Below, piece after piece: positions 1 through 64,000 of a DNA stretch of 64,000 nt. The stretch lies in IMG/VR virus record IMGVR_UViG_3300042350_004528, positions 124,001 through 188,000 of that record; one strand, written 5' to 3'. A program made the translations under genes and the position numbers. The notes under the pieces were generated by a model. That model worked only from the letters and a program-made list of their open reading frames with translations. It ran no database searches and was not told the DNA's origin. Position 1 is the first letter of the stretch; each line of letters begins with the position of its first letter.

Positions 1-309
1 AAAAACGGAAAACCAGACCATATGAAAGGATCTCACGATGATCTTATTATGGCTTTGGGTATGTGTTTATTCGTGGCTAACACATCATTTAAAAAGCTAC
101 AAGAGTCTGATAGTATGACAAAGGCTATGTTGGATAGTTGGAGAACAAATATTAATACAACTTCAACAAAAAGTAGCTATTTATTAGAAGATACAATAAA
201 ATCAGTACCAGATGAAGGTAGAGTCTACAATAAAAGAGAAGTAAATGACAATATTTTACAAAATACACGTGACTTTTCCTGGCTTTTTGGTAATATTAAT
301 AAAAGATAG
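1..309 (+). CDS. Terminase large subunit, C-terminal end (gene starts before window)
   Basis: Frame open from base 1 (KNGKPDHMKGSHDDLIMA). The HDDLIMA motif is typical of the C-terminal nuclease of T4 gp17-like terminases. Lies just upstream of the portal. Confidence 0.8.
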   Translation, partial: KNGKPDHMKGSHDDLIMALGMCLFVANTSFKKLQESDSMTKAMLDSWRTNINTTSTKSSYLLEDTIKSVPDEGRVYNKREVNDNILQNTRDFSWLFGNINKR

Positions 310-315
310 ATCATT

Positions 316-543
316 GTGGCTAATAAAAAAACAGTTATATCGAGAATAAATTCAATTGGCGCAATGCGTCAAAATATTACTGGTGTACAAGTAAATGATA
401 AAATTAGTGGTAGGGCGTTAAAAAAAGCATATTGCTCTATTGACAATGATAGTATAACCACTTATGTCCAAAAAAAAGAATGGGTTATAAGTTTAAACGA
501 TTACCTATTTCCACCTTATGTGGAATGTGAATATGTAGTATGA
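316..543 (+). CDS. Hypothetical protein (75 aa)
   Basis: GTG-start ORF tightly packed between terminase and portal. Confidence 0.6.
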   Translation: MANKKTVISRINSIGAMRQNITGVQVNDKISGRALKKAYCSIDNDSITTYVQKKEWVISLNDYLFPPYVECEYVV

Positions 544-544
544 T

Positions 545-2392
545 ATGGCAGAAAAATTAACAGTATTTCAAAGATTAGGTCGCGTGTTGGGATCACAAAG
601 TGGTGATCCAGCATATATTATCGACCCAAAATCCTTCGCTAATTTAGATGCGAAAGAATTAGAACAAAAAAAATTAGAGGCTCAACAAACCTACTATCTA
701 CAAAATCAGTGGAAAAAAATTGACAATGAGCTTTACCAAAAAGCTGTATATTATGAGCCAACAAGAATGGCTTCATATTTCGATTATGAAGCCATGGAGT
801 ATACACCAGAAATAGCAGCTGCGTTAGATATTTTTGCTGATGAGGCAACAACTTCAAACGAAAGTGGTAAAATTTTAAGCATTTATTCGGACAGTACCCG
901 AATTAAGAATGAATTAATTGACTTATTTGAAAATGTGTTGGATATCAATACAAACTTAACTTCGTGGGCTAGAAATTTATGTAAATACGGAGATAATTTT
1001 GTATATAACAAAATCGTACCCAAAAAAGGTATTGTTGGTTGTGTACAATTACCAAATATTGAAATTACAAGAACCGAGCCTGGCTTTGTTCCAGTTAGAA
1101 ACTTAGATCAGTACCAAGAAGAAAATGCGATTCAGTTTCATTGGAAAGATAAAAATATAGATTTTAATTCATTCGAAGTTTCGCACTTTAGATTATTAGG
1201 TGATGATAGAAAATTACCTTATGGTACATCAATGCTTGAGAAAGTTAGAAGGATCTGGAAACAATTATTACTATCTGAAGATGCAATGTTGGTTTACCGT
1301 GTTACCAGAGCCCCAGAAAGAAGAGTTTATAAAATCTTTGTTGGTAACATGGATGACAAAGACGTTGATGGTTATGTTGACAAGATTGCAAATAATTTTA
1401 AAAGGATTAATATCGTAAATTCACAAAATGGTCAACAAGATACTAGATATAATCCATTAGCTGTCGATCAAGACTATTTTATTCCAGTAAGAGACCCAGC
1501 ATTAACAATGCCAATTGAGACTCTTCCTGGCGCACAAAACTTATCGGAAATCGCGGACATCGAATACATCCAGAAAAAAATGTTAGCGGCTCTTAGAGTA
1601 CCTAAAGCATTTTTGGGGTTTGATGAGGCAACTGGTGAAGGTAAAAACTTAGCCATACTTGATATTCGTTTTGCTAGAGCGGTACATAGAATACAAAAAG
1701 CCCTTATTCAAGAGTTAAATAAGATGGCGATTATTCATCTTTACCTTAAAGGTTATGAAGATGATTTAAATAATTTCACATTATCGTTAACGACACCATC
1801 AACACAAGCAGACATCCTTAAAGTACAAAACTGGAAGGAAAAAATTCAGCTATATCGCGATGCGGTATCTGATGCTGGAAATGGGTATGGTGCGGTATCG
1901 ATGACATGGGCCAAAAAAGAAATACTCGGTATGTCAGAAGAAGATATCAAACTTGATATTCAAAGACAAGCTGTTGAGAAAGCTGGTGGTGAAGAAATTA
2001 AAATGTTGGCTGAAACAATTAAACAAACTGGTTTATTCAGGGAAATTTATAAAGCTTACAAGATTAATCCAGATAACATGACAGCTGGTGGCGCCACTGG
2101 GGCAGCTGGAGCTGAACCTGGTGCTGAATTAAGTACCGCTATCGGTGGTGGTGGCGGTGGTGCTGAAGGTGGTTTAGGTACCGACTTTACAGCACCATTG
2201 GAAACACCAGAAACGGGGGCTGAGGTTGGAGCTGAAGCTGGAACTGAAACGGAGGCTGGAGCTGAAACTGAAACCGCACCAGAAGAAACTTTAGCTGAAA
2301 GATCTAAAAGATACATGGATAAAAGACGTAGCAACATTACCGAAACCATAAATAAAAGTATCGCTGAGATAGATAAAATATTAAAAGACTAA
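545..2392 (+). CDS. Portal protein (T4 gp20-like)
   Basis: Motifs PEIAAALDIFADE, KQLLLSEDAMLVYRVTRAPERRVYKIFVGNM, DYFIP, IETLPGAQNL, ALRVPK. Acidic Gly/Ala-rich C-terminal extension. Confidence 0.95.
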   Translation: MAEKLTVFQRLGRVLGSQSGDPAYIIDPKSFANLDAKELEQKKLEAQQTYYLQNQWKKIDNELYQKAVYYEPTRMASYFDYEAMEYTPEIAAALDIFADEATTSNESGKILSIYSDSTRIKNELIDLFENVLDINTNLTSWARNLCKYGDNFVYNKIVPKKGIVGCVQLPNIEITRTEPGFVPVRNLDQYQEENAIQFHWKDKNIDFNSFEVSHFRLLGDDRKLPYGTSMLEKVRRIWKQLLLSEDAMLVYRVTRAPERRVYKIFVGNMDDKDVDGYVDKIANNFKRINIVNSQNGQQDTRYNPLAVDQDYFIPVRDPALTMPIETLPGAQNLSEIADIEYIQKKMLAALRVPKAFLGFDEATGEGKNLAILDIRFARAVHRIQKALIQELNKMAIIHLYLKGYEDDLNNFTLSLTTPSTQADILKVQNWKEKIQLYRDAVSDAGNGYGAVSMTWAKKEILGMSEEDIKLDIQRQAVEKAGGEEIKMLAETIKQTGLFREIYKAYKINPDNMTAGGATGAAGAEPGAELSTAIGGGGGGAEGGLGTDFTAPLETPETGAEVGAEAGTETEAGAETETAPEETLAERSKRYMDKRRSNITETINKSIAEIDKILKD

Positions 2393-2411
2393 ATTTAACC
2401 AATAATTCAAA

Positions 2412-2418
2412 TATTTAT
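2412..2418 (+). promoter_or_regulatory. Putative phage late promoter motif TATTTAT (one of about 22 copies; see findings)
   Basis: AATATTTATC 16 nt before the ATG at 2435. The same motif precedes most structural and tagged genes. Confidence 0.65.
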
Positions 2419-2434
2419 CTAAAAATAGAAAATC

Positions 2435-3151
2435 ATGTTTGGAGTTATAAAAGAAAATATTTTAAGTAAGTTGGAAAAAACTTACGCTAATGGTGATGTT
2501 TCTTCTTTTAAGAAAGAATTTAACCGTTACATTAAAACAATAAAGGAAAACAAAGACCTGAAAGAATTCTATGAGGTGTACGACTTATTCAAGCAAGTTA
2601 ATTTTGATGATATTGATGTTGCAAAAGAATTTGTAGAAGAATCTATTAGTTATCTGAAGCAATTTAATAAATCAGAAGTTGATAAATTAACTGAATTAAC
2701 TGAGACTAAACATAATTTGAATAAAAAAACGATCGAATTTAAATTAGACCAGTTAATTTTTAACGAAAATATTTCTTTAAAAGAAAAAGCGCAGTACAAA
2801 GTTGAGTTAATCAAACAAATAACTCAAAAAGAAAACGCAAAGATTGATTATAAAGATAGTTTTGAGGTACTACATAAAAAAATAAATGAGAACATTTCAA
2901 AATTAAGTAACGATCAAACACAAGCTCTTGAATTGTTCATTGAAAATGATACTAATAAGATTAACGATTTTTATCAAAACTTAATTAATAACACGGAAAC
3001 TATTGTCGAAGGTAAAATTTTAAATACTGAAAATTCTGATGTTATTAAAAAATTAGTTGAGGTTAAAAAAAGATTAAATTCTCTTAAAGCAGAAAACCCG
3101 ACTATAATTGAAATAGAAAAAATTATAAATCTTAAGGAATCGCTTAATTAA
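2435..3151 (+). CDS. Hypothetical helical protein in head module
   Basis: 238-aa Lys/Glu-rich ORF between portal and protease. Confidence 0.75.
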   Translation: MFGVIKENILSKLEKTYANGDVSSFKKEFNRYIKTIKENKDLKEFYEVYDLFKQVNFDDIDVAKEFVEESISYLKQFNKSEVDKLTELTETKHNLNKKTIEFKLDQLIFNENISLKEKAQYKVELIKQITQKENAKIDYKDSFEVLHKKINENISKLSNDQTQALELFIENDTNKINDFYQNLINNTETIVEGKILNTENSDVIKKLVEVKKRLNSLKAENPTIIEIEKIINLKESLN

Positions 3152-3225
3152 TTTGTTTTTATCGTAATTTTTGTTTATTATTATAGCGTTTATTAATAAT
3201 AAAATTAAAAAATTATGACAAAAAA

Positions 3226-3648
3226 ATGTTCAGTAAATTTGGCAAAGAGAAACAACTCTTTAAGAATGACTCCTTTAGGGTCAAGTATGGTACTATCGAT
3301 GCTTTAAAATTAAATGCGATATATGTTAATATCGAATCATGGGTTCAACCCAATGAACTAATAAATTTTGAATCAAATATACGATTGACCAGAAAAAATA
3401 TAATAAGCGAACTTAGGCAAAAAATTAATCAAGAATTATTTCATGAAAATTTCATCGTTGACTTGGATTTAAGATCATCGGGAATGATGTTAAATAAAAA
3501 AAGTTTTATGTTTATTGAGGTCACTGTATATCCGAAAAAATTTATAAAGTTTAATTCAGAACAACTAAAAAACGATATTAAAGATATTGCCGTTTCAGCT
3601 ATAAATGTTGTTCAAAAAAATAACTTTAACTTTTACTCAAAAAAATAA
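3226..3648 (+). CDS. Hypothetical protein
   Basis: 140-aa ORF, packed 3 nt before the next gene. Confidence 0.7.
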   Translation: MFSKFGKEKQLFKNDSFRVKYGTIDALKLNAIYVNIESWVQPNELINFESNIRLTRKNIISELRQKINQELFHENFIVDLDLRSSGMMLNKKSFMFIEVTVYPKKFIKFNSEQLKNDIKDIAVSAINVVQKNNFNFYSKK

Positions 3649-3651
3649 AAT

Positions 3652-4575
3652 ATGGATATGACAGAAGATTTTTTAGACGAGCTCCAAAATGAAGCCGACA
3701 AAGAACACATCAACAATATTTTACCTAAAGTCGAATCTTGGGTTACAATAGATAATAAAAATTTCTTTTTTAGCTTTAAGTGTATAGATACAATACCATC
3801 TGGTTTGTATTCTATGACATATAATGACCAACAAGGTTTCGGTGTCACTAATATGGAATACAAAAGTGAGGAATTTTTTCACCTACCATCATTACCACAC
3901 GATAAAATAATTGGAGATTTACAAAAATTTTGGGATAATAAAGATAAATTCACCAAATATAATTTAAACCCAAAACGTGGAATTATTTTGCATGGTCATC
4001 CAGGTTGTGGAAAAACATCATTAATATATTTGTTGATTGAGGAAATAAAGAAACGAAATGGCCTTTCAATTTATTTTGATGTCCCCGAAAATTGGGTCGA
4101 AATTGCCAGATTAATTAGAAAGGTTGAAAAAGAAAGACCTTTGTTATGTATCATTGAGGATATTGATTTAGTTATTGCAAAACACGGTGAGGAACCATTT
4201 TTAAATTTTCTTGATGGGCTTAATTCAATAAATAATGTTGTTTATGTGGCAACCACAAATAATATTGAAAAAATTCCAGACAGAATCAAAGATAGACCTT
4301 CTAGGTTCGATAAAAAATATGAAATAAAAAAACCAAATGATAGTGATAGGTTACTTTATTTCCAGACAAAATTATTAGAAGAGGATAAAAAGAAATACGA
4401 TCTAAAAAAATTGGTTAAGGATACAACAAACTTTACCATGGCTCATATTAAAGAAGTTTTTATTTCGCTATACATATTAGATAACCCATATGAAGAGGTT
4501 ATTTCAAGATTAAAGAAAAGTAAAATCACCGACAACCCTATTGGTTTTAACCTTAATGAAGATTATGACGCTTAA
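3652..4575 (+). CDS. AAA+ ATPase
   Basis: Walker A GHPGCGKT, Walker B CIIEDID, LNFLDG, ATTN sensor, DRPSRFD arginine finger. Confidence 0.92.
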   Translation: MDMTEDFLDELQNEADKEHINNILPKVESWVTIDNKNFFFSFKCIDTIPSGLYSMTYNDQQGFGVTNMEYKSEEFFHLPSLPHDKIIGDLQKFWDNKDKFTKYNLNPKRGIILHGHPGCGKTSLIYLLIEEIKKRNGLSIYFDVPENWVEIARLIRKVEKERPLLCIIEDIDLVIAKHGEEPFLNFLDGLNSINNVVYVATTNNIEKIPDRIKDRPSRFDKKYEIKKPNDSDRLLYFQTKLLEEDKKKYDLKKLVKDTTNFTMAHIKEVFISLYILDNPYEEVISRLKKSKITDNPIGFNLNEDYDA

Positions 4576-4622
4576 TGCGTGTTTTTAATTTACGTTAAGA
4601 TATTTATATTAAAGTTTAACCA

Positions 4623-5339
4623 ATGGCATTAAAAATTTTAAAAGAAAACGAAGAGGGTTTTGGTATAATCATTGACCATGATGCTGGATCAATCACAAGA
4701 GAAATTAACGAACAATTCTTAAACGAAAGTACGATTAGTGGTACTCTTGATTTAACAAAACCAATTATATACTATGCGACACTACAAAAATATGGTGTTG
4801 AGAATAGGAATGGTAGAATATATCCAGAGGATATTTTAAAGAAAGAGGTTGAAAGATATCGCGATGTTATAAGAAGAAACGCAAGCTTTCATGAATTAGA
4901 TCATCCACAAGAATCTGTTATATCATTAAAAGGCGGTTCACCGCATAGAATATTGGATATGTTCTGGGAAGGTAATGCGTTGATTGGTAAACTTGAGATA
5001 TTAGTATCTGATGGTTATAGAAAAAATGGCGTTATATCTTGTCATGGTGATTTAGTCGCTATGTACCTTTCATACGGTATGACACTTGGTATATCATCAA
5101 GGGGTATTGGCTCTCTTAAAAAAATTAATGGTAAAAATGTTGTTCAAAGTGATTTTGAACTTATTTGTTGGGATATAGTATCATCACCATCAACCCCAGG
5201 TTCTTATTTATACAAAAATCCTGAGGAATTTTCTAAATATGATGAGGTACTACCAGACACCGAACCACAAAAAATTATAACAACTAAAGAACCACAAGAT
5301 GAATTTTTGAGTAAATTAAGTTCATTTTTGGGTAAATAA
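4623..5339 (+). CDS. Prohead core protease (T4 gp21-like)
   Basis: NRNGRIYP, ELDHP, GISSRGIGS, WDIVSSPSTPGS motifs. TATTTAT at 4601-4607. Confidence 0.95.
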   Translation: MALKILKENEEGFGIIIDHDAGSITREINEQFLNESTISGTLDLTKPIIYYATLQKYGVENRNGRIYPEDILKKEVERYRDVIRRNASFHELDHPQESVISLKGGSPHRILDMFWEGNALIGKLEILVSDGYRKNGVISCHGDLVAMYLSYGMTLGISSRGIGSLKKINGKNVVQSDFELICWDIVSSPSTPGSYLYKNPEEFSKYDEVLPDTEPQKIITTKEPQDEFLSKLSSFLGK

Positions 5340-5391
5340 TTTGTTTTTATAAGTTTTTTTTACTATGATTGTATCAATAAAAAAAAGTAAT

Positions 5392-5631
5392 ATGGATAAA
5401 AATTTTTATTGGTACACTGTAACGGTACAGTTTGTTGTTGAAGATGAACAAACTGGTAAAATTAAAAAAGTAAAAGAAATTTACCTGGTTAAAGCTGTGT
5501 CTATCACGGACGCTGAAACACAAGTAGCTAAAGATCTGGACGGTACAATGTCAGATTACAGAATTTTAACTGCAACCGAATCAAAAATTATCAGGGTAAT
5601 TAAACCAGATGATGTTGAAATAAACGGATAA
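5392..5631 (+). CDS. DUF4494-like small protein
   Basis: WYTVTVQF...GKIKKVKEIYLVKAVSITDAE resembles the Bacteroidota DUF4494 family. ATG at 5392 preferred over 5365. Confidence 0.65.
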   Translation: MDKNFYWYTVTVQFVVEDEQTGKIKKVKEIYLVKAVSITDAETQVAKDLDGTMSDYRILTATESKIIRVIKPDDVEING

Positions 5632-5670
5632 AAAATTAAAATTTTTTTTTACTCATTAAAACCAATTACC

Positions 5671-5697
5671 AAACCCGCCCAAAAGGCGGGTTTTTTT
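5671..5697 (+). terminator. Intrinsic terminator
   Basis: AAACCCGCC-CAAAA-GGCGGGTTT followed by a T run. Confidence 0.85.
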
Positions 5698-5789
5698 ATT
5701 TTATTTATTAAGAATTACGAACTTTTGCAAAATGCTTGATATTTATTATTAGCATTATAGACAAAATAATTTTTTTAAAAAAAAATAAT

Positions 5790-7040
5790 ATGAGTAAAAC
5801 TAGCATTTTAGCCGAAACCCTAGCTGAGATACAAGAAATCAAAGAGGGTATTGAAAAGAACGCAAATCATGTTCTTAGAAGTACTTTAAAAGATGACTTG
5901 GAAGCAATCGTTAGAAAAGGCTTAAACGAAGCTGAAGAAGATATTCAGCCAAATGATATGGTTGGTGATGGTGATCCAGCCGATCAAGGAAGTGAAATTG
6001 CGAATCCAGAAGAAATGCCTTCTGATGAAACGGACATTGACCCAACTGCTGGTGTTGATGCTGGTGAAACAGAAGTGATTGATTTAACACAAGAACCTTT
6101 TGAAAAGGTTTCAGATGAGTTTGATCGCATGCAATTAACTGACGAGATCGAAATCGTTAAAACCCCAGAAGGTGGCATTCAAATTAACATTGAACCTACT
6201 GGTGCTGAAGCTGGCGCTGAAGAGATGCCCGCTGATGAACCAACTCCAGGTGAAGACGAAATTGTTGCCGCTGATGATTTAGGTGCTGAAGCTGGCGCTG
6301 AAGAGATGCCCGCTGATGAACCAACTCCAGGTGAAGATGATGAAACCATGAAAGAAAATGAAGTTGTGTATGAGATTGAAATTGCAGAAGATGCCGCAAT
6401 TTCTGAGACTACCGAGGAAGTTAAAGAAGAAGGAACCGAAGAGGTTAAAGAAACTACTGAGGAAGTTAAAGAAACTGTTGAAGAAACATTAACTCCAGAA
6501 AAAGAAATGGAAGAGGATGTTAAGCATGTTACAGCAAAAGCTCATATGAAGCACAACACAGAAGAGTTACATGAGAGTTTAGTGGCTACTAGAAAGAAGT
6601 TACAGGCTTTAATGACTGAAAATAAAATTAAGTCTCAAGAACTAGACAATGTTAACACTTTAGTTGAAGAGTTTAAAAATGCTGAGGTTGAATATAAATC
6701 AGCAATTAAAAATCTCAAAGGTCAATTACAAGAAGTTGCATTGTTCACATCAAACTTAACTTACGCTGTTAAATTAATGACTGAAAATTCAACTACTAAG
6801 GATGAAAAATTAGATATCCTTAAGAGATTTGATTCAGCTAAAACTTTGACAGAATCAAGAGAGGTTTTCAATAGTTTAGAATCGTTATTTAAAACAAGCA
6901 AAAACACGGTTGAAAAAACTATCGAAGAAAGAGTTCTTGAAACACCTAAGGCCAGTGGCGCTTCAAATTTAAATGAGTCCACAGCCTACAAGAATCCACA
7001 ACTCGAAAGAATGTTGGATATCATTGGAAAAATTAAATAA
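5790..7040 (+). CDS. Prohead scaffold/core protein (T4 gp22-like)
   Basis: Very acidic, coiled-coil C-terminal half, located between protease and capsid genes, many (L/I)xE sites. ATG at 5790 preferred. Confidence 0.75.
   Translation: MSKTSILAETLAEIQEIKEGIEKNANHVLRSTLKDDLEAIVRKGLNEAEEDIQPNDMVGDGDPADQGSEIANPEEMPSDETDIDPTAGVDAGETEVIDLTQEPFEKVSDEFDRMQLTDEIEIVKTPEGGIQINIEPTGAEAGAEEMPADEPTPGEDEIVAADDLGAEAGAEEMPADEPTPGEDDETMKENEVVYEIEIAEDAAISETTEEVKEEGTEEVKETTEEVKETVEETLTPEKEMEEDVKHVTAKAHMKHNTEELHESLVATRKKLQALMTENKIKSQELDNVNTLVEEFKNAEVEYKSAIKNLKGQLQEVALFTSNLTYAVKLMTENSTTKDEKLDILKRFDSAKTLTESREVFNSLESLFKTSKNTVEKTIEERVLETPKASGASNLNESTAYKNPQLERMLDIIGKIK
6201..6337 (+). repeat. 56-bp exact direct repeat inside scaffold gene (6201-6256 and 6282-6337)
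   Basis: Encodes GAEAGAEEMPADEPTPGED twice, 81 nt apart (in frame). Confidence 0.9.
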
Positions 7041-7073
7041 TAATAAAATTAAAAACTTAAAAAAATACTAAAA

Positions 7074-8660
7074 ATGGGTGCATTATTAGAATCAGGAAAA
7101 GTTGGTAACGTAAGTTTAAATCATTTAAAAACTGTACGTACTGACGTAATTAACAGATGGGACAGCTTAGGTCTTTTAGAAGGCTTAAATGGACATCGTA
7201 AAGAGAACATCGCTCAGTTGTTCGAAAACCAAGCTTCATACATGTTGAACGAAGCTACATCATTAGGTGTTGAAGGTTCTTTCGAAACTGTTGTGTTCCC
7301 TATCGTGAGAAGAGTATTCTCAAAATTATTAGCAAACGAAATCGTTTCTGTACAAGCTTTGAACTTACCTATCGGTAAATTGTTCTACTTCGTACCGAAA
7401 ATCGGTAGATCAGAATTTGGTAAATCAGGTGGCCCAGAAAGCAATGACCCAAGAAACCAAATGCAGATGGCTGAAGCTTTCAGTGCTAACAAGAATACAT
7501 ACGATGCTTTCTACGGAGAGGATGGTTTGTATGATAAATCAAAAGGTGAGGCTACAACAGCTACTGGTACAACTCATACCGCTAGCTTGTTTAAGTTCAG
7601 CACATCTGGTTTCGCGGTAAAAGCTGGTACCACAATTACATCTGGTACAACTGAAATCGTTAAAGTTACTTTAACTGGTGCTGGAAACTTCGAAAATGCT
7701 GAAGAATTCTTAAGCACAATGGCAGTTTCTTATACTGGTGGTACTTTGGATTATTATTTCCCATCTCAGAAATATGGTACACAGTTAATGGATGGTTCAG
7801 GTGTAACTTATATCGCAGTTGTTGCCCCAGATAACGACAACGTTGATTTGTCTGACATCACTGTAACTTACAAGACTTACGATTCATTAGAATTGTCTGA
7901 CTCAATGGGTGAAGTAAGCTTCGAACTTCAATCTGTAACCGTATCGGTTATCGAAAGAAAGTTAAGAGCACAATGGTCTCCAGAATTAGCTCAAGACGTG
8001 TCAGCGTTCCATAACATTGACGCGGAAGCTGAATTAACAGCTTTATTGTCTGAGCAAGTTGCTGCTGAGATCGACCGTGAGATCTTAAGAGACTTACGTA
8101 GAGGTGCTGCTTGGAGATTGTCATGGGATTACGCTGGTGTTACTGGCCGTGGTATCGACACAACCAACGCAGGTGCATTCTATACTCAAAAAGAATGGAA
8201 CCAAACCTTGATCACTGCGATCAATCAAGTTTCTGCTCAAATCCACAAAGCAACTCTTCGTGGTGGCGCAAACTGGATCGTATGTTCAGCTGAGGTTTCT
8301 GCAATTTTTGATGATTTAGAATACTTCCACGTATCTAACGCTGCTCCTGAGCAAGATAAATTCAACATGGGTATTGAAAGAGTGGGTTCACTTTCTGGTC
8401 GTTACCAGGTTTACCGTGATCCTTACTTCCCAGCTGACACAATCTTGATGGGACACAAAGGAACTTCATTGTTAGACACAGGTTACATTTACGCACCATA
8501 CGTGCCAATGCAATTAACCCCTACAATGTATAATCCGTTTACCTTCGCTCCAGTTAAAGGTATCATGACTCGTTACGCTAAGAAAATGGTTAACAACCGT
8601 TTCTATGGTGTGATCAAAGTTAAGAATATCGTTAGCTTCGGTATCGATGGTTTCAGATAA
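7074..8660 (+). CDS. Major capsid protein (T4 gp23-like)
   Basis: RKLRAQWSPELAQD, HNIDAEAEL, EIDREIL, GYIYAPYVP, PFTFAPVKGIMTRYA. Strongly biased codon usage. Confidence 0.97.
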   Translation: MGALLESGKVGNVSLNHLKTVRTDVINRWDSLGLLEGLNGHRKENIAQLFENQASYMLNEATSLGVEGSFETVVFPIVRRVFSKLLANEIVSVQALNLPIGKLFYFVPKIGRSEFGKSGGPESNDPRNQMQMAEAFSANKNTYDAFYGEDGLYDKSKGEATTATGTTHTASLFKFSTSGFAVKAGTTITSGTTEIVKVTLTGAGNFENAEEFLSTMAVSYTGGTLDYYFPSQKYGTQLMDGSGVTYIAVVAPDNDNVDLSDITVTYKTYDSLELSDSMGEVSFELQSVTVSVIERKLRAQWSPELAQDVSAFHNIDAEAELTALLSEQVAAEIDREILRDLRRGAAWRLSWDYAGVTGRGIDTTNAGAFYTQKEWNQTLITAINQVSAQIHKATLRGGANWIVCSAEVSAIFDDLEYFHVSNAAPEQDKFNMGIERVGSLSGRYQVYRDPYFPADTILMGHKGTSLLDTGYIYAPYVPMQLTPTMYNPFTFAPVKGIMTRYAKKMVNNRFYGVIKVKNIVSFGIDGFR

Positions 8661-8690
8661 TCGTAACTGAATAGGATAAACCTTAAATAG

Positions 8691-8719
8691 AAAAGGGACT
8701 CAATTGAGTCCCTTTTTTT
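8691..8719. terminator. Bidirectional intrinsic terminator
   Basis: Perfect palindrome AAAAGGGACTCAATTGAGTCCCTTTT between convergent genes. Confidence 0.9.
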
Positions 8720-9563
8720 ATTGATGGTATTTTTGTTTATAAAAATTTAAGAGATGTTCCTTGTCTTGTTTAAATGATTCCGTTATCAACTTTTTATTAT
8801 CCTTTGGTAAAAAATAATATTTTTGGCCTAGAGATTCAATTAGTTTAACAGCTGTTGTTAAACAAATATCAACATCAAGTATAGAAACATATTCACGTTT
8901 AGAGTGCATATTATAGTAACCAACAGAATAATTTACACAAGAAAAGTCATACAACGATTTTAACGCAGAAACATCTGTATACGGATGATAACCAAGACTT
9001 TTTATACCATACCCAGGTAAATTTGATTCAAAAATGGGATTAATTTTATCAAAAAATTCGCTATCGACAGCAAATAATCTAATACCATCAGAATAATGGC
9101 TCACCCAGTTATTAAATGGTGCATCAAATTGTATTGCATATCCCACATTTTCAAAAAATTCTGAGTCGGATAAATATGAACCTAAACAACCAACCTCTTC
9201 TGAAACAAAAAAAGCTGCTTTAATATTTTCAATACGATCTAATAATTCTAGACAAACGAATACACCAGCTTTATTATCCCCACCAATACCAGTTTGTTCA
9301 CCATATTTATTAATTGCTGTTAGTATAAAGTTATCCTCATGAACCGTAAACTCTTCCAAAGGATGTACGGTGTCAATATGTGCAACAACACAAGGAAAAT
9401 ACTCAGCATTACCCTTTACAGCGTAAATATTACCATATTTATCAACATAGTTCGGAATATTGCGTTCATTTAGTGCATTTACAATATAATCCCTCATTCT
9501 ATCTTCAGCACCATATACAGTTGGATTAGACAAGGTTTCAATTAGTCTATTTATATTAATCAT
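8718..9563 (-). CDS. M20/M28-family Zn-dependent peptidase
   Basis: AHIDTVH, GGDNKAG, SEEVG, QFD and a C-terminal YNMH metal-ligand pattern. Start moved to MININRL (9563), overlapping the upstream stop. Confidence 0.85.
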   Translation of the reverse strand: MININRLIETLSNPTVYGAEDRMRDYIVNALNERNIPNYVDKYGNIYAVKGNAEYFPCVVAHIDTVHPLEEFTVHEDNFILTAINKYGEQTGIGGDNKAGVFVCLELLDRIENIKAAFFVSEEVGCLGSYLSDSEFFENVGYAIQFDAPFNNWVSHYSDGIRLFAVDSEFFDKINPIFESNLPGYGIKSLGYHPYTDVSALKSLYDFSCVNYSVGYYNMHSKREYVSILDVDICLTTAVKLIESLGQKYYFLPKDNKKLITESFKQDKEHLLNFYKQKYHQ

Positions 9564-10092
9564 AAGAAAATTCGTTTTCAGCTTCAAAATTAACGATGCT
9601 ACTGGCATATCCGTTAACAACTGGTTTTCCCGTATTATACGCACCCAATGCAAGTTGCCATGACCCATATTTCTTTTTAAGATGGGATAATATACGCATA
9701 CTTAATTCAACATTAAGTTCTAAATTATTTAACAAATCAGTTTTTGTTACAGAGAAGTCAGAAAAACTATTTGCTGTTGGCACTTGGATTTGCATGGCGC
9801 CATAAGCATTTGCTGATGATGTTAACCTTGGATTATATCTCCAATGAAAAGGCCCTCTATAACCCGTTTCATGATTAGCAACACCAAATGCAATATCGGC
9901 TGGTACATTATATTGTTTTGAATATTTTACAATATAATAATAAATTTGAATAGACGGGGGAGCATCTTGTGATATCTCCCCCAATTTGTCTATTGATTTT
10001 TCAATCTTCTTTGTTTCCGCATACCAACCTAAAAAAAGTGTCAGCATTAATACAGATACAAACAAAACAATAAGTTTACTTAAAAATTTCAT
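9556..10092 (-). CDS. Lytic transglycosylase (SLT domain) with N-terminal membrane anchor
   Basis: Catalytic ET (NHETG), AYGAMQI, LALGAYNTG. Hydrophobic residues 7-24. Confidence 0.88.
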   Translation of the reverse strand: MKFLSKLIVLFVSVLMLTLFLGWYAETKKIEKSIDKLGEISQDAPPSIQIYYYIVKYSKQYNVPADIAFGVANHETGYRGPFHWRYNPRLTSSANAYGAMQIQVPTANSFSDFSVTKTDLLNNLELNVELSMRILSHLKKKYGSWQLALGAYNTGKPVVNGYASSIVNFEAENEFSYD

Positions 10093-10098
10093 AGTAAA

Positions 10099-10443
10099 TT
10101 ATTTAGTTATACCATCATGTTGCTTTACAAATAATTTGCTAGCATACATGTTAAAGATAACCATCCCAACAGAATCTTCGTATATCTTGTAAACCCCATT
10201 ATTTCGATCCATAATTAGAATTTGATTCTTTTCGTTGATCGCGATACTGGTTTCAGACATAGTTCTGATGTGCTTGAATTGGTTATTATCTTCCATTTTT
10301 TTAAACAAGGTGTTGTAGTAATAACCAACTACAAACCCAGCCCCGATAGCCATCAAAATAACTGATACGGCCCCGATTTTCTTCAAAGCATTACTAATGT
10401 ACGCTTTTACTTCTTCCATTTTGTTTTTTAATTCCATTTTCAT
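10099..10443 (-). CDS. Single-pass membrane protein
   Basis: TM segment AVSVILMAIGAGFVVGYYY. First gene of the peptidase/SLT operon. Confidence 0.7.
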   Translation of the reverse strand: MKMELKNKMEEVKAYISNALKKIGAVSVILMAIGAGFVVGYYYNTLFKKMEDNNQFKHIRTMSETSIAINEKNQILIMDRNNGVYKIYEDSVGMVIFNMYASKLFVKQHDGITK

Positions 10444-10497
10444 TTTTTTTTAAGTTAAACAAAAAACGTTAGAGCTTTTTTTAATCAAACTCTAACG

Positions 10498-10529
10498 CAA
10501 ATGTAAGGTTAATATTTTAAATAACCAAA
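10498..10529 (-). promoter_or_regulatory. Bacteroidota-type sigma70 promoter
   Basis: Minus strand TTTG-N20-TACATTTG matches the -33 TTTG / -7 TAnnTTTG consensus. Confidence 0.75.
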
Positions 10530-10544
10530 TTTTTCTGGAAATTT

Positions 10545-12686
10545 TTAACTAAGCGCCTGATTTACAGCATCAATTACTGTACCAATTTCAATGGTTTTAG
10601 TACATTCAAACATCCTTTCTGTGTTTTTGTGTTCTGGACACCATTCCCAATCACCAGGATTTAACCAGTGTCTGTTAAAACACCCAGAGCATATTGAAGG
10701 TGAATCATTAAAGACTCTAATACAATCACTAAACTCTGTATAAGGATAACTAAAACCAGAAATCATTATAGTTTTAGTACCCAGGGCCCAAGAAACCCAA
10801 CTTAAACCACTACCAACCCCAATGAATAAATCAGCGTTTAATATGTCGGTAAACCTATCTTGTATTGGATAGTCACCAGTTTTATCGATAACACCCGTTA
10901 ATGTCCCACCTAATTTAGAATCGTGCCAAGCGTCACCTAATTTTTCGTTAGTCAACATCAACACTTTATATCCAATAGAGTTTAAATAATCAATTATAGC
11001 TTGCCAGCCGCCTGGTTTATTCCAATATTTTGCGTGAGCTGACGCATGCGGTGCTATCACCGCGTATTTTTCGTTTATATTCCTCTCTTTTTTAAGAACA
11101 TCGATTATCGGTTTAACCTCAATAGGATCAACCCCCAATATGGATGATGCAGTTTCTTGTAAACTTTTTTCTCTAAAATTAATTGGATTTTTATTATAAT
11201 TTATTTTTGAGTCATCGTAATACCAACCAATTGTGTACATAGCATATAAATCGTATACTGCTTCACCAGGTTTTACAAATTTTAAATTAGGGTATGTTTT
11301 TTCGAACCAATCGTTTTTAAAAGTCGATACAACAACTTCACATTCATATTTTTTCCTAAATTCTTCGACAATTGGAAACCAAGCAAGTGTATCACCAATT
11401 GCACTGGACTCTAGCGCTACATAAACTTTTTTACCCTTTAAATCAAATAAGTGTTCTGAGAATAAAAACCCATCCCGATATACTTTTATATGCCATTTAA
11501 CGTTAAATTCTTTACTCGCTTTACACCAACAATTATTTTCTATTTTTGTGGTGTATTCGACTTTATTTGTTTCTGAATTAATAAATTCAACCGTATATTC
11601 TTCTTTATTATTACCTAATATTTCAACTTTTGGGCCATTTATAAAAGTATAAATAACTTTGTTTTCATTTATAACTTTATTTAATCGTCTTATGGGCGTT
11701 TCTTCGTAAATCCTAATTAAATTATCTTTCATGTCGTTTTTATTTTTTAATATTTCATTGTATATTTTTATTAGTTTTTTTGTTAAATTTTTAAATGAGT
11801 GAGCTTTCGCTGTCTTAAAACTCATATCGGCCATAGTTGTATAGTTGTTAATGACATAATTTAACCCATCAACAATTTGTTTTACATCACGCTCTATTCG
11901 ATACATTCCAGGTAATTCATTTCCTGGCTCAAATGTCGCGATAACGGGTAACCCACAAGCCATTGCCTCAAGTAGTGTTAAATTTGGGTGTCCAGCTTCT
12001 AGTATTGACGGATGTAAAAATATTGTATGTTTTTGGTAGGTATCTAAAAGTTGCTCTTCGTTTAAATCATATAATATTGTTAGTTTATTATATTCTTGAT
12101 TAAAACTGTTAAAAAAATTTTTGTTATTGGAAGGGCCAACAATTGTTATTGGTAAATCTAAAATTTTAGCTGCGTTAATCGCATATGAAAATCCTTTTCT
12201 ATCAAACCCTTGGTCATTGGCAAATCCATTATTTGCTACACATAACAATTTATGCCCGTAAGTCCTTTTTTGTGGGTCTGGTTTAAAAAAATCAGTATTA
12301 ACCGCATGCTCCAAATACCTCAGCTTTGGGTGATTATTAAAATAACCCAATAAAAATTTTGCTGGTACAAATGAAATTAAAGATTTATCGATAGCTTCTA
12401 AATTTTCTTTGTAAACATGAGAATCTTTTCCATAAACATATACATGGTGATCATGACAAGTAAATACATAATCAATACCTCTTTGTTTACCTTCTAGTGC
12501 TAAATTTGCAACATGTTGATGTACCACATCATAATTTTCTTTAACAACATCATTTAAATACTTTATTTCACTTTTGTGGCCAAATTCATTTGAGTTACAA
12601 TGATATTCCCATATGATTTTTTCAACCGCACCCCAACCGTTAGGTGGTATTGGAAGCAAACCAACTGTTACTTGACAAATTTTCAT
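10545..12686 (-). CDS. Fusion of GT4-like glycosyltransferase and TibC/Aah-type (BAHT) protein O-heptosyltransferase
   Basis: N-terminus PIPPNGWGAVEK...HPSILE...LTLLEAMACGLPVI (GT4). C-terminus DLKGKKVYV...AIGDTLAWFP..EEFRKK, FIGVGSGLSWVSWALG, MISGFS and Cys motif CSGC...WCPEH...FECTK, as in Fe-binding autotransporter heptosyltransferases. Confidence 0.85.
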   Translation of the reverse strand: MKICQVTVGLLPIPPNGWGAVEKIIWEYHCNSNEFGHKSEIKYLNDVVKENYDVVHQHVANLALEGKQRGIDYVFTCHDHHVYVYGKDSHVYKENLEAIDKSLISFVPAKFLLGYFNNHPKLRYLEHAVNTDFFKPDPQKRTYGHKLLCVANNGFANDQGFDRKGFSYAINAAKILDLPITIVGPSNNKNFFNSFNQEYNKLTILYDLNEEQLLDTYQKHTIFLHPSILEAGHPNLTLLEAMACGLPVIATFEPGNELPGMYRIERDVKQIVDGLNYVINNYTTMADMSFKTAKAHSFKNLTKKLIKIYNEILKNKNDMKDNLIRIYEETPIRRLNKVINENKVIYTFINGPKVEILGNNKEEYTVEFINSETNKVEYTTKIENNCWCKASKEFNVKWHIKVYRDGFLFSEHLFDLKGKKVYVALESSAIGDTLAWFPIVEEFRKKYECEVVVSTFKNDWFEKTYPNLKFVKPGEAVYDLYAMYTIGWYYDDSKINYNKNPINFREKSLQETASSILGVDPIEVKPIIDVLKKERNINEKYAVIAPHASAHAKYWNKPGGWQAIIDYLNSIGYKVLMLTNEKLGDAWHDSKLGGTLTGVIDKTGDYPIQDRFTDILNADLFIGVGSGLSWVSWALGTKTIMISGFSYPYTEFSDCIRVFNDSPSICSGCFNRHWLNPGDWEWCPEHKNTERMFECTKTIEIGTVIDAVNQALS

Positions 12687-13384
12687 TGATTGAAATATAT
12701 TTTGTTATAAATTGATTCTATTTTTCTATCCTGGCCAAAAGATCTAATGTCTAGTATCTGGGCATTTTTTAATTTTAACCAAAAATTTTCTTTCGTTTCA
12801 TTAATATAATAACCACCTTCTTTTTTAAATAAATAAAGATAAAATGGTAGTTTACACAAACTAAAATAAACAGATATATTATCAAAATTAATATGACGTT
12901 CCTTTGAGTATGCGAGTTCCCTTAATATGGAAAGCATATCCATATCATCTCTTATAATTTCGTAGTTTGGAAATATATCAGATAAACCAAACGTTGCTGA
13001 TATTTTTTTAAAATCATATTTAAAATCTAAATCTAGATTTAAAGCAAAATGATAATCAATTTTAAAATCATCATGTTGTGATTCATAAAAATTGGTTGGG
13101 TATTCAAAATGTTTTATCGGTGTAAAAAAATTGTAATACTCGTCAACTGGAGTACCTAAATAATCATTTGGGTTGAATTTATAATTGTTACCGTGGTATT
13201 TTATTAAAACAACATCTTGAGTAAATTTTTGTAGCTTTAATAAACTAACTATACTGTCTACTTTTTCAATATTGTCTGGAAAAACAAAAATAATTTTTTT
13301 ATTTTTTAATTTATATAAATGTGAGCATATTGGTAATATGTAAGCTATGTCGGTTACCGTTCCTAAAAGTGTTACTGCAATCAT
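12683..13384 (-). CDS. Hypothetical protein, possibly a degenerate GT9-like glycosyltransferase
   Basis: N-terminus LGTVTDIAYILPICSHL resembles the GT9 'GD...LP' start. Overlaps the BAHT gene by 4 nt. Confidence 0.45.
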   Translation of the reverse strand: MIAVTLLGTVTDIAYILPICSHLYKLKNKKIIFVFPDNIEKVDSIVSLLKLQKFTQDVVLIKYHGNNYKFNPNDYLGTPVDEYYNFFTPIKHFEYPTNFYESQHDDFKIDYHFALNLDLDFKYDFKKISATFGLSDIFPNYEIIRDDMDMLSILRELAYSKERHINFDNISVYFSLCKLPFYLYLFKKEGGYYINETKENFWLKLKNAQILDIRSFGQDRKIESIYNKIYFNQ

Positions 13385-13412
13385 TTTTTTTAATAGTTAA
13401 TTTAGTAAATTT

Positions 13413-15428
13413 TTATTTTAATTCTATAAATCCGTTTTTATTTAAATTATTATAAAAATAATCTGGTGTTAAAATAATTTCTTTTACCTCAATAATTTGT
13501 TCTTTTTTTTCGTCTTTTTTATCAAAAAACAAACCTTTTATTTTATACGTTTTATTTTGAAAATCTATAATTTTATACCATCTATTATTACCATTTACGT
13601 TGATAGTTTCAATAAAGTTATCATCCATGTATAAATCCAATACTCTACTGTCGGTAGCGTTATTAACACTAAACCAAATGGCAAATTTACTAGGGTTATC
13701 TTTAACCGATAGTAAAGTAAAATATTCTACTCGAGAAAAATCATACCAATAAATTGTTTTACTAACCAAATCATCAAAATCTTTTTGCTTTTCATAAAAA
13801 ACTTTATTAGATACGGGTTTTAAACCATGAAACATCATATTTTCCAAAGAATTAGTTTCAGATCCCCAATCATACATAGCTTGTGTGTATTGTTCTTCTT
13901 TAAGTATGAGTGGAAAATGGTTGATGTAAAAATCAGGTTCAATTCCCATAAACCATGTTGTAACGGTTGGCCCCTCTTGATCCCCCTCCCTTAATTGACA
14001 ATAAATTTTATAATCATTTAATTTTTTAGAAACGTAGTCTAAAAAATACCTATCTTTAATTTCATAATCATAATTTAAAAAAAATACTTTTTTAAATCCT
14101 AAATTTTTAGCTAAACAAGCCCCATTGTAATAATTTGTATAGCAAGCGGGGCCGTGGTAAATATCATTCCCATACGCCTTTAAATTTACATGTGTGTAGT
14201 ATTCAGAATAATTCCAATACGAATAAGAATAAAAGGTATGTTTAGTTAATAAATTATTTTTATCAACCACAACATAATCTGCTGTTTCTTCTAAAATCTT
14301 GGGCACGGGTATGTGAGAAGTTAATATAACTTTCCTTCCCGATTTATGGGCGGATAATATACAATTTAAGGTTACTTCAATAACCCTTTGGGTATTTGGA
14401 TATGTGGAAATAACCACTACCTCTTCACTTTCATTTAAATACTCATTATTATTATTATTATTATTATTTAATAAATTTTTAATAGTTGTGTAATTATATT
14501 CAAAGTCATCAAATTTAAGATATTTTACTTTAGAAAATTCATCAAAATAATTTTCGTAAACGGGTAAATTATAAATTAGTGTTGGCAATTCCCAAGAAAT
14601 TGCTTCACGAATAACCAAAGGCATTGTTTCTTTATCGTTTACCGTACCTTTAGATGTAAATAAAAATAAATCCATTGCGGAATAAAATTTATCAACATCG
14701 GATCTTTCACCGTGGACAATTAAATTTTTGGGGATATTATTTAATAAAGGCTCCCAATAATATTTAAAATTGTCAGCGGTGTTTCCGACAGAATGAAACA
14801 TTATTTTTTCACCCTCAAACATCCTGGCGTATTCAAAAAATTCAGCTTGGTTTTTTCTTGGTGTGAATAAACCAACATGCAATACATGTTTATATTCAGG
14901 ATCCAATCCCAACTCTTTTAAAGAATTATAGCGGTCGGGTCTTTCTTTATATTCAATTGGGTATTCAACAACCTCAGAATCTATTTTTAGATCAGACAAC
15001 ATTTTACTTTGAAATTTTGACACCAAAATAAATTTATCTGGCATAAATCTTTTTGTATTAACGTCAAACGAGGAGTCATGTGACGTTTCAAATATTTTGT
15101 ATTGTCTTTCCTTTGTGTATATTTGTTCCGCAATATTATCAGCCATAAAATATTCTGGCATCTCCTCTAAATGAACTATATCGGGATTTAATCTTTGTAT
15201 GGTTTCGATTACAAATTGCTTATCCCCACCCCACGGAATGGTTAATAAATTATCACCGATTAAATTTTTTATTCTGTTTTTTTGAACCACTAAAACACCA
15301 CCAGTCACATCATCATATTCAATAACGTATATATTATAATTGTTTTTTAATTCCTCAATCTTTTTCGTTAGATATTGGGGTAAACCACCTGTTGATAGAT
15401 GTGGTGCAATATACAATATTGTTTTCAT
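13413..15428 (-). CDS. Multi-domain glycosyltransferase (GT4-like N-terminus plus a second, GT-A-like domain)
   Basis: PHLSTGGLPQY, HVGLFTPRKNQ, DLFLFTS..ETMPLVIREA. After an Asn8 linker comes a second domain VVVISTY...VILTSH...FFLNYDY. Confidence 0.8.
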   Translation of the reverse strand: MKTILYIAPHLSTGGLPQYLTKKIEELKNNYNIYVIEYDDVTGGVLVVQKNRIKNLIGDNLLTIPWGGDKQFVIETIQRLNPDIVHLEEMPEYFMADNIAEQIYTKERQYKIFETSHDSSFDVNTKRFMPDKFILVSKFQSKMLSDLKIDSEVVEYPIEYKERPDRYNSLKELGLDPEYKHVLHVGLFTPRKNQAEFFEYARMFEGEKIMFHSVGNTADNFKYYWEPLLNNIPKNLIVHGERSDVDKFYSAMDLFLFTSKGTVNDKETMPLVIREAISWELPTLIYNLPVYENYFDEFSKVKYLKFDDFEYNYTTIKNLLNNNNNNNNEYLNESEEVVVISTYPNTQRVIEVTLNCILSAHKSGRKVILTSHIPVPKILEETADYVVVDKNNLLTKHTFYSYSYWNYSEYYTHVNLKAYGNDIYHGPACYTNYYNGACLAKNLGFKKVFFLNYDYEIKDRYFLDYVSKKLNDYKIYCQLREGDQEGPTVTTWFMGIEPDFYINHFPLILKEEQYTQAMYDWGSETNSLENMMFHGLKPVSNKVFYEKQKDFDDLVSKTIYWYDFSRVEYFTLLSVKDNPSKFAIWFSVNNATDSRVLDLYMDDNFIETINVNGNNRWYKIIDFQNKTYKIKGLFFDKKDEKKEQIIEVKEIILTPDYFYNNLNKNGFIELK
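14445..14468. repeat. (ATT)8 microsatellite encoding Asn8 inter-domain linker
   Basis: Direct observation. Confidence 0.85.
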
Positions 15429-15475
15429 ACTTTTTTTTATTTTTAATAATAAGTAAAATTTATTTAAAAATAAAC

Positions 15476-15503
15476 AAAAAAGCCTAGAATATCTAGGCTT
15501 TTT
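15476..15503 (-). terminator. Intrinsic terminator after giant fibre gene
   Basis: AAAAAGCCTAGA-ATA-TCTAGGCTTTT, giving a U run on the minus strand. Confidence 0.8.
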
Positions 15504-15606
15504 CGCGTTTAAATTCGATAATAGTTAGATTTAAATTAATCTTACCTCATCGCCTGTTAGCTCAATGCGCGGATTGAGACTGTCTTTTGTGCCAAAGCAC
15601 AATTTC

Positions 15607-18600
15607 TTATGAAATTCTATGTCCATAGAAATAAGTCATTACTGTACCACCACCACCAACAATATCAGCATCACAACTTGCGAAGGTTCCTACGATAAGT
15701 CCATTACCAGTCCCGCGAACCCTAACCTCAATTTCTTGATCTGTTCCACCATCATTATAAACTACCGTATCAATATTCACTGTTTCAGGACAATCTGTTG
15801 AGGTTATATCGTAAATTGCAACTTTTAAATATGTTGCTGTTGTTACGTTGTAAAATGCAACGCTTGTATATGCCGTCCAATTGGCAAAACCAATTTGAGC
15901 TTGAATTTCCCAGGTTTCACCTGGTTGTATAACAAATCTATAACCATTAGCCGAAACATAACCTGTTACATCGTATTGTGTGGTATCAAATTGAACTGTT
16001 GTATCAGTATTTGCGGTTAGGTTTAAATCACTCTGTGCTAATGTAATTTGGAAATAATTACCGCCACCAGCTGATACACCTGATGTACCTGAAGATCCAG
16101 CTGCGCCCGTACCACCCGAAACACCTGATGTACCAGAAGAACCAGAAGTCCCTCTCGCCCCTGATGTACCAGAAGTTCCTGATGTACCAGAAGTTCCTGA
16201 AGAACCAGAAGTCCCTCTCGCCCCTGATGTACCAGAAGTTCCTGAAGAACCAGAAGTCCCTCTCGCCCCTGATGTACCAGAAGTTCCAGAAGTTCCTGAT
16301 GTACCACCACCACCACCACCACCTATGGTCGATACGGCTCGTAATGTTAAAAAATTATTTGTGACGTTGTCTACGGCTAAAACGTGAGTTGCGGCATTAT
16401 CAATTGGCGCAGTGACCTCAGTTTTACCAGCATTACCCCCCGAAAGTATGGTTTTAAACCCACTTACCGCCCCTACGTACACCCAATCAGTTAAAGCTGT
16501 AAGATCATTCCATACGAGATATGGGGCTTTTTGGCTTATAGCTGTCGCAGTTACGTTACTTAAATCAAAACTTAATGTCACATCACTGACTAATTGGCCG
16601 CCACCCGCCAAACCAACTCCCGAAATAACCGAAACATACGTTCCAGCGGTACCGAGATTACCTGAAATTCCTGATGTGCCAGATGTTCCTGATGTGCCAG
16701 ATGTTCCAGATGTTCCTGAAGAACCAGATGTTCCTGAAGAACCTGAGCCCGTTGAAGTTCCACTTGTTCCGATAGCACTATTACCAGATGTACCAGCGCT
16801 ACCAGAAGTTCCTGATGTTCCGCTTAATGCTGATATACCATTTAGTCCACTCACACCAGAAGTTCCTGTCGTACCAGAAGTTCCTGAAGAACCTGATGTT
16901 CCAGATGTGGCACTCACACCTGAAGTACCTGACGTTCCATTTCTTCCCGATGTTCCGAAGGAACCAGAAGTTCCTGATGTAGCACCTGTACTCACACCTG
17001 AAGTACCTGACGTTCCATTTCTTCCTGAAGTTCCGAAGGAACCAGAAGTACCCGATGTAACACCCGTACTCACACCTGATGTTCCAGATGTACCATTTCT
17101 TCCCGATGTTCCGAAAGCACCTGAAGTACCCGATGTAACACCCGTACTCACACCTGAAGTACCTGATGTACCATCTCTTCCTGAAGTTCCCGATGTTCCT
17201 GAAGAACCATTTGTTCCTGATGTTGCAGAAACACCACTTGTGCCAGCAGTTCCGTTTATTCCTGAAGTTCCAGAAGTTCCTGAAGAACCTGATGTTCCAG
17301 ATGTGGCACTCACACCTGATGTTCCAGATGTACCATCTCTTCCTGAAGTTCCGAACGCACCAGAAGTTCCCGATGTAACACCTGTACTCACACCTGAAGT
17401 ACCTGACGTTCCATTTCTTCCTGAAGTTCCGAAAGCACCTGAAGTTCCTGATGTAACACCCGTACTCACACCTGAAGTACCTGACGTTCCATTTCTTCCT
17501 GAAGTTCCGAAAGCACCTGAAGTACCTGATGTAACACCCGTACTCACACCTGAAGTACCTGATGTACCATCTCTTCCTGAAGTTCCGAAGGAACCAGAAG
17601 TTCCCGATGTCGCGGATATTCCCGATGTACCAGCAGTTCCGTTTATTCCTGAAGTTCCAGCTGTTCCTGAAGAACCTGATGTTCCCGATGTGGCACTCAC
17701 ACCTGAAGTACCTGACGTTCCATTTCTTCCTGAGGTTCCTGAAGAACCTGAAGTTCCTGATGTAGCAGAAACACCACTTGTTCCTGATGTTCCTGAAGAA
17801 CCAGAAGTACCGCTTGTCGCAGATACTCCCGATGTTCCAGCTGTACCATTTATTCCTGAGGTTCCCGAAGAACCTGATGTTCCTGAAGTTGCACTTATTC
17901 CTGAAGTTCCAGCTGTTCCTGAAGAACCAGAAGTACCTGATGTAGCGGATACTCCCGAAGTTCCAGCAGTTCCATTTCTACCCGAGGTTCCCGAAGATCC
18001 GCTTGTACCTGATGTTGCTGATACACCTGAAGTACCAGAAGTTCCCGATGATCCATTAGTTCCACTTGTTGCAGAAACACCCGAAGTTCCAGCAGTTCCA
18101 TTTATTCCTGATGTTCCTGACGATCCACTTGTACCTGAAGTACCTGATGTTCCGCTCGAACCAGAAGTACCTGATGTAGCGGATACTCCCGATGTTCCAG
18201 CAGTTCCATTTCTACCCGCAGTTCCACTTGAACCAGAAGTACCTGATGTTGCAGATACCCCACTTGTACCTGAAGTCCCGCTTGAACCAGCAGTTCCGCT
18301 TGTTGCTGATATACCTGAAGTTCCAGCAGTTCCATTTATACCTGAAGTTCCTGACGATCCGCTTGTACCAGAAGTACCAGCAGTTCCACTTGAACCAGAA
18401 GTTCCTGATGTTGCTGATATACCTGAAGTCCCAGCAGTTCCATTTCTACCCGAGGTTCCTGAAGAACCTGATGTTCCTGATGTTGCAGATACACCAGAAG
18501 TACCTGATGTTCCACTCGAACCAGAAGTTCCTGATGTAGCGGATACTCCCGATGTTCCAGCGGTTCCATTTATACCTGAAGTTCCTGACGATCCACTTGT

Positions 18601-21600
18601 ACCAGAAGTACCAGCAGTTCCACTTGAACCAGAAGTTCCTGATGTTGCTGATATACCTGAAGTACCAGCAGTTCCATTTCTACCCGAGGTTCCTGAAGAA
18701 CCTGATGTTCCACTTGTTGCTGATATACCTGATGTTCCACTTGAACCACTTGTTCCTGATGTTGCAGAAACACCACTTGTACCAGCAGTTCCATTTCTTC
18801 CTGAAGTACCTGAAGATCCACTTGTACCTGATGTTGCGGAAACGCCTGAGGTTCCCGAGGTTCCCGAAGAACCTGATGTACCACTTGTTGCAGAAACACC
18901 TGAAGTTCCGTTTATTCCTGATGTTCCCGATGAACCACTCGTTCCAGCAGTTCCAGAAGTTCCCGAAGATCCACTTGTACCTGATGTTGCAGATACACCT
19001 GAAGTTCCAGCAGTTCCATTTCTACCTGAAGTTCCACTTGAACCTGATGTACCTGATGTGGCAGATACTCCACTTGTTCCTGAAGAACCTGATGTTCCAC
19101 TTGTTGCTGATACACCTGAAGTTCCAGCAGTTCCATTTATTCCTGAGGTTCCTGAAGATCCACTTGTACCTGATGTCGCAGATACCCCACTTGTTCCTGA
19201 TGTACCTGAAGAACCAGAAGTCCCCGATGTCGCAGATACACCTGAAGTTCCAGCAGTTCCATTTCTTCCCGATGTACCTGAAGAACCAGAAGTTCCTGAT
19301 GTTGCAGATACCCCACTTGTTCCTGATGTTCCACTTGAACCTGATGTTCCACTTGTTGCTGATATCCCAGAGGTACCATTTATTCCCGATGTTCCACTTG
19401 AACCTGATGTTCCACTTGTTGCTGATATCCCAGAGGTACCAGCAGTTCCTGAAGAACCACTTGTACCGCTTGTCGCAGACACACCACTTGTTCCAGCAGT
19501 TCCGTTTCTACCTGAAGTTCCTGAAGAACCAGAAGTTCCTGATGTTGCAGATATCCCTGATGTTCCCGAGGTTCCTGAAGAACCTGATGTTCCACTTGTT
19601 GCTGATATCCCAGAGGTACCAGCAGTTCCGTTTATTCCAGAGGTTCCTGAAGAACCTGATGTTCCTGATGTTGCTGACACACCACTTGTTCCCGCAGTTC
19701 CCGAAGATCCACTTGTACCTGATGTTGCAGAAACACCTGAGGTTCCAGCAGTTCCATTTCTACCCGCAGTTCCCGAAGAACCCGATGTTCCTGATGTTGC
19801 AGATATCCCTGATGTTCCCGAGGTTCCTGAAGAACCAGAAGTTCCTGATGTTGCAGAAACACCTGAAGTACCAGCAGTTCCATTTATACCTGAAGTTCCT
19901 GACGATCCACTTGTACCAGAAGTACCAGCAGTTCCTGAAGAACCTGATGTACCACTTGTTGCAGAAACACCTGAGGTTCCAGCAGTTCCATTTCTACCCG
20001 AGGTTCCTGAAGAACCTGATGTACCTGATGTTGCAGACACTCCTGATGTACCAGCAGTTCCCGAAGAACCTGATGTTCCTGATGTCGCAGATACACCTGA
20101 AGTTCCAGCAGTTCCATTTATTCCTGAAGTTCCTGAAGAACCATTTGTTCCTGATGTCGCAGAAACACCACTTGTCCCTGATGTACCTGAAGAACCAGAA
20201 GTTCCTGATGTTGCTGATATTCCTGATGTACCAGCGGTTCCATTTCTACCTGAAGTACCTGAAGAACCACTTGTTCCTGATGTTGCTGAAACTCCCGAAG
20301 TACCAGAAGTTCCAGAGGAACCTGATGTTCCTGAAGTTGCACTTATTCCTGAAGTACCAGCCGTACCGTTTATTCCCGAAGTACCTGACGATCCACTTGT
20401 ACCAGAAGTACCTGATGTTCCGCTCGAACCAGAAGTTCCTGATGTTGCGGATACACCTGAAGTTCCAGCAGTTCCGTTTATTCCAGAGGTTCCTGAAGAA
20501 CCTGATGTTCCTGATGTTGCAGATATTCCACTTGTACCAGCTGTACCTGAAGAACCTGAAGTTCCGCTTGTTGCTGATATCCCTGAAGTCCCAGCAGTTC
20601 CATTTCTACCTGAGGTACCACTTGAACCACTCGTTCCCGATGTAGCGGATACACCACTTGTCCCTGATGTACCTGAAGAACCAGCAGTTCCACTTGTTGC
20701 AGAAACACCTGAAGTTCCAGCAGTTCCATTTATTCCTGAAGTTCCTGAAGAACCTGAAGTTCCTGAAGTTGCACTTATTCCTGAAGTTCCAGCTGTTCCT
20801 GAAGAACCTGATGTTCCTGATGTGGCACTTATTCCTGAAGTTCCAGCAGTTCCATTTCTACCCGAGGTTCCTGAAGATCCAGAAGTACCTGATGTTGCAG
20901 AAACACCTGATGTACCTGAAGTACCTGAAGAACCACTTGTTCCCGATGTTGCAGAAACACCTGATGTACCAGCGGTTCCATTTATTCCTGATGTTCCCGA
21001 TGAACCAGAAGTTCCGCTTGTTGCGGATGTACCTGATGTTCCAGCAGTACCACTTGAACCAGAAGTACCTGATGTTGCAGAAACACCTGATGTACCTGAG
21101 GTTCCATTTCTACCAGCTGTTCCTGAAGAACCCGATGTCCCACTTGTAGCGGATACACCACTTGTTCCAGCTGTACCTGAAGAACCTGATGTACCTGATG
21201 TCGCAGATATACCTGATGTTCCAGCAGTTCCATTTCTACCAGCTGTTCCTGAAGAACCCGATGTCCCACTTGTAGCGGATACTCCACTTGTTCCTGATGT
21301 TCCTGAAGAACCAGAAGTTCCTGATGTTGCTGATGCACCTGAAGTTCCAGCGGTACCATTTATTCCTGAAGTTCCCGATGATCCATTTGTACCAGCCGTA
21401 CCAGAAGTGCCAGAAGATCCACTTGTTCCGCTTGTTGCGGATATACCTGATGTTCCAGCAGTTCCATTTATACCTGAAGTTCCAGAAGAACCAGAAGTTC
21501 CGCTTGTTGCAGATATTCCTGATGTTCCAGCGGTACCATTAATACCTGATGTACCAGCTGTTCCTGAAGAACCAGAAGTTCCGCTTGTTGCAGATATTCC

Positions 21601-24600
21601 TGAAGTCCCAGCAGTTCCGTTTCTACCAGAAGTACCTGAAGAACCAGAAGTACCTGATGTTGCAGAAACACCTGATGTTCCCGAGGTTCCTGAAGAACCA
21701 GAAGTACCTGATGTGGCGGATACACCTGAAGTCCCAGCAGTTCCATTTATTCCTGATGTTCCACTTGAACCTGATGTACCTGATGTCGCAGAAACACCAC
21801 TTGTTCCTGATGTTCCACTTGAACCAGAAGTACCCGATGTCGCAGACACACCTGATGTTGCTGATACCCCCGATGTACCTGATGTTCCGCTCGATCCACT
21901 TGTTCCTGATGTTGCAGAAACACCACTTGTTCCAGCTGTACCTGAAGAACCTGAAGAACCTGATGTTCCTGATGTTGCAGATATTCCACTTGTACCAGCA
22001 GTTCCATTTCTACCTGAGGTACCACTTGAACCACTCGTTCCCGATGTTGCGGATACTCCACTTGTTCCTGATGTTCCCGAAGAACCAGAAGTTCCTGATG
22101 TTGCTGAAACACCTGATGTACCAGAAGTTCCATTTATTCCTGAAGTTCCCGATGAACCACTTGTACCAGCAGTACCTGAGGTTCCTGAAGAACCAGAAGT
22201 ACCTGATGTTGCGGATATTCCTGAAGTTCCAGCAGTTCCATTTATTCCAGCTGTTCCTGAAGAACCATTTGTTCCTGATGTCGCAGATACACCTGAAGTC
22301 CCCGCAGTTCCACTTGAACCAGAAGTTCCCGATGTTGCTGATATCCCTGAAGTTCCAGCAGTTCCGTTTCTTCCTGAGGTTCCTGAAGAGCCCGATGTTC
22401 CTGATGTAGCAGAAACACCACTTGTTCCCGCAGTTCCCGAAGAACCCGATGTTCCTGAGGTTGCTGAAACACCCGATGTTCCAGCTGTACCATTTATTCC
22501 AGATGTTCCTGAAGAACCTGATGTTCCTGAAGTTGCTGATACACCCGATGTTCCACTTGTTCCCGAAGAACCTGATGTTCCTGAGGTTGCTGAAACACCC
22601 GATGTTCCAGCTGTACCATTTATTCCTGAGGTTCCTGAAGAACCTGATGTCCCACTTGTAGCGGACACACCACTTGTTCCCGCAGTTCCTGAAGAACCAG
22701 AAGTACCTGATGTTGCTGAAACACCCGATGTTCCAGCTGTACCATTTATTCCTGAAGTTCCAGAGGAACCTGATGTTCCTGAAGTTGCTGATATTCCTGA
22801 AGTACCAGCTGTTCCTGAAGAACCAGAAGTTCCGCTTGTTGCGGATATTCCTGAAGTTCCAGCAGTTCCGTTTCTTCCTGAGGTTCCTGAAGAACCAGAA
22901 GTACCTGATGTTGCCGATACTCCCGATGTTCCTGAGGTTCCTGAAGAACCTGATGTTCCTGATGTAGCAGAAACACCTGATGTACCAGCTGTACCATTTA
23001 TCCCCGAAGTTCCCGCAGTTCCCGAAGAACCTGATGTTCCTGATGTTGCAGAAACACCACTTGTTCCAGCTGTACCTGAAGAACCTGATGTTCCACTTGT
23101 TGCCGATATTCCTGATGTACCAGAAGTTCCATTTCTTCCTGAAGTACCTGAAGAACCACTTGTTCCTGATGTTGCTGAAACACCACTTGTTCCAGCTGTA
23201 CCTGAAGAACCAGATGTACCTGATGTTGCGGAAACACCTGATGTTCCAGCGGTTCCGTTTATTCCTGATGTTCCACTTGAACCAGAAGTACCTGATGTTG
23301 CAGATACCCCACTTGTACCTGAAGTCCCGCTTGAACCAGCAGTTCCGCTTGTTGCTGATATACCTGAAGTTCCAGCAGTTCCATTTCTACCTGATGTTCC
23401 ACTTGAACCCGATGTACCTGATGTTGCAGATACTCCTGAAGTTCCAGCAGTACCACTTGAACCTGATGTACCTGATGTGGCAGACACACCACTTGTACCA
23501 GCAGTTCCATTTCTTCCTGATGTTCCACTTGAACCTGATGTTCCTGATGTTGCAGACACTCCTGATGTACCTGAGGTTCCTGAAGATCCACTTGTACCTG
23601 ATGTTGCTGATATCCCCGAAGTTCCAGCAGTTCCATTTATTCCTGATGTACCTGAGGTTCCACTTGAACCCGATGTTGCAGACACACCTGATGTGCCTGA
23701 GGTTCCCGAAGAACCTGATGTACCTGATGTCGCAGATATACCTGATGTTCCAGCAGTTCCATTTATTCCTGAAGTACCTGAAGATCCGTTTGTACCTGAT
23801 GTTGCGGAAACACCTGAGGTTCCCGAGGTTCCCGAAGAACCCGATGTTCCTGATGTGGCAGACACACCACTTGTACCAGCAGTTCCATTTCTTCCCGATG
23901 TACCTGAAGTTCCGCTTGAACCAGCAGTACCGCTTGTCGCAGATACTCCACTTGTACCAGCAGTTCCGTTTATTCCTGATGTTCCAGCAGTACCACTTGA
24001 ACCTGATGTACCTGATGTTGCAGACACTCCTGATGTTCCAGCAGTACCATTTATTCCTGAAGTACCCGAAGATCCGTTTGTACCAGCAGTCCCTGAAGTC
24101 CCCGAAGATCCACTTGTACCTGATGTCGCTGATGCCCCTGAAGTTCCAGCGGTTCCGTTTATTCCTGATGTTCCACTTGAACCAGATGTTCCACTTGTTG
24201 CCGATATCCCTGATGTACCAGCGGTTCCATTTCTACCTGAAGTACCACTTGAACCTGATGTACCTGATGTTGCAGAAACACCTGATGTACCTGAAGTTCC
24301 ATTTATCCCTGATGTGCCTGAAGTACCGCTTGAACCTGATGTTCCTGATGTTGCAGACACTCCTGAAGTTCCTGATGTTCCCGAAGAACCAGAAGTTCCT
24401 GATGTTGCAGACACTCCTGAAGTTCCTGATGTTCCATTTATTCCTGATGTTCCACTTGAACCTGATGTACCTGATGTGGCAGATACTCCTGAAGTTCCCG
24501 AAGTACCTGAAGAACCAGATGTACCTGATGTTGCGGAAACACCTGATGTTCCAGCGGTTCCGTTTATTCCTGATGTTCCACTTGAACCAGATGTTCCTGA

Positions 24601-27600
24601 TGTGGCGGATACACCCGAAGTTCCCGAAGTACCTGAAGAACCAGAAGTTCCTGATGTCGCAGATACCCCACTTGTACCAGCGGTTCCATTTATTCCTGAT
24701 GTTCCACTTGAACCTGATGTTCCTGATGTGGCAGATACTCCACTTGTACCAGAGGTACCACTTGAACCCGATGTACCTGATGTTGCAGATACTCCACTTG
24801 TACCAGCAGTTCCGTTTATTCCTGAAGTACCTGAAGATCCACTTGTACCTGATGTTGCTGATATACCTGAAGTTCCAGCAGTTCCATTTCTACCAGCTGT
24901 ACCTGAAGATCCTGATGTTCCACTTGTCGCAGATACCCCACTTGTACCAGCGGTTCCATTTATTCCTGATGTTCCAGAAGAACCTGATGTTCCTGATGTG
25001 GCAGATACACCCGAAGTTCCTGAAGTTCCACTTGAACCCGATGTTCCTGATGTGGCAGACACACCACTTGTACCAGCAGTTCCGTTTATTCCTGATGTTC
25101 CAGCAGTACCACTTGAACCTGATGTACCTGATGTTGCAGACACACCACTTGTTCCAGCAGTTCCATTTCTACCAGCGGTTCCACTTGAACCATTTGTTCC
25201 AGATGTTGCAGATACCCCTGAAGTTCCTGATGTTCCGTTTATTCCCGAAGTTCCTGAAGAACCTGATGTTCCTGATGTTGCGGAAACACCTGAAGTTCCC
25301 GATGTTCCATTTCTACCTGATGTTCCCGAAGAACCTGAGGTTCCTGAAGAACCATTTGTTCCCGATGTTCCACTTATTGCTGATATACCATTTAATCCAT
25401 CAATACCCGATGTACCAGTTGAACCACTTGTTCCTGATGTTGCAGATACACCTGATGTTCCAGCACTCCCACTTCTACCTGATGTTCCCGAAGAACCTGA
25501 GGTTCCTGAAGAACCATTTGTTCCCGATGTTCCACTTATTGCTGATATACCATTTAATCCATCAATACCCGATGTACCAGTTGAACCAGAAGTTCCACTT
25601 GTCGCAGACACTCCTGATGTTCCAGCAGTACCATTTCTTCCTGAGGTTCCCGAAGAACCTGAGGTTCCACTTGTTGCAGATACTCCACTTGAACCTGATG
25701 TACCTGATGTCGCAGATACTCCCGATGTACCAGAGGTACCCGATGTTCCTGAAGAACCAGAAGTTCCAGATGTTGCAGAAACACCTGATGTTCCCGATGT
25801 TCCTGAAGAACCTGATGTTCCTGATGTGGCAGACACACCACTTGTACCAGCAGTTCCATTTATTCCTGATGTTCCCGAAGAACCAGATGTACCTGATGTT
25901 GCCGATATACCTGAAGTTCCAGCGGTACCATTTATTCCAGATGTTCCATTGGAACCACTTGTTCCCGATGTCGCAGACACACCTGAAGTCCCAGCGGTTC
26001 CATTTCTCCCCGATGTTCCACTTGAACCTGATGTTCCACTTGTAGCGGATACTCCCGATGTACCAGCAGTACCGTTTATTCCTGAAGTACCTGAAGAACC
26101 ATTTGTTCCAGATGTGGCAGATACTCCACTTGAACCAGCAGTACCGCTTGTCGCAGATACTCCACTTGTTCCCGAGGTTCCTGAAGACCCAGACGTTCCT
26201 GATGTTGCAGATACACCTGATGTTCCAGCACTCCCACTTCTACCTGATGTTCCCGAAGAACCTGATGTTCCTGATGTCGCAGACACACCTGAAGTTCCAG
26301 AGGTTCCGTTTATTCCCGATGTACCTGAAGAACCAGATGTCCCTGATGTTCCACTTATCGCTGATGTACCAGCAGTACCGTTTATTCCTGAAGTACCTGA
26401 AGAACCATTTGTTCCAGATGTGGCAGACACACCTGAAGTTCCTGATGTTCCATTTATTCCTGATGTACCTGATGAACCACTTGTACCAGCAGTTCCACTT
26501 ATCGCTGATGTACCAGCAGTACCATTTATTCCCGAAGTTCCTGATGACCCAGAAGTTCCTGATGTTGCCGATATTCCCGAAGTTCCTGATGTTCCATTTA
26601 TTCCTGATGTACCTGATGAACCACTTGTTCCTGATGTCGCAGACACACCACTTGTACCAGCAGTTCCATTTGAACCTGATGTTCCTGATGTTGCTGATAT
26701 CCCAGAAGTACCTGATATCCCAGAAGTACCTGATGAACCACTTGTACCAGCAGTTCCATTTCTTCCTGAGGTTCCGCTTGAGCCAGAAGTTCCTGAAGTT
26801 CCACTCTCACCTGAAGTTCCCGAAGAACCTGAAGTTCCTGAAGAACCACTTGTACCGCTTGAACCAGAAGTTCCCGAAGAACCTGAAGTATTCGATTCAC
26901 CTGATGTACCAGCACCACCTGATGTTCCAGCAGTACCACCTGTTCCCGAGGTTCCAGCCTGGGATGTACTTGTTCCAGATGTACCAGCACCACCTGATGT
27001 TCCAGAAGTACCACCTGTTCCCGAGGTTCCAGCCTGGGATGTACTTGTTCCAGATGTACCAGCACCACCTGATGTTCCAGCAGTACCACCTGTTCCCGAG
27101 GTTCCACTTATTGCTGATATACCATTTAATCCATCAATACCCGATGTACCAGTTGAACCAGAAGTTCCTGATGTTGCTGATATCCCCGAAGTTCCAGCAG
27201 TTCCATTTCTACCTGATGTTCCACTTGAACCAGAAGTTCCTGATGTTGCTGATATCCCTGATGTACCAGAGGTACCCGATGTTCCTGAAGAACCATTTGT
27301 TCCGCTTGTCGCCGATACCCCTGATGTTCCCGAAGAACCCGAAGTTCCAGCAGTTCCTGAAGAACCATTTGTTCCCGATGTCGCAGATATCCCACTTGTT
27401 CCCGATGTTCCATTTATTCCTGATGTACCTGAAGATCCACTTGAACCTGATGTACCTGATGTGGCAGATACACCTGATGTTCCAGCGGTTCCATTTATTC
27501 CTGAAGTCCCCGAAGATCCACTTGTTCCAGCAGTACCTGATGTACCCGAAGAACCCGATGTTCCCGAAGATCCGCTAGATCCTGAAGTCCCCGAACTTCC

Positions 27601-30600
27601 GCTTGAGCCAGAAGTACCTGATGTTCCTGAACTCCCCGAACTTCCGCTTGAGCCAGAAGTACCTGATGTTCCTGATGTTGCGGAAACACCTGATGTACCA
27701 GCGGTTCCATTTCTTCCTGAAGTTCCGCTTGAACCAGAAGTTCCAGATGTTGCAGAAACACCTGAAGTTCCATTTAATCCTGATGTTCCCGAAGAACCTG
27801 ATGTTCCCGAAGAACCTGATGTTCCCGAAGAACCTGATGTACCAGTAGTTCCTGATGTACCTGAAGAACCTGAGGTTCCAGAAGAACCTGATGTTCCCGA
27901 AGAACCTGACGTACCTGATGTCGCAGATATTCCAGAAGTACCTGAAGTTCCAGATGATCCACTTTCACCCGATGTTCCCGAGGTTCCAGACGTTGCGGAA
28001 CCACCACTCTCACCCGCTAGTCCATTAACACCCGAAGTACCTGAAGAACCTGATGTTCCTGATGTTGCGGAAATGCCTGAAGTACCACTTGTACCGTTTG
28101 AGCCTGATGTTCCAGAAGTACCTGAAGACCCAGACGTTCCCGAAGAACCACTTGTCCCATTTGTACCCGATTCACCTGAAGTACCTGAAGACCCAGACGT
28201 TCCTGAAGTTCCATTTGTTCCTGATTTACCTGAAGACCCAGACGTTCCTGAAGTTCCACTTTCGCCAGAAGTTCCTGAAGTTCCATTTGTTCCTGATTCA
28301 CCTGATGTTCCCGAAGAACCACTTGTACCACTTGTTCCAGAAGAACCATTTGTACCATTTGTTCCAGATGTTCCACTTTCACCAGAAGTTCCCGAAGTTC
28401 CACTTTCACCCGAAGTTCCTGAAGAACCTGATGTACCTGATGTTGCAGATATCCCTGATGTTCCCGAAGAACCATTTGTACCACTTTCACCTGAACTTCC
28501 ACTTTCACCCGAACTTCCACTTGTGCCAGAAGTTCCCGAACTTCCACTTGAACCTGATGTACCTGAACTTCCACTTTCACCCGAAGTACCGTTTGTACCA
28601 CCCTCACCCGAAGTTCCATTTGTTCCTGAAGTTCCCGAAGTTCCACTTATTGCTGATATACCATTTAATCCATCAATACCCGATGTACCAGTTGAACCAG
28701 AAGTTCCTGATGTTGCTGATATACCTGAAGTTCCAGCAGTTCCATTTATTCCCGATGTTCCACTTGAACCAGAAGTTCCCGAAGAACCATTTGTACCAGA
28801 AGTTCCCGAAGAACCATTTGTACCACTTTCACCTGAAGTACCGTTTGTACCCGACTCACCAGATGTCCCTGATGTTCCCGATGTACCTGAAGAACCAGAT
28901 GTTCCTGATGTTCCTGAAGAACCATTTGTACCGCTCTCACCTGAACTTCCGCTTGAACCAGAAGAACCTGATGTTCCACTTGAGCCAGAAGAACCTGATG
29001 TTCCACTTGAGCCAAATGTTCCTGAGGTTCCAGAAGAACCATTTGTACCACTCTCACCTGAACTTCCACTCTCACCCGAAGTTCCTGAGGTTCCAGAAGA
29101 ACCTGATGTTCCACTTGAACCAGAAGTACCCGATGTTCCCGAAGAACCATTTGTACCACTTTCACCTGAAGTACCACTTTCACCCGAACTTCCACTTGAA
29201 CCAGAAGTACCTGATGTTCCTGAAGAACCAGAAGTACCTGATGTTCCTGAAGTACCGTTTGTACCACTTTCACCTGAAGTACCACTTTCACCCGATGTTC
29301 CTGAGGTTCCTGATGTACCTGAGGAACCACTTGTTCCAGAAGTTCCCGATGTTCCCGAAGAACCATTTGTACCACTTTCACCTGAAGTACCACTTTCACC
29401 TGAAGAACCCGAAGTTCCTGATGTACCTGAGGAACCACTTGTACCTGAAGTTCCAGATGATCCACTTTCACCCGATGTGCCTGAAGTTCCAGAAGTTGCG
29501 GAACCACCACTCTCACCCGCTAGTCCATTAACACCCGAAGTTCCTGAAGAACCAGAAGTTCCCGAAGAACCCGATGTCCCTGAAGTTGCTGAAAAACCTG
29601 AAGTACCGTTTGTACCCGACTCACCCGAAGTTCCCGAAGTTCCCGAAGAACCTGATGTTCCCGATGTTCCCGAAGAACCCGATGTCCCTGAAGTTGCTGA
29701 AAAACCTGAAGTACCATTTGTGCCCGACTCACCCGAAGTTCCTGAAGTTCCTGAAGAACCCGATGTCCCAGAAGTTCCTGAAGAACCCGATGTTCCTGAA
29801 GTTCCACTTTCACCTGAAGTACCGTTTGTACCCGACTCACCCGATGTTCCCGATGTTCCCGATGTACCTGAGGAACCACTTGTTCCCGAAGAACCCGAAG
29901 AACCTGATGTTCCTGAAGTTCCATTTGAACCTGATGTTCCTGAAGTTCCACTTTCACCCGAAGTTCCACTTGAGCCAGAAGTACCTGAGGAACCACTTGT
30001 TCCCGAAGAACCTGAAGAACCTGATGTACCTGATGTTCCTGAAGAACCATTTGTACCACTCTCACCTGAAGTACCACTCTCACCCGAAGAACCTGATGTT
30101 CCTGATGTTCCAGATGATCCACTTGTACCTGATGTTCCTGATGTTCCCGAAGAACCATTTGTCCCTGACTCACCTGAAGTACCGTTTGTTCCCGACTCAC
30201 CAGATGTCCCCGATGTCCCCGATGTACCTGATGAACCAGAAGTTCCCGAAGAACCAGATGTCCCTGATGTTCCGTTTGTTCCAGATTCACCATTTGTACC
30301 ATTTTCACCAGACGTTCCTGAAGTTCCTGAAGTTCCGCTTGTTCCTGATGTTCCTGAAGAACCAGAAGTACCTGATGTTCCGTTTGTTCCAGATTCACCA
30401 TTTGTACCATTTTCACCAGACGTTCCTGAAGTTCCTGAAGTTCCGCTTGTTCCTGATGTTCCTGAAGAACCAGACGTTCCTGAAGTTCCTGAAGTTCCGC
30501 TTGTTCCAGATTCACCATTTGTACCATTTTCACCCGAAGTTCCTGAAGAACCAGAAGTTCCCGAAGAACCAGAAGTTCCCGAAGTTCCACTTGTACCCGA

Positions 30601-31557
30601 TGTACCAGACGTACCGTTTGTCCCACTTTCACCCGATGTTCCTGATGTTCCTGTTGTCCCCGATGTTCCTGATGTGCCAGATGTGCTTGGCAACACCATA
30701 TATTTGTCAATTCTTTTTGCTACGATTATAACAGAGGGCGCCGCTGGATAATTAACCCCAGCCCCTAAAGCTGTTATTTGTACATGTTGATTTGTGGATA
30801 AAAATACAAACTCAACACAATCATTAGCTTGTAAATTAAATTGATATGCAACAAATGGTAATTGATATGCGCCATTTCCGCTTAATGTTATAGTTGATGT
30901 TGTCCTGGGCTCGTCATTGCCATTAATTCTTGCCCAAATTATAATATCAGTACCGTTTGCATTTGATGCGGCTTCAATTTGAGCTGAATATCCTATTTCA
31001 TAAACACCAGCATTATCTACGGTAATTTGTGAATTATTTTGTACACTAATGCCATTTGCAATTTCGGTTGTATTATATTCCCAAACGGTTGGTATACTTG
31101 AACCACTGACTACTTGTGTGGTTGAATCACTAAACGACCCATAATAATTATCTCCAGTCCACGAAGTACCAGATGAACCTGCTGTTCCCGAAGTACCAGT
31201 AGTTCCTGATGTACCTGAAGAACCAGAAGTTCCCGACTCACCAGATGTCCCCGATGTACCTGAGTAACCAGATGTTCCTGAGGTACTAGCGGCGGAATAT
31301 GTGAATTGACCCGTTAGCGGATCAAATGTTACGACATATTGCGGATTTAATTCTTGAGTTAATTCCTGATTAACCCAATTACTACCATTATAAACTAAAA
31401 TACTACCAGCTGTTGCGCCAGTTGTTATTATTACATCAGTTAGGTCATCCAGACCTAAGTTCTCAATTGCATTTTTTAGATTATCAAAATTCGCGTCAAG
31501 TTCGCCGAATGTTAAAGGTCTACCTAGTGCGCATCTTAAATATATTGTAACCGCCAT
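15607..31557 (-). CDS. Giant (5316 aa) Gly-X-Y Ser/Thr-rich collagen-like fibre protein with C1q/BclA-like globular domains
   Basis: N-terminus [21 protein letters not shown] resembles phage fibre attachment segments. Beta-sandwich at about aa 135-285 (YYGSF...[11 protein letters not shown]). About 4700 aa of period-3 [19 protein letters not shown]-terminal beta domain (TTVQFDT..YD...RFVIQ). TATTTAT upstream. Confidence 0.85.
16660..30690 (-). repeat. About 14-kb period-9-nt coding repeat (Gly-X-Y triplets) with synonymous variation
   Basis: Plus strand is built of units such as GTTCCTGAT, GTTCCTGAA, GAACCAGAA, GTACCTGAT. Confidence 0.95.
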
Positions 31558-31558
31558 T

Positions 31559-31604
31559 TATTATCGAAATTTAAACTACTTATAAATAGTCCAAATTCCG
31601 ATAA
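31559..31604 (-). promoter_or_regulatory. Hairpin covering the fibre gene translation start, with TATTTAT motif in its loop
   Basis: Minus strand TTATCGGAATTT-ggactatttataagtagttt-AAATTTCGATAA-taa-ATG. Confidence 0.65.
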
Positions 31605-31607
31605 TGT

Positions 31608-34064
31608 CTAACTCAATTTTACGAAAATTTTGTCTTTTTTCGAATCATATGTTATGTTAAACGCCCCTTCAGATGGCATACCGTGTTGTAATAGTTCCTC
31701 AGACATGGGATCTTCAACATATTTTTGAATTGTTCGATTCAATTCTCTCGCACCATATTTTCTATCATAACCAAGCTCAGCTAACTTTTCTTTCGCTTGT
31801 GTTGTTATTTTAAAAGTGTAATTTGACTCAAACAATCTTTCGGATAAATCATCCAATTGAATATCAATTATCTTTAAAATATCATCTTTACTCAAGTAAT
31901 TAAAATAAACTAATTCATCAAGACGATTTAAAAACTCTGGTTTAAAAAATTTACGAAGACTTTTTTCGATAATATCTTGGGCAGATTTTGTTGGATCTTC
32001 ATCAGTCGAAAAGCCAATTTTTGTACCAAAATCTTGTACATCTTTTAAACCAATATTTGACGTCATAATAATAATGGTATTTTTGAAATTAATTTTTCTA
32101 CCACTACCATCTGTTAAATGACCTTCATCCAATAATTGTAATAAAACGTTAAAGATATCTGGATGAGCCTTTTCAATTTCATCAAAAAGTATGAGCGAAT
32201 ATGGTTTATTCTTAACTTTTTCAGTTAACTGTCCGCCTTCATTGTATCCAATATATCCTGGAGGCGCACCAATTAATTTTGAAATGTTAAATTTTTCACC
32301 ATACTCTGACATGTCAACTCTAATCATAGCATCCTGGCTACCAAAAACTTTTTCAGCTAACATTTTTGCTAACTCTGTTTTACCAACACCCGTTGGGCCA
32401 ATGAATAAAAATGAACCAATTGGTTTATTTTGTTTTCTAATACCAGTGCGATTTCTTTTTATTGCAGATGAAATTTTTTGAATCGCTTCATTTTGGCCAA
32501 TAATTGTGTTAGACAATTCAGTATCTATCGTTAACAATTTTTTAATCTCGTTTTGTGAAATTTTTGTAATTGGTATCCCAGTCATAAGCGAAACAACCTC
32601 ACAAACCATTTCATCATTAACAACCATTCTTTTATTGTCGATATTTTCTTTCCAAATTCGAGTTTCTTTTTCTAACTCAGCTGTTGTTTTCTTTTCTAAA
32701 TCCCTCAAATCAGCGGCCAGTTCAAACTTTTGGCTTTTAACAACTTCTTGTTTTCTTTTTTTAATTTCCTTTATCTCGTTTTCGAGTTCTTTAATTTTTT
32801 GTGGGGCTTTAATACTAACTTGTGTTCGAGAGCCAGCTTCATCCATTATGTCAATTGCTTTATCTGGAAATTCTCGATTTGTGATATATCGATCAGCTAA
32901 TCTAATAATCTCGTTGATCGCATCATCGGTATACTCAACTTTATGAAAATCTTCGTACTTTTCACGAATATTCATTAAAATATCCTTTGTTTGTTCAAGT
33001 GTTGGTGGGTTCACCATTACTTTTTGAAAACGTCTATCCAAAGCACCATCCTTTTCAATATGCTCACGATATTCATCCAAAGTTGTAGCACCAATACATT
33101 GCACCTCACCACGAGCCAAAGCTGGTTTAAATACATTAGCGGCGTCTAACGCACCAGATGAATTTCCAGCACCAACAAGGGTGTGTAATTCATCCACAAA
33201 AAGAATGATGTTTGGGTTATCTCTAACTTCCTCAAGCAAAGCTTTAATTCTCTCTTCGAATTGACCGCGATACTTGGTTCCAGCAACCATTGATGTTAAA
33301 TCAAGAGTAACCAATCTTTTATTTTGTAAAGGCCTTGGACATTCATCCATGGCGATTTTAATCGCAAGACCTTCAGCGATTGCTGTTTTACCAACACCAG
33401 GGTCGCCAATTAAAACTGGGTTGTTCTTTTTTCTTCTTGATAAGACTTGAGCAACTCTTTCTACCTCACTATCTCTCCCAATAACAGGATCTAATTTACC
33501 CTCATTGGCTAAAGCGGTTAAATCCCGACTAAAATTATCTAAAATTGGCGTTCTAGATTTGTTTTTAGATGGTGCATTTTCACTTTGGGAACTTTTTTTA
33601 TTTTGATCTTCCTCGCTAAAATAGTTTGACGAAACATTTAATTGCTTTAAACGTCTTTGTATAAATGTTTTTGTGACACCATAATCTTTAATTATTTTAA
33701 TTACGGCAATATCTATATCAAATGAAGTTGTAAAAAATAACTCTGGTGTGATAAACTCATCCTTTTTTTTATTTTTAATACAAAGTTTAATCACTTCTTG
33801 AAGCTCTGGCTCAAAAGTTAAAATTGATTCTGAATTTATATTATCATCGTTTTCCGACTGTTGTTTGTTTATATTTTGAATATCCTGAACAAGCAGATCG
33901 AAATCTTTGATTTTATTTTTCAAAATCTCGTTTATAATATTATCTGATATGATTATTCCATATAATACATGCTCTATTCTTAACTTAGTATCTCTGTAAT
34001 TAACCGCACTTTCCCTACCAATCGCAAAAGCTTGTCGCAACTCATTTGTCATTTTATCATTCAT
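31608..34064 (-). CDS. clpC: ATP-dependent Clp protease ATPase subunit (ClpC-like)
   Basis: Clp N domain, LDPVIGR, GDPGVGKT, AGTKYRGQFEER, UVR-type coiled coil (FELAADLRD), second NBD GPTGVGKTE, GYNEGGQLTE, GARELNR. Confidence 0.93.
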   Translation of the reverse strand: MNDKMTNELRQAFAIGRESAVNYRDTKLRIEHVLYGIIISDNIINEILKNKIKDFDLLVQDIQNINKQQSENDDNINSESILTFEPELQEVIKLCIKNKKKDEFITPELFFTTSFDIDIAVIKIIKDYGVTKTFIQRRLKQLNVSSNYFSEEDQNKKSSQSENAPSKNKSRTPILDNFSRDLTALANEGKLDPVIGRDSEVERVAQVLSRRKKNNPVLIGDPGVGKTAIAEGLAIKIAMDECPRPLQNKRLVTLDLTSMVAGTKYRGQFEERIKALLEEVRDNPNIILFVDELHTLVGAGNSSGALDAANVFKPALARGEVQCIGATTLDEYREHIEKDGALDRRFQKVMVNPPTLEQTKDILMNIREKYEDFHKVEYTDDAINEIIRLADRYITNREFPDKAIDIMDEAGSRTQVSIKAPQKIKELENEIKEIKKRKQEVVKSQKFELAADLRDLEKKTTAELEKETRIWKENIDNKRMVVNDEMVCEVVSLMTGIPITKISQNEIKKLLTIDTELSNTIIGQNEAIQKISSAIKRNRTGIRKQNKPIGSFLFIGPTGVGKTELAKMLAEKVFGSQDAMIRVDMSEYGEKFNISKLIGAPPGYIGYNEGGQLTEKVKNKPYSLILFDEIEKAHPDIFNVLLQLLDEGHLTDGSGRKINFKNTIIIMTSNIGLKDVQDFGTKIGFSTDEDPTKSAQDIIEKSLRKFFKPEFLNRLDELVYFNYLSKDDILKIIDIQLDDLSERLFESNYTFKITTQAKEKLAELGYDRKYGARELNRTIQKYVEDPMSEELLQHGMPSEGAFNITYDSKKDKIFVKLS

Positions 34065-34086
34065 AATCTTACTGTAATTTTTTTTG

Positions 34087-34117
34087 CAAATCTAAGCAAA
34101 ATCTTGACACAATGCAA
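34087..34117 (-). promoter_or_regulatory. Bacteroidota-type promoter of clpC
   Basis: Minus strand TTG-N20-TAGATTTG, 22 nt upstream of the ATG. Confidence 0.65.
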
Positions 34118-34150
34118 CTTTTTACCTAAATTTATCAAAAATAAATATCC

Positions 34151-34369
34151 ATGGATACAATTATAATAAATTTAACCAACGGATCGGTAAAAACGTATAC
34201 CGATATCTACAATACTATTATAAGTGGTAATCATTTGATTATAACCACAAAAACCACGGTTAAAAGCGAAGGTAATCATTTTGTTCTCACAGCAAATGAT
34301 GTTTTTGACCTAAAAAATATTATAAATTACACAACAAAGATAAAAACAATAAAATATGGTGAAGAGTAA
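34151..34369 (+). CDS. Hypothetical protein
   Basis: 72-aa ORF overlapping the next gene. Confidence 0.6.
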   Translation: MDTIIINLTNGSVKTYTDIYNTIISGNHLIITTKTTVKSEGNHFVLTANDVFDLKNIINYTTKIKTIKYGEE

Positions 34370-34595
34370 AAAATACGAAGGAACTAAAGTTATCTGTGAA
34401 TATGATAGTTCAAATTTAAGACAAGTATCTTACGATACAACGACAAAAAAATTAAACGTTACTTTCAACAACGGGGCAATCTATGAATATGATGATGTTC
34501 CTCATGAAACATTTGCTGGATTAAATCTTGCTGAAAGTCAGGGTAAATTTTTTAACCAAAATATATCTAAAAGTTTTACGTACAAAAAAATATAA
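34356..34595 (+). CDS. KTSC-domain protein
   Basis: SSNLRQVSYD...LNVTFNNGAIYEYDDVP...AESQGKFFNQNI. Confidence 0.9.
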   Translation: MVKSKKYEGTKVICEYDSSNLRQVSYDTTTKKLNVTFNNGAIYEYDDVPHETFAGLNLAESQGKFFNQNISKSFTYKKI

Positions 34596-34639
34596 TCGAA
34601 TTATTTGATATTTATCTTTAAGTAAAACTATACAAATAA

Positions 34640-36325
34640 ATGTCGGTTATAAAAAATAGTAATATTGAGGAAAATAATTCATTAACAAAAAATTATTTAA
34701 CAATTGGGAATAGTGATGTTGCTTATGGGCCAACTCAAGCAACAGGATTTTATAATGGAATAGAGCCGCCAGTTGGTGGTTGGGTTATTTATCGAGCAAA
34801 TTCCGCTGGAAAATTAAACATTTATGTCGCAAACGATAATAACGAACTAGTTCATATAGTTAATAGATTAATGGGTAATTTAACATTATCGTCTTGGGAA
34901 TTATGTTTAGAATGGCTATCAACCCAAAGCGACTATTTTGTGATTAATAAAATAATACCAGACATTACAACTGATAATTTACAAGTTTATATTGATGCGG
35001 GTATGTCGGAAAGTTACCCAAATACTGGTTCTAGTTGGTATAACCTATCATTAGACCAAAATCATGGTACATTGGTTAATGCACCAACGCATACAAATAC
35101 GGAGCCCGAGTGTTTTACTTTTTCAGATGCATCATATGAACATGCAACAATACCAAATATTGGGGATTTAAACATATGGACGATTGAAGCCTGGTTTAAA
35201 TTAAACTCGAGTTTAAATTCTAAAGTTACATCAATAGTATGTAACCAATACAATTTAATTGATAGGTTAAATTTTAGTTTAGGTACAAATAACGCTCCAA
35301 ACACATATAAATTATGTGTTGGATTTTTCGATGTAAATGGTTGGCACAACACAACTGGTTTCGATCCGCTTATTAATACGTGGTACCACGTAGTTGGAAC
35401 ATATGATGGTACAACAATTCGACAATATGTAAATGGCGTTGCAACTGGTGGTACCCTTTCGTATACTGGCATACCTGGTTCTGGTGGTGACGTAAGAATG
35501 ATGAGACGATGGGACAGTAGTGCTAGTAGCGACACAAACTACGTTAATGGTGACTTAGCGATTGTTAGAATATATTATGGTGCACTTACCGACAATCAAA
35601 TTTTAAATAATTATAATGCGGAAAAAGATAGGTTTATACAAAACGATATTGTACAAGATTCACTATTTATGAAACTAGACGCATCAACATATAGTTCAGG
35701 TTTATGGTTAGATTCGACACCCAACAACAATGATGCAACAATAAACGGGGCAACCTGGAGTTCAACGGATGGTGGCATTTTTGACTTTGATGGTAGTAAT
35801 GATACCATTAGCATACCACATACATCGGAACTTAGTTTAAATACATCCACACAAAAAACAATACAAGTATGGGTTAAATTTGATTCGTTGGCCTCTTTAA
35901 ATGCTCAAGTACCTGTTTTTGGAAAACTATCCTCCTCTTTTGGTTTTGACGGTTATTGGGGTGGCTTGTATTCAAACGCGGGTGAATTAAGGGTAACTAC
36001 AAATGGAACGGGTATTCAAAAAATAAGCACGTCACCAATTATAGTAACAACAAATACCTGGTATTTGTTAACATTTATTTCACAAATTACCAACACTAGT
36101 GGGACAACTAAATTATACGTAAATGACACCGAATATATATCAACCCAACATGGCACAGATACTTACAACGAAACAAATACATTATATTTAGGCTACATCG
36201 GTAATGGTGTTGGGTCAAATTATTTAAATGGTAAAATCGGCGCATGTTATTTTTACACAAAAGGTTTAAATTCATCCGAAATCGCACAAAATTTTAATGC
36301 AACCAAAGGTCGATATGGTTTGTGA
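34640..36325 (+). CDS. Virion protein with two LamG/concanavalin-A-like domains
   Basis: Tandem WTIEAWFK...WYHVVGTYDG...YVNG and IQVWVK...WYLLTF...LYVN...NFNATKGRYG. TATTTAT at 34609-34615. Confidence 0.8.
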   Translation: MSVIKNSNIEENNSLTKNYLTIGNSDVAYGPTQATGFYNGIEPPVGGWVIYRANSAGKLNIYVANDNNELVHIVNRLMGNLTLSSWELCLEWLSTQSDYFVINKIIPDITTDNLQVYIDAGMSESYPNTGSSWYNLSLDQNHGTLVNAPTHTNTEPECFTFSDASYEHATIPNIGDLNIWTIEAWFKLNSSLNSKVTSIVCNQYNLIDRLNFSLGTNNAPNTYKLCVGFFDVNGWHNTTGFDPLINTWYHVVGTYDGTTIRQYVNGVATGGTLSYTGIPGSGGDVRMMRRWDSSASSDTNYVNGDLAIVRIYYGALTDNQILNNYNAEKDRFIQNDIVQDSLFMKLDASTYSSGLWLDSTPNNNDATINGATWSSTDGGIFDFDGSNDTISIPHTSELSLNTSTQKTIQVWVKFDSLASLNAQVPVFGKLSSSFGFDGYWGGLYSNAGELRVTTNGTGIQKISTSPIIVTTNTWYLLTFISQITNTSGTTKLYVNDTEYISTQHGTDTYNETNTLYLGYIGNGVGSNYLNGKIGACYFYTKGLNSSEIAQNFNATKGRYGL

Positions 36326-36373
36326 CCATAAAATGCATTTGATTTTTTTATCTTTTTTGTCTATTATTGTGGT

Positions 36374-37411
36374 ATGAACAATTTAGATAGACAATATCAA
36401 CAATTACTCAAGGATATACTTGAATATGGTGTTGAAAAAAAGGATAGGACTGGTACTGGAACCAAAAGTATTTTTGGTTACACAATTCGTCACAACATGA
36501 GTGAGGGTTTTCCTTTACTCACAACCAAGAAAATGCACTGGAAATCAATTGTAACTGAGTTACTTTGGTTTTTAAGAGGTGATACCAACATAAAATACCT
36601 TGTTGATAATGGTTGTCATATTTGGGATGGTGATGCTTATAAAAATTATTGTAAACACTTTGCGGGTCATGAAGATATTCCTAATAAAGATTGGTTTATC
36701 GATCAAATAAAAAATAGTTCAGATTTTGCCGAAAGGTTTGGTAATTTAGGCCCAATTTATGGGGCACAATGGAGAAAGTACAGAAATATAACACCACATA
36801 GTTATCTTCCTAGTGTTTATAATGAAACATATATAGACCAAATCCAAAACCTAATCTGTGACCTTAAAACAAACCCAGACTCGAGAAGATTAATGGTTAA
36901 TGCGTGGAATGTGGGTGAATTAGACCAGATGGTTCTTCCACCTTGTCATTATGGATTTCAAGTTTATACTAGAGAGTTGAGTTATTCTGAACGGTATCAA
37001 TATTGGTTTAATAAAAACTATGAAACTGGGATGGAATACAATGAGGATACGGTACCAGATTTTGAAAACACTTACTACGATAAAACCCCAACAAGAGCGC
37101 TTTCATTGATGTGGAATCAACGTTCGGTGGACACTTTCCTTGGTTTACCGTTTAATATTGCGTCTTACGGTTTGTTACTTATGATGATTGCTGACGAGGT
37201 GGGTATGTTACCAGATCAATTAATTGGTAATCTTGGTGACACACACATATACTTAAACCACATTGAGCAAGCCAAAGAACAAATTACCAGAGAACCATAC
37301 AAACTACCAAGGGTATATGTTCGTGATGGTATTGAATCTTATATGCCAGATGATATCGTTTTAGATAATTATCAATCACACCCAAAAATTAAAGCGCCAT
37401 TAAGTAATTAA
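36374..37411 (+). CDS. thyA: Thymidylate synthase
   Basis: DRTGTGT, FPLLTTKK, ELLWFL, LGPIYGAQWR, LPPCH, QRSVDTFLGLPFNIASY, DTHIYLNH. Uninterrupted. Confidence 0.97.
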   Translation: MNNLDRQYQQLLKDILEYGVEKKDRTGTGTKSIFGYTIRHNMSEGFPLLTTKKMHWKSIVTELLWFLRGDTNIKYLVDNGCHIWDGDAYKNYCKHFAGHEDIPNKDWFIDQIKNSSDFAERFGNLGPIYGAQWRKYRNITPHSYLPSVYNETYIDQIQNLICDLKTNPDSRRLMVNAWNVGELDQMVLPPCHYGFQVYTRELSYSERYQYWFNKNYETGMEYNEDTVPDFENTYYDKTPTRALSLMWNQRSVDTFLGLPFNIASYGLLLMMIADEVGMLPDQLIGNLGDTHIYLNHIEQAKEQITREPYKLPRVYVRDGIESYMPDDIVLDNYQSHPKIKAPLSN

Positions 37412-37639
37412 ATGAAAAAATTTTTACTACCGATAAAAAAATTATTTGCCCCAAAAATTATTTGCCCATTAAGTTGGTCTTGCCATGATTTTGAAAAAGG
37501 AAAAAAATGGGCTAAATCAAGATTACACCCAGATTACAATAATAAAACCATATGGGATATAGTCTATTCTCCTAGAAAAGAAAGTATTGATATTATTCAT
37601 GAAATAAACAAATTTATAGAAATGGAAAATAGTTTATGA
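37412..37639 (+). CDS. Hypothetical protein
   Basis: Starts immediately after the thyA stop and overlaps the next gene (ATGA). Confidence 0.6.
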   Translation: MKKFLLPIKKLFAPKIICPLSWSCHDFEKGKKWAKSRLHPDYNNKTIWDIVYSPRKESIDIIHEINKFIEMENSL

Positions 37640-38007
37640 AAAAACCAGATAATGTTGCTGATAATCCAGGGTTATTACCTTACGCTTCAAATGTTGGAGC
37701 CCCAGCTATAAAAGTTGAAGATATTTCTTTATGGAAATCAGCTAATGTTTTAAAAGTAAATAAACAATTTGAAGCCAAATTTAACGAATTAAAACTTGAG
37801 TATAAAAAATTGGTTGAAGAATACAAATGGAATGAATTAATCTACAACGCAAAGTTTGCGTTTGAGCCAATAATTGGGCATACATACCATTTGTACATCG
37901 GTAAAGATGGTAACGTTTTCTTATCAATCGTTAACCCCACAGAATGGTCATATGAGTGTTTGGGTAGTTTTACGTTGGATTCAAATAATAAATGGAATAA
38001 AATATAA
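37636..38007 (+). CDS. DUF2452-like protein
   Basis: LLPYASNVGAP...YNAKFAFEPIIGHTYHLY...LSIVNPTEW. Confidence 0.65.
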   Translation: MKKPDNVADNPGLLPYASNVGAPAIKVEDISLWKSANVLKVNKQFEAKFNELKLEYKKLVEEYKWNELIYNAKFAFEPIIGHTYHLYIGKDGNVFLSIVNPTEWSYECLGSFTLDSNNKWNKI

Positions 38008-38018
38008 AAATTTAATTT

Positions 38019-38156
38019 ATGAGCATACAAATATACACAGTCGCATATCAAGTATACCTGTTACCTTATATTAAAATAACTCATGACATAACTTTAAATG
38101 GTAGTTATGAGGTGATAATCGGTTGGTTCAATAAAGAATTGGTTATAGCTTTTTAA
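38019..38156 (+). CDS. Small protein not in ORF track (45 aa, MSIQIYTVAYQVYLLPYIKITHD...)
   Basis: ATG 38019 to TAA 38156, filling the gap between genes. Confidence 0.55.
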   Translation: MSIQIYTVAYQVYLLPYIKITHDITLNGSYEVIIGWFNKELVIAF

Positions 38157-38189
38157 ATAAAGTAATCTATTTATAATTAAATAAGATTT

Positions 38190-38603
38190 ATGACTAAACC
38201 TACAAAGGTAACTGTAATTGGTGAGGGTTACAATATAAGCGCAAACAACTACCCGAGTACATATATGAGTGGAGATCCAGTAGTGTATATTGGTTCTAAC
38301 TCAGGTGATGTCGATGTCGTTGGCTCCTTTCAAGATAATAATTTACCAGATTGTTTATTTCAATTTGAGTTTAATAATCCTTGGATTGGTTCGCCTTGGG
38401 CCGCTGTTGGTAACGCAATAGATGATAGTGGTTGGGATAACGATAGAACCGACATGGATGTTAATGATGTTAAAGTTTTTCATTTACAATTTTATGATGG
38501 TGGGGATGATGGGGAATATAATGATTTTTACGTTAAAGTGACTCGCAATGATGATACTGATACTAAAAATTTTACAATGGAATTGGGTTATTGGCCAAAT
38601 TAA
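38190..38603 (+). CDS. Hypothetical acidic beta-rich protein
   Basis: 137 aa, FNNPWIGSP motif. TATTTAT at 38168-38174. Confidence 0.7.
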   Translation: MTKPTKVTVIGEGYNISANNYPSTYMSGDPVVYIGSNSGDVDVVGSFQDNNLPDCLFQFEFNNPWIGSPWAAVGNAIDDSGWDNDRTDMDVNDVKVFHLQFYDGGDDGEYNDFYVKVTRNDDTDTKNFTMELGYWPN

Positions 38604-38605
38604 TT

Positions 38606-38923
38606 ATGAAATTATTTGATGTAATATTAGAAGCTAAAGACAGTTTGATGGATTTTGCAAAAACCAGAGGTGCTGGTGCGGCTAAAATTTCAGATACAGC
38701 AAGAGAAAAAGGTGGTTTAGCCTTGTTAACTTGGCACCATTTTAAAGTTAAATTACCTTATTATAAAAAAGCTACTGAGGGTAATTTCGATATAGATTCT
38801 GCTAAAAAAGAATTCGATGAAACCTATAAAAAAATATCTTTGGATATGAGTCAAATTGAATTTCAAAGAGAGGTTGGTCGCCTTGAAGTTTTGGGTGAAT
38901 TATTGATTAAAAACTCAAAATAA
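38606..38923 (+). CDS. Hypothetical protein
   Basis: ATG at 38606 (MKLFDVILEAK) preferred. Confidence 0.65.
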   Translation: MKLFDVILEAKDSLMDFAKTRGAGAAKISDTAREKGGLALLTWHHFKVKLPYYKKATEGNFDIDSAKKEFDETYKKISLDMSQIEFQREVGRLEVLGELLIKNSK

Positions 38924-38939
38924 ACTATTTATTAACATA

Positions 38940-39683
38940 ATGGATTCAATAATTAACAGCTTTAAATTACAAGACAACCTAAATAAAGATATTTGGGATA
39001 ATGTCGATTCTGGTGATATTGAAAATGTCAGATTAAAACCAGAAATCAGAAGAAGTTTATTGGAAATCGCAAAAAAATTTGTTGATTCTTTTAATATCGA
39101 AACTTTAGACATTGAGGATGTTTTATTCATTGGTAGTTTAGCTAGTTATAATTGGTCTAATTATTCAGATGTTGATTTGCACGTTGTTTTAGATAAAACA
39201 AAAATAAACGCAGATTCAACTGTATCCGATGAACTTTTTGATGCTAAAAAAGACGTATTTAATAATTTACACGATATAACAATTAAGGGTTACGATGTTG
39301 AATTATATGCACAGGCTTTTGATGAGAAATTAGACTCAGCCAAAGGAATTTATAGTGTACTATACAACAAATGGTTAAGCAAACCAGCAAAAGAAAATTT
39401 TTCTCTGGATAAAGAAACCGTGTTAAATAAAGTGAAAGAATTTAAAAAAACCTTAGAAACCATCTCAAAAATGGAAGATGGTCAAGAAAAGTTGGACAAA
39501 CTCAAAGCATTCAAAGACAAAATAAAAAAATATCGCAAAAGTGGCCTACAATCAGGTGGTGAACTGAGTAATGAAAACCTAGTTTTTAAATACCTTAGAC
39601 GTTCTGGTTTTATTGAAGAACTACTTAAACTAAAGGTAAAGACGCAAGATTCTTTATTATCTGTTGAAAACGCTGAACTTTAA
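38940..39683 (+). CDS. Nucleotidyltransferase (Pol-beta superfamily)
   Basis: GSLASYNWSNYSDVDLH (GS...DxD) and a third acidic residue in DVELY. TATTTAT at 38926-38932. Confidence 0.8.
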   Translation: MDSIINSFKLQDNLNKDIWDNVDSGDIENVRLKPEIRRSLLEIAKKFVDSFNIETLDIEDVLFIGSLASYNWSNYSDVDLHVVLDKTKINADSTVSDELFDAKKDVFNNLHDITIKGYDVELYAQAFDEKLDSAKGIYSVLYNKWLSKPAKENFSLDKETVLNKVKEFKKTLETISKMEDGQEKLDKLKAFKDKIKKYRKSGLQSGGELSNENLVFKYLRRSGFIEELLKLKVKTQDSLLSVENAEL

Positions 39684-39734
39684 TAAAATTGATGATATTT
39701 ATTATAAGAATAATTAACTAAAAATTTTTAGGAT

Positions 39735-40103
39735 ATGAAACCAATCGGTTCGGAAAAAATACAAAACGCAGATGAAAAACTAGCTAGAATTCTAGAAATT
39801 GCTGGCGTTAAAAAAGGATCAATAAATGAATCTAAACCATTGTATGGTAGATTAGCCAACGTTTTACACGAATCAGTTGCTGCTGATGGAACTGAATATG
39901 GCATTGTTCAAGAGGAAAAACACGTTTACATAAAAGTAAGAAAAAACGATAACTACGAATATATCACTGGAGTTGAAAACATCCGTGAACATTCTTATAG
40001 ATCATACGCTGATGCACTTAAACACTTGAACTTGATGTTCAAGCAAATTAATGAAAGTGTGGGGCAAAATGAAAACATTGACGTTTTAAAAAAAAAAGTC
40101 TAG
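39735..40103 (+). CDS. Putative head-associated protein, N-terminal part (possibly frameshift-fused to the next ORF)
   Basis: DEKLARILEIAGV tag-like helix. Ends in TTTA10 slippery run. Confidence 0.7.
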   Translation: MKPIGSEKIQNADEKLARILEIAGVKKGSINESKPLYGRLANVLHESVAADGTEYGIVQEEKHVYIKVRKNDNYEYITGVENIREHSYRSYADALKHLNLMFKQINESVGQNENIDVLKKKV

Positions 40104-40114
40104 ATGAAAAGTAT

Positions 40115-41005
40115 GTGTTAAGGTTAAAAACACCAGCGGCACAACCAACTCAAGATTTTACTGACACAACATTTACGGAGCCATCTGGAGAGACATCAGA
40201 TGGTTCTTCTGTTTCTACCGATCAATCAACAGCTGATTTGGAGGCCGATTTATTAGATACAAATCAAAGTGAACCTGCTGTTGACGGTGCAGAAATGGAT
40301 ACAACCACAACCGACACAACTGTCGCTACTGACGGTACAGAAGCTCCAGCTGAGGGTGGTGAAGAAGATCCTGTAAAATCAATTCAAAAATTAACAGGTA
40401 AATTATCTCAACAGATTCGCGATACACAAGATAAACTCGAACCAGAGGATATTAAATACACATTAAATTCAATTATATCAGCAACCGATATCAATAAATT
40501 AAGTGACGAGGATAAAACTGATATTATGAATAAAATTGAGAATAAAGACCAGGAACCACAAGAAGAGGTTCCGACTGAAACTCCAGCTGAAGAACCAGTA
40601 ACCGAAGGTGAAGATGGTGATTCAGAATCTAATTTTTACGAATCTTTATTATCTGATAAAACAGTTATACATATTTTAGATATGGCTGACTTGAATTACG
40701 AGATGAGAAATAATCCAGAAGAGATTGCATTTGATTTTTGCGAAGCTGCTTATGTTTTTATTCATGATTATAATGATTCAAATGAATTTATTCAAAAACT
40801 AAAAATATTATTAAACGAAAATCAATTTAAGGCGAGACCTAGTTTAAATTCAAAAGATGATCTCGAATATTTTGGTGATAAGATTTATGATGCTTTGGTT
40901 AAACATGAAACCGAACATGGTGGTGAGGTTTTAATGGAACAAAGAATAATTTCAATTCTGGAGAGAGCAAGACAAAACGTAAAGAATAATTTAAATAAAC
41001 AATAA
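40115..41005 (+). CDS. Acidic putative head-associated protein (C-terminal part of possible fusion)
   Basis: The -1 frame is open from 40082. Acidic low-complexity region plus KSIQKLTGKLSQ helical domain. Confidence 0.7.
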   Translation: MLRLKTPAAQPTQDFTDTTFTEPSGETSDGSSVSTDQSTADLEADLLDTNQSEPAVDGAEMDTTTTDTTVATDGTEAPAEGGEEDPVKSIQKLTGKLSQQIRDTQDKLEPEDIKYTLNSIISATDINKLSDEDKTDIMNKIENKDQEPQEEVPTETPAEEPVTEGEDGDSESNFYESLLSDKTVIHILDMADLNYEMRNNPEEIAFDFCEAAYVFIHDYNDSNEFIQKLKILLNENQFKARPSLNSKDDLEYFGDKIYDALVKHETEHGGEVLMEQRIISILERARQNVKNNLNKQ

Positions 41006-41012
41006 GTTAAAC

Positions 41013-44000
41013 ATGGCAACAAAACCAAATGTATTAAATGAAGTAAATGACATGAGAAGACATATGGGTCTTCCTTTGTTATCTGAGTCCGAGTTACTTA
41101 ATTTAGAAATAAATGAACTTTTAAATGAAGGTACCTGGGAAAATGTAAAATATGCCTTATCAAAATTGGGTAGATATAAAGCTGGTGGTAAAATATTCGG
41201 TAAATCACAAACCGATGCTAAGGCTTTAGCACAGATAACAGCCTTACTTGATAAAGTAGGTAATGAAAAAATCAAAGAATTAGATAGAAGTATCAAACAA
41301 TCTAATCCAGAATTTCCTAATAACAAAAGTCAACAACAGTTTTTGGATACTATTATTGAAATTGCAACTTTATATGATTCATTAGTGGCTGCAACTAAGT
41401 TAAAACCAAACGATAAAGGTTATCTACCAGTTGATGCCGCAAATGCGATTATTGAGGATTTAAGAGCTTACACACAAAAATATTTAGATGTTGATTTAAC
41501 AGCTGCGTTTAGTGTGTTTAATGAGAATGAGGAAATTGGTACTGAAAATTGGATTACACCCGATGAAGTTGAAAGTGATTATGGTTTTTATAGTGATATG
41601 TACAAAGGTGTTTATGGTGTAAGACCACACGGTCAATCAGCCGAACAACTTTGTAATTGGTTGAATTCTCAATTTAAACTCAATGGTAATAGGATCGTTA
41701 GAAAAGATGGTCAAGATGAATTATATGAAGCTGATTTAGATGCAACTAAAGCTAAAGTTGCTGGTAAATTTGCTGACACTAAAGCAGCAATTAAAAGTGG
41801 TGATTTAAAAGCGTATAATACAGAAAGAATGAAAACTTTAAAGTCGTGGAAATTACCATTGGCTTTATTAGGCGCTGGAGCGTCATTTGGTGCCCTGAGT
41901 TGGTTAATTGAATATATTTTCCCACCAGAAAAGATTACCACAATGACACCAGAAACGGTCAAACAAACAACTCAGGAATTACTTGGTAATATAAAACCAG
42001 GTGAGGGTATGACTCAAATCATGAATAGAACTTTGGGTCTTAGTTTAAGCCCAACCTCTAACCCAAATGATGTTGTAGAAGCACTTAAAACTTTAGGTGG
42101 TGGTAATGCACAAACTGGTGTTGATATTATAACACAACAAGGTGGTATATTCAGAGATCCAGTTGCGGCTAAAGAAACATTATCAGCTATCGTTGCAAAC
42201 CCAACTGAACATGGAACAACCTTAAAACAAGTTTTTACTGGAACTTGGGCTGGTACGGGTAAAATGGCTGGTGACACTTTAGTTACGGTGTCTGGCGGTA
42301 ACTTAGTTGGTATGGTAACTAAGGCCTTCACAACTTGGGTTGCAAAAACAACCACAATTAAAAGTGCTAAAGCAATTGTTGCCGCACCAATATTAAAGGG
42401 TTTAGGTATTTTGTTAGCCGCTGGTGCGGTTGCAACGGCATTGGGTAGATACAAAGGTAGAAAATCATCACGTGCACAAATAATGAATGATTTGGTTCAA
42501 TATATCAGACCTATTGAAGGTACAAAAGATAACCCAGATGTTGTTGATGATCCTAACAAAGATGATGGTGGAGATAATAAACAACAAGGTGGTGGAAATA
42601 ACAAGCAACTTTACGACAATCTTAAAAAATATTTTCAGGACATTTTTAATTTCAAAGCGCAAACAAACACTGATACCTACGGAAAAGGCGGTAGCGGAAA
42701 TGCAACTAAACAATATAGCGGTGGTGGACGTGTAACTAGTAAAGTAACACAACCTAATGACATTGACGATATCCTTAAATTAATGGAAGAGGATTTGAAG
42801 TTATACGAATCATTATGTGACATGGATATGTTAGCAGAAGCTGATAGTAGCTTAATGAGATCGATTAACACAAGAGCGACTAATGTTGATACAAGTGATA
42901 AAGGCTTAGCCGACATAGGGTTAAGTCAAAATCAATTAAAATTATTTAAAACACATGTTATGCGTTTAAGTAATTTGATTAAAATGATTAATAAGTTTAA
43001 TTCTGGTGATAAGAATTTAAACAAACTTGTTGCACAAGCAAAATCAAATCCAATATTTAATAAAATTACCGATGATAAAGTTGTTGGTATTGATATTAAC
43101 GAATTATTGAAATCTGACCCAAAAAGTTTAAAAATATTTGTAAGTGATTTTAATAAAGCTGTTTACGCCACTCAATTTAAGAATGGTAATAACATAATGG
43201 ATCAACTTAAAAACATTGGCATCAATAAACTATCAGAGGCTGCTGTAAGAACCCCAAGTAAATCGCAAGCAAACGCTGTTTATAACGCAAGAAGAGAGTT
43301 CTTACAAAACTTTCCTAACCTGATCAAAAGTTTTTATGCAATATTTTCATATTTAATCGATTTGGCCAAAAAGGGTGGTTTAACATCTGGATCAAATCGT
43401 GGCTCTGGACAAGGTGGACAACAAGGTGGTGGATCTGGTCAAGGAACTGGAACTGGACAAGGCGGACAACAAGGTGGTGGATCTGGTCAAGGAACTGGAA
43501 CTGGACAAGGTGGATCAAATCAAGGTGGTGGATCTGGACAAGGAACTGGCTCTGGACAAAGTGGACAACAAGGCGATGGATTCACAGATTTAGATTTTAG
43601 AAGAGAACCTTTACGTCTTGAAGAATCTATTGAATTAATGGAATTAATTGAAGCACATGACAACCTAAATTCAATAATTGAAAGTGTTCTAAAAGAGTTT
43701 GGTGAAAACCAACCTGAAATGGAACAAGGTAGACAAGATGCTGTAAAAAATAGCGATAGTGGTAGAATTTTCACCCAATTAGCTAGAGTTGTACCAGATT
43801 TAAGCACTAAGATAGCTTCTGAGTATAAACAAGCATATGGTCAACAAGTAAATCGCGTTAAATTAGCAAACTTTTTACAAACAGTTTTGGGCGCACTGGC
43901 TAATGTACCACAACAAAAAATGGTTCAATTAATTAATCGTGCCGATATGGATGTTACAGCGTACAGAAGAATGTTAAGAGACATAAAATCTGGTGCTGAA

Positions 44001-44270
44001 GGGCAAGGTCAAGAACCACAAGGTCAACAACAAGCTCAGGCCCCACAGTTTAATCCAGGTACACCAGAAAGGTTTTTACCAGATACGGTTGGTAATTATG
44101 ATTTATCAAAAATCAATCAATCCGCAAGAATAGCACTGGCACAAAAAGCCGCTCAGATCATTAGTAGAAACACTGATATGAAATTGGATTCCACTAATAT
44201 GATGGAGGTTATGAAACAACTTCTTGATGACATCAGTAAAAACGGACAAAAACAGATTCCAACAATCTAA
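41013..44270 (+). CDS. Large putative internal/ejection protein with membrane segments
   Basis: N-terminal tag LNEVNDMRRHMGL, two hydrophobic helices (LPLALLGAGASFGALSWLI; APILKGLGILLAAGAVATALG), Gly/Gln repeat, many LxE sites. Confidence 0.6.
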   Translation: MATKPNVLNEVNDMRRHMGLPLLSESELLNLEINELLNEGTWENVKYALSKLGRYKAGGKIFGKSQTDAKALAQITALLDKVGNEKIKELDRSIKQSNPEFPNNKSQQQFLDTIIEIATLYDSLVAATKLKPNDKGYLPVDAANAIIEDLRAYTQKYLDVDLTAAFSVFNENEEIGTENWITPDEVESDYGFYSDMYKGVYGVRPHGQSAEQLCNWLNSQFKLNGNRIVRKDGQDELYEADLDATKAKVAGKFADTKAAIKSGDLKAYNTERMKTLKSWKLPLALLGAGASFGALSWLIEYIFPPEKITTMTPETVKQTTQELLGNIKPGEGMTQIMNRTLGLSLSPTSNPNDVVEALKTLGGGNAQTGVDIITQQGGIFRDPVAAKETLSAIVANPTEHGTTLKQVFTGTWAGTGKMAGDTLVTVSGGNLVGMVTKAFTTWVAKTTTIKSAKAIVAAPILKGLGILLAAGAVATALGRYKGRKSSRAQIMNDLVQYIRPIEGTKDNPDVVDDPNKDDGGDNKQQGGGNNKQLYDNLKKYFQDIFNFKAQTNTDTYGKGGSGNATKQYSGGGRVTSKVTQPNDIDDILKLMEEDLKLYESLCDMDMLAEADSSLMRSINTRATNVDTSDKGLADIGLSQNQLKLFKTHVMRLSNLIKMINKFNSGDKNLNKLVAQAKSNPIFNKITDDKVVGIDINELLKSDPKSLKIFVSDFNKAVYATQFKNGNNIMDQLKNIGINKLSEAAVRTPSKSQANAVYNARREFLQNFPNLIKSFYAIFSYLIDLAKKGGLTSGSNRGSGQGGQQGGGSGQGTGTGQGGQQGGGSGQGTGTGQGGSNQGGGSGQGTGSGQSGQQGDGFTDLDFRREPLRLEESIELMELIEAHDNLNSIIESVLKEFGENQPEMEQGRQDAVKNSDSGRIFTQLARVVPDLSTKIASEYKQAYGQQVNRVKLANFLQTVLGALANVPQQKMVQLINRADMDVTAYRRMLRDIKSGAEGQGQEPQGQQQAQAPQFNPGTPERFLPDTVGNYDLSKINQSARIALAQKAAQIISRNTDMKLDSTNMMEVMKQLLDDISKNGQKQIPTI
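43400..43575 (+). repeat. 48-bp-period tandem repeat encoding GQGGQQGGGSGQGTGT
   Basis: About 3.5 degenerate copies. Confidence 0.8.
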
Positions 44271-44273
44271 TAG

Positions 44274-44302
44274 AAAAAGGCCAGAAATTTCTGGCCTTTT
44301 TT
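44274..44302 (+). terminator. Intrinsic terminator
   Basis: Perfect palindrome AAAAAGGCCAGAAATTTCTGGCCTTTTT. Confidence 0.9.
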
Positions 44303-44353
44303 ATTTGTTTATATCATTTTTTTTTATTATTCTTGTGTAAATAAATTACACAT

Positions 44354-44923
44354 ATGTTAATTGGAATAATCGGAAAAAAACGCTCAGGTAAAGATACATC
44401 TGGCGATTATCTTGTACAAAATAAAAATTTTACAAAATACAGTTTTGCAAACCCAATAAAACGTGGGGCTATGGAATTGTTCGGGTTCACTGAAGATCAA
44501 GTATTTGGTGACGCAAAAGACGTTATTGACCCAACCTGGGGAATAACACCAAGACTCGTTTTACAAATCATGGGAACTGAAGTATTCCAATATGATATGC
44601 CAGAATACATCCCAGAATTAAAATCCATTGGTCGTGGGTTTTGGGTTAAGAGATTTGAACAGTGGTATCAAAAAAATAAAAACCTGGATGTTGTGATTTG
44701 TGATGTTAGATTTCAGCATGAAGTTGACGCTATTTTAAAAATGGGTGGTACTGTTTGGAGAGTTGAACGTCCTAACTTAAACGGCGGTGACGAACATGCA
44801 TCTGAGAAAGAAATGGATTTAATTGAGGGTGTGACCAACATTCTCAATAATGAAGGTACCTTAGATGAGTTATACAATAAAATAGATTTGTTATTGCCTG
44901 ATAGTGTCGTTAGCAACGATTAG
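44354..44923 (+). CDS. Deoxynucleoside monophosphate kinase (T4 gp1-like)
   Basis: GKKRSGKDT, SFANPIK, PRLVLQIMGTE, DVRFQHE, HASE. Confidence 0.92.
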   Translation: MLIGIIGKKRSGKDTSGDYLVQNKNFTKYSFANPIKRGAMELFGFTEDQVFGDAKDVIDPTWGITPRLVLQIMGTEVFQYDMPEYIPELKSIGRGFWVKRFEQWYQKNKNLDVVICDVRFQHEVDAILKMGGTVWRVERPNLNGGDEHASEKEMDLIEGVTNILNNEGTLDELYNKIDLLLPDSVVSND

Positions 44924-45329
44924 TGATAGAATTGATAGTATTGTAAGTTTATACAATTACAAAGTACCGTTTGTTGTGGCGGAGTATCTCTGTATGGCAT
45001 ACCACCAGAATATTGTTTGTAATCTAAAAATTAACTACAAAAATTTATTCGCTAATTTTATTGAACACAAAGACAACATTAAATATGTTTTTGGCAAAGC
45101 AATCGATGGTGGAACCAATAAATCCGAATATACTTTTATAAAATTATCTGGTGTTGAGATAGATATACCGATTGGTAAAGACGAAAGTTTTATGGAAAAA
45201 TACTCGAATTTAATTTTTGGGTCGAGTGTTAATTGTGGTTTGGAATGGTTTGATGAAGAAGATTACCCCAACGAAAAAATTGATCTAGATAAATCAAAAT
45301 ACATCGGTAGGTGTAAAATTACTTTTTAA
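44904..45329 (+). CDS. Hypothetical protein
   Basis: 141-aa ORF overlapping the kinase end. Confidence 0.6.
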   Translation: MSLATISDRIDSIVSLYNYKVPFVVAEYLCMAYHQNIVCNLKINYKNLFANFIEHKDNIKYVFGKAIDGGTNKSEYTFIKLSGVEIDIPIGKDESFMEKYSNLIFGSSVNCGLEWFDEEDYPNEKIDLDKSKYIGRCKITF

Positions 45330-45330
45330 A

Positions 45331-45597
45331 TTACCATCTACCAGATAAATAGGTTAACAACTGCCCAAATAATCTAATTTCAACATCATCGTAGGCACCT
45401 TTTTTATATTTTACTGAAGTTGCTCTTTGGCCTGTTGTATTAGTAATTGCCTTTAAAACATTTGTCATAATCGCATTAGGTAGATCTCTTCTCCTAAAAG
45501 AGCCAACTCTAACCATATCCCCTTCATATTTACCATTGAAGGAGTACTCATTAACCATTTCGATTATCTTACCTTTACTAAGTGTAAATGGATTCAT
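45331..45597 (-). CDS. Hypothetical protein (88 aa)
   Basis: Start MNPFTLSK at 45597, directly after the upstream stop at 45599. Confidence 0.6.
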   Translation of the reverse strand: MNPFTLSKGKIIEMVNEYSFNGKYEGDMVRVGSFRRRDLPNAIMTNVLKAITNTTGQRATSVKYKKGAYDDVEIRLFGQLLTYLSGRW

Positions 45598-45598
45598 A

Positions 45599-46138
45599 TT
45601 ACACCATTTTTGAAACTGGTTTTGTTGACCATGTTCTGCAAGCCCAGTATCTCGCTTTCCATCTTGGGCCTGGGTTATCGCAATGGTGTCTTGCTCTGAA
45701 GTTTTTTCTACGTCTAGGGTTATCCCTTTTGATTTCCATATTAGGGTCACCAAATTCAACTTTTACAACATTACCCTTAGCGTTTTTAACGTGTACTTTA
45801 TATTTTTTACGATCACCACGCATAATCTTACCCAAACTTACCTTTCTACCTTTATATTCAGCCTCATCTAAATTTTCCGTCATTGTATAATATTCATACA
45901 AAGCTTCGTTAACAATTTTTTCTAAAGCTATTTCGGTTAAAACGCCCTCATATAAACGTTCATCAACAAAACTCAAGTCATCGATTATACCATAACCAGT
46001 TTGCATATTGCAAACCTCATCTATTAAAGATGCGATTGTTTTATTCGTAAAACCAGATTCTTTTTTGATTTCTTCACTTTCCATTTTTGGACTATTTTCG
46101 TGGAATAATTCCACCAAATCTTTTTTAGTTGTGATCAT
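45599..46138 (-). CDS. Two-part protein: acidic N-terminus, basic conserved phage domain (FGDPNM...FRARHHC...ARYWAC)
   Basis: The halves are separated by ENLDEAE. TATTTAT at 46151-46157 (minus). Confidence 0.7.
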   Translation of the reverse strand: MITTKKDLVELFHENSPKMESEEIKKESGFTNKTIASLIDEVCNMQTGYGIIDDLSFVDERLYEGVLTEIALEKIVNEALYEYYTMTENLDEAEYKGRKVSLGKIMRGDRKKYKVHVKNAKGNVVKVEFGDPNMEIKRDNPRRRKNFRARHHCDNPGPRWKARYWACRTWSTKPVSKMV

Positions 46139-46203
46139 ATCCTTTTTATTATAAATATCTCTACAATCGCATTTGTTCAGATATTTATAACTAAATTTGT
46201 AAA

Positions 46204-46602
46204 ATGAAATTTATACCAAAAGAAAGGTACGCAATTAATTATCCAGGTAGAAATACCTTAATACTTGTTGACGTTGATAAATTTTTAAATCGTTTAAAAA
46301 AAGATGACCCAGATTTTTATGTTGGGCCAGATACAAAATTATTATTTAGTCAGGGTAGAATTAAAAACTCAATGGATTACATTGAAAAGTTTTCAGAAGA
46401 TCCCAGATCAATTCATCCAAAAACGGGTGAGAGGTGGTCGTACACTATGATGTTTGAACCAACCGAAACAAGTATATCTAACGGTAAATTAGGTATAAAA
46501 AATGGTAGACACAGAATGGTTGCTTTAAAGAATTTAGGTTACACCCATGCTTATGTTGAGGTACCCAAAGATCAAACTGATTTATTTAAAGATTTAGCTT
46601 AA
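46204..46602 (+). CDS. ParB/Srx-like domain protein
   Basis: NGRHRMVALKNLG motif. TATTTAT at 46182-46188. Confidence 0.6.
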   Translation: MKFIPKERYAINYPGRNTLILVDVDKFLNRLKKDDPDFYVGPDTKLLFSQGRIKNSMDYIEKFSEDPRSIHPKTGERWSYTMMFEPTETSISNGKLGIKNGRHRMVALKNLGYTHAYVEVPKDQTDLFKDLA

Positions 46603-47183
46603 CAACCAAGCGTTTGTTTTGCTTCATTGCGCAAGTTTTCGTTGTAAATCCCATCCTCGTCATCAACATTTTCACATGTAACAATTAGGAAAAATGCAGC
46701 GCCAGTAGTCCACTCATCCATATTACCAATACCTAAGTTTTTACCCTTTTTAGTATGATAATTTAAATAACTCTCCAAAGCATCACCAATTTGGTCATCA
46801 TCTACATATTCCTTCCAATCACTAGCGGTTGTTAAATATTTACCATCCTCATCCTCATCCTCTTCTTGAGCCCTTTCTAAAAAGTCCCATAATTCATCTT
46901 TTATGTCGCTGTTTTGATCATCCCAAACTTCATCCATTGTATATAACAATTCGTTAGTTTTTTTGTTTTTTAAAAGGTATTCACCACTAGTAACACTAAC
47001 TAATTCATAATCACCACTAGCTGTTATTGCATCACTCATATGCGGATCACTTTGATTCCATGGGGCGTCTGGCGTATCTGAGCCAGCTGGGTAATTATAA
47101 TTATCCATCTCTTGAACTCTCTTCATTTCTAATTTCTCGAACAATTTTTGTAATTGGTCTTCGGTTATTCTGTATTTAGCCAT
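46599..47183 (-). CDS. Acidic hypothetical protein, N-terminal YRITEDQL motif
   Basis: TATTTAT at 47199-47205 (minus). Confidence 0.7.
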   Translation of the reverse strand: MAKYRITEDQLQKLFEKLEMKRVQEMDNYNYPAGSDTPDAPWNQSDPHMSDAITASGDYELVSVTSGEYLLKNKKTNELLYTMDEVWDDQNSDIKDELWDFLERAQEEDEDEDGKYLTTASDWKEYVDDDQIGDALESYLNYHTKKGKNLGIGNMDEWTTGAAFFLIVTCENVDDEDGIYNENLRNEAKQTLGC

Positions 47184-47220
47184 GATCTATATTTTAATAT
47201 AAATATCTTAAATAATAATA

Positions 47221-48142
47221 AAAGCCTCGTGTGGCGGCTTATTGTAATTGATTACCGCAAGTTGGGCAGAATTTCCAGTTTGATTTTTTTATTCTAACAC
47301 CACAACCTGTGCAATAATTTCTTAACTCACCAACCTCAATTGGCTTTTGTGAGTTCGGTAAAATTTTCCAAGTCACTGAATGTGTTGCATATGAACTAAA
47401 ATCCATGTTAACATCTTTGAATTTAGTGTTTGATTTTTCGCCTTTTTCAACACGACCAGTTTCAATACTTTTTGTTAAACTTCTTTTATTTGAGTTTAAT
47501 TTTAATGAAGCTGAAACACCAACCACATCTGAGGTATACGTAATACCAGCTGAATAGTTAGCTGTGTTATCAAAACACGTTATTGTGTTTGGATTTGGGT
47601 TTGTGTTATTGTAATAAATAACTGGAGGTTGATTCCACGGATAACCACCAAATCCAGAACTTGTTGATGCTATTCCAGATAAAACCGTTTCATCGTAAAA
47701 TTCGATTTCAACCAATCCGTTATTTTGAATGGCCTGTTTTATCACATCCTCATCACCATCTGCGATATAAGTGGAAAATAAGAATTTTCTAGCATCATCG
47801 AAATAACGATCCAAATGAATTCTTTGACCAGGTTTAATAACCAAGCCCCTGTTTGAGATGTAATTACCGTTTAATTTTATTTTCGCTAAAACCGAAATTG
47901 TTTTCGGATTAAATACCTCGATCTCAAATTGATCTTGGTTGTCAAGATAAACAACACCATCGTGCTGTTTGATTCTGTTTTTGCCTTTTGTGATGTAGGC
48001 TTCTGGGTTCGGGTTTAAACCGAACGAATAGTTTGTTGTGTACATTTTTTTTCTCGTTTTATTTTTATTATACTAACCTTTTTGTCGCTCATCACGACTC
48101 AAGGGCAACAAGTACCCAAGGTTAATAGCCACACGAGGCTTT
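47221..48142. repeat. Perfect 15-bp inverted repeat pair bracketing the zinc-ribbon gene
   Basis: AAAGCCTCGTGTGGC at 47221-47235 and GCCACACGAGGCTTT at 48128-48142. Confidence 0.9.
47239..48045 (-). CDS. Beta-rich protein with C-terminal zinc ribbon
   Basis: CTGCG...FCPTCG at the C-terminus. Flanked by 15-bp inverted repeats. Confidence 0.8.
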   Translation of the reverse strand: MYTTNYSFGLNPNPEAYITKGKNRIKQHDGVVYLDNQDQFEIEVFNPKTISVLAKIKLNGNYISNRGLVIKPGQRIHLDRYFDDARKFLFSTYIADGDEDVIKQAIQNNGLVEIEFYDETVLSGIASTSSGFGGYPWNQPPVIYYNNTNPNPNTITCFDNTANYSAGITYTSDVVGVSASLKLNSNKRSLTKSIETGRVEKGEKSNTKFKDVNMDFSSYATHSVTWKILPNSQKPIEVGELRNYCTGCGVRIKKSNWKFCPTCGNQLQ

Positions 48143-48176
48143 CATATAAATATATGAAGCTTTAAAATGTAATCAA

Positions 48177-48779
48177 TTAATATTCAAAAATAATTTTATT
48201 TGGTTGTAATCTACCGCTGATGGCTTGAGTATAAAAAGCATCGCCACTTTCATAAGTTCTATTAGATTCAAATACAACCTCAGTATCCATTGATGGAATT
48301 TCAATATTTTTTCCACCCAAATCCATAGTCCCACTTAAAGTGTTTGTTTTTAAACCACTTCTATCGAACTCTAATTCAAAGTCTTTCTCAAAAGAATCAT
48401 CATCACCAGTTAATTCCAATGAGCCATAAATCAAAACACTAATAGGTGATAAATAAACATCTTTAATACCATATGACCTGTATTCTATTTCAATTGAATA
48501 GTTGGCAACGGCCCCACGAAATGTTATATATGTGTCATACTCAACACCATCCACAATCACAGTTGCCCCCCTTGTCCCTGGTTTTGCTATGTTTTTAAAT
48601 AAAGCTTCCATATCGATATCTAGATCAATATCGGAACCACTTTTCAATTCGTTTCTAAAAACATTATTAGATGCGTCAGCCTCATTCATATTAGCTGATT
48701 CGTTAGATTGTTTGTCTTTTTGTTTTTTACTGAGTATGGCAGCAAATTGAGTTTCAGATATTCTATATGTTTTTTTCAT
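48177..48779 (-). CDS. Hypothetical protein, N-terminal YRISETQF motif
   Basis: TATTTAT at 48792-48798 (minus). Confidence 0.7.
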   Translation of the reverse strand: MKKTYRISETQFAAILSKKQKDKQSNESANMNEADASNNVFRNELKSGSDIDLDIDMEALFKNIAKPGTRGATVIVDGVEYDTYITFRGAVANYSIEIEYRSYGIKDVYLSPISVLIYGSLELTGDDDSFEKDFELEFDRSGLKTNTLSGTMDLGGKNIEIPSMDTEVVFESNRTYESGDAFYTQAISGRLQPNKIIFEY

Positions 48780-48805
48780 ACTTTTTTACATATAAATATC
48801 AACAA

Positions 48806-49378
48806 CTACGATATAAGTTCAATAAAGTCACCCAAATTCGAAGATATTGGTGTTAATCTTTCAAACCCGTAAAAACCAGATTTACCCCTCGCTTTATAAT
48901 AATCCGAAACCAATAAGTCAGATCTGGAATACATATCAATTATATTTGGTGTACCCACACCACATATATAAAAATCGGTCTTACTTAACATACAGATAAA
49001 AATCGATTTCCGATATGTCTTTTTATAGACCATAGGGAATAATCCATAATTGAATGTGACAACATCTATATTTTTTTTGGGTGCAGCTTGATTTAAAAAC
49101 GAAATTCGATTATCATCAAAAATTTTGTCGTAATCAACTATATTGTATAAACCAAGATGTTGTTCTAAAACCAAATCACCTGCGGTTTGCATGTAAGTTT
49201 TACGATAAATCGTAATTTCTTGCTCAAATAATTTTCTACCTTTGGATTTTTCTCGCTCCTTTATGCGGTTTCCAATAACAGTCGCTAACTTTGTGCGTCT
49301 ATCGGTATCAAGGGTCACCTTAGCAAACTTATTGACATAAGGTGTAAAATAATTATCGTATGTAAAAATTGAACTCAT
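48806..49378 (-). CDS. Hypothetical protein
   Basis: 190-aa ORF behind a host-type promoter. Confidence 0.7.
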   Translation of the reverse strand: MSSIFTYDNYFTPYVNKFAKVTLDTDRRTKLATVIGNRIKEREKSKGRKLFEQEITIYRKTYMQTAGDLVLEQHLGLYNIVDYDKIFDDNRISFLNQAAPKKNIDVVTFNYGLFPMVYKKTYRKSIFICMLSKTDFYICGVGTPNIIDMYSRSDLLVSDYYKARGKSGFYGFERLTPISSNLGDFIELIS

Positions 49379-49382
49379 GGGA

Positions 49383-49430
49383 CAAAATTAATAAAAGGTT
49401 TGGTAATAACCAAATTTTTTCATACCTTTG
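49383..49430. promoter_or_regulatory. Overlapping divergent Bacteroidota-type promoters
   Basis: Plus: TTTG (49399) N20 TACCTTTG (49423-49430). Minus: TTTG (49414-49411) N20 TAATTTTG (49390-49383). The two -33 boxes form the palindrome TTTGGT-AATA-ACCAAA. Confidence 0.7.
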
Positions 49431-49448
49431 TAGAAAATTAGGTAGAAT

Positions 49449-50834
49449 ATGAGCAAATACACCGAGGAACAACTTAAATTTATTAACTATAACGGGAACG
49501 ATTCTGTTATATTGTCCGCAACCGCTGGTTCAGGTAAAACACACTCAACTGTTGGTAGGTTGAATAAAATGATTGAAGATGGAGTCGATCCCAGTCGAAT
49601 TATCTTCTTTAGTTTCACGAACGATGCTGTTAATGAGCTAAGATCGAGGATAAAACATGACGTTAAAATAACCACAATTCATAGCTTCACAAGCTCAATT
49701 TTGGGTAAAATGGGGCTTTTTAAGCCAATTGTGACCTTTTATGAGTTTACTAACTGGTATAAGGACAAATACAAACCACACCCAAAGGATCCGATGAAAA
49801 TTAAAATGGATTACGCCAGAAATGTAGATAGATTCTACGAAGAGGGTGCTCAGATATCCGCTGGGTTTTCAGCTTATAAATTGCAAAATGCGGATAACAT
49901 CAAAGTCATGAAACCTAGTTTTTATGATGAATATTCGGCTTTCATTAAAGAAACTAAGAGTCGAGATTTTTCTGATATGTTAATTGATACCGAGAAGTAT
50001 TCAAGAAATGCTAAATATAAAGGATATTTTGAGAATTTGTATGATTATATTTTCGTTGACGAATACCAAGACACGTCAACACTTCAAATGAAGATACTAT
50101 TGGCGATTAAAGCCAAGCAATATCATTTGATTGGTGATAAGAACCAATCAATATATGGGTTTTCTGGTGCGAATTGTGAAGAAATTGAGAATTTATTAAT
50201 GAAAAACTCAACAGTAACTCAAATGACACTAACCAAGAATTTCAGGTCAACAAAAAAAATAGTTGAAAACTCAAATCGATATAGTAGTCTAGTAGCGGTT
50301 CCACATCACGAAGAAGATGGCTACATACATGATAATCTAATCAACGATGTTATGATGTATAACATGATGAATGACGGCAAACCTTTAACGGTATTGGCTA
50401 GAACAAACAATGTGATAAAAGAAATTGAAAAAGAATGCCTTAAGAAAAAAATTAAAATGCGTTATTTTAATTTTATATCACCTCAAGACATTGAAAAGAT
50501 TAATGAGGGTAAAGTTAACCCATCATTAAAGAAAAAAATTGATTCGGTTTCGCCTTACTACGGAAACACCTTTAATTTGATTAATTTTATTAAGGAAAAT
50601 CAAGAATCAGATGTTTTTGTAACTAGTATTCACAAAAGTAAAGGTCGTGAATTCCCAAGATGTATTATCATCAATTCAATCGACCCTGATATGTTGGCTG
50701 AAACGGACTATGATTTCGAAGAATATAGTTTTTTAACAAATAGTGGTGAGATTAATCAGGAAGCTAAAAATGTCCACTATGTGGCTGTTACCAGACCAAA
50801 AGAAGAATTATACTTCCTAGTGTACGAAAATTAA
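49449..50834 (+). CDS. UvrD/Rep-family SF1 helicase (compact)
   Basis: ATAGSGKT, FSFTN, TIHSF, VDEYQD, GDKNQSIYGF, NFRS, SIHKSKGREF, YVAVTRPK. Confidence 0.93.
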   Translation: MSKYTEEQLKFINYNGNDSVILSATAGSGKTHSTVGRLNKMIEDGVDPSRIIFFSFTNDAVNELRSRIKHDVKITTIHSFTSSILGKMGLFKPIVTFYEFTNWYKDKYKPHPKDPMKIKMDYARNVDRFYEEGAQISAGFSAYKLQNADNIKVMKPSFYDEYSAFIKETKSRDFSDMLIDTEKYSRNAKYKGYFENLYDYIFVDEYQDTSTLQMKILLAIKAKQYHLIGDKNQSIYGFSGANCEEIENLLMKNSTVTQMTLTKNFRSTKKIVENSNRYSSLVAVPHHEEDGYIHDNLINDVMMYNMMNDGKPLTVLARTNNVIKEIEKECLKKKIKMRYFNFISPQDIEKINEGKVNPSLKKKIDSVSPYYGNTFNLINFIKENQESDVFVTSIHKSKGREFPRCIIINSIDPDMLAETDYDFEEYSFLTNSGEINQEAKNVHYVAVTRPKEELYFLVYEN

Positions 50835-50858
50835 AATGGGGGTTAAAAACCCCCATTT
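50834..50858. terminator. Bidirectional terminator
   Basis: AAATGGGGGTT-AAA-AACCCCCATTT between convergent genes. Confidence 0.8.
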
Positions 50859-50859
50859 A

Positions 50860-51015
50860 TTATCTTCTTCCCTGTCCAGCGTACCTTTTTTTATAATTTT
50901 TTGACGCCTTATGTTTGCTTGCTTTTGTTTTTGAGTGAACGCCAGGTCTTTTTCTTTTTGGGTTAGACCTAAAAAGTTTTGCGTTTGAAGTTGATCCCCC
51001 TTTTTTAGCTGCCAT
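50860..51015 (-). CDS. Small very basic protein (51 aa, ends KKRYAGQGRR), not in ORF track
   Basis: MAAKKGGSTSNAKLFRSNPKKKRPGVHSKTKASKHKASKNYKKRYAGQGRR. Starts 2 nt after the upstream stop. Confidence 0.7.
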   Translation of the reverse strand: MAAKKGGSTSNAKLFRSNPKRKRPGVHSKTKASKHKASKNYKKRYAGQGRR

Positions 51016-51017
51016 AA

Positions 51018-52193
51018 TTAAATGTAATTAATAATCTTTTTAAATCTATTAATCGCCTCGTTAAGTTTCTCATCTTCTTCGTAAACTTTACCTTCAGCAC
51101 CAGCTCTCATTTTCATAAAAGAACCCTCTTCTTTAACTTCTTCCTGACCACCCTCTTCCATTGGCTTATCTTCACCTTCAGCAAAAGTACCGTCTTCTCT
51201 TACAGCGCCCGATTCAATATCATCCATACTTGGTACAGCGTATTTGTTAGTCTCTTGTTCTTCGTAATCTTTTATCATAGCTTCAATCTCATCAACACCA
51301 TCTTGAGCGTTTTTGGTGAAACCTGTTAGTCTGCTATAAGCATTACTCAACCACTGTTTAACTTTTCCGAACATTTCTTCAACACCCTCAAAAACTTTCG
51401 AACCATCAATCTTTAATTGGCCTTTAACCTTTGAGGCTACTTTAGAGTTTTCTAAAATTTGTTCAAGAACTTTTCTAGTGTTCTCGTTAACTTTTGTTAA
51501 CGCAGTCTCAAACGCATCTTTATATGATGTTGTTAATTTTTCAGATTCCTGGATTATTTCAACCAACATCTCATCTATTGAAATTTTTAGTTTTTCGGCA
51601 CCTTGGGTCTGACCTTTAAATGCATCCATAACCTCTGGAACCAAAGCGCTTTTTTGTGTTTCCAAATCAGCTATTGATTCTTTATAAGTTTTTAACGCCT
51701 CATCTAATTGAGTTTGAATTGTTTTTAATTCAGCTATTTTTTGGTTAATTGTATTTTCCATATTTTCATTTATATTTTTTTTATCGTCATTGGTTTTAAC
51801 ACCAATCTTGGTGGTTTTACCCCAAACTGATGTTCTTATTTTACCCTGTTTGTTTTTTAATGTCACCTCAACTTTTCCACTCGGCGTTTTAGCCCCACTT
51901 GAAACTGAAACTATTTCTTCACCACTGGTAATTATATCACCCTTTTTTAAGTATTGGGCTTCTTTTCGATCAACACCTTCCTGTAAACTTTTTTCATCTT
52001 TATCAATACCCATGGCAACTCTAAAATCATTATAATCGTAAGCCAAGTCGGTTGCATATCTGTAAACGGCTATATCAATTTTACCGTCTGGGTATTTACC
52101 CCAGCAATACACCCATTTCTCACCACCCATTTCAAATGGCGTTTCATCTCTGTATGGTTTGTAATATTCAACAACATCCATAGTACTTCTCAT
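51018..52193 (-). CDS. Multi-module protein with C-terminal tag KLNEAINRFKKII
   Basis: Modules separated by LQEG and INEN. Coiled coil. TATTTAT at 52211-52217 (minus). Confidence 0.7.
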   Translation of the reverse strand: MRSTMDVVEYYKPYRDETPFEMGGEKWVYCWGKYPDGKIDIAVYRYATDLAYDYNDFRVAMGIDKDEKSLQEGVDRKEAQYLKKGDIITSGEEIVSVSSGAKTPSGKVEVTLKNKQGKIRTSVWGKTTKIGVKTNDDKKNINENMENTINQKIAELKTIQTQLDEALKTYKESIADLETQKSALVPEVMDAFKGQTQGAEKLKISIDEMLVEIIQESEKLTTSYKDAFETALTKVNENTRKVLEQILENSKVASKVKGQLKIDGSKVFEGVEEMFGKVKQWLSNAYSRLTGFTKNAQDGVDEIEAMIKDYEEQETNKYAVPSMDDIESGAVREDGTFAEGEDKPMEEGGQEEVKEEGSFMKMRAGAEGKVYEEDEKLNEAINRFKKIINYI

Positions 52194-52270
52194 AATGTGA
52201 TATTTTAATGATAAATAGTTTGCTTTTAATTAAAGTTTCGTATATTTACATATAAATAAACCTTACCACT

Positions 52271-52426
52271 ATGACGTATTTTTTTTATTCAAAAAATGAC
52301 AAAAAAAGAGAACCGATTAAAACTTTAAATAATATTGGTTCAAGGCTAGCTGCGGCAAAATATTTTTCAGAGTTAAAAAAATTATCTCTTAAAGAGTTTT
52401 TGAAAGTTTTTTCTATTTCCAGGTAA
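52271..52426 (+). CDS. Small protein (51 aa, MTYFFYSKND...), not in ORF track
   Basis: ATG 52271 to TAA 52426, 1 nt before the next ATG. Confidence 0.55.
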   Translation: MTYFFYSKNDKKREPIKTLNNIGSRLAAAKYFSELKKLSLKEFLKVFSISR

Positions 52427-52427
52427 A

Positions 52428-52625
52428 ATGGGTTTTAATAAAAGGCATATAGATTTTGAAAGGATAAAAAGTCATTACAAGCAAGATGGTATTGAATCTT
52501 TAAAACTTTTATTCTCTCCTAAAGTTGATGCTTATATTTTTTCGGATATGATTTCTCACAAAATTTATGAAATGTTTGAGAATAAAGAATATAGAAAAAT
52601 ATCGTGCCTTATCAGAATTGATTAA
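52428..52625 (+). CDS. Hypothetical protein (MGFNKR...)
   Basis: 65-aa ORF. Confidence 0.6.
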   Translation: MGFNKRHIDFERIKSHYKQDGIESLKLLFSPKVDAYIFSDMISHKIYEMFENKEYRKISCLIRID

Positions 52626-52670
52626 AAATCTTTTACTAAACGGTGATATATTTATTCCAAAAATAAATAA

Positions 52671-52907
52671 ATGCACGGAAAAACCATAAAACAACTTTTA
52701 GCATTAAAAGAAGAACTCAATTCAATTTTAGAAACTCGTAGTGAGAAATTATTAGAATCAACCAAATCATCTTATCTTCAAGAAGAATTACAAAGAAACA
52801 TTGTCGATTACATCTCAGAAACAATTGACCAGATCGATATGATTATGGACAACATCGAAGGTGGTGAATATGATGAGAACGATAATGAAGAGTTAGATGA
52901 TTATTAA
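52671..52907 (+). CDS. Small acidic helical protein
   Basis: TATTTAT at 52649-52655. LKE/LLE/LQE sites. Confidence 0.65.
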   Translation: MHGKTIKQLLALKEELNSILETRSEKLLESTKSSYLQEELQRNIVDYISETIDQIDMIMDNIEGGEYDENDNEELDDY

Positions 52908-52960
52908 GATATTCCACCTTAGAGTGGTATTTTAGGATCGTTCATGGTTATGGACAAACT

Positions 52961-52991
52961 AAGGTCGGAATTCGCTACTCCGACCTTTTTT
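52961..52991 (+). terminator. Intrinsic terminator at the end of a structured 3' region
   Basis: AAGGTCGGA-ATTCGCTAC-TCCGACCTT followed by TTTT. Confidence 0.8.
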
Positions 52992-53027
52992 ATTTGCGCT
53001 GGATATTTATCTAAGTAACACATTTCA

Positions 53028-53645
53028 ATGAATCATCATATCGAAGACGAATTAAAACAAAAGTACCCAGACATCAGGTTTGAGTTATACCCAAATGAAA
53101 AGCACAAAAGGATATATCTCACTGGATTTATGGTTCCACCTAACATGCGTGGAACTGGTATTGGTACTTCTTTTATGAACGATTTAACAAGTCTTGCTGA
53201 TCAACACGGTTATAAATTAACATTAACACCATCAAGCAGTTATGGTGGAAATGTGAACAGATTGAAAGATTTCTACCAGAGATTTGGTTTTGTTTTTAAT
53301 AAAGGTGATAATCGTGATTTCACACACAAGGAAGATATGTACAGGGATCCTAAGATTAATGAAGAGGATTCGTCAAGCACATCGAGCACATCAAGTGGTT
53401 CAAGTGGTGGGACATCAGCCTCAAATAGTCCAGTACCAGATAGAGTTAAAAAAGGAAAAGCAAATCCAATATCAAATACTGGTAAATACGAATTTGGTAC
53501 AACCAGAGGAAAAGCAAATCCAATATCAAATACTGGTGCTTATGACTTTGGAACAAATCGTGGCCCAGCAAACCCAATATCAGAAAATAAAAATAATCGC
53601 CTGGATGAGGCGATTATTAATATGAAAAAATTGATTAATTTTTAA
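53028..53645 (+). CDS. GNAT-family acetyltransferase with RGKANP repeats and C-terminal tag
   Basis: VPPNMRGTGIGT (acetyl-CoA motif A), LKDFYQRFGF. Three (K/R)G(K/P)ANPIS repeats, then RLDEAIINMKKLI. Confidence 0.8.
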   Translation: MNHHIEDELKQKYPDIRFELYPNEKHKRIYLTGFMVPPNMRGTGIGTSFMNDLTSLADQHGYKLTLTPSSSYGGNVNRLKDFYQRFGFVFNKGDNRDFTHKEDMYRDPKINEEDSSSTSSTSSGSSGGTSASNSPVPDRVKKGKANPISNTGKYEFGTTRGKANPISNTGAYDFGTNRGPANPISENKNNRLDEAIINMKKLINF

Positions 53646-53646
53646 T

Positions 53647-54741
53647 TTAAGACCATTTGTTTAACATTTGGTAATTGTGAACTTCGTTCCATTTATTTGC
53701 GTCATAATTACCCCCTTTCCAATATTGGAATGAACCTATTCTTATATCACCCCCAGCTGTTAAGCCCAATCTGAAAATATTATCAAATATCAGTTCAGTT
53801 GTTCCAACTTGTTGTACATAATTTTCATTACTATCATCAGCAATAAATAGTTGACCAGCATCGTTTCTACCAAAAATAAGGGTTATCCAAGTATTAACTT
53901 GTGCACTCATTGATACGGTATCAGCACCCATAGTAAATTGGTATACGTTTGTAGCAATATCATATCTAAGTCTCGTAATCCCCCCATCAGCATAAATTAT
54001 TGCTGGTGAATTACTGGCCTGCGGTGTGAATCTGAGCCTCAACGCAAACATAAAAGACTCACCAGATGAAGTATTAAGGGGTGCTATATATGAAGCCGCA
54101 TTGGATGAATCTAAATCTATGTATAAATTTGCCGCATTAAATCTTCTATTATAAGTTGAATTATCGCCCGCGGTTTGTATTGATGTGGAGATATTTCCAG
54201 CGACATTTTTTGTAAACCATCTTTCTATTACACCATCAGTTGCTTGAACCAAATCGTAACATTTTGTTAAATTAGTCTCAAGAATGTCGCAATTAAGATT
54301 ACCGAAATCAATATTTAACATTAAATTAGGGGTGTCAGCGTATTTGTATTTTGATAAATCAGCCAAAAAATGATTTAAATTTTCATTTTCAATAACGTAT
54401 CTTTTGGCAACATCCACGTCACTATAATACGTGCCATCAATTTTTATTGAATGCAAACTATTAATTATGTGTACAATTTCCGCATTGGTTTTACCAGTGA
54501 CGTGATATGTTGGAATCGTGGGCTCACCGCCAACACCTTCTACATTTCCTCTTGATACGATATAATATTTTTCGCCACCAAAATTACCCGCAGGATAACC
54601 TGGTCTCCAAGTAAGACCCGTTGAATTTCCGTCTTGAAAATTAAACCCTTCATTAATGTGGCCATAGCAATATTTACCAATTCTATGATATTGATCAATC
54701 GTTGGTGCGGTACCGTATTGTATAGTTACTGGAACTGACAT
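53647..54741 (-). CDS. Putative virion protein with degenerate LamG-like domain
   Basis: Architecture resembles the first half of 34640..36325 (NLMLNIDFG, NTWITLIFGR). TATTTAT at 54758-54764 (minus). Confidence 0.5.
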   Translation of the reverse strand: MSVPVTIQYGTAPTIDQYHRIGKYCYGHINEGFNFQDGNSTGLTWRPGYPAGNFGGEKYYIVSRGNVEGVGGEPTIPTYHVTGKTNAEIVHIINSLHSIKIDGTYYSDVDVAKRYVIENENLNHFLADLSKYKYADTPNLMLNIDFGNLNCDILETNLTKCYDLVQATDGVIERWFTKNVAGNISTSIQTAGDNSTYNRRFNAANLYIDLDSSNAASYIAPLNTSSGESFMFALRLRFTPQASNSPAIIYADGGITRLRYDIATNVYQFTMGADTVSMSAQVNTWITLIFGRNDAGQLFIADDSNENYVQQVGTTELIFDNIFRLGLTAGGDIRIGSFQYWKGGNYDANKWNEVHNYQMLNKWS

Positions 54742-54804
54742 AATTTAATATTTTACAATAAATAGTATTAAAGTTTAAAATAACTCGAGATATTTATATT
54801 ATAT

Positions 54805-55518
54805 ATGAATTTAAACGAGCAGATATTAAGAATGAAAACCATGATCGGTTTATCCGAGGTTACCATTCCACAATCAATTAAAAAATCGGTTGGTGATGTT
54901 TTGTTTGGTTCAAATCCAATAATTGCAAAAATTCAAAACAAACCAATTGAAAAGAATACCCCATACGAGGATAACCTGGTTGACAAAATAAAGGATTGGA
55001 CATTTCAATCAACAGAAAAATCCGAGATGGGCGTTGTATCAACAATATCCGATTTAATTAAACTAAAAAAATATTTTCCAGAGGTTCTCAACCCACCGTA
55101 TGGTGAAAAAGTTTACAGAGGAACATCGGTTAAATTACCAGAGCTATCCAAATTCATAAAAGAAAACCCAGAACATGATGTTTTGGATAACGGTGCGGTT
55201 AAATTTAAAACACCCTACCAGTATACCCCAAAAAGAGAAGTTAGTAGTTGGAGTGCATCCTTGTTCTACGCATCATCATTTCAGGGCAAATCATTCGAGA
55301 GTGCTGTGAATGTCCCAGTTATTTTTGAAACAACTGTCGATGACACATTCATTATGAATCCAAAAGTTATGAACATCATATTTAAATCAACGGGCGGTGT
55401 TCACCAGGATTTTATAAGGGACGAGGACGAGATTATGAAGTACAACCCGAGTGGTACTTACCATCTAATTTTGTCAGAAGACGAATACGAAATATTCGCA
55501 CCAAATGCCGAGGTCTAA
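54805..55518 (+). CDS. Putative ADP-ribosyltransferase (R-S-E type) with N-terminal tag
   Basis: KVYRG, VSSWSASLFYASSF and RDEDEI follow the R / SxS / ExE order. N-terminus LNEQILRMKTMIGL. Confidence 0.6.
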   Translation: MNLNEQILRMKTMIGLSEVTIPQSIKKSVGDVLFGSNPIIAKIQNKPIEKNTPYEDNLVDKIKDWTFQSTEKSEMGVVSTISDLIKLKKYFPEVLNPPYGEKVYRGTSVKLPELSKFIKENPEHDVLDNGAVKFKTPYQYTPKREVSSWSASLFYASSFQGKSFESAVNVPVIFETTVDDTFIMNPKVMNIIFKSTGGVHQDFIRDEDEIMKYNPSGTYHLILSEDEYEIFAPNAEV

Positions 55519-55605
55519 AACCGCCGAAGGCGGTTGCGAAAAAATTTTTCTTTTAAATGAATTTTTCTTATTTTTGTGATATATATGTAAAATAATCAGA
55601 ATATA

Positions 55606-55788
55606 ATGTCGATGACCAACGAAGAAATAGCAGAAGAAATCTACCACCAAGCGTTTGATCTCGGATTTATCGATTTACTTCGTGAAAAGGTTGGTTATAT
55701 TTACAAAACAACGCATGTGAAAGATCACAGTGATGTTGTGCAAAAAGCATATAATTTATTGGTTACAGAAGGTTTGATACAACTATGA
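55606..55788 (+). CDS. Hypothetical protein (60 aa)
   Basis: Its TGA overlaps the ATG of the Asn leader peptide. Confidence 0.6.
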   Translation: MSMTNEEIAEEIYHQAFDLGFIDLLREKVGYIYKTTHVKDHSDVVQKAYNLLVTEGLIQL

Positions 55789-55864
55789 GATTCAGAAGAA
55801 AATACAATAACAATAATAATAAAATAGTAATTGGAAATCCTGTCATTTGACAGGATTTTTTTTT
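55785..55864 (+). promoter_or_regulatory. Putative Asn-sensing attenuator: leader peptide MRFRRKYNNNNNKIVIGNPVI* (55785-55850) overlapping a terminator (55835-55864)
   Basis: Five consecutive Asn codons plus a sixth in the stem. Hairpin AAATCCTGTC-ATTT-GACAGGATTT followed by a T run, 28 nt before the AsnRS-like gene. Confidence 0.7.
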
Positions 55865-55892
55865 GCGCCAAAAATTAAACAAAAAAAAACAA

Positions 55893-56708
55893 ATGAAAAA
55901 CACAGAAACTTACAATGAACTCGTGCAGAAGATGCGCAAATTCTTTCTTGAAAGAGGATTCAAGGAAGTGCCAACACAATCAAGATTATCAATTCTCGCG
56001 GCTTGTGAGAACCCACACTCGGTTAAAACGTTCGAGTATGGTGGTTTGATCTGGCCGTTGCCACAGACTGGACAGATGTGGCTTGAGTATGAGTTGTTAA
56101 AGAATCCAGAATGGAATGGCGTATTTTGCGTATCAACATCGTACAGAGAAGAAAAGAACCCAATCCCAGGAAGGCATGAGCTTATCTTCCCAATGTTTGA
56201 GTTTGAGTCAAAGGGAACCATGGAGGATTTAATCAAAATGGAAGGCGACCTTTTGGCTTATCTTGGATTTGGTGATGAGATGGTTCAAGTTAAATACGAT
56301 GATGTGTGTGAGGAATACGGTGGGGTACCAATTCTTGAGGATGAGCATGAATCCAGAATGTGGAATGAAAAGGGTAATGTTGTTTCATTACAACACTTCC
56401 CAATCAGAACAAATCCATTCTGGAACATGAAACACAATAACGATGGGATTTTCAACAAGGTTGATGTGATTCTTTACGGACAGGAAACAATTGGATCCGC
56501 CGAGAGAAGCTGCGATGTTGAGAAGATGAGAGAAATGTTTTATGCTATTGAGAACGGTGCGTATTGCGCCAAGTTGTTCGAGTTATTCGGAAAAGAAAGG
56601 GTTGAGGCTGAGCTTGAGGAATTCTTGAAGCACAATTTCTTCCCAAGATATGGTGGTGGAATCGGGATGACCAGAATGGCCAGAGCGTATGAGTTATTAA
56701 AGAAATAA
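55893..56708 (+). CDS. Class II aaRS (Asn/Asp) catalytic-domain-only protein, probably an asparagine synthetase of the AsnRS-derived type
   Basis: Motif 1 (MRKFFLERGFKEV), motif 2 (SYREE...GRHELIFPMFEFE), ETIGSAER, motif 3 (GGGIGMTRM). No anticodon-binding domain. Confidence 0.8.
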   Translation: MKNTETYNELVQKMRKFFLERGFKEVPTQSRLSILAACENPHSVKTFEYGGLIWPLPQTGQMWLEYELLKNPEWNGVFCVSTSYREEKNPIPGRHELIFPMFEFESKGTMEDLIKMEGDLLAYLGFGDEMVQVKYDDVCEEYGGVPILEDEHESRMWNEKGNVVSLQHFPIRTNPFWNMKHNNDGIFNKVDVILYGQETIGSAERSCDVEKMREMFYAIENGAYCAKLFELFGKERVEAELEEFLKHNFFPRYGGGIGMTRMARAYELLKK

Positions 56709-56732
56709 AAAAAGGGGCGAAAGCCCCTTTTT
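56709..56732. terminator. Bidirectional terminator
   Basis: AAAAAGGGGC-GAAA-GCCCCTTTTT. Confidence 0.9.
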
Positions 56733-56742
56733 CTTTTTATCT

Positions 56743-57360
56743 TTAATCTTCTCCGCCCCAATCTTTATAATCACCAAATCTTTCGTTGTCTTCATAACCA
56801 GCGTTGTACGCTTCGATTTCTTCTGGTGTTAAATCGGTGATTCTCTCACCTTTGTAAGTTCCTTCTGGATACTTATGTGGGCTCTTGGGTCTTCTGTAAT
56901 ATGAATCGGCGTGACCGCGATCATATGGTGATCCGTGCGAATCATCGTATTTCTCACTTCTACCCTCCTGAAATATTTCAGTTCTTGGTTCATCGTAATG
57001 ATCCAACTTACCTATTGGGTAACGTTCGCCCGTCTCAGCGTTGTATTTAATGATTATCTTACCATCATCACTATCACCTATAAAATAATGTACATTATCA
57101 TCAGCTAAACTATAATATAATGGTCTGTCATAATCGTCAAACTCTCTTTGAACAACTTTTTCACCACTTGCGGATTCGATCGCGGCTTTTTCGAAATCGA
57201 AATCACTTTCCATTTCCTCGCCACCTCTTTCGGAATTATAGTTAAAAATATCATCGGTGTATGCATTTGGATTATCCACCTTTGATAGATCAATTTCTTC
57301 ATTAAGACCCATTATTTTGCGGAGTCTCGCAATTTCTTCATTTAATGTATTCTTTTTCAT
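56743..57360 (-). CDS. Tagged multi-module protein (LNEEIARLRKIMGL)
   Basis: Start MKKNTLNEE at 57360, TATTTAT at 57380-57386. C-terminal small domain HGSPYDRGHADSYY...AYNAGY. Confidence 0.75.
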   Translation of the reverse strand: MKKNTLNEEIARLRKIMGLNEEIDLSKVDNPNAYTDDIFNYNSERGGEEMESDFDFEKAAIESASGEKVVQREFDDYDRPLYYSLADDNVHYFIGDSDDGKIIIKYNAETGERYPIGKLDHYDEPRTEIFQEGRSEKYDDSHGSPYDRGHADSYYRRPKSPHKYPEGTYKGERITDLTPEEIEAYNAGYEDNERFGDYKDWGGED

Positions 57361-57415
57361 AGAAAAAAACAATTTATTGATAAATAGTTTGTCAAATCCA
57401 AAAATATTTATGAAC

Positions 57416-57724
57416 ATGGTAAAACTTTTTGAGAGAATACATATCCCATTGTGGATCGCAAAGGATATGTTCTGGATGTTGGGTCAGGGCGAACTCTCAT
57501 TGGCTTTCGCGATACCAACCATAATATTATCAACAATACTCATAACAGTAAAACAGGGGTCGGAAAGGTGGCTCGAGATGATGATGGCCTTTTGGTTATC
57601 AGCCAATACCTTATGGATGTCCCACGAGCTTTTTCATACGGACACAAAAGAAATTGCATTAACCTGTTTTTTATTTGGCATTTTAACAATTCCAATCTAT
57701 TTATTAAAGATAAAAGAAGAATAA
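57416..57724 (+). CDS. Small multi-pass membrane protein
   Basis: HIPLWIAKDMFWM..., about four hydrophobic segments. Start at 57410 or 57416. Confidence 0.65.
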   Translation: MVKLFERIHIPLWIAKDMFWMLGQGELSLAFAIPTIILSTILITVKQGSERWLEMMMAFWLSANTLWMSHELFHTDTKEIALTCFLFGILTIPIYLLKIKEE

Positions 57725-57732
57725 AACTAGTT

Positions 57733-59307
57733 ATGAAACTAACTGAGGAAATAAAGAAAATGCAATCCATGATGGGCATTATGTCCGAGGATGTGAAAAT
57801 ATACGCAAACGGTGTTGGATCTGAGGTGTTTAATGATAACGAACATTACGGAAAGGTTGATGATATTAATTTAAATGACACCATAGCAAATGAACCGTTT
57901 AAGGATATGGAATACATGGATAAAAGTTCCAATGTCGATGATATGGTTCAAGCCTTGAAATCTGGTGAAGAGCTGCCACCAATACTTGTTATTCAACACC
58001 CCTTCGACCAATCAAAATATTTGGTTGTCGATGGAAACCATAGAAGATACGCATATGACCGCGCAGGTGCTGATAAGATTCCAGCCGTTGTGATTAAACC
58101 AGAGGATGTTTTGTTAATGCAATCCGATTGGGGTGATCCAGAGGAAAAGGCGATCAGATTATCTGATGTTATATCCGATCCAGAGTTGTTTGCTCGAGAA
58201 AACACAAGAATGTTAATTGACAAGTATTTTGTTAAACCAGACGGATCACATGAGTTCGAATTGAATGAAAATTTATATGAGGAAAAGAAAAAAGCCGATC
58301 GTTGTTTAAGAATAGCGAGAAGAAAATACAGCAAACCATCAGCATATAGATCTGGTGCAATCGTTCAATGCAGAAGAGGAAAGATATGGAGAGGTTTGAA
58401 GGAAGAGGAGATCCAAATGATTGACAACGCACCAGAGGAAATGCAAGGTTTGATCGCCAAGGCTCACGATGCTTTGACGTGGAAGAGGGGTCGAAAAGAA
58501 TATGCTCCAGATTTTAATGAACTTCAAACATGGGTGGATGCTTATTTGGAGACTGACGGTGGAATGCATGAAGCGAAGAAAACCGATTTCTCAAAGGAGA
58601 AAAAGAGCGGACTTCACGGATGGTTTTCAAGAAGAGGTGGTGGCGGAAGCAAAGGATGGGTTGATTGCAACACATGCAGAAAAGTTGACGGAAAGAAAAA
58701 ATGCAAGGCTTGTGGAAGACAAAAGGGTGAGGTGAGAGCCAAGTACCCATCATGCAGACCAACACCAGCATCATGCGGAACACCAGGAAAGGGAAAATCT
58801 TGGGGCAAGACAAAGGAAGAGGGTTACAGCTTGAATGAAGCCAAGGAGATGAAGAGAGTTGCTTTGCTTTTCATTGTGATTGACAACGAAGCGTTGTTGT
58901 TCAAGAGAAGCGAAGACGAAACAACAAATCCAGGAAAATACGGAATGCTTGGTGGTGGAATTGAAAAGAATGAAACGCCAGAGGAAGCAATCGTGAGAGA
59001 GATCAGAGAAGAAGCTGGTGTTGAGTTGAAATCATTCAAACCACTGAAGAAATATATTTACAACAACGAGTGTGAATTAAACGTATTCTACACAAACGAA
59101 TTTCCAATTGATGATGTTGTGCTTGACAAGAACGAACACACATCGTACAAATATTTCACGATGGAACAATTGATAGATATGGATCCAAAGGATATGATTG
59201 GTTCCAACAAAGAAATCGCGAAGGATTACAACGAGATCGCAAACAAGAAAAAGAAATTGGAAGAAGAGATAGAGAGAATAAAAGCTACGATGAAGATTCT
59301 TATTTAA
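57733..59307 (+). CDS. Tagged polyprotein-like fusion: ParB/Srx domain, two Cys-rich basic modules, NUDIX hydrolase
   Basis: LPPILV...VDGNHRR (ParB). PSAYRSGAIVQC and GWVDCNTC...CGR...YPSCRP modules. Nudix box GGGIEKNETPEEAIVREIREEAG. Tags at both termini. Start at 57733. Confidence 0.8.
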   Translation: MKLTEEIKKMQSMMGIMSEDVKIYANGVGSEVFNDNEHYGKVDDINLNDTIANEPFKDMEYMDKSSNVDDMVQALKSGEELPPILVIQHPFDQSKYLVVDGNHRRYAYDRAGADKIPAVVIKPEDVLLMQSDWGDPEEKAIRLSDVISDPELFARENTRMLIDKYFVKPDGSHEFELNENLYEEKKKADRCLRIARRKYSKPSAYRSGAIVQCRRGKIWRGLKEEEIQMIDNAPEEMQGLIAKAHDALTWKRGRKEYAPDFNELQTWVDAYLETDGGMHEAKKTDFSKEKKSGLHGWFSRRGGGGSKGWVDCNTCRKVDGKKKCKACGRQKGEVRAKYPSCRPTPASCGTPGKGKSWGKTKEEGYSLNEAKEMKRVALLFIVIDNEALLFKRSEDETTNPGKYGMLGGGIEKNETPEEAIVREIREEAGVELKSFKPLKKYIYNNECELNVFYTNEFPIDDVVLDKNEHTSYKYFTMEQLIDMDPKDMIGSNKEIAKDYNEIANKKKKLEEEIERIKATMKILI

Positions 59308-59413
59308 CCTTCGCAAAGACAAACGCTACCTTCACATTCTGGGCAGCAAGTTCCTGGTTCAACCACGGGTAAAAACATTAAAGACAATTTTTATTATAGA
59401 AAAAAAGGATCGA

Positions 59414-59965
59414 TTAGTTCGATCCATTTTCATTTATATTCTTTTCAACATTCTGTTTCATCCCGCGAACCATTTTAAGAAGACTGGAGTTATCGGTCTT
59501 AACGATGGTTGTCACCTGTGGTTCAGGTTCACGTGGCATTATCATGGCTGATACCTCACCGTCCCCAGAACCAGAACCGCCAGTTTCCATGCGAAGAGTT
59601 CTTTCGAAACGAACTGGTGAGCTGGTTGAGGTTGAAACAACTTTATTATGTGTCTTTTGAGCTTCACTCTCCATATTGGTCAACATCTCAAGAATTTCCT
59701 TCTCACGAGATATGAATCTGTCCGTGCAAACGGTTTGATTGCTGATAACAATATCATTAAGTTCATTCACCCTGTCACTAAGGCTCTTTATCATAACCTT
59801 TTGGTTTTCCACCTTGTGTAATAATTCCTCATTATCTTGGGTAAGACCTTCGATAAGCTTAGGGCCAATTGAGATAATCACAATGGACAAAAGAACAATC
59901 CCAAGAGCAGCAAGACGCTGTTTCATGGAGATCTTTGAGATGATTTCTGAAATATATTTAAACAT
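59414..59965 (-). CDS. Membrane-anchored coiled-coil protein
   Basis: TM LAALGIVLLSIVIISIG followed by a coiled coil. TATTTAT at 59984-59990 (minus). Confidence 0.65.
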   Translation of the reverse strand: MFKYISEIISKISMKQRLAALGIVLLSIVIISIGPKLIEGLTQDNEELLHKVENQKVMIKSLSDRVNELNDIVISNQTVCTDRFISREKEILEMLTNMESEAQKTHNKVVSTSTSSPVRFERTLRMETGGSGSGDGEVSAMIMPREPEPQVTTIVKTDNSSLLKMVRGMKQNVEKNINENGSN

Positions 59966-60120
59966 GTCTCTATTTGTTTAAATATAAATATTCGTGTTTA
60001 CAGTAAATTGTTTACTGTAAACTAAATTAAAAGCAACGGGGGTAAAAATTACCATAATGTGTCACCATCCCCAGGAGGGTGTTCGGAATAAAGGGTTTGT
60101 AAAAATTGTGGGGTTATGAA

Positions 60121-60804
60121 TTATATTCCAACGGTTGGTGAGTCCATGTTCTCACTTAAACCATAATGTTTCTCAACCAAAGTTTCAAAGTAATTTAAAA
60201 GTCCTTCTTTACCAATACCACTTTCTTTGGCTTTCGCAATGAAGTCATCAGCACTAGCACCAATTCCACCTTGAATCCAGTCCACATCAGCAGCTGTGAT
60301 TATTTTTTCATTGATTGGTTCCTCACTCATTCTATTTAAAAAACTATTTAATTTTCCATTACTATAAGTTAAACCAAGTTCTTTGGTTAACTTTTCAAGT
60401 ACTCTAACCACTTGAGTTTTATATGGGTCTGAATAAGCTCTAACAAAAGATCCAGAGCCACGATTAAACATGAAACCGTATATTCTTTGATCTATTTGAC
60501 TAATCACATATTTTTTCTTCTCTTCTGGTTCTGTTGGTATTGACCCAGTATATTTTTGGTCTGACTCAACAAAATCGGTTACCAGTTTATTAAAAGCTTC
60601 CACAAATTCTTTTGCTTTTGTTGGATTTTCTTGCCAAGAATCATTACGAGCACTATTATTAATTGATAAACCTTTAATTATTGGTTCCATACGTCCAAAG
60701 CCATCATCAATTATTTTAACGGAATCAACGAACTCGTTTAGATTCTCATTAAGGCCCATCATCTGGCGTATTCTTAAAACTTCTTCATTTAAGGTATTAT
60801 TCAT
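60121..60804 (-). CDS. Tagged protein (LNEEVLRIRQMMGL)
   Basis: TATTTAT at 60826-60832 (minus). Confidence 0.75.
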   Translation of the reverse strand: MNNTLNEEVLRIRQMMGLNENLNEFVDSVKIIDDGFGRMEPIIKGLSINNSARNDSWQENPTKAKEFVEAFNKLVTDFVESDQKYTGSIPTEPEEKKKYVISQIDQRIYGFMFNRGSGSFVRAYSDPYKTQVVRVLEKLTKELGLTYSNGKLNSFLNRMSEEPINEKIITAADVDWIQGGIGASADDFIAKAKESGIGKEGLLNYFETLVEKHYGLSENMDSPTVGI

Positions 60805-60856
60805 GGTAAAATCAATTAATTTACTATAAATATCTGAAAAATGGATAAAAAAAACA

Positions 60857-61600
60857 CCCCCAGAAATTTTTTGAGAAAACGATTTGAAAATAAAACAAGG
60901 GTCACTTTTTAGTTTATGGTTTTTTTATTACTTTTGTTTTATGATATTACAGAACACAAATACCGAGGATAAACTTTCATATTGCAAGGAAGCATCGGAT
61001 GTACAAGAACCAGCGTTTGTTGAGTTCATAAACGGGTTGAATGGATTGGTTACATTGAAGATTAATCCAGATAAGGAATTTGATCCATACACACACGATT
61101 TGGTTGTGAATGGAGCCCCAGGAGATCTTAAGACACAAGACACACCATTCTTTAAATCTGAGACGCTTTACGATATCGATCCTCAGTGGGCCATCACATA
61201 TAACCATAAGGATTACCTGAGGTACAAGAAGAAGTACACAAGCGTTGGAAAGAACGTTGTATTGTTCTTTGACGTGACAAGAAAGGATGAGGTTAAATAC
61301 GATGTGAAGACATTCCCCATGAGGGCCATCTTTTACACAAAGGCATCAGACATTGAAAAGATGATTGAGAACAAAGAGGTTCCCCTTCATGAGTACCTTA
61401 ACAGAAAGAATGACGACCAGGGAAACGCAAAGAGCAGTTATGTGATCGATGTCAGACGCTTTAACATGATATACTATTCAGGAAAAGGATTCAGGTTGAA
61501 AATCTGAGAAAAAAAAATTCCCCAGAAATTTTTTGAAAAAATGATTCCCCACAGAACAAGGGTCGATTTTCCAGAAAAAAGTACCCCCAGAAATTTTTTT
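60857..61600 (+). repeat. CCCCAGAAATTTTTT repeats (60857, 61520, 61585); first two extend to ...AACAAGGGTC
   Basis: Direct observation. The first two copies bracket the 60941 gene. Confidence 0.8.
60941..61507 (+). CDS. Hypothetical protein, possibly PD-(D/E)xK-like
   Basis: ATG at 60941 after TACTTTTG (-7 box). E...DLVV...DLKT pattern is only weakly suggestive. Confidence 0.55.
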   Translation: MILQNTNTEDKLSYCKEASDVQEPAFVEFINGLNGLVTLKINPDKEFDPYTHDLVVNGAPGDLKTQDTPFFKSETLYDIDPQWAITYNHKDYLRYKKKYTSVGKNVVLFFDVTRKDEVKYDVKTFPMRAIFYTKASDIEKMIENKEVPLHEYLNRKNDDQGNAKSSYVIDVRRFNMIYYSGKGFRLKI

Positions 61601-61627
61601 CAGAAATACTTCATTTAGATATTTGAG

Positions 61628-61696
61628 CCCCCCTTTGCCCCCCATAAACGGGGGGTAGGGAGGGGGATACGGGAGGGGGGAGGGTGTACCACCCCC
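61628..61696 (+). other. C-tract/G-tract element with G-quadruplex potential
   Basis: C6-TTTG-C6-ATAAAC-G6-TA-G3-A-G5-ATAC-G3-A-G6-A-G3, extreme for an AT-rich genome. Confidence 0.7.
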
Positions 61697-61740
61697 TATA
61701 CTGCTATTTTCTTTTAATGTGCAAGTTTATATAAAACAAA

Positions 61741-61767
61741 GTTATCCACACTTGTGATGTGGATAAC
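61741..61767. promoter_or_regulatory. Inverted pair of DnaA-box consensus sequences (also a possible terminator hairpin)
   Basis: TTATCCACA at 61742-61750 and TGTGGATAA at 61758-61766. Confidence 0.5.
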
Positions 61768-61791
61768 ATTATTTGTTTATGTGGTTAAAGG

Positions 61792-62313
61792 TTATCCGAA
61801 GATAACCTTTTCCCCACACTTGATATTCTCAATACCCTCAACCTTGATAGTACGGATAACAATATCATTATCCAAACCTTGATTGATTGCCTTGCTTGGC
61901 TTTTGTTTGAACTGCTTGATAACCTCAACTTGTTCAGCGTTTGCCTCAACCCCGTCAACGAAGTATTTAAGCGTTTTAGAAGTGTTACAAGCGAACTTTA
62001 AGTACTCACACGATAGGTCGCTTTTCTTTGCTACGATAGAGCCGTTAAAGCCGTCATTTACGGGCGTAAACCAATTTTCTTTGGCTACGAAGTCAGCCTC
62101 TTTACCCTCACGAATACGGGCGTTATTCACCATATTTTGATAGTTAGCGTTTAACAACATATTGTAGTCAACTAACTTGGTGATAACGGCACTACGCAAA
62201 GGGTTGCCCGTCTTTAACATTTTTTGTTCAACCACTGCTAATACTTGGGCGAACTTTGCACTGCCTCCGTCATTGATAAGGCTTGCGATTACTTGTGATT
62301 TTTTGTTTTGCAT
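61792..62313 (-). CDS. Early-type hypothetical protein
   Basis: 173 aa behind promoter TTTG-N20-TACATTTG (62370-62339). Confidence 0.75.
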   Translation of the reverse strand: MQNKKSQVIASLINDGGSAKFAQVLAVVEQKMLKTGNPLRSAVITKLVDYNMLLNANYQNMVNNARIREGKEADFVAKENWFTPVNDGFNGSIVAKKSDLSCEYLKFACNTSKTLKYFVDGVEANAEQVEVIKQFKQKPSKAINQGLDNDIVIRTIKVEGIENIKCGEKVIFG

Positions 62314-62412
62314 ATCTGTTTGTTTTGATTTGATGATACAAATGTAGGTGTAATTTTTTTAACCCGCAAATTTTAACGCAAATTTTTTTATCTTTTTTTT
62401 TGTTTAACTTTT

Positions 62413-62484
62413 CGGGCAAAACATTAAACACAAAAAGTATCGTGTAGGTTGGAGTATACTCTCCCGACTTGTTCAGCCCGCCCG
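62413..62484 (-). ncRNA. Candidate structured small RNA (72 nt, four-way junction)
   Basis: Directly downstream of promoter 62503-62534 with no ATG-initiated ORF. Terminal stem CGGGCG/UGCCCG enclosing three hairpins. Confidence 0.5.
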
Positions 62485-62691
62485 TTGTCTTTAACAACAA
62501 TACAAAGGTAAATGAAATAAATTTAACTTGCAAACTTTAACACAAATTTCTTTGTTTTTTTTTTGACTCATTTTAAGCCGTTTTAAGACACTCTAACAAC
62601 TAAACCATACGAACATATACCTTTGTTCCTTTCGTTTAATCTGAGCATAAAAAAAGGGGCGATTTGCCCCTTTCTTTGTTTCTTGTTTACC

Positions 62692-62925
62692 TTACCAAAC
62701 CAAAACCGCTGGGTCTTCCGTTTGGGCGATTTGTTCCGCCTTTGTTTTTAACTCGGTCATTTGAGCGATTAAAACCTCATAGGTCGGTCTTTGATTTGTT
62801 TTGTAACCCAAAATTCGTTTGGCACAATCCCTCGCTGAAATTCGGCTCATTTTCATTCCTGTTTTTTTCTCGAACTCTAAGCCGCGAAGGCATACTACGA
62901 TTTGAAAAAGTGATGTTGTTGTCAT
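62692..62925 (-). CDS. Early-type small protein (MTTTSLFQ...)
   Basis: ATG 21 nt downstream of the -7 box. Confidence 0.7.
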   Translation of the reverse strand: MTTTSLFQIVVCLRGLEFEKKTGMKMSRISARDCAKRILGYKTNQRPTYEVLIAQMTELKTKAEQIAQTEDPAVLVW

Positions 62926-63032
62926 TGTTTGTTTGTTTTGATAGTTCAAAGATAAACGAAATAAATTTAACTTGCAAATTTTAACATAAAAAAAAGGGGA
63001 ATTTCTTCCCCTTTCTTTGTTTCTTGTTTACC

Positions 63033-63173
63033 TTAAAAATTTCTTCCCGAAATTTTATATTTGTCTTCTTTTGGATTACCCCAAAACCAATTGTTAAGTT
63101 TACGAACTATAACTATTGATAGCCAAATGGTAAGAAAAAATATGGGCAATCCGATAATAAAGAAATCTTTCAT
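63033..63173 (-). CDS. Small membrane protein (46 aa)
   Basis: MKDFFIIGLPIFFLTIWLSIVIV, with its own promoter and terminator. Confidence 0.65.
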   Translation of the reverse strand: MKDFFIIGLPIFFLTIWLSIVIVRKLNNWFWGNPKEDKYKISGRNF

Positions 63174-63282
63174 AGGTTTGTTTGTTTTGTTGATATAAAG
63201 ATAAGTTAAATTTATTTCATTTGCAAGTTTTAACATAAAAAAAGGGGAATTTCTTCCCCTTTGTTTGCATTAGCACTTTTGT

Positions 63283-63348
63283 TTACATTAGCACAGCCAT
63301 GATTAACAAAGCACCGCAAAAAAGCGTTAAGACGAATAGAATACTCAT
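63283..63348 (-). CDS. 21-aa hydrophobic peptide MSILFVLTLFCGALLIMAVLM, not in ORF track
   Basis: Only ORF between the promoter at 63371 and the terminator at 63241. Confidence 0.55.
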   Translation of the reverse strand: MSILFVLTLFCGALLIMAVLM

Positions 63349-63465
63349 TGTTTATTTTGATTTGTTGATACAAAGATAAGTTAAATTTATTTCATTTGCA
63401 AGTTTTAACATAAAAAAAAGGGAACTTTTTTTGTTCCCTCTCTTTTGATCCACAACCCTATTCTT

Positions 63466-64000
63466 TTAATATGAACAACCTTTTGATTTAACAAAGGGAA
63501 TAAAAACCCCGAAGTTTGCACTAACTTGTTTTTGTGTGTTTATATCAACCCTAACCCAACCAACATAATAGTTAAGATACAAACCCCCAACCAAAGTGTT
63601 TATGTTTTTGCGACAACTTAAAACGCTGAACTCCCCGACACTTGTTTTTGTGTAGTTTGTGTATGTTTCTCTTTGATTAAAGTTTAACCCTGCGTGAACC
63701 CCAACCCGAACTGCGTTATCATTGTTCAACACTTTACCAACCAACAACTTTGTGTTTGTTTCTTTTGTTGATATGTTTCTAACCTCGTAATTGTTGTATT
63801 GTGGGTGTTGTTCGGGTGCAACATAATCATATTGAAACAAAGGTGCTTGTTCCCCTTGTTTAATACAACCATAAGAAACTGAACCATAGTAACCCCAATT
63901 GTTTGCGTCAACCCCCAGGGTTATATCGTTTAACTTTGTGTTTGTTCCTACCAACATTTGTCCGTTTGCAACCATTGAAGAAACTCCGAGTGCGATTGAG
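63466..64000 (-). CDS. Secreted/outer-membrane beta-barrel-like protein (start lies beyond window)
   Basis: Frame is open past 63975 (SIALGVSSMVANG|Q, signal-peptide-like). Amphipathic strands RVGVHAGLNF, GGLYLNYY, SANFGVFIP. Confidence 0.55.
   Translation of the reverse strand, partial: SIALGVSSMVANGQMLVGTNTKLNDITLGVDANNWGYYGSVSYGCIKQGEQAPLFQYDYVAPEQHPQYNNYEVRNISTKETNTKLLVGKVLNNDNAVRVGVHAGLNFNQRETYTNYTKTSVGEFSVLSCRKNINTLVGGLYLNYYVGWVRVDINTQKQVSANFGVFIPFVKSKGCSY

What the first reader, a model, noticed from the sequence alone, without database searches (positions are those of the whole stretch)
15607..31557. Proline-free Gly-X-Y 'collagen' about 4700 residues long with C1q/BclA-like caps
Seen: near-strict period 3 with Gly (periodically Ala, in [12 protein letters not shown]) first and almost only T/S/E/N/V/I/R/A elsewhere. 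No Pro in the main repeat. Beta-sandwich domains near both ends. Inference: as a triple helix (about 0.29 nm per residue) this would be roughly 1.3-1.4 micrometres, far longer than normal tail fibres. Alternatively it folds as a compact polyglycine-II bundle like snow-flea antifreeze protein, and the regular Thr/Ser face could bind ice or polysaccharide.
Basis: partly seen in the sequence, partly recalled or inferred. Interest (0 to 1): 0.8.

Follow-up and report, generated by a model that had tools for sequence, protein, structure and literature searches.

The report
Giant proline-free collagen-like phage fibre gene
A roughly 300-kb freshwater phage carries a real 16-kb gene for a 5,316-residue protein that is almost entirely proline-free Gly-X-Y repeat, flanked by C1q/BclA-like domains of a kind known to form trimers and followed by protein-glycosylating enzymes; it is most likely a sugar-coated collagen-like thread over a micrometre long, far longer than any described phage fibre.

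Summary
The ORF at 15607-31557 (minus strand) encodes 5,316 aa. Residues 294-4974 form 1,545 Gly/Ala-X-Y triplets with no Pro and 53% Ser+Thr.

AlphaFold2 and Foldseek show BclA/C1q/TNF-type jelly rolls at aa 133-293 and 5169-5316. Comparison with a strain variant shows purifying selection in this frame. The long opposite-strand ORF is a by-product of the repeat.

No exact DNA repeat reaches 125 nt. A sister phage contig carries a complete 4,627-aa version, also Pro-free, and three more contigs carry truncated versions over 3,300 aa. An assembly artefact is therefore unlikely.

The gene is accessory. One syntenic relative lacks it, and another has a 424-aa short form with the same N-terminus. 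C-terminal tips differ between relatives, as in receptor-binding fibres.

Downstream lie two glycosyltransferases. One contains a TibC/Aah-type protein O-heptosyltransferase half (304.9 bits, cut-off 200; four iron-finger Cys aligned).

Best reading: a homotrimeric, probably O-glycosylated, collagen-like virion fibre of about 1.3 µm with hinges every 18-24 residues. Triple-helix formation, virion location and glycosylation are inferred, not shown. The compact polyglycine-II alternative is disfavoured because only one position in three is Gly.

Verdict: new variant of a known kind.

The parts
15607..31557 (-). Giant collagen-like fibre gene: 5,316 codons plus stop, predicted 453.5 kDa per chain, pI 4.7, 5.3% of the 298.8-kb contig
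   Evidence: Purifying selection against strain variant L083: 81 synonymous / 17 non-synonymous changes overall; 68/10 in the repeat alone, all conservative and none at Gly.
31279..31557 (-). N-terminal module, aa 1-93, with the motifs [10 protein letters not shown] and DLTDV...G..LVYNG.NWVN. It is conserved in the giant and short relatives and is the presumed attachment end.
   Evidence: 66-71% identical in L082, L084 and P0002. The second motif recurs, often in tandem, in other phage fibre-like proteins. No family assignment could be confirmed.
31162..31278 (-). Short Gly-X-Y segment, 13 triplets, aa 94-132
   Evidence: Pfam Collagen match at aa 94-130
30679..31161 (-). N-proximal BclA/C1q/TNF-like jelly-roll domain, aa 133-293; inferred trimerisation node
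   Evidence: AF2 pLDDT 91.7. Foldseek PDB top hits are BclA 3tyj/1wck, F-BclA, BxpB/ExsFA, 4-1BBL and C1q, E about 1e-7. Weak Pfam BclA_C match, E 1e-3, below cut-off. Terminal or within one residue of the end in most of 100 short homologues.
16636..30678 (-). Main Pro-free Gly/Ala-X-Y repeat, aa 294-4974: 1,545 triplets, 159 G-to-A interruptions in G[V/I]S-ATS, 42-aa/84-aa super-repeats
   Evidence: DNA repeats are only 70-85% alike and no exact repeat reaches 125 nt. GC3 is 0.13, so the 47% GC comes from amino-acid composition.
16324..16635 (-). Globular module, aa 4975-5078, with a GL.GGG motif. It is shared with the short form P0002, the sister giant L004 and L208.
   Evidence: sequence comparison by eye; no Pfam hit
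16054..16323 (-). Second short Gly-X-Y segment, 30 triplets, aa 5079-5168
15610..16053 (-). C-terminal C1q-like jelly-roll domain, aa 5169-5316; presumed distal head or receptor-binding tip. A rare family.
   Evidence: AF2 pLDDT 83.2. Foldseek hits: Caprin-2 C1q, C1QL, collagen X NC1, adiponectin, phage phi812 spike knob, TM 0.66-0.70. Only 9 relatives among 1.84 billion representatives.
15474..15506 (-). Terminator-like hairpin (15-bp stem plus T run) between the giant gene and the first glycosyltransferase
   Evidence: consensus scan only
13413..15428 (-). Glycosyltransferase GT671 (Glycos_transf_1 core). It lies directly downstream and is the marker gene used to find related loci.
12683..13384 (-). 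Conserved 233-aa ORF of unknown function between the two glycosyltransferases
   Evidence: 35-41% identical in L002, L004 and L005. No family hit.
10545..12686 (-). Two-domain glycosyltransferase GT713: Glycos_transf_1-type N half, TibC/Aah-type protein O-heptosyltransferase C half (aa 342-710)
   Evidence: TIGR04414 at 304.9 bits against a cut-off of 200. PDB TibC 4rap, E 1e-58. The four Cys that align with TibC Cys (its iron finger, as I recall it) are all present.
31608..34064 (-). ClpA/ClpB/ClpC-like double AAA+ ATPase directly upstream on the same strand. It is conserved in relatives with and without the giant gene.
16412..30751 (+). Spurious antisense shadow ORF (4,779 aa, P/V/E/D-rich). 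Not a gene.
   Evidence: It is confined to the repeat with no flanking domains. In this frame the strain differences give 44 synonymous / 34 non-synonymous changes, including V>E and L>D, against 68/10 for the sense frame.

Best explanation
The gene encodes a homotrimeric fibre of a freshwater jumbo myovirus. The phage is a distant T4-like virus. On gene content it may belong to or sit near the recently named 'moraphage' lineage, whose hosts are predicted to be Bacteroidota.

Three chains would be brought into register by the BclA/C1q-like jelly roll placed just after the N-terminal attachment module. The 1,545 proline-free Gly-X-Y triplets would then zip into a collagen-type triple helix, capped by a second short collagen segment and a C1q-like C-terminal head.

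Fully extended, the helix is about 1.3 µm. The regular Gly-to-Ala interruptions (G[V/I]S-ATS every 18 or 24 residues, i.e. every 5-7 nm) should act as joints, so it is a flexible thread rather than a rod.

The Ser/Thr-covered surface (53% of residues) is probably O-glycosylated in the cytoplasm by the downstream enzymes, one of them a TibC/Aah-type protein heptosyltransferase. Glycosylation would replace proline and hydroxyproline as the stabiliser of the helix.

Functionally it would be an accessory, exchangeable long-reach adhesin. It has a conserved N-terminus on the virion side, a spacer of expandable length, and a variable C-terminal tip for first contact with host cells or particles in dilute lake water.

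Shown:
- the gene, its frame and selection on it;
- the repeat anatomy;
- the fold class of both caps;
- relatives of giant and short length;
- the identity of the glycosyltransferase family.

Inferred:
- triple-helix formation;
- trimer state;
- glycosylation of this protein;
- presence and place on the virion;
- adhesin role.
For: 1. Real coding gene. The sense frame gives 68 synonymous / 10 conservative non-synonymous differences in the repeat against a strain variant. No Gly changes, and there is one in-frame 3-aa indel.

2. Strict one-in-three Gly over 4,681 aa with 0 Pro. The Pfam Collagen match is very strong.

3. Both caps are confidently predicted jelly rolls whose best structural matches are obligate trimers attached to collagen stalks: BclA, F-BclA, C1q, collagen X NC1, adiponectin.

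4. Hundreds of short environmental phage proteins combine GTS repeats with the same domain. In most of the 100 examined the domain ends at or within one residue of the C-terminus.

5. Length is reproducible:
- no exact DNA repeat of 125 nt or more;
- identical sequence over the first 3.8 kb of the gene in a contig from another metagenome;
- exact unique pieces at flank-level depth in two independent lake runs;
- a complete 4,627-aa sister gene without Ns and without Pro in its repeat;
- truncated versions over 3,300 aa in L082, L047 and L208.

6. Fibre logic. The N-terminus is conserved (66-71%). C-termini are swapped: C1q-like here and in L208, Peptidase_S74 chaperone in the sister giant and in the 424-aa short form, other folds in L002, L005 and L047.

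7. Glycosylation. GT713 is an above-threshold TibC/Aah equivalog with all four aligned Cys conserved. GT671-o233-GT713 follows a collagen-like or Ser/Thr-rich fibre gene in at least 12 of 79 loci spanning 42-53% GT identity.

8. Native to the phage: GC3 of 0.13 matches the AT-rich genome.

9. The window carries a T4-type head module: portal, protease and gp23 capsid genes.
Against: - No experiment or trimer model shows a triple helix. A Pro-free GTS sequence is expected to have low intrinsic helix stability (my knowledge of host-guest collagen peptide work, not tested here).
- The 159 Gly-to-Ala substitutions would locally perturb a helix.
- Virion association is unproven. The N-terminal module matched no known attachment domain. 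The language-model lead to T4 gp9/gp10 N-domain (0.91, 154 shared features) was not confirmed by Pfam, a PDB profile search or hhalign.
- The GT pair is conserved in 79 loci, most without any collagen-like neighbour. That includes the closest syntenic relative L003, which lacks the giant gene. Conversely, the short-form locus L206 has no GTs. The GTs therefore must have other or additional substrates.
- Known TibC/Aah enzymes act on beta-helical autotransporter repeats, not on collagen (established knowledge).
- A terminator-like hairpin separates the giant gene from the GTs.
- Transcript evidence is minimal: two exact 151-nt contigs in one metatranscriptome, and DNA carry-over is not excluded.
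- Total length rests on short-read assemblies only.
Confidence: 0.55

Rival explanations
1. Mucin-like brush. The repeat is an intrinsically disordered, heavily O-glycosylated Ser/Thr-rich polymer. It is held at its ends by trimeric domains but does not form a triple helix. It would act as a hydrated coat, shield or sticky tether on the virion.
For: The core is 53% Ser+Thr with no Pro. A protein O-glycosyltransferase sits in the operon. Gly-to-Ala breaks occur every 18-24 residues. Intrinsic helix propensity of GTS is expected to be low (my knowledge, not tested).
Against: Disorder does not require Gly at exactly every third residue. The register runs unbroken for up to 1,038 triplets. It is preserved between strains and in a sister gene of 4,627 aa, and indels come in whole triplets. 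The flanking domains are those that nucleate collagen helices elsewhere.
Confidence: 0.17
2. Compact polyglycine-II bundle. The chain folds back on itself into stacked antiparallel PPII helices, like snow-flea antifreeze protein. This would present a flat Thr/Ser face that binds ice or polysaccharide.
For: The sequence has a tripeptide period, is Thr/Ser-rich, and comes from a cold-lake habitat. The regular 18/24-residue units bounded by VSATS could in principle be hairpin arms.
Against: Gly makes up only 30% of the core and sits almost exclusively at position 1. X and Y are Gly in 5 of 404 triplets in the first block and in none of 1,038 in the second. From my knowledge of known polyglycine-II bundles, they need small residues on two faces (about 45% Gly plus Ala). 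The core has no Cys and no turn-like breaks of register. The 18 and 24 units are unequal. Caps of a trimer-forming fold class at both ends fit a parallel three-chain helix, not a monomeric bundle.
Confidence: 0.05
3. Assembly artefact. The gene is real, but its 14-kb repeat length or order is inflated or chimeric. Short reads from many similar GTS-coding genes in the lake community would have been threaded together.
For: Word depth inside the repeat is 10-250 times that of the flank in lake runs, so many look-alike sequences coexist. Two other assemblies of the same or a near-identical phage break inside the repeat (L081, L083). 12% of 31-mers in the gene are repeated. No long read was available.
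Against: No exact repeat reaches 125 nt, and 97% of 51-mers are unique. The reading frame is open over 15,951 nt. L081 agrees base for base over 3.8 kb. Exact pieces occur at flank-level depth along the repeat in two runs. A different contig gives an uninterrupted 13,881-nt sister gene, and three more exceed 3,300 codons. The super-repeat structure changes smoothly along the gene.
Confidence: 0.1
4. Non-virion product. The protein is made during infection but is not part of the particle. For example, it could be an intracellular or released scaffold, an aggregation or biofilm-like matrix, or a decoy that modifies the infected cell surface.
For: The gene is accessory. It is absent in the syntenic relative L003 and replaced by a 424-aa form in L206. 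It sits beside non-structural genes (a ClpA/B-like ATPase and glycosyltransferases). No attachment-domain homology was confirmed.
Against: The architecture (conserved N-terminus, spacer, swapped C-terminal tips, an S74 chaperone in relatives) is that of phage fibres. PHROG matches are to tail-fibre families. The gene lies next to the head module. A relative of the C1q-like domain in Acinetobacter phage phiAC-1 is encoded directly after the capsid gene.
Confidence: 0.1

Closest known systems
BclA / F-BclA of the Bacillus exosporium and ENA fibres (collagen-like stalk plus C-terminal TNF/C1q-like trimer; Thr O-glycosylated)
   Same: Best structural match of the N-proximal cap (3tyj, 1wck, 9h38). 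Both have a Gly-X-Y stalk rich in Thr, trimeric jelly-roll nucleation, and a dedicated glycosylation system (the last from my knowledge).
   Different: From my knowledge, BclA repeats are GPT (Pro-rich) with at most some tens of triplets, against 1,545 Pro-free triplets here. The Pfam BclA_C score is below threshold (19.4 against 38). Here the cap sits at the N-proximal end with a second, different cap at the C-terminus. This is a phage protein, not a spore protein.
Short environmental phage proteins with GTS repeats plus the same C1q-like domain (P0008, P0035, P0058 and others; homologues without repeats in Limnohabitans phages DC31/DC33 and Acinetobacter phage phiAC-1)
   Same: True sequence homologues of aa 133-293 (E down to 1e-77). 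The repeat chemistry is the same ([10 protein letters not shown]...), and they come from aquatic phages.
   Different: They are 200-520 aa with tens of triplets and usually carry the domain at the C-terminus. The window protein is 10-25 times longer with the domain near the N-terminus. None has been characterised.
SPP1 gp12 (collagen-like capsid decoration trimer), and collagen-like segments in staphylococcal and lactococcal phage fibres
   Same: These are phage virion proteins in which a short Gly-X-Y segment forms or is predicted to form a trimeric spike (PMC7602432, PMC7048315).
   Different: They have only a handful of triplets and no C1q-like caps. No glycosyltransferase linkage is reported.
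C1q, collagen X NC1, adiponectin (metazoan collagen stalk plus gC1q head)
   Same: Best structural matches of the C-terminal cap, TM about 0.7. From my knowledge, the head nucleates the trimer and binds ligands, and C1q itself has a Gly-to-Ala kink in its stalk.
   Different: No detectable sequence homology (no Pfam C1q hit). Metazoan stalks are rich in Pro/Hyp and under 100-150 triplets.
Annelid and vestimentiferan cuticle collagens (Riftia, Alvinella), recalled from the literature
   Same: They are micrometre-long (1.5-2.5 µm) single triple helices with low Hyp, stabilised by glycosylated Thr. This is the nearest precedent for how a Pro-poor helix of this length could be stable.
   Different: They are animal extracellular proteins with Thr in Y carrying galactose. 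Here Thr is mainly in X and Ser in Y, the sugar is unknown, and the protein is viral. This comparison rests on my memory and was not tested.
AIDA-I/Aah and TibA/TibC (autotransporter adhesins hyper-heptosylated on Ser by a dedicated cytoplasmic enzyme)
   Same: The GT713 C half is an above-threshold member of the TibC/Aah family with all four aligned Cys conserved. In both cases a repetitive Ser-rich adhesin gene is encoded next to its presumed modifying enzyme.
   Different: The known substrates are beta-helices, not collagen-like repeats. The phage enzyme is fused to a second GT domain and accompanied by another GT. The substrate here is unproven.
Mycobacteriophage virion glycosylation (Freeman et al. 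2023, cited in PMC12619734)
   Same: Phage-encoded glycosyltransferases next to structural genes O-glycosylate virion proteins.
   Different: The enzymes and targets differ: short C-terminal tails of capsid and tail-tube proteins in actinophages.
Snow-flea antifreeze protein (polyglycine-II bundle)
   Same: Tripeptide Gly period and PPII-type backbone.
   Different: That protein has about 45% Gly with Gly/Ala on two faces, is about 80 residues long and is disulfide-stabilised (my knowledge). The window repeat fails the tested composition features.

Membership tests
Collagen-like (Gly-X-Y triple-helix repeat) proteins, Pfam PF01391 | Gly at every third residue over long uninterrupted stretches | tested here: met
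   1,545 in-register triplets. 1,386 start with Gly and 159 with Ala in a fixed context. The longest strict Gly run is 109 triplets.
Collagen-like (Gly-X-Y triple-helix repeat) proteins, Pfam PF01391 | Match to the family profile above the curated threshold | tested here: met
   401 bits against a cut-off of 27.2 on a 1,000-aa slice. The terminal short segments score 24.8 and 31.9 bits.
Collagen-like (Gly-X-Y triple-helix repeat) proteins, Pfam PF01391 | Adjacent non-collagenous trimerisation domain | tested here: met
   Two predicted jelly rolls of the BclA/C1q/TNF class. The trimer state itself is not modelled.
Collagen-like (Gly-X-Y triple-helix repeat) proteins, Pfam PF01391 | High imino-acid (Pro/Hyp) content in X/Y; typical, though not strictly defining for bacterial collagens | tested here: not met
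   0 Pro in aa 294-4974. The sister giant has 0 Pro in aa 196-4337.
Collagen-like (Gly-X-Y triple-helix repeat) proteins, Pfam PF01391 | Actual triple-helix formation (CD 225-nm maximum, cooperative melt, protease resistance) | not testable with these tools
   Only monomer prediction is available. Needs recombinant protein.
BclA_C / C1q / TNF-like jelly-roll superfamily | Ten-stranded jelly-roll fold superposable on family members | tested here: met
   N-proximal domain: TMq 0.57-0.67, prob 1.00 to BclA, BxpB, 4-1BBL, EDA and C1q. C-terminal domain: TMq 0.66-0.71 to C1q-family domains and collagen X NC1.
BclA_C / C1q / TNF-like jelly-roll superfamily | Sequence-profile membership (Pfam BclA_C or C1q above threshold) | tested here: not met
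   BclA_C scores 19.4 bits against a cut-off of 38, E 1e-3, for the N-proximal domain. Nothing matched the C-terminal domain. The two caps are barely related to each other (hhalign prob 31%).
Polyglycine-II bundle proteins (snow-flea AFP type) | Gly/Ala on at least two of three helix faces (Gly about 45%) and short helices joined by turns, often with disulfides | tested here: not met
   Gly is 30% and confined to position 1. X/Y are Gly in 5 of 404 triplets and 0 of 1,038 in the two large blocks. The core has no Cys. The defining criteria are from my knowledge of the solved structures.
Phage tail fibres or spikes with a C-terminal intramolecular chaperone (Peptidase_S74) | S74 chaperone domain at the C-terminus | tested here: not met
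   Absent from the window protein. Present in the sister giant L004 (59.4 bits against 22) and in the short form P0002.
T4 gp9/gp10-type baseplate attachment (PF07880 N-domain) | Detectable similarity of the N-terminus to the gp9/gp10 N-domain | tested here: inconclusive
   Language-model feature score 0.91 with 154 shared features, below the 170 guide value. No Pfam hit at E<=10. hhalign probability is 1.6% to T4 gp9 and 0.3% to gp10.
Bacterial autotransporter heptosyltransferases (TibC/Aah, TIGR04414), for GT713 | Equivalog profile score above the curated cut-off | tested here: met
   304.9 bits against 200, aa 342-710. TibC 4rap E 1.3e-58.
Bacterial autotransporter heptosyltransferases (TibC/Aah, TIGR04414), for GT713 | Four-Cys iron-finger motif | tested here: met
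   C-x-G-C ... W-C-P ... F-E-C aligned column for column with TibC. That these Cys are the iron ligands is from my memory of the TibC structure papers.
Bacterial autotransporter heptosyltransferases (TibC/Aah, TIGR04414), for GT713 | Heptosylation of Ser in the neighbouring repetitive protein | not testable with these tools
   Needs co-expression and mass spectrometry. Adjacency is partial: 12 of 79 loci.
'Moraphage' lineage of large aquatic phages (PMC12619734) | Core gene set and phylogenetic placement | not tested
   Gene content is consistent: ClpA-like ATPase, class II aaRS-like gene, peptidase, several GTs, T4-type head genes, about 300 kb, freshwater. No tree was built, and the moraphage genomes are not in the searched collections.

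The most novel reading that the evidence does not exclude
A clade of freshwater jumbo phages builds micrometre-long (1.2-1.4 µm), completely proline-free collagen triple helices. Glycosylation of Ser/Thr by a phage TibC-like protein glycosyltransferase would stabilise them in place of imino acids. The phages would use them as jointed 'fishing lines' with exchangeable tips to capture hosts. This would be the longest collagen-type helix known outside annelid cuticle, and a new chemical solution for collagen stability. Gene callers have hidden it by annotating the antisense shadow ORF instead.
Probability: 0.35. Interest if true: 0.85.

Novelty: new variant of a known kind. Interest (0 to 1): 0.7.

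Why it matters
If the thread is real, it changes the picture of how far a phage can reach. 1.3 µm is about ten capsid diameters, and about nine times the T4 long tail fibre (roughly 145 nm, from my knowledge). That affects encounter-rate models for viruses in dilute waters.

For collagen biochemistry, it offers a natural 1,545-triplet helix with no proline. It would be a clean test of whether glycosylated Ser/Thr alone can hold a triple helix. With no prolyl isomerisation to slow folding, it could also serve as a recombinant scaffold.

For genome annotation, it shows that giant GTS genes are systematically missed. In one relative the caller chose the antisense shadow and left a 193-aa stub. 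This explains why protein databases of billions of entries returned almost no long relatives.

It also links a family known from E. coli adhesin glycosylation (TibC/Aah) to phage structural genes.

Tried and rejected
- **Word-indexed protein searches restricted to 2,900-9,300 aa**. They returned only one unrelated 3,469-aa fibre with short GTS segments (P0001). This is uninformative because giant relatives are mis-called in databases.
- **Exact 36-mer from mid-repeat.** Only the source contig holds it in IMG/VR, and none in the JGI metagenome collection.
- **C-terminal 342 aa against metagenome contigs**. Matches were almost all to the short GXY segment. This shows only that GTS repeats are very common (over 599 stretches) and gave no new C-terminal homologues.
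- **N-terminal attachment domain.** The Atlas lead to T4 gp9/gp10 N-domain was followed with Pfam at E<=10, a PDB profile search and hhalign against T4 gp9 and gp10. None supported it.
- **Are the two caps duplicates of each other?** hhalign gives only 31% probability over 42 columns. They share a fold class but are not demonstrable paralogues.
- **Is the ClpA/B-like ATPase a dedicated chaperone for the giant protein?** Rejected as specific, because it is conserved next to the locus in L003, which lacks the gene. The moraphage paper lists a ClpA-type ATPase among the lineage's widely shared genes.
- **Is the antisense ORF the real gene?** Rejected.
- **Foreign origin because of 47% GC?** Rejected. 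GC3 is 0.13, lower than in neighbouring genes.
- **tRNA genes for Gly/Ser/Thr in the window:** none.
- **Literature searches** for giant or proline-free collagen-like phage proteins found no description. The moraphage paper does not contain the word collagen.

Full report
**What is there**

The window is part of IMG/VR contig IMGVR_UViG_3300042350_004528 (298,833 bp). This is an AT-rich phage (about 32% GC outside the repeat). It has a T4-type head module: portal gp20, prohead protease and major capsid gp23. Its nearest capsid relatives are only about 33% identical: uncultured huge phages LR756508 and LR756511, and Microcystis phage Mel-JY01.

The phage recurs in at least 19 lake and freshwater sequencing runs from different studies and years. 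Several features fit the 'moraphage' lineage described in 2025, whose hosts are predicted to be Bacteroidota (PMC12619734):
- gene content (ClpA/B-like ATPase, class II aaRS-like gene, M42-like peptidase, several glycosyltransferases);
- genome size;
- habitat.

I did not test this placement.

On the minus strand, 15607-31557 is one ORF of 5,316 codons. Its anatomy is:

| Residues | Feature |
|---|---|
| 1-93 | N-terminal module |
| 94-132 | 13 Gly-X-Y triplets |
| 133-293 | globular domain |
| 294-4974 | main repeat |
| 4975-5078 | second globular module |
| 5079-5168 | 30 triplets |
| 5169-5316 | C-terminal globular domain |

The main repeat holds 1,545 in-register triplets with 0 Pro and 53% Ser+Thr. 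Gly sits only at position 1. The commonest triplets are GTS (645), GSS (237), ATS (151), GTA (117) and GVS (108).

Ala replaces Gly 159 times, nearly always in G[V/I]S-ATS, spaced 18 or 24 residues apart through the C-terminal three quarters. The N-terminal quarter has unbroken Gly runs of up to 109 triplets. Only ten short register breaks occur.

**Is it a real gene of that length?**

A strain variant from another metagenome (L083) differs from the window at 98 of 629 aligned codons. Of these, 81 are synonymous and 17 non-synonymous. Within the repeat the split is 68/10. The replacements are T/S exchanges plus S>N and T>I, never at Gly, and the only indel is one whole triplet.

The 4,779-codon ORF on the plus strand is a shadow. 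Its third codon positions coincide with those of the sense frame, and it stays open because the repeat lacks Tyr and His and has almost no Gln. It is confined to the repeat. In its frame the same strain differences give 44/34, with radical V>E and L>D changes.

The raised GC (47%) comes from codon positions 1 and 2. GC3 is 0.13, so the gene is native to this AT-rich genome.

The repeat units are old and diverged at the DNA level (70-85% matches; periods of 126 and 252 nt). No exact repeat reaches 125 nt, and 97% of 51-mers are unique.

Three lines of evidence from other data agree with the assembly:
- A contig from a different sample (L081) is identical over 10 kb of flank and the first 3,812 nt of the gene before it ends.
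- In Logan contigs of two lake runs, exact pieces of 128-207 nt occur along the repeat at the same depth as the unique flank (about 9 and about 33). Total word depth there is 10-250 times higher, because look-alike GTS-coding DNA from other organisms is abundant.
- The gene has relatives of similar size. IMGVR_UViG_3300043409_001932 carries a complete, N-free 13,881-nt gene (4,627 aa, no Pro between aa 196 and 4337) with a 69% identical N-terminus. L082, L047 and L208 carry versions over 3,300-3,500 codons cut by contig or locus ends.

I put the artefact hypothesis at about 0.1. Only long reads can close it.

**The caps**

An alignment of 92 homologues gave an AF2 model of aa 130-295 with pLDDT 91.7. 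Its best PDB matches are:
- the BclA C-terminal domain (3tyj, 1wck) and F-BclA;
- BxpB/ExsFA;
- TNF-family ligands;
- C1q domains.

The C-terminal domain belongs to a rare family, with 9 relatives among 1.84 billion representatives. It modelled at pLDDT 83.2. It matches C1q-family heads, collagen X NC1 and adiponectin at TM about 0.7. It also matches the knob of the phage phi812 central spike (TM 0.66) and a cyanophage short-tail-fibre binding domain (TM 0.60).

As far as I know, these matched families assemble as trimers, and several nucleate collagen stalks. At the sequence level neither cap reaches a Pfam threshold, so I file them by fold, not by family.

**Relatives and what they say about function**

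The N-proximal domain has hundreds of homologues among 200-520-aa environmental phage proteins. There it follows a short GTS repeat and, in most of the 100 examined, ends at or within one residue of the C-terminus. This is the BclA/C1q layout. Cultured phages also carry the domain: Limnohabitans phages DC31 and DC33, and Acinetobacter phage phiAC-1, where it is encoded directly after the capsid gene.

The giant proteins and a 424-aa short form (P0002) share the N-terminal module (66-71% identity). Their C-terminal ends differ:

| Protein or locus | C-terminal end |
|---|---|
| Window and L208 | C1q-like |
| Sister giant (L004) and P0002 | Peptidase_S74 intramolecular chaperone |
| L002, L005, L047 | unrelated ends |

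A conserved N-terminus, a spacer of variable length and swapped tips form the signature of phage receptor-binding fibres.

Synteny shows the gene is accessory:
- In L003 (capsid 75% identical) the ClpA/B-like gene is followed directly by GT671, with no fibre gene.
- In L206 the short form sits in that place, without the GTs.

Where the fibre attaches is open. It could be the head, neck or baseplate. A language-model lead to the T4 gp9/gp10 N-domain was not confirmed.

**Glycosylation**

Downstream on the same strand lie GT671, a conserved 233-aa ORF and GT713. The C-terminal half of GT713 is an above-threshold match to TIGR04414, the Aah/TibC autotransporter O-heptosyltransferase (304.9 bits against 200). 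It matches TibC structure 4rap at E 1e-58, and all four aligned Cys are conserved. From memory of the TibC structure papers, these Cys form its iron finger.

From established knowledge, these enzymes hyper-glycosylate Ser in repetitive adhesins in the cytoplasm. The GT671-o233-GT713 block occurs in 79 IMG/VR loci. In at least 12 of them, spanning 42-53% GT identity, the gene just upstream is collagen-like.

This makes O-glycosylation of the Ser/Thr-covered thread a reasonable hypothesis. Several points count against a simple one-enzyme, one-substrate link:
- most loci have no such neighbour;
- L003 keeps the GTs without the fibre;
- a terminator-like hairpin separates the fibre gene from the GTs;
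- known TibC substrates are beta-helices.

**How it most likely works**

Exactly one Gly per triplet, trimer-forming caps and whole-triplet indels all fit a parallel three-chain collagen helix.

Placing a trimerisation domain just after the N-terminal module would set the register before the long, nearly uniform repeat is made. Without proline, no prolyl isomerisation would slow the zipper (inference from classical collagen folding work). The sister giant, with an S74 chaperone, may instead nucleate from the C-terminus.

Without imino acids, stability must come from elsewhere. Glycosylated Ser/Thr, as I recall for vent-worm cuticle collagen, is the obvious candidate. The cold habitat also lowers the requirement.

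The regular Gly-to-Ala sites, each preceded by Val or Ile, should give joints every 5-7 nm. I therefore expect a flexible thread with a C1q-like tip. A plausible role is a long-reach first-contact adhesin in dilute water.

My estimates are:

| Reading | Confidence |
|---|---|
| Collagen-like virion fibre | 0.55 |
| Disordered mucin-like brush | 0.17 |
| Assembly artefact | 0.10 |
| Non-virion product | 0.10 |
| Compact polyglycine-II bundle | 0.05 |

The polyglycine-II option is low because Gly is confined to one face and the core has no Cys.

**Novelty**

Collagen-like segments in phage fibres and GTS repeats in aquatic phage proteins are known or common. Searches of 8.4 million papers found no description of a giant or proline-free collagen-like phage protein. 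The moraphage paper never mentions collagen.

These genes are also hidden from protein databases. In L208 the caller annotated the antisense shadow as a 3,106-aa protein and left the true C-terminus as a 193-aa stub.

I classify the finding as a new variant of a known kind. It is extreme in length, imino-acid-free, double-capped, and linked to a TibC-type protein glycosyltransferase.

Noticed in passing
window 16412-30751 (+); L208 433-9753 (-): The repeat casts a 4,779-codon antisense shadow ORF (P/V/E/D-rich) whose third codon positions coincide with the sense frame. In relative L208 the public gene call took such a shadow (3,106 aa) and left the true C-terminus as a 193-aa stub (P0122). Giant GTS genes are therefore mis-annotated and under-represented in protein databases.
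   Followed up: yes
window 10545-12686 (-): GT713 is a fusion of a Glycos_transf_1-type domain with a TibC/Aah-type protein O-heptosyltransferase (TIGR04414 above cut-off; all four aligned Cys conserved). It is conserved in 79 IMG/VR phage loci. I found no description of a phage-borne member of this family.
   Followed up: partly
window 15474-15506 (-): A strong terminator-like hairpin (15-bp stem plus T run) lies between the giant gene's stop and the GT671 start. The fibre gene may be its own transcription unit.
   Followed up: no
L003 7447-11905; L206 3-4592: The locus between the ClpA/B-like gene and the GT or peptidase genes is a swap site. It is empty in L003, holds a 424-aa short fibre (same N-terminus, C1q-like domain, S74 chaperone) without GTs in L206, and holds 4.6-5.3-kaa giants in the window, L082 and L084/L004.
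   Followed up: yes
window 25601-30600 (read laying): Summed word depth inside the repeat is 10-250 times the depth of the phage's unique flank in two lake metagenomes. Near-identical GTS-coding DNA from many other organisms or phages is therefore very abundant in lakes.
   Followed up: partly
window 31608-34064 (-): An 818-aa double-AAA+ ClpA/ClpB/ClpC-like ATPase with a UVR motif lies directly upstream. It is 70-88% identical in relatives whether or not they carry the giant gene. The moraphage paper lists a ClpA-type ATPase among that lineage's widely shared genes. Its role is unknown.
   Followed up: partly
window 8718-10092 (-): An M42-like peptidase (316 aa) and an SLT lytic transglycosylase (178 aa) overlap by about 110 nt as listed ORFs, at the end of the same minus-strand block next to the capsid gene. 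The true starts were not resolved.
   Followed up: no
window 36374-37411 (+): The thymidylate synthase is 345 aa, but it matches the 266-position Pfam model end to end. It therefore carries about 80 extra residues of insertion.
   Followed up: no
window 55863-56708 (+) and 57451-59307 (+): A 281-aa class II aaRS-like protein (tRNA-synt_2, catalytic core only) and a 618-aa ParB_N plus NUDIX fusion protein. No tRNA genes occur in the 64-kb window.
   Followed up: no
window 34640-36325 (+): A 561-aa protein with two Laminin_G_3 (concanavalin-like lectin) domains matches a PHROG virion structural family. It is divergently transcribed from the ClpA/B-giant block and could be another adhesin.
   Followed up: no
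L205 4395-5444 (Acinetobacter phage phiAC-1 gene 0044): A cultured-phage homologue of the C1q-like domain, without collagen repeats, is encoded immediately after the putative capsid gene. This is the usual place of head decoration proteins and hints that this domain family can be head-borne.
   Followed up: partly

Follow-up and report, generated by a model that had tools for sequence, protein, structure and literature searches.

The window analysed here, a 64,000-nt stretch of a large uncultured T4-like phage from freshwater samples (IMG/VR record IMGVR_UViG_3300042350_004528, positions 124,001 to 188,000), contains a T4-type head module with gp20 portal, S77 protease, scaffold and gp23 capsid protein (Pfam Portal_T4 5e-77, Peptidase_S77 5.7e-19 and Gp23 1.1e-74, plus the PHROG head maturation protease). 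Further along lies a set of otherwise unrelated genes, whose products carry similar short peptides at their ends. The relevant features are the following, with bit scores and p values from an independently built scoring matrix of the tag.

545..2392 (+), T4 gp20-type portal, part of the head module that defines the assembly system.
4623..5339 (+), prohead maturation protease (Peptidase_S77, T4 gp21 family), the presumed enzyme that removes the tags, with ILKE at residue 8, like the 9-residue self-cleaved N-terminus of T4 gp21 (PMC9958956).
5301..5336 (+), C-terminal tail EFLSKLSSFLGK of this protease, only a weak match here (Phi-x-K-Phi-x-x-Phi-Phi-G; p 0.025).
6969..7037 (+), C-terminal peptide LNESTAYKNPQLERMLDIIGKIK of the scaffold (gene 5787-7040; 7.0 bits, p 4e-4, rank 3 of 51).
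7245..7253 (+), LNE at residues 58-60 of the gp23-type capsid protein (7074-8660), the predicted maturation cleavage site.
39780..39809 (+), possible weak variant LARILEIAGV near the N-terminus of the 122-aa protein 39735-40103, followed by INE; first gene of the 39735-40115-41013 operon.
41034..41072 (+), class-1 tag (variant LNEVNDMRRHMGL) at residues 8-20 of the 1085-aa protein 41013-44270, followed by LSE, INE and LNE (18.5 bits).
47121..47183 (-), class-2 N-terminal tag (MAKYRITEDQLQKLFEKLEMK) of the 194-aa protein 46599-47183.
48723..48779 (-), class-2 N-terminal tag (MKKTYRISETQFAAILSKK) of the 200-aa protein 48177-48779.
51021..51065 (-), C-terminal tag LNEAINRFKKIINYI of the 391-aa protein 51018-52193 (7.2 bits, p 4e-4), close in pattern to the protease tails LNEKI(N/D)(K/R)IKxILNS in relatives.
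53601..53642 (+), C-terminal tag LDEAIINMKKLINF of the GNAT acetyltransferase 53028-53645 (p 0.007).
54811..54858 (+), class-1 N-terminal tag LNEQILRMKTMIGL+SE of the 237-aa protein 54805-55518 (28.4 bits), whose family carries conserved YRG / SxS / ExE motifs.
57298..57345 (-), class-1 N-terminal tag LNEEIARLRKIMGLNE of the 205-aa protein 56743-57360, the most widespread cargo family.
57739..57780 (+), class-1 N-terminal tag LTEEIKKMQSMMGI of the ParB_N + NUDIX protein 57733-59307 (20 bits).
59257..59304 (+), C-terminal tag LEEEIERIKATMKILI of the same ParB_N + NUDIX protein (10.5 bits, p 1e-4; top-ranked C-terminus in the window).
60745..60792 (-), class-1 N-terminal tag LNEEVLRIRQMMGLNE of the 227-aa protein 60121-60804 (32.9 bits).
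57380..57387 (-), one example of the late-type promoter box [ACG]TATTTAT; others start at 2411, 4600, 5739, 34608, 38167, 38925, 39695, 46181, 52648, 53003, 54790 and 57697 on the + strand, and at 31589, 46158, 47206, 48799, 52218, 54765, 59991 and 60833 on the - strand.

An earlier note, made from the sequence alone, had described a recurring amphipathic peptide at these gene ends, and this observation is confirmed: every peptide that it listed is present, and the phenomenon is much larger than reported there. The class-1 motif, LNE-E-I-x-R-I-K-x-M-M-G-L-(N-E), occurs in the window only at ORF termini, with five N-terminal and three C-terminal copies. A loose regular expression applied to the six-frame translation found seven matches, all within a few residues of an ORF start or stop, whereas the copy in 41013 is a one-residue-shorter variant that still scores 18.5 bits with an independently built position-specific scoring matrix (PSSM). 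A core expression, Phi-x-[RKN]-Phi-x-x-Phi-Phi-[GNK]-Phi, which was designed after seeing the sites, gave 13 hits in the window proteome, of which ten are terminal, against 0.5 +/- 0.7 expected from shuffles. The second class noted earlier (YRITE/YRISE) is a diverged form of a very common tag, MKK-I-I-R-L-T-E-S-D-L-x-R-I-V-K-R-V-I-x-E.

Several details of the note require correction, however. The peptide of 39735, which the note itself had called weaker, matches the post hoc core expression but does not rank with the independent PSSM. The true starts are 57733 and 57360 rather than those of the longer ORFs, with the promoter box lying between the alternative starts. NUDIX and ParB, listed as separate cargo, are two domains of one protein, which is tagged at both ends. 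The 'ART-like' assignment rests only on the conserved motifs in the 54805 family: this cargo modelled poorly (pLDDT 66), and its ADP-ribosyltransferase-domain neighbours in a fold search were far from significant, so that it remains a motif-level hint. No tagged membrane protein was found; 59414-59965 has the promoter but no tag. Finally, the note did not record that the C-terminus of the protease also matches the core expression.

An important question is whether the motif could be a by-product of conservation at the nucleotide level (a shared translation-initiation region, a recombination cassette boundary or a mobile DNA element) or a compositional chance effect in an AT-rich genome. All N-terminal copies do lie next to a conserved promoter and start region, and an 81-nt copy of the 3' end of the scaffold gene, a single recent DNA duplication, terminates an unrelated ORF elsewhere in the same genome. 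Codons, however, vary freely at conserved residues: nucleotide identity between copies is only 43-76%, with synonymous codons differing at identical residues. In addition, the same peptide occurs at C-termini and between domains, the number of terminal hits far exceeds that in shuffles, and the class-1 DNA pattern gave no hit in 596 Gb of bacterial and archaeal genomes. This explanation is already contradicted and very unlikely; the motif is conserved as protein, not as DNA.

The absence of the class-1 pattern from prokaryotic genomes also led us to reject a cellular origin or mimicry of a host signal. The class-2 pattern gave nine hits there, mostly on MAG contigs of Bacteroidales and Prevotellaceae, and eight of the nine sit just after a start codon. 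In IMG/VR, by contrast, the class-1 motif recurs at the N-terminus of 32 distinct proteins in 16 unrelated families, and it is found in 96 clusters (E<=1e-3) of a 1.84-billion-protein library. Among the distinct N-terminal contexts in IMG/VR, 43 of 43 class-1 and 123 of 128 class-2 matches sit just after a start codon. Homologous cargo occurs with the tag, without it or with a different terminal tag, and a relative ends in LNETIERMKSIIGL, i.e. the N-terminal consensus placed at a C-terminus. Natural fusions place one tag between two cargo domains: in the relative P0201, a GNAT-tag-cargo protein replaces the C-tagged GNAT and the N-tagged 54805 protein of the window, with a single internal tag joining the GNAT to the 54805-type cargo, and P0099 is a NUDIX-tag-X-tag-Y protein.

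The tag region does not correspond to a described family, as no Pfam-A or PHROG hit covers it in about 30 tagged proteins, and the motif strings are absent from the paper library that was searched. A PDB sequence search with four carriers gave no meaningful match (three had no hit, the fourth only weak hits, best E 0.0024, that do not point to a function). For the 205-aa cargo, AF2 predicts a helix at residues 3-16, disorder at 18-52 and a folded domain at 55-205, which modelled well but has no PDB neighbour. Megablast of the region, tblastn of two cargo proteins and tblastn of both tags against 50,697 GenBank phage records found nothing useful; neither tag was found in these records, and no cultured relative was found.

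Could the peptide then simply be a self-contained structural element, an amphipathic helix for oligomerization or membrane binding that has been spread by domain shuffling without any role in targeting or cleavage? It is indeed predicted to be helical and amphipathic, and a Met- and Ile-rich face is typical of interaction helices. Conservation, however, goes far beyond amphipathicity, since L1, N2, E3, R7, M12, G13 and L14 are invariant or at least 90% conserved across unrelated families. Moreover, placement is strictly terminal or in linkers, the helix is separated from the folded domain by a predicted disordered linker, the peptide is phage-specific and the same peptide ends the prohead protease in relatives. 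We therefore regard this alternative as improbable.

The strongest link to the prohead is one that the earlier note did not have. In related phages the S77 prohead protease itself ends in the tag, for example in LNEKIDRIKSILNS and INEKINKINQILGI: of 47 distinct S77 homologues, 28 have their best class-1 PSSM match exactly at the C-terminus, 15 of them at 9.8 bits or more. In the window's own genome the protease tail is only a weak match, with the clear protease tags being found in homologues that are 42-51% identical. The note's proposal that the tag resembles the C-terminus of the scaffold is supported by a match to the independently built PSSM, at the pattern level only (about 7 bits). This C-terminus is the most conserved part of the scaffold and nearly invariant in relatives whose scaffold is only about 50% identical overall. 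The 81-nt copy of the scaffold's 3' end that terminates an unrelated ORF is a further link. A DNA pattern for the scaffold C-terminus retrieved only scaffolds, and no co-variation with the tag is apparent, as relatives whose scaffold ends in ...MINKMK still use MMGL tags.

The sites flanking the tag are consistent with proteolytic release. (L/I)xE ends within eight residues after the tag in 52 of 53 distinct contexts, against a background of 8.6%, and this holds where its position shifts. In both classes the two flanking Glu residues are 13 residues apart, by our count on the two consensus sequences. Four of the five (L/I)xE sites of the capsid protein lie in its first 60 residues, and YMLNE followed by A/S/T, at the predicted maturation site, is conserved in five relatives; this LNE at residues 58-60 and the LKE at residue 8 of the protease match the 65-residue and 9-residue propeptides of T4 gp23 and gp21, respectively (PMC9958956). 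It should be kept in mind that protease specificity is extrapolated from T4, and that N-terminal tags also begin with LNE, such that part of the (L/I)xE signal could belong to the binding motif rather than mark cleavage.

Expression signals and gene position point in the same direction. The note's claim that nearly all carriers have TATTTAT upstream holds: [ACG]TATTTAT occurs 32 times in the window, and 21 copies lie 15-48 nt upstream of a same-strand start, including those of the protease and scaffold genes and of nine of the ten tagged genes, with 41013 sitting in an operon behind 39735. The ThyA, UvrD, dNMP kinase and AsnA-like genes lack the box. Class-2-tagged small genes lie inside head modules, next to the protease, in 38 of 80 protease-centred loci.

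An alternative is that the peptide is a general docking tag for a hub other than the capsid, e.g. a phage- or host-encoded chaperone or unfoldase (the window encodes a ClpB/ClpC-like AAA+ protein at 31608-34064), a replication or transcription factory, or another virion part such as the giant collagen-like fibre, with protease and scaffold sharing the tag for a different reason such as common handling or turnover. In favour of this, packaging is inferred from sequence alone, carriers include cytoplasmic-type enzymes, several of them of types not known to be packaged elsewhere (NUDIX, GNAT, P-loop kinase-like), and the tag occurs N-terminally, C-terminally and internally, as generic short linear motifs do. 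However, the two non-cargo proteins that carry or resemble the tag are exactly the two that must enter the prohead, tagged genes sit in head modules and use the late-type promoter, the flanking sites match the capsid protein's own predicted maturation site, and the ClpB-like gene lacks the promoter box. We consider this alternative unlikely, although it is the most serious one.

Overall, we propose with moderate confidence that the class-1 peptide, and probably the class-2 peptide, is a portable prohead-targeting propeptide, a 10-11-residue amphipathic helix bracketed by (L/I)xE. It would dock to a site inside the assembling T4-type prohead, on the scaffold core or on the inner face or N-terminal propeptide of the gp23-type capsid protein, a site that the protease would use through its own C-terminal tail and the scaffold through its C-terminus. 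Any protein carrying the peptide at its N-terminus, its C-terminus or between two domains would be co-assembled into the prohead, and the activated S77 protease would cut after the flanking (L/I)xE sites, free the cargo from the tag and split multi-cargo fusions; the cargo would then stay in the head with the DNA and presumably enter the host at infection. What our analysis establishes is the motif with its strictly terminal or linker position, its portability, its restriction to phage sequence, its identity with protease tails, the flanking sites and the shared promoter, whereas binding, sufficiency for incorporation, packaging, cleavage and injection are inferred. The interpretation in the earlier note, a scaffold-mimicking tag that recruits interchangeable cargo into the prohead for protease release and injection, is thus partly supported: its core idea fits every in silico test that we could run, but its cargo annotations were partly over-read.

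The closest precedent is the capsid targeting sequence (CTS) of the T4 internal proteins IPI-III and Alt. In T4, N-terminal propeptides of 10-19 residues target internal proteins to the core and are removed by gp21, with Alt being processed at both ends, like the doubly tagged ParB-NUDIX protein would be here, and gp21 at its C-terminus (PMC9026906, section 2.6; PMC9958956; PMC3012670). As in T4, a short terminal peptide ending in an (L/I)xE-type site is shared by otherwise unrelated proteins of a phage with gp20/gp21/gp22/gp23-type head assembly, and the layout is similar (class 2 has L7-x-E9; in T4, the processing residues are 8 and 10 according to PMC9026906), but no homology is claimed. 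What differs here is that there are two separate tag classes, that the tag is longer (about 16-22 residues) and far more conserved, that it is used at either terminus and between domains, that it is found on dozens to hundreds of cargo families in uncultured phages, and that it is shared with the protease tail and more loosely with the scaffold tail, whereas the T4 review states that the CTS is not conserved in other core proteins. In HK97 the C-terminal tail of the gp4 protease reportedly brings the enzyme into the procapsid (Duda et al. 2013, J Mol Biol), but is not known to be copied onto other phage proteins as a natural cargo tag. In P22 gp8 (helix-turn-helix) and 80alpha gp46 / SaPI1 CpmB, a conserved C-terminal scaffold helix contacts the capsid protein and a second protein with the same C-terminal peptide competes for or shares the site; those cases concern size-determining scaffolds rather than enzyme cargo. 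Encapsulin cargo-loading peptides likewise target diverse enzymes, via either terminus and predictably from sequence, to the lumen of an HK97-fold shell, yet encapsulins are DNA-free cellular compartments without portal, protease or tag removal, whereas the shell gene here is a gp23-type phage capsid with portal, terminase and protease. The encapsulin peptide consensus is different, and the resemblance is functional only.

A current review of the T4 head states that how proteins are localized to the scaffolding core 'remains mysterious' (PMC9958956), and T4's own targeting peptide is short, weakly conserved and limited to a few proteins. The long and nearly invariant signal described here makes the docking interaction directly testable. 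A more far-reaching reading, which we put forward only tentatively and as slightly less likely than not, is that a sequence-defined cargo-loading code operates in a large clade of uncultured T4-like jumbo phages that probably infect Bacteroidota, with a single docking site in the prohead being addressed by the maturation protease, the scaffold and an open-ended, rapidly exchanged set of enzymes, including multi-cargo polyproteins that the protease cuts apart. If so, the full set of proteins packaged in the head, and presumably delivered to the host, could be read directly from a genome sequence, also from metagenomes of phages that cannot be cultured. The tag could also provide a natural, position-independent and self-removing label for loading proteins into large phage capsids. 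Most carriers have no known family or fold, and they may act in host takeover or counter-defence.

The window, which represents positions 124001-188000 of the 298.8-kb IMG/VR contig 3300042350_004528, belongs to an AT-rich, large, uncultured phage with a T4-like head module, in which the following features are relevant here:

545-2392, gp20 portal
2435-3151 (+), a protein encoded between portal and protease
4623-5339, prohead protease of the Peptidase_S77 type
5787-7040, an acidic scaffold
7074-8660, gp23-type capsid protein

The capsid protein is only 27-34% identical to any sequenced phage. The region of interest at 39.7-60.8 kb is a two-strand mosaic of small genes mixed with genes for a dNMP kinase, UvrD and an AsnA-like protein. 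The latter (55893-56708, +), which is class II aminoacyl-tRNA-synthetase-like (tRNA-synt_2, E 5.7e-14), is encoded among the tagged genes but is itself untagged.

The earlier note had described an amphipathic peptide recurring at the ends of unrelated proteins in this region, and this observation is confirmed and greatly extended by our data. All peptides listed in the note are where it had placed them. A loose regular expression run over the six-frame translation gives seven matches, every one at an ORF end, with the copy in the protein starting at 41013 being a one-residue-shorter variant. A core pattern, Phi-x-[RKN]-Phi-x-x-Phi-Phi-[GNK]-Phi, gives 13 hits in the proteome, of which ten are terminal, against 0.5 expected. 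Codon usage differs between copies, so selection acts on the peptide. Not every detail of the note could be upheld, however: the protein starting at 39735 is a doubtful member, no tagged membrane protein was found, and the designation 'ART-like' for the 54805 family rests on conserved YRG, SxS and ExE motifs only.

The note's claim that the tagged genes share an upstream TATTTAT element also holds. [ACG]TATTTAT occurs 32 times, and 21 of these copies lie 15-48 nt upstream of same-strand starts, which include those of the protease and scaffold genes, the 2435 gene, a giant gene starting at 31557 and 9 of 10 tagged genes, whereas thyA, uvrD and the dNMP kinase and AsnA-like genes lack the box. 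The giant gene (15607-31557, -) is a single ORF of 5316 aa consisting of collagen triple-helix repeats (Pfam Collagen, E 1e-98 to 1e-140 per quarter), with a GC content of 47% against about 32% elsewhere and its late-type box 32 nt upstream; it is followed on the same strand by GT1/GT9 glycosyltransferase genes (13413-15428, 12683-13384 and 10545-12686 downstream) and may encode a giant glycosylated fibre. By contrast, early and metabolic genes without the late box carry TAnnTTTG, the Bacteroidota sigma-A -7 consensus, about 12-37 nt upstream, as seen for the genes starting at 34064 (-), 49378 (-), 49449 (+), 55606 (+), 60941 (+) and 62313 (-). The first of these (31608-34064, -) encodes an 818-aa ClpB/ClpC-like double AAA+ protein (AAA_2, ClpB_D2-small, UVR motif) under such a host-type box.

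Beyond the window, the motif is a widespread, phage-specific and portable module. A degenerate DNA pattern for the N-terminal form found 43 stretches on about 35 IMG/VR contigs, and every match was M-x(1-6)-LNE(E/Q)(I/V)xR(I/M)(K/R)x(I/M)MGL at a protein start, whereas the same pattern found nothing in 596 Gb of bacterial and archaeal genomes. The 32 distinct proteins fall into 16 unrelated families, which mostly have no Pfam hits, with a few being GNAT, P-loop kinase-like, EF-hand or peptidoglycan-binding. A profile of 26 tags (consensus LNEEIxRIKxMMGLNE, with E3 and G13 invariant and L1, N2, R7, M12 and L14 at least 90% conserved) retrieved 96 clusters at E<=1e-3 from 1.84 billion proteins, and nearly all of these carry the tag at residues 3-15. 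Homologues of one cargo occur with the tag, without it or with another terminal peptide. AF2 predicts the tag as a helix (residues 3-16), followed by a disordered linker (18-52) and a confident folded domain.

N-terminal, C-terminal and internal copies are the same module. A relative of the ParB-NUDIX protein ends in LNETIERMKSIIGL, i.e. in the N-terminal consensus placed at a C-terminus. Among metagenomic proteins, P0201 fuses a homologue of the window's C-tagged GNAT to a homologue of the N-tagged 54805 protein through one internal tag, P0099 has the architecture NUDIX-tag-X-tag-Y, and P0110, P0116, P0124, P0129, P0150 and P0181 are similar, i.e. these are polyprotein-like ORFs in which one or two tags sit between unrelated domains. 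P0150 carries a class-2 tag and a class-1 tag in one protein.

The second class of tags noted in the window, YRITEDQL and YRISETQF, comprises diverged members of an even commoner N-terminal tag, MKK(I/V)(I/V)RLTESDLxRIVKRVIxE(Q/S/N). A pattern scan yielded at least 128 distinct contexts, and in 123 of these 128 a Met is located within six residues upstream. In prokaryote genomes there are nine hits, mostly on Bacteroidales or Prevotellaceae MAG contigs, with eight of the nine sitting just after a start codon; together with the TAnnTTTG boxes, this suggests a Bacteroidota host. By our count on the two consensus sequences, both classes share one layout, with (L/I)xE, about 10 helical residues and again (L/I)xE, such that the two Glu residues are 13 apart.

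An important question is what connects these tags to the prohead. When a PSSM built only from tags of other contigs was applied to 51 window proteins, the best C-termini were those of the three C-tagged cargos, the scaffold (7.0 bits, p 4e-4), one small ORF and the protease (p 0.025). The window's own protease tail is only a weak match, and the similarity of the scaffold is at the level of pattern. Weak and unconvincing tag-like matches were also seen at the N-terminus of the 75-aa ORF between terminase and portal (316-543, +; VISRINSIGAM, 7.7 bits) and at the C-terminus of another 75-aa ORF (37412-37639, +; INKFIEMENSL, 1.1 bits). The last 22 residues of the scaffold are nearly invariant in relatives that are only about 50% identical overall, and they stay recognizable down to 32% identity. 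Moreover, an 81-nt copy of the scaffold's 3' end terminates an unrelated ORF outside the window on the same contig (9575-10084, +, in locus L052): this ORF of up to 169 aa lies among NAD-salvage-like genes, its last 27 codons are identical to the scaffold's 3' end in 79 of 81 nt and there is no similarity upstream, which looks like a recent capture of the scaffold tail.

The strongest link is provided by the protease itself. S77 protease homologues that are 42-51% identical to the window's protease end in LNEKIDRIKSILNS, INEKINKIKNILNS or INEKINKINQILGI, and in 28 of 47 distinct homologues of that protease group (48-100% identical to the protease of locus L156) the best PSSM hit is exactly at the C-terminus. 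These tails show almost the same pattern as the window's C-terminal cargo tags (LNEAINRFKKIINYI). In addition, class-2-tagged small genes lie inside head modules, often directly after the protease gene, with 38 of 80 protease-centred loci containing them (71 genes in all). In some relatives (L051:7751-9553 and 5705-7705; L049:2969-5962; L192:11217-13010 and 1961-5251), the protease (about 600 aa against 238), the AAA+ protein (666 against 307) and the portal (997-1096 against 615) are greatly enlarged, with homology split around an insert, and these are probably inteins or homing-endonuclease insertions in head genes.

The sequences flanking the tags are consistent with a putative removal by the protease, although its specificity is extrapolated here from T4. 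(L/I)xE ends within eight residues after the tag's Gly in 52 of 53 distinct contexts, against 8.6% background, which includes shifted forms such as GLIKE, GFINE, GLLTE and GLKPIIIE, and C-terminal tags are preceded by LNE, LDE or LEE. The capsid protein has four of its five (L/I)xE sites in its first 60 residues, with conservation of YMLNE followed by A/S/T at residues 58-60, which parallels the 65-residue propeptide of T4 gp23. Likewise, the protease has ILKE at residue 8, paralleling the 9-residue self-cleavage of gp21 (PMC9958956). The scaffold and the 2435 protein are enriched three- to four-fold in such sites; with 4.6 (L/I)xE sites per 100 aa, a late promoter and a location between portal and protease, the latter is a likely degradable core protein. 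The 296-aa product of 40115-41005 (+), which sits between two tagged genes in one operon, is highly acidic and of low complexity.

Overall, our data establish the motif, its portability among unrelated proteins, its use at either terminus or between domains and its occurrence as the tail of related proteases, whereas binding to a prohead component, presence of any carrier in a virion, cleavage and injection are inferred from sequence and by analogy, and no cultured relative was found to carry the tag. The earlier note's interpretation, i.e. that a scaffold-mimicking tag recruits exchangeable cargo into the prohead for release by the protease and injection, is partly supported; resting on several independent but indirect lines of evidence, it is the best interpretation available and seems more likely than not. 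No curated protein family and no paper in the library searched describes the motif.

In T4, propeptides of 10-19 residues target the internal proteins to the core and are removed by gp21, Alt is processed at both ends and gp21 at its C-terminus, and it has been speculated that the propeptides of gp21 target it to the prohead (PMC9026906, section 2.6; PMC3012670). In principle, there is also a resemblance to the targeting of the HK97 protease by its tail, to scaffold-tail mimicry as in 80alpha/SaPI1 and to encapsulin cargo-loading peptides. In the interpretation favoured here, the present system would follow the T4 principle of capsid-targeting propeptides, but with different and far more conserved sequences that come in two classes, are used at either terminus as well as an inter-domain linker, are explicitly shared with the protease tail and more loosely with the scaffold tail, and serve a very large cargo repertoire.

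Follow-up and report, generated by a model that had tools for sequence, protein, structure and literature searches.

We identified a gene of a 299-kb freshwater jumbo phage that is flanked by sequences allowing the start and the end of its predicted mRNA to pair, next to a new three-stem RNA leader. About a hundred divergent phage relatives retain these features while changing the actual sequence, which makes this the best-conserved 5'-3' paired bacterial-type mRNA that we could find. The locus lies on the minus strand of a 64,000-nt stretch of DNA (the window; positions 124,001 to 188,000 of IMG/VR record IMGVR_UViG_3300042350_004528), which is part of a single 298,833-bp contig with 34% G+C rated complete by CheckV. 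The genome carries a T4-type Gp23 capsid gene, a ClpB-like ATPase, ThyA, a helicase and a 5,316-codon ORF, and the flanked protein has homologues in Lak megaphages and other 'huge phages', indicating a jumbo phage. Repeated TTTG...TAnnTTTG-type promoters elsewhere in the window suggest a Bacteroidota host, although this assignment is an inference.

Reading the minus strand confirmed each element that a sequence-only reading had described, so that the underlying observation holds. In order, the strand contains the promoter-like motif ATATTTAT (48153-48146), which includes the TATTTAT noted at 48152-48146; the 15-mer AAAGCCTCGTGTGGC (48142-48128); a 57-nt segment folding as a three-way junction (48127-48071); an A-rich linker and translation-initiation region before the ATG (48070-48046); the ORF of a 268-aa zinc-ribbon protein (48045-47239, TAA stop at 47241-47239); and, starting 3 nt after the stop codon, the exact reverse complement GCCACACGAGGCTTT (47235-47221). 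In the RNA, the 5' arm AAAGCCUCGUGUGGC (48128-48142, extendable to 48145 by A-U and G.U pairs) and the 3' arm GCCACACGAGGCUUU (47221-47235) can form a helix that we call P0. A U-rich tract, UUUUAUUAUUAUUU (47210-47223), directly follows or overlaps the end of the 3' arm, and the ATATTTAT motif of the next gene (motif 47199-47206, 15 nt before the ATG of gene 46599-47183) marks the downstream limit of the unit. The leader from the first arm base to the ATG is 97 nt rather than the 95 nt given in the sequence-only reading. The ATATTTAT motif lies in intergenic DNA 12-25 nt before more than 30 start codons of this genome, and its promoter function is inferred.

The inverted repeat is far beyond chance expectation. 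The 15-mer and its complement each occur once in the genome, and they constitute the only perfect inverted repeat of at least 15 nt with at least 9 G/C (here 60% G+C) and arms less than 5 kb apart. The expectation is 0.0068 per genome (0.0014 within 1 kb), and none of 40 Markov-simulated genomes contained one. Initial intergenic duplex scans were dominated by tRNA spacers and large-loop artefacts, and we therefore scanned the 130 nt upstream of every gene against the 70 nt after its stop for contiguous helices; of about 360 genes, this one has the best contiguous 5'/3' helix. The same scan does not support the suggestion that end-pairing is a recurring strategy of the phage. Most ATATTTAT-driven genes have leaders of only 12-25 nt, and the scan yielded only one other clear case, a 135-codon gene outside the window (genome 285791-286198) with a 19-bp helix of the same layout, for which a search returned no relatives. 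The fibre gene, which the sequence-only reading had taken as a parallel, has an AT-rich 18-bp helix with a bulge, the contiguous part of which is within the shuffle range, and its significance is uncertain.

To test whether pairing is conserved, a check that the sequence-only reading had proposed, we collected 206 loci encoding relatives (100% down to about 33% protein identity) from IMG/VR, JGI metagenomes and GenBank phages, which gave 129 distinct flank sets; a megablast search of the region against the phage collection found nothing. In 96 of the 129, the best contiguous helix between positions -150 to -50 and the first 60 nt after the stop exceeds the 99th percentile of shuffled controls. 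When anchored on the junction, found by nhmmer in 110 loci, 87 have a significant helix formed by the 36 nt immediately 5' of P1, the basal stem of the junction. The geometry is constant, as the arm ends 0-6 nt before P1 and the 3' arm starts 3-13 nt after the stop (median 8 nt, interquartile range 6-10), with a helix of 10-20 bp (median 13). The sequence, in contrast, is not: AAAGCCUCGUGUGGC, GGAACCUCGUG, GGAACCUCAC, GAGCCUCGCUCU, UGAAACCUUGUUG, GAAACACCCAUAAC, GAAACACCGAUAA, UCUCACUUUGUU, CUGGGGAGCC, GUGAUGCCUACA and UUUUGAGUCUCGUUUU are examples, each with its exact partner after the stop. The arms fall into at least 10 unrelated families, and with one representative per family every 5' arm pairs best with its own 3' flank (10 of 10 rows and 9 of 10 columns; cognate score 31.4 against 15.7 for non-cognate pairs). 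RNAduplex energies are -23.8 kcal/mol for cognate pairs against -10.7 for shuffled flanks. P0 is dispensable in some lineages, given that about a fifth of the loci with the junction lack a significant P0 and a small clade (loci L017, L030 and L125 of our collection) has neither P0 nor a local hairpin. In another clade (L050 type), the long-range arm is replaced by a local 6-bp hairpin at the same spot, ACUAGA-GGUU-UCUAGU, as expected if a duplex at the 5' terminus is what matters.

The leader was confirmed as the three-way junction described in the sequence-only reading. P1 is formed by 48118-48127 with 48071-48080, P2 by 48103-48117 and P3 by 48084-48098, with J2/3 (UUGA) at 48099-48102 and J3/1 (AAA) at 48081-48083. 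This is the minimum-energy structure (-25 kcal/mol, z = -3.8, none of 200 shuffles as good), and the linker (48046-48070) is unpaired in the minimum-energy and centroid folds and A-rich in all aligned homologues. RNAalifold on 21 sequences recovered the three helices with compensatory changes in 17 of 20 pairs. On 82 diverse sequences, 94.4% of cells form standard pairs, compared to 61.5% after shuffling and 38-46% when the partner is slid, and all 19 pairs show double changes; G.U is the commonest pair at four positions. The junction bases U..GA between P2 and P3 and an A between P3 and P1 are invariant or nearly so. A covariance model built from the alignment hits the phage genome exactly once, at this gene (E = 2e-11), consistent with a leader structure conserved at a fixed position upstream of one gene family. 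The model also finds the motif in homologues that lack P0, but not in Lak-C1 or locus L045. No Rfam 15 family matches, even at E up to 10, and by eye the junction does not fit the hammerhead core. A large IMG/VR screen for structured RNAs (PMC10690425) does not mention this gene or any long-range pairing, although its 10,006 unnamed candidates could include the leader.

The energetics of this RNA favor the long-range helix over local structures. Each arm can form a local hairpin, but these are worth only -6.0 and -5.6 kcal/mol, while association of the ends gains a net -19.4 kcal/mol. In a fold of the full 948-nt RNA, the 15 pairs have a probability of about 1.0, and nucleotide 15 (paired to 908) is followed directly by nucleotide 16 (paired to 72), such that P0 can stack on P1. 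None of the 87 loci with P0 has a local 5' hairpin above the shuffle threshold. The proposed switch based on kissing local hairpins is therefore not supported as a conserved feature. Overall, the interpretation in the sequence-only reading is partly supported: the panhandle and the junction hold, whereas the hairpin switch, termination control as the general function and a genome-wide strategy are not supported, and its alternative of a mobile or invertible cassette is disfavored.

Because two inverted ends would also be expected to co-vary as the terminal inverted repeats of a mobile element, we looked for strand asymmetry. Single non-Watson-Crick positions inside otherwise perfect helices are of the G.U type 28 times and of the A.C type 3 times when counted per locus; counting only distinct sequence contexts gives 6 against 0, which is the same direction but modest evidence once relatedness is removed. 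A cruder family-level sign test comparing sense and antisense helix length was not significant (6 against 4), and we rely on the internal mismatches and the junction instead. Stronger support comes from context. A similar AT-rich promoter-like motif ends 0-8 nt before the 5' arm in most homologues, and the arm is fused to a covarying RNA junction in which G.U is the commonest pair at four positions, while the partner lies between the stop codon and, in many relatives, a textbook terminator. In locus L105 the arm begins 2 nt after the encoded CCA of a tRNA-Ser, leaving no room for a promoter; there the 5' end must be made by tRNA processing, and the arm still sits at the end.

A DNA-level element, whether a small mobile or invertible cassette or paired binding sites for a DNA-binding protein, could account for a perfect inverted repeat around a single ORF, for co-varying ends and for a zinc-ribbon protein of no known function, but we consider it very unlikely. 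The arms and the leader are single-copy, Pfam and PHROGs searches of the six neighboring ORFs found no recombinase or transposase domain, and no direct repeats flank the arms. Neighbors and orientation are the same in 7 of 7 close relatives from independent assemblies, a comparison that extends only to about 60% identity, and the G.U bias of mismatches as well as the clade with a local hairpin lacking a 3' partner argue against it. Invertible switches of the Hin/Gin/Fim type and mobile elements with terminal inverted repeats likewise have short inverted repeats, here flanking a roughly 0.9-kb segment, but this unit has no nearby recombinase, is single-copy and has a fixed orientation, and the evidence points to RNA-level pairing.

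To look for transcript ends, circular RNA and inversion, we aligned four metatranscriptome or RNA-labelled runs to 46400-48900. Coverage was very thin, with only five contigs of 127-175 nt, three within the CDS and the rest on the leader and 3' flank, and they showed no strand-switch joints or end pile-ups; we regard this as uninformative rather than negative. Among 12 short assembled contigs, 4 start within 6 nt of the 5' arm (L210, L211, L220 and L214), and others, including L215 and L222, end just after the 3' arm, more often than expected. The 928-nt contig L214 spans exactly from 5 nt before the arm to the U-tract of the terminator. However, several such contigs are labelled as metagenomic DNA, and we do not count them as evidence for transcript ends; the breaks could hint at a DNA-level boundary, but the simplest reading is assembly breaks at the edge of a conserved unit.

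The encoded protein belongs to a family with more than 2,200 members, and 40 of 42 members match Zn_Ribbon_1. The AlphaFold model (pLDDT 75) predicts an Ig/MSP-like beta-sandwich, a disordered insert (residues 124-188) and a C-terminal CxxC...CxxC zinc ribbon. Pfam and PHROGs searches, a PDB profile search, Foldseek against PDB, BFVD and AFDB, VIA-align and the Atlas returned only the zinc ribbon and a generic Ig/MSP-like sandwich, with structural matches that are generic or uncharacterised and give no indication of function.

Our best explanation, which we consider more likely than not, is that the unit is a monocistronic phage mRNA built as a closed loop. In this view, transcription starts a few nucleotides after an ATATTTAT-type promoter, and the first ~15 nt of the RNA pair with a segment 3 nt after the stop codon, about 900 nt away, forming P0 directly abutting the junction, followed by the A-rich ribosome-loading region and the CDS. 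What the comparison shows is that P0 and the junction are RNA structures under selection, and of this we are highly confident; their function is inferred, and the proposal that the main role is stability or translation-coupled control is tentative. P0 would hide the 5' terminus, and with it the start of the 3' UTR, from 5'-end-dependent decay enzymes. Because the 3' arm begins within a ribosome footprint of the stop codon, a terminating ribosome should open P0 transiently, which would couple the state of the 5' end to translation. The junction is probably a binding platform, possibly for the gene's own zinc-ribbon protein.

This arrangement would resemble the 5'-terminal stem-loop stabilisers, such as the E. 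coli ompA leader, in which a duplex at the very 5' end blocks 5'-end-dependent decay. The L050-type clade has exactly such a local hairpin at the homologous position, but in most members of the family the second strand comes from the 3' UTR about 0.8-1 kb away, which would close the whole mRNA. [quoted passage not shown] In hbs, the helix overlaps an internal RNase Y site rather than the 5' terminus, and its 3' UTR is reported as not conserved among orthologues (PMC7821165); here, pairing is kept by compensatory change in 87 of 110 loci, down to 38% protein identity, at the presumed 5' end, abutting a three-way junction and in a phage. In S. aureus icaR, which together with RNAIII is another case of 5'-3' UTR pairing (PMC7821165), the 3' UTR masks the ribosome-binding site and creates an RNase III site, and is thus repressive, whereas here the 5' arm lies about 55-70 nt upstream of the start region and leaves the A-rich initiation region unpaired.

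Alternatively, P0 could be an RNase III-type processing stem, cleavage of which would excise or mature the mRNA from read-through transcripts or trigger its decay, as with rRNA precursor stems, T7 early mRNAs or icaR. Complementary flanks enclosing a functional RNA are the classical layout, P0 abuts P1 with no unpaired base in the full-length fold, and in this clade, lacking a separate terminator and with co-directional neighboring genes, read-through transcripts are plausible. However, such stems comprise about two turns (~20 bp or more) of double-stranded RNA, whereas P0 is 10-20 bp with a median of 13 and reaches about 25 bp only if stacked on P1; one clade substitutes a 6-bp local hairpin; and most relatives have their own promoter-like motif just before the arm and a terminator just after, so that no excision would be needed. 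The phage encodes no RNase III, although the host would. There is no evidence of cleavage, and we consider this explanation unlikely.

Less likely still is a long-range intrinsic terminator specific to this clade, in which the 5' end of the nascent RNA supplies the upstream half of the helix and P0 followed by UUUUAUUAUUAUUU ends transcription, making termination depend on a free 5' arm. In the close relatives L001-L011 the 3' arm is immediately followed by the conserved U-rich tract, a terminator scan called nothing at 47207-47241, and the local alternative is poor, with a 5-bp stem and a 9-nt loop rather than the 3-8 nt loop of a canonical G+C-rich terminator hairpin. On the other hand, in most other clades a separate hairpin-plus-U terminator follows the arm and only 5 of 95 have a U-rich tail, so that termination cannot be the conserved function. 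Forming a helix with a 900-nt loop within the time window of termination is kinetically unlikely, as inferred from the established properties of intrinsic termination, and contigs L210 and L211, which start at the arm, run on into the next gene.

A more far-reaching possibility, which we regard as unlikely but not excluded, is that the helix and junction form a phage closed-loop mRNA device, a bacterial-world counterpart of eukaryotic mRNA circularisation. The stop codon and the start region would be held together by P0 stacked on the junction, each terminating ribosome would melt P0, and the junction would recruit the gene's own zinc-ribbon protein or the ribosome, thereby coupling termination, re-initiation and decay within one RNA. 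In a more extreme version, also not excluded, the juxtaposed ends would be processed and joined by the phage's RNA ligase; the phage has an RNA-ligase-family gene but no RtcB.

Pairing between the two UTRs of a bacterial-type mRNA is known from a handful of single genes (hbs, icaR, RNAIII), and such 3' UTRs are noted as generally not conserved between species (PMC7821165), making it hard to say whether end-pairing is a general, selectable design principle. Here, the same architecture is kept across about a hundred divergent huge-phage lineages with at least ten unrelated families of arm sequences, and is tied to a new, strongly covarying three-way-junction RNA upstream of a widespread gene family. 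This provides a natural series of compensatory variants together with natural controls, one clade with a local hairpin and one with neither feature, which could reveal what closing an mRNA does to its stability, translation and 3'-end formation. It also flags the zinc-ribbon protein as something that these phages regulate with unusual care.

The 'fibre' gene of the window, a 5,316-codon ORF at 15607-31557, is flanked by complementary segments at 15507-15523 and 31559-31576 (minus strand), with GUUUAAAUU(U)CGAUAAUA located directly before its AUG and complementary to UAUUAUCGAAUUUAAAC, which lies 83 nt after its stop and just before a canonical terminator. The resulting helix would comprise 18 bp with a 1-nt bulge and is AT-rich, and its contiguous part is within the range of the shuffled sequences. 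Unlike in the zinc-ribbon gene, the 5' arm of this helix would cover the initiation region. On the strand opposite this ORF, a 4,779-codon open frame extends over window positions 16412-30751 (+), which presumably reflects highly biased or repetitive coding sequence. Outside the window, the second-best helix in the genome-wide scan for 5'/3' complementarity was found at a 135-codon gene on the phage genome contig (G000:C1:285791-286198, minus strand; locus L208), where AAUGUAUCGCGAUCUACCA and UGGUGGAUUGCGAUACAUU can form a 19-bp 5'/3' helix with the 3' arm lying 5 nt after the stop; no relatives of this gene were retrievable with which to test its conservation.

Two types of promoter-like sequence were observed. 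In intergenic DNA across the whole genome, ATATTTAT occurs 12-25 nt upstream of more than 30 start codons on both strands (in the window, e.g. at 46158, 46181, 47206, 48153 and 48799). It is likely a phage middle or late promoter element that yields very short leaders, and the 100-nt leader of the zinc-ribbon gene is an outlier in this respect. The region at window positions 62510-63397, continuing to about 192 kb of the genome, contains many copies of TTTGCAAGTTAAATTTATTTCATTTA(T/C)CTTTG next to hairpin terminators, between small ORFs. This motif fits the Bacteroidota -33 TTTG / -7 TAnnTTTG promoter type, suggesting an early-gene cluster read by the host polymerase and a Bacteroidota host.

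In one relative of the zinc-ribbon locus (locus L105, 1302-1403), the 5' arm of the end helix starts 2 nt after the encoded CCA end of a tRNA-Ser gene, and the 5' end of that mRNA must come from tRNA 3' processing; tRNA clusters also precede the gene in the relatives L016, L144 and L167. In the jumbo phage itself, long non-coding spacers at G000:C1:277503-280555, outside the window, are packed with tRNA-like sequences, forming a large tRNA array. One clade of relatives (loci L050, L051, L056, L058, L073, L077, L143, L148, L165 and L198) replaces the long-range 5' arm with a local hairpin, ACUAGA-GGUU-UCUAGU, about 35 nt before the junction, although a residual 7-9-bp complementarity (GGUUUCU / AGA(A/G)AUC) to the 3' flank remains in most members.

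Among the short public contigs that carry the locus (L210, L211, L214, L215, L216, L218, L220, L221 and L222), including DNA-labelled ones, there is a tendency to start at the 5' arm or to end just after the 3' arm, which could be due to either assembly breaks at a conserved/variable boundary or RNA ends. One of these contigs, L214 (928 nt), runs from 5 nt before the arm to the U-tract of the terminator, and two others, L210 and L211, which derive from different phages and datasets, start at the same base (AGCC...). The phage encodes an RNA-ligase-family protein (PF09414; G000:C1:248197-248895, minus strand) but no RNase III or RtcB, and it also has a 618-aa protein with a C-terminal NUDIX domain (window 57451-59307); either of these proteins could bear on RNA end chemistry.

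What the first reader, a model, noticed from the sequence alone, without database searches (positions are those of the whole stretch)
54805..55518. Candidate injected ADP-ribosyltransferase
Seen: VYRG, SSWS...A..F and DEDE in the order of R-S-E class ART catalytic motifs, behind the N-terminal tag. Known: T4 Alt is a head-packaged ART injected with the DNA. Inference: a minimal Alt analogue acting on host proteins or nucleic acid at entry.
Basis: partly seen in the sequence, partly recalled or inferred. Interest (0 to 1): 0.6.

Follow-up and report, generated by a model that had tools for sequence, protein, structure and literature searches.

The report
Tagged phage ADP-ribosyltransferase, ModB-like
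This 237-residue gene of a 299-kb freshwater T4-type jumbo phage very probably encodes an arginine-directed ADP-ribosyltransferase from an unannotated family distantly related to T4 ModA/ModB, and it carries a short terminal tag, shared with five neighbouring proteins, that looks like a T4-style head-targeting propeptide, so delivery with the DNA is plausible but not shown.

Summary
ORF 54805-55518 (+) has Y104-R105-G106, S148-W149-S150 and E207-x-E209. In 119 diverse homologues R105 and E209 are invariant and S148, W149 and E207 are 97-99% conserved. A deep-alignment AlphaFold model (pLDDT 90.5) matches almost only ADP-ribosyltransferases. The best match is Vis toxin (Z 7.1-7.3), followed by C3, pertussis, cholera and iota/VIP2-type toxins. 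Profile-profile comparison with T4 ModA/ModB gives 85-87% probability (E about 4e-6). It pairs R105 with ModB R73 and S148 with S99. E207/E209 pair with E171/E173 only in a low-confidence extension of that alignment. No Pfam or PHROG model detects the family, which has at least 381 clusters at 50% identity.

The "injected" part is circumstantial. The phage has a T4-type head: a gp23-like capsid protein and a gp21-family protease. The 17-residue N-terminal tag is bounded by L/I-x-E motifs, which is the gp21 cleavage logo. It recurs 7 times in 6 proteins within 10 kb and joins domains in fused relatives. The same domain also sits in polyvalent proteins and in fusions annotated as head-morphogenesis or portal proteins. 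No virion proteomics or RNA data exist.

Verdict: a new family member of a known enzyme kind, with a testable head-loading tag.

The parts
54805..55518 (+). ART gene, 237 aa (P0001)
   Evidence: ORF list and translation. Single copy in the 298,833-bp genome. 15 close and at least 381 distant cluster representatives.
54808..54858 (+). N-terminal tag, residues 2-18: L-x-E, an amphipathic helix, then G-L-x-E. Predicted propeptide, with cleavage after E18 inferred.
   Evidence: Tag HMM hit, E 3e-6. Modelled as helix 3-13. Present in all close homologues but in none of the 150 distant representatives.
54862..55089 (+). N-terminal helical subdomain (about residues 20-95) with the conserved E49-x-x-T52-x-x-E55
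   Evidence: Model helices 23-95. Structural alignments to Vis, C3, HopU1, iota and VIP2 start at model residue 31-37. E49 117/119, T52 114/119, E55 116/119. The confident hhalign alignment pairs this stretch with ModB residues around the invariant E36.
55114..55122 (+). Y104-R105-G106, the catalytic Arg motif on strand 102-110
   Evidence: R105 is invariant and aligned to ModB R73-G74. ModB R73A abolishes activity (PMC10468400).
55243..55281 (+). S148-W149-S150 (an S-x-[ST] variant of the STS motif) on strand 147-150, followed by A156..F159
   Evidence: Conservation counts. Aligned to ModB S99, A107 and F110, all invariant in the ModA/B alignment.
55420..55431 (+). D206-E207-D208-E209: the E-x-E motif at the start of strand 209-212
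   Evidence: E207 116/119, E209 119/119. Aligned to ModB E171-x-E173 only in the extended, low-confidence part of the alignment.
54790..54797 (+). Promoter-like motif [AC]TATTTAT, 7 nt before the ATG
   Evidence: The motif lies in -60..-5 of 42/309 crude genes, against 6.8 expected (maximum 14 in 200 shuffles) and 11 in the antisense control. It does not mark timing.
55519..55535 (+). 7-bp GC-rich hairpin right after the stop codon; possible terminator, weak evidence
   Evidence: Fold -11.3 kcal/mol, z -1.5. Not called by the terminator scan.
53028..53645 (+). GNAT acetyltransferase with a C-terminal tag (nt 53598-53642). Fused to the ART through a single tag in relative P0015.
   Evidence: Pfam Acetyltransf_7/1, tag, fusion.
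51018..52193 (-). 391-aa protein of unknown function with a C-terminal tag (nt 51021-51065)
   Evidence: No significant family.
56743..57360 (-). Roughly 205-aa protein of unknown function with an N-terminal tag (nt 57298-57348). The likely start is the ATG at 57360.
57733..59307 (+). ParB_N + DUF5872 + NUDIX protein with tags at both ends (nt 57736-57789 and 59254-59304)
   Evidence: Pfam, PHROG, tags.
60121..60804 (-). 227-aa protein of unknown function with an N-terminal tag (nt 60745-60795)
4623..5339 (+). Prohead protease of the T4 gp21 family (Peptidase_S77), the candidate enzyme that would cut at the tag
   Evidence: PF03420, 68.9 bits, E 5.9e-20, above the curated cut-off.
7074..8660 (+). 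gp23-type major capsid protein. Portal at 545-2392.
   Evidence: phrog_138 E 1e-68 and phrog_213 E 6e-62. tblastn hits 2,588 phage records, including KVP40 gp23 at 27%.

Best explanation
The gene encodes a catalytically competent mono-ADP-ribosyltransferase of the R-S-E class. Its helical N-terminal subdomain and split-sheet NAD-binding core resemble those of Vis, C3-like exoenzymes and T4 ModA/ModB. R105 and S148 would hold NAD+, and E209 would catalyse transfer. E207, the first E of E-x-E, points to arginine side chains of host proteins as acceptors (inferred from the rule known for R-S-E enzymes). The enzyme would reprogramme or disarm the host, as T4 Alt/ModA/ModB do. The 17-residue N-terminal tag most likely acts as a capsid-targeting propeptide. 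In that reading it docks the protein in the prohead core and is cut off after G-L-x-E18 by the phage's gp21-family protease. The mature enzyme of about 219 aa would then travel with the DNA into the next cell, together with the other tagged enzymes of the cluster (GNAT, ParB_N-NUDIX and three unknowns). Shown here: the fold, the motif conservation, the relationship to ModA/B, the tag and its distribution, and the T4-type head genes. Inferred: NAD-dependent activity (probability about 0.85), arginine specificity (about 0.6), packaging and cleavage (about 0.45-0.5), and the host targets (unknown).
For: Motifs and conservation. Fold: the model has pLDDT 90.5 and pTM 0.85. An unbiased search of 48,161 chains puts Vis first (Z 7.1, 147 residues, rmsd 4.0), and most of the top 50 rows are ART-superfamily proteins. 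In the second look at Foldseek's ranking, every one of the 50 rows shown is ART-superfamily. The top Foldseek rows are cholera, Vis and pertussis toxins at probability 0.8-0.92. In the Atlas, DRAT scores TM 0.50 and ADPrib_exo_Tox/ART 0.46-0.48. Alignment ranges to cholera toxin/LT (model 99-102 to chain 1-4) and to pertussis S1 (98 to 2) are consistent with R105 lying on R7/R9, from ranges only. Homology: hhalign against ModA/ModB gives 85% and E 6e-6, or 87.5% and E 3.6e-6 over 181 collinear columns through all three motifs. ModB R73 is experimentally essential. Packaging: the head is T4-type with an S77 protease. T4 gp21 cuts after L/I-x-E, and N-terminal propeptides of 7-10 residues target Alt and the internal proteins into the head; both Alt termini are propeptides (PMC9026906). 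T4 Alt starts with an I-x-E at residues 4-6. The tag begins with L-x-E and, when N-terminal or internal, ends with [LI]-x-E. It sits at N-termini, at C-termini or between domains. A relative has GNAT-tag-ART as one protein, whereas here each half keeps its own tag. The domain occurs in polyvalent proteins alongside ART-PolyVal, GNAT and SprT-like domains, and in proteins annotated portal, head morphogenesis or minor capsid. Polyvalent proteins are predicted to be injected (PMC5512222).
Against: No Pfam or PHROG ART model detects the protein or 68 of its relatives, and HMMER with the family profile finds nothing in T4. Structural Z scores of 5-7 are middling by the tool's own caveat, and the best Foldseek E-value is only 1e-2. 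The E-x-E pairing with ModB lies in the low-confidence tail of the alignment. For packaging there are no proteomic, RNA or cleavage data. L-x-E is a very short motif. The closest sequence relatives, ModA/ModB, are early, non-packaged enzymes. The gene lies about 47 kb from the head module, next to a UvrD helicase and other non-structural genes. The shared promoter-like motif also precedes ribonucleotide reductase and a tRNA nucleotidyltransferase, so it says nothing about late expression.
Confidence: 0.55

Rival explanations
1. The enzyme is the same, but it is made inside the infected cell like T4 ModA/ModB and is never packaged. The tag would then be an oligomerisation or docking helix that assembles the neighbouring enzymes (GNAT, ART, ParB_N-NUDIX and others) into one non-covalent 'polyvalent' complex, or a degradation or regulatory signal.
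For: The closest profile match is to the non-packaged ModA/ModB, and the size is the same. The tag is an amphipathic helix. It occurs as a linker inside fused proteins. The cluster sits among non-structural genes. The promoter-like motif is shared with nucleotide-metabolism genes.
Against: The tag is bracketed by L/I-x-E motifs in a phage that has a gp21-type protease. When the GNAT-ART fusion is split, each product keeps a tag, as expected for an address label needed by each polypeptide. Relatives of the domain are fused to head-morphogenesis or portal proteins and lie in polyvalent proteins.
Confidence: 0.3
2. It is an ART-fold enzyme whose acceptor is not a host protein arginine. Candidates are DNA or RNA bases or ends (as with pierisin/Scabin, DarT, Tpt1/KptA), a small molecule (as with Arr or Vis acting on free arginine or agmatine), or transfer of NAD-capped RNA (RNAylation, as ModB does). 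Alternatively it mainly hydrolyses NAD+.
For: Vis, the best structural match, modifies free arginine and agmatine. Tpt1/KptA, Arr and Scabin also appear at Z 4-5. ModB performs RNAylation (PMC10468400). A NUDIX enzyme, which could act on ADP-ribose or NAD caps, carries the same tag.
Against: DNA-targeting R-S-E enzymes and C3-like Asn-modifying enzymes carry Q-x-E, whereas here E-x-E is kept in 116/119 sequences. Tpt1/KptA, DarT and Arr lack the R-S-E triad. This is an inference from the known rule, not a test.
Confidence: 0.1
3. It is a catalytically dead ART-fold protein used as a structural or binding module.
For: No activity data exist, and no curated ART model hits it.
Against: The only two invariant columns among 119 sequences are the catalytic R and E, and the S and the first E are 97-98% conserved. 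dN/dS is about 0.1.
Confidence: 0.03

Closest known systems
T4 ModA / ModB (Pfam PF26816), early ADP-ribosyltransferases
   Same: About 200 aa, with a helical N-terminal part plus an ART core. R-S-ExE active site. Profile-profile match at 85-87% probability and E about 4e-6, collinear through all three motifs. Encoded by a phage of the T4 head-assembly superfamily.
   Different: About 20% identity or less. Not detected by hmmscan against Pfam, nor by a family HMM run against the T4 genome. S-W-[ST] replaces S-F-[ST]. It carries an N-terminal tag that ModA/B lack. ModA/B are made after infection and are not packaged.
T4 Alt (head-packaged, injected ART)
   Same: An R-S-E ART of a T4-type phage. 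Alt has a short N-terminal propeptide ending in I-x-E, removed by gp21, and also a C-terminal propeptide (PMC9026906). The tag here has the same position and the same terminal motif.
   Different: Alt is 682 aa, with its ART core near residues 470-580. There is no significant direct match: the single-sequence hhalign is non-significant, although it paired the two Y-R motifs. The tag is longer (17 aa against 6-10) and unrelated in sequence to T4 targeting sequences.
Vis toxin (Vibrio splendidus) and C3-like exoenzymes; cholera/LT/pertussis, iota/C2/VIP2, HopU1, ExoS
   Same: The best structural matches. Vis scores Z 7.1-7.3 over 136-147 residues at 18-20% identity, and C3 enzymes score Z 5.2-5.5, spanning model residues 31-228.
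   Different: There is no detectable sequence homology by HMMER. Those are secreted bacterial toxins or effectors acting on eukaryotic targets, whereas this is a phage protein presumably acting on a bacterium.
Polyvalent proteins of phages and conjugative elements (Iyer et al. 2017, PMC5512222)
   Same: The same domain sits in two large multidomain proteins: ART-PolyVal + this domain + SprT-like (P0089), and ART-PolyVal + GNAT + DUF3140 + this domain (P0138). The tagged cluster holds GNAT and ParB_N domains, which that paper lists as polyvalent-protein components, plus NUDIX. A relative also has ART-PolyVal with an internal tag.
   Different: Here the domains are separate genes, each with its own terminal tag. 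[quoted passage not shown]
T4 capsid targeting sequences of internal proteins IPI-III
   Same: A short terminal peptide shared by unrelated proteins of one phage, ending in L/I-x-E, in a phage with a gp21-family protease.
   Different: The sequence is unrelated. The tag here also occurs at C-termini and between domains. Its function is untested.

Membership tests
R-S-E class mono-ADP-ribosyltransferases | ART fold (split beta-sheet NAD-binding core) | tested here: met
   The model has pLDDT 90.5. In the unbiased search most of the top 50 rows are ART-superfamily, and in the second look all 50 rows shown are. Best is Vis at Z 7.1-7.3. The top Foldseek rows are cholera, Vis and pertussis toxins. 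Z values are middling, so the case rests on the consistency of the hit list together with the motifs.
R-S-E class mono-ADP-ribosyltransferases | Arg on strand 1, S-x-S/T on strand 2, and [QE]-x-E at strand 5, in that order | tested here: met
   R105 lies in strand 102-110, S148-W-S150 in strand 147-150, and E207-x-E209 at strand 209-212. Conservation is 119, 117 and 116/119 of 119.
R-S-E class mono-ADP-ribosyltransferases | NAD+-dependent transfer of ADP-ribose | not testable with these tools
   Needs a biochemical assay.
T4 Alt/ModA/ModB clade | Sequence-profile relationship to ModA/ModB | tested here: met
   hhalign gives 85-87.5% probability and E 3.6e-6 to 6e-6, with 120-181 columns. This is a distant relationship, found only by profile-profile comparison.
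T4 Alt/ModA/ModB clade | Match to the curated Pfam model (PF26816), or recognition of T4 genes by the family HMM | tested here: not met
   No Pfam family at E <= 10. The A3 profile finds nothing in the T4 genome. The single-sequence Alt comparison is non-significant. It is therefore a separate family, at most in the same clade.
Head-packaged, injected proteins (Alt / internal-protein type) | Terminal propeptide ending in L/I-x-E, plus a gp21-family protease in the genome | tested here: met
   The tag ends in G-L-S-E18. All N-terminal and strong internal copies end in [LI]-x-E (one window copy, in the ParB_N-NUDIX protein, reads G-I-M-S-E). Peptidase_S77 scores 68.9 bits.
Head-packaged, injected proteins (Alt / internal-protein type) | Presence of the processed protein in virions and its transfer to the host | not testable with these tools
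   The phage is uncultured (lake metagenomes), and no proteome or RNA runs exist.
Polyvalent proteins | Two or more effector domains in one polypeptide of a phage or conjugative element | tested here: not met
   This protein has a single domain plus the tag. Relatives P0015, P0089 and P0138 do meet the criterion.

The most novel reading that the evidence does not exclude
The tag (L-x-E, an amphipathic helix, then G-[LI]-x-E) is a portable, excisable head-loading address used by a lineage of freshwater T4-type jumbo phages. Any enzyme that acquires it at either end is loaded into the prohead, trimmed by the gp21-type protease and injected. If so, the 10-kb cluster is a 'disaggregated polyvalent protein': a swappable set of injected enzymes (R-S-E ART, GNAT, ParB_N-NUDIX and three unknowns) that fuses and splits at the tags between related phages.
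Probability: 0.4. Interest if true: 0.7.

Novelty: new member of a known kind. Interest (0 to 1): 0.5.

Why it matters
Phage ADP-ribosyltransferases are central host-takeover and counter-defence tools, yet few families beyond T4 Alt/ModA/ModB have been studied. This family has at least 381 clusters at 50% identity. The three Atlas clusters that match it best structurally are 88-100% viral. It has no Pfam model and no functional PHROG annotation. Its members also occur inside polyvalent proteins, where R-S-E enzymes were reported to be absent. The shared tag yields a concrete, testable list of six candidate injected proteins for an uncultured jumbo phage. If it works as proposed, it is a second natural example of modular capsid targeting, and it could be used to predict ejected proteins from sequence alone.

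Tried and rejected
1. Direct family and sequence searches of P0001 found nothing useful: Pfam, PHROG (one non-significant hit), PDB sequences and tblastn against 50,697 phage records.
2. The first AlphaFold model, built from 15 close homologues, was poor (pLDDT 66), and its Foldseek list was noise apart from faint Tpt1 rows. It was superseded by the 119-sequence model.
3. An HMMER profile of the family against PDB sequences, and Pfam scans of 68 members, gave no ART hit. One member matched DRAT at E 0.069.
4. Pfam on ten relatives of 400-480 aa found no domains in their extra regions.
5. The T4 Alt single-sequence hhalign was non-significant. The family HMM found nothing in the T4 genome. The word search with ModB returned only 6 homologues, so the ModA/B profile is shallow.
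6. I tested whether the [AC]TATTTAT motif marks late genes. The motif is real and precedes the protease, a scaffold-like gene, the tail sheath, a virion protein and the giant fibre gene. It also precedes the ribonucleotide reductase small subunit and a tRNA nucleotidyltransferase, so I dropped it as evidence of timing.
7. Terminator after the gene: there is a hairpin, but it is not significant.
8. Microcystis phage Mel-JY01, among the nearest phage records by capsid protein and the nearest cultured one listed, was fetched whole. It has neither the tag nor the ART, so no cultured proxy is available.
9. There is no ART-PolyVal in this genome.
10. Sequencing runs show DNA only, from lake and freshwater samples, with no RNA.
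I rebuilt the tag HMM from stored search hits instead.

Full report
**What is there**

Window 54805-55518 (+) is a clean ORF of 237 codons. The window is part of a 298,833-bp IMG/VR virus record with 34% G+C, rated 100% complete. The same DNA is found in at least 20 lake or freshwater metagenome runs, and no RNA runs hold it.

The phage belongs to the T4 head-assembly superfamily:
- a portal at 545-2392 (phrog_213);
- a Peptidase_S77 (T4 gp21 family) prohead protease at 4623-5339, at 68.9 bits, above the curated cut-off;
- a gp23-type capsid protein at 7074-8660. It is 27% identical to KVP40 gp23 and 33-34% identical to huge uncultured phages and to Microcystis phage Mel-JY01.

**The observation**

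A word search found 15 close homologues, all from metagenomes. The exhaustive profile search found 381 cluster representatives at E <= 1e-3. I aligned 119 of them, most only 22-33% identical to the query. In that alignment:
- The only invariant columns are R105 and E209.
- S148 (117/119), W149 (118), [ST]150 (118), E207 (116, Q in 2), Y104 (112), G106 (110), A156 (99) and F159 (112) follow.
- Residue 208 is free, and D206 and S147 are not conserved.

The real signature is therefore Y-R-G / S-W-[ST] / E-x-E, the classical R-S-E triad. dN/dS against two relatives is 0.09-0.14.

**Fold**

A model built from the 15 close homologues was poor (pLDDT 66). With the 119-sequence alignment the model reached pLDDT 90.5 and pTM 0.85. 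In it R105 lies on strand 102-110, S148 on strand 147-150, and E209 opens strand 209-212.

- Foldseek against the PDB gave weak E-values (best 1.2e-2), but the top rows are cholera toxin A1, Vis, pertussis S1, LT and PltA at probability 0.8-0.92.
- A search that aligns the model to all 48,161 representative chains put Vis first (Z 7.1, 147 residues, rmsd 4.0). Next came a Listeria ART toxin, an ADP-ribosyltransferase toxin/immunity pair (6drh), C3bot2, C3stau2, Arr, HopU1, KptA, TreX, diphtheria toxin, Certhrax, pertussis S1, iota-like toxin, XopAI, ExoS, C2-I, Scabin, ART2.2, VIP2, SdeA and SpvB.
- In the second look at Foldseek's own ranking, all 50 rows shown are ART-superfamily proteins.
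- In the ESM Atlas the nearest named clusters are DRAT (TM 0.50) and ADPrib_exo_Tox/ART (0.46-0.48).

The tool warns that Z below 8 is middling. The case rests on the uniformity of the hit list, on coverage of residues 31-228 by the C3/Vis/VIP2-type enzymes, and on the catalytic triad falling on the expected strands. The alignment ranges to cholera toxin/LT (model 99-102 to chain 1-4) and to pertussis S1 (98 to 2) are consistent with R105 lying on R7/R9. I could check ranges only, not residue pairs.

**Homology**

No curated model sees the family. I built a small ModA/ModB alignment from the T4 record and six homologues. Profile-profile comparison gave 85% probability and E 6.2e-6 over 120 columns. 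It pairs R105-G106 with ModB R73-G74, and S148..A156..F159 with ModB S99..A107..F110. A more permissive run gave 87.5% and E 3.6e-6 over 181 columns and also pairs E207/E209 with E171/E173, at low local confidence. ModB R73A is catalytically dead, and ModA and ModB are described as Arg-specific R-S-EXE enzymes (PMC10468400).

Alt alone gave no significant match, although the aligner paired the two Y-R motifs. HMMER with the family profile finds nothing in T4. I therefore treat this as a separate, unannotated family in or near the Alt/Mod clade. By size it is closer to ModA/B than to Alt.

**The tag**

Residues 2-18 belong to a motif that starts with L-x-E, runs through an amphipathic helix (modelled as helix 3-13), and ends with G-[LI]-x-E when it is N-terminal or internal.

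In this genome it occurs seven times in six proteins, all between window 51018 and 60804, and nowhere else at significance:
- the C-terminus of a 391-aa protein;
- the C-terminus of a GNAT;
- the N-terminus of the ART;
- the N-terminus of a roughly 205-aa protein;
- both ends of a ParB_N-DUF5872-NUDIX protein;
- the N-terminus of a 227-aa protein.

In two related contigs the same genes carry it. It also lies between domains: GNAT-tag-ART as one 408-aa protein, and an ART-PolyVal protein with the tag at residues 247-260. A weaker, non-significant copy (E about 1-2, ending G-E-D-R rather than [LI]-x-E) lies inside the NUDIX protein.

The tag is restricted to the close clade of the ART and is absent from all 150 distant representatives. 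It is therefore a property of the phage lineage, not of the enzyme family.

**Why packaging is plausible**

- T4 gp21 cuts after L/I-x-E.
- N-terminal propeptides of 7 residues (Alt) and 10 residues (internal proteins) target proteins into the prohead and are then removed.
- Alt is trimmed at both ends.
- The targeting sequence has been proposed as the way T4-like phages load varied proteins (PMC9026906).

Here a gp21-family protease is present, and both borders of the tag fit its logo. Cutting would remove N-terminal tags at their end and C-terminal tags at their start, and would excise internal ones. When the GNAT-ART fusion is split, each half keeps a tag.

Independently, the ART domain occurs in two polyvalent proteins next to ART-PolyVal, GNAT and SprT-like domains. 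It also matches viral proteins annotated as portal, head-morphogenesis and minor capsid proteins. Polyvalent proteins are predicted to be delivered with the DNA, and ART and GNAT domains in them are proposed to act on host RNA polymerase (PMC5512222, PMC7824862).

**Why it is not shown**

- There are no proteomic, cleavage or expression data.
- L-x-E is a very short motif.
- ModA/B, the nearest relatives, are not packaged.
- The cluster lies about 47 kb from the head module, among non-structural genes.
- A promoter-like motif, [AC]TATTTAT, is truly enriched upstream of genes: 42/309 against 6.8 expected. The ART shares it with the protease, the tail sheath and a virion protein. But it also precedes ribonucleotide reductase and a tRNA nucleotidyltransferase, so it gives no timing.
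- The nearest cultured phage by capsid protein has neither the tag nor the enzyme.

**Verdict**

An active R-S-E mono-ADP-ribosyltransferase is very likely (about 0.85). Arginine as acceptor is likely (about 0.6, from E-x-E). Head packaging through the tag is about even (0.45-0.5). The enzyme is a new family member of a well-known kind. The tag cluster is the more original part and is directly testable.

Noticed in passing
window 15607-31557 (-): A 5,316-aa ORF that is 30% Ser, 28% Gly and 20% Thr. It consists of G-T-S-type triplet repeats (collagen-like, Gly every third residue) between globular N- and C-terminal ends. The repeat keeps the antisense frame open for 4,779 aa (16412-30751, +). 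It is preceded by the [AC]TATTTAT motif. Probably a giant fibre.
   Followed up: partly
window 51018-60804: A terminal tag (L-x-E, a helix, then G-[LI]-x-E) occurs 7 times in 6 proteins and nowhere else in the 299-kb genome. It sits at N-termini, at C-termini, or between domains in relatives.
   Followed up: yes
L003:10001-11227 (P0015) versus window 53028-53645 and 54805-55518: In a 310-kb relative, GNAT and ART are one 408-aa protein joined by a single tag. In the window and in L005 a 364-372-aa gene on the opposite strand lies between them, and each half has its own tag.
   Followed up: yes
P0089 (859 aa) and P0138 (1632 aa): An R-S-E ART domain related to ModA/B sits in polyvalent proteins next to the H-Y-D type ART-PolyVal. 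[quoted passage not shown]
   Followed up: partly
window 54949-54969 (residues 49-55): E49-x-x-T52-x-x-E55 in the N-terminal helical subdomain is as conserved as the catalytic residues (117, 114 and 116 of 119). The aligned stretch of ModA/B holds an invariant Glu (ModB E36). Its role is unknown.
   Followed up: no
whole genome; e.g. window 54790-54797, 4598-4605: The promoter-like motif [AC]TATTTAT lies within 60 nt upstream of 42 of 309 crude gene calls (6.8 expected), with a median of 17 nt to the ATG. It precedes both structural and nucleotide-metabolism genes.
   Followed up: partly
window 57733-59307 (+): A ParB_N + DUF5872 + NUDIX protein is tagged at both ends. Its NUDIX part also matches a PHROG annotated as portal protein, which suggests portal-NUDIX fusions elsewhere.
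   Followed up: no
window 55863-56708 (+): An untagged 281-aa class II aminoacyl-tRNA-synthetase-like core (tRNA-synt_2, E 6e-14; phrog_29758, E 2e-98, function unknown) lies just downstream of the ART gene.
   Followed up: no
L003:5352-7799 versus window 49449-50834: The UvrD-type helicase is 815 aa in the relative, with a faint LAGLIDADG hit, against 461 aa here. This may be an intein or homing-endonuclease insertion in the relative.
   Followed up: no
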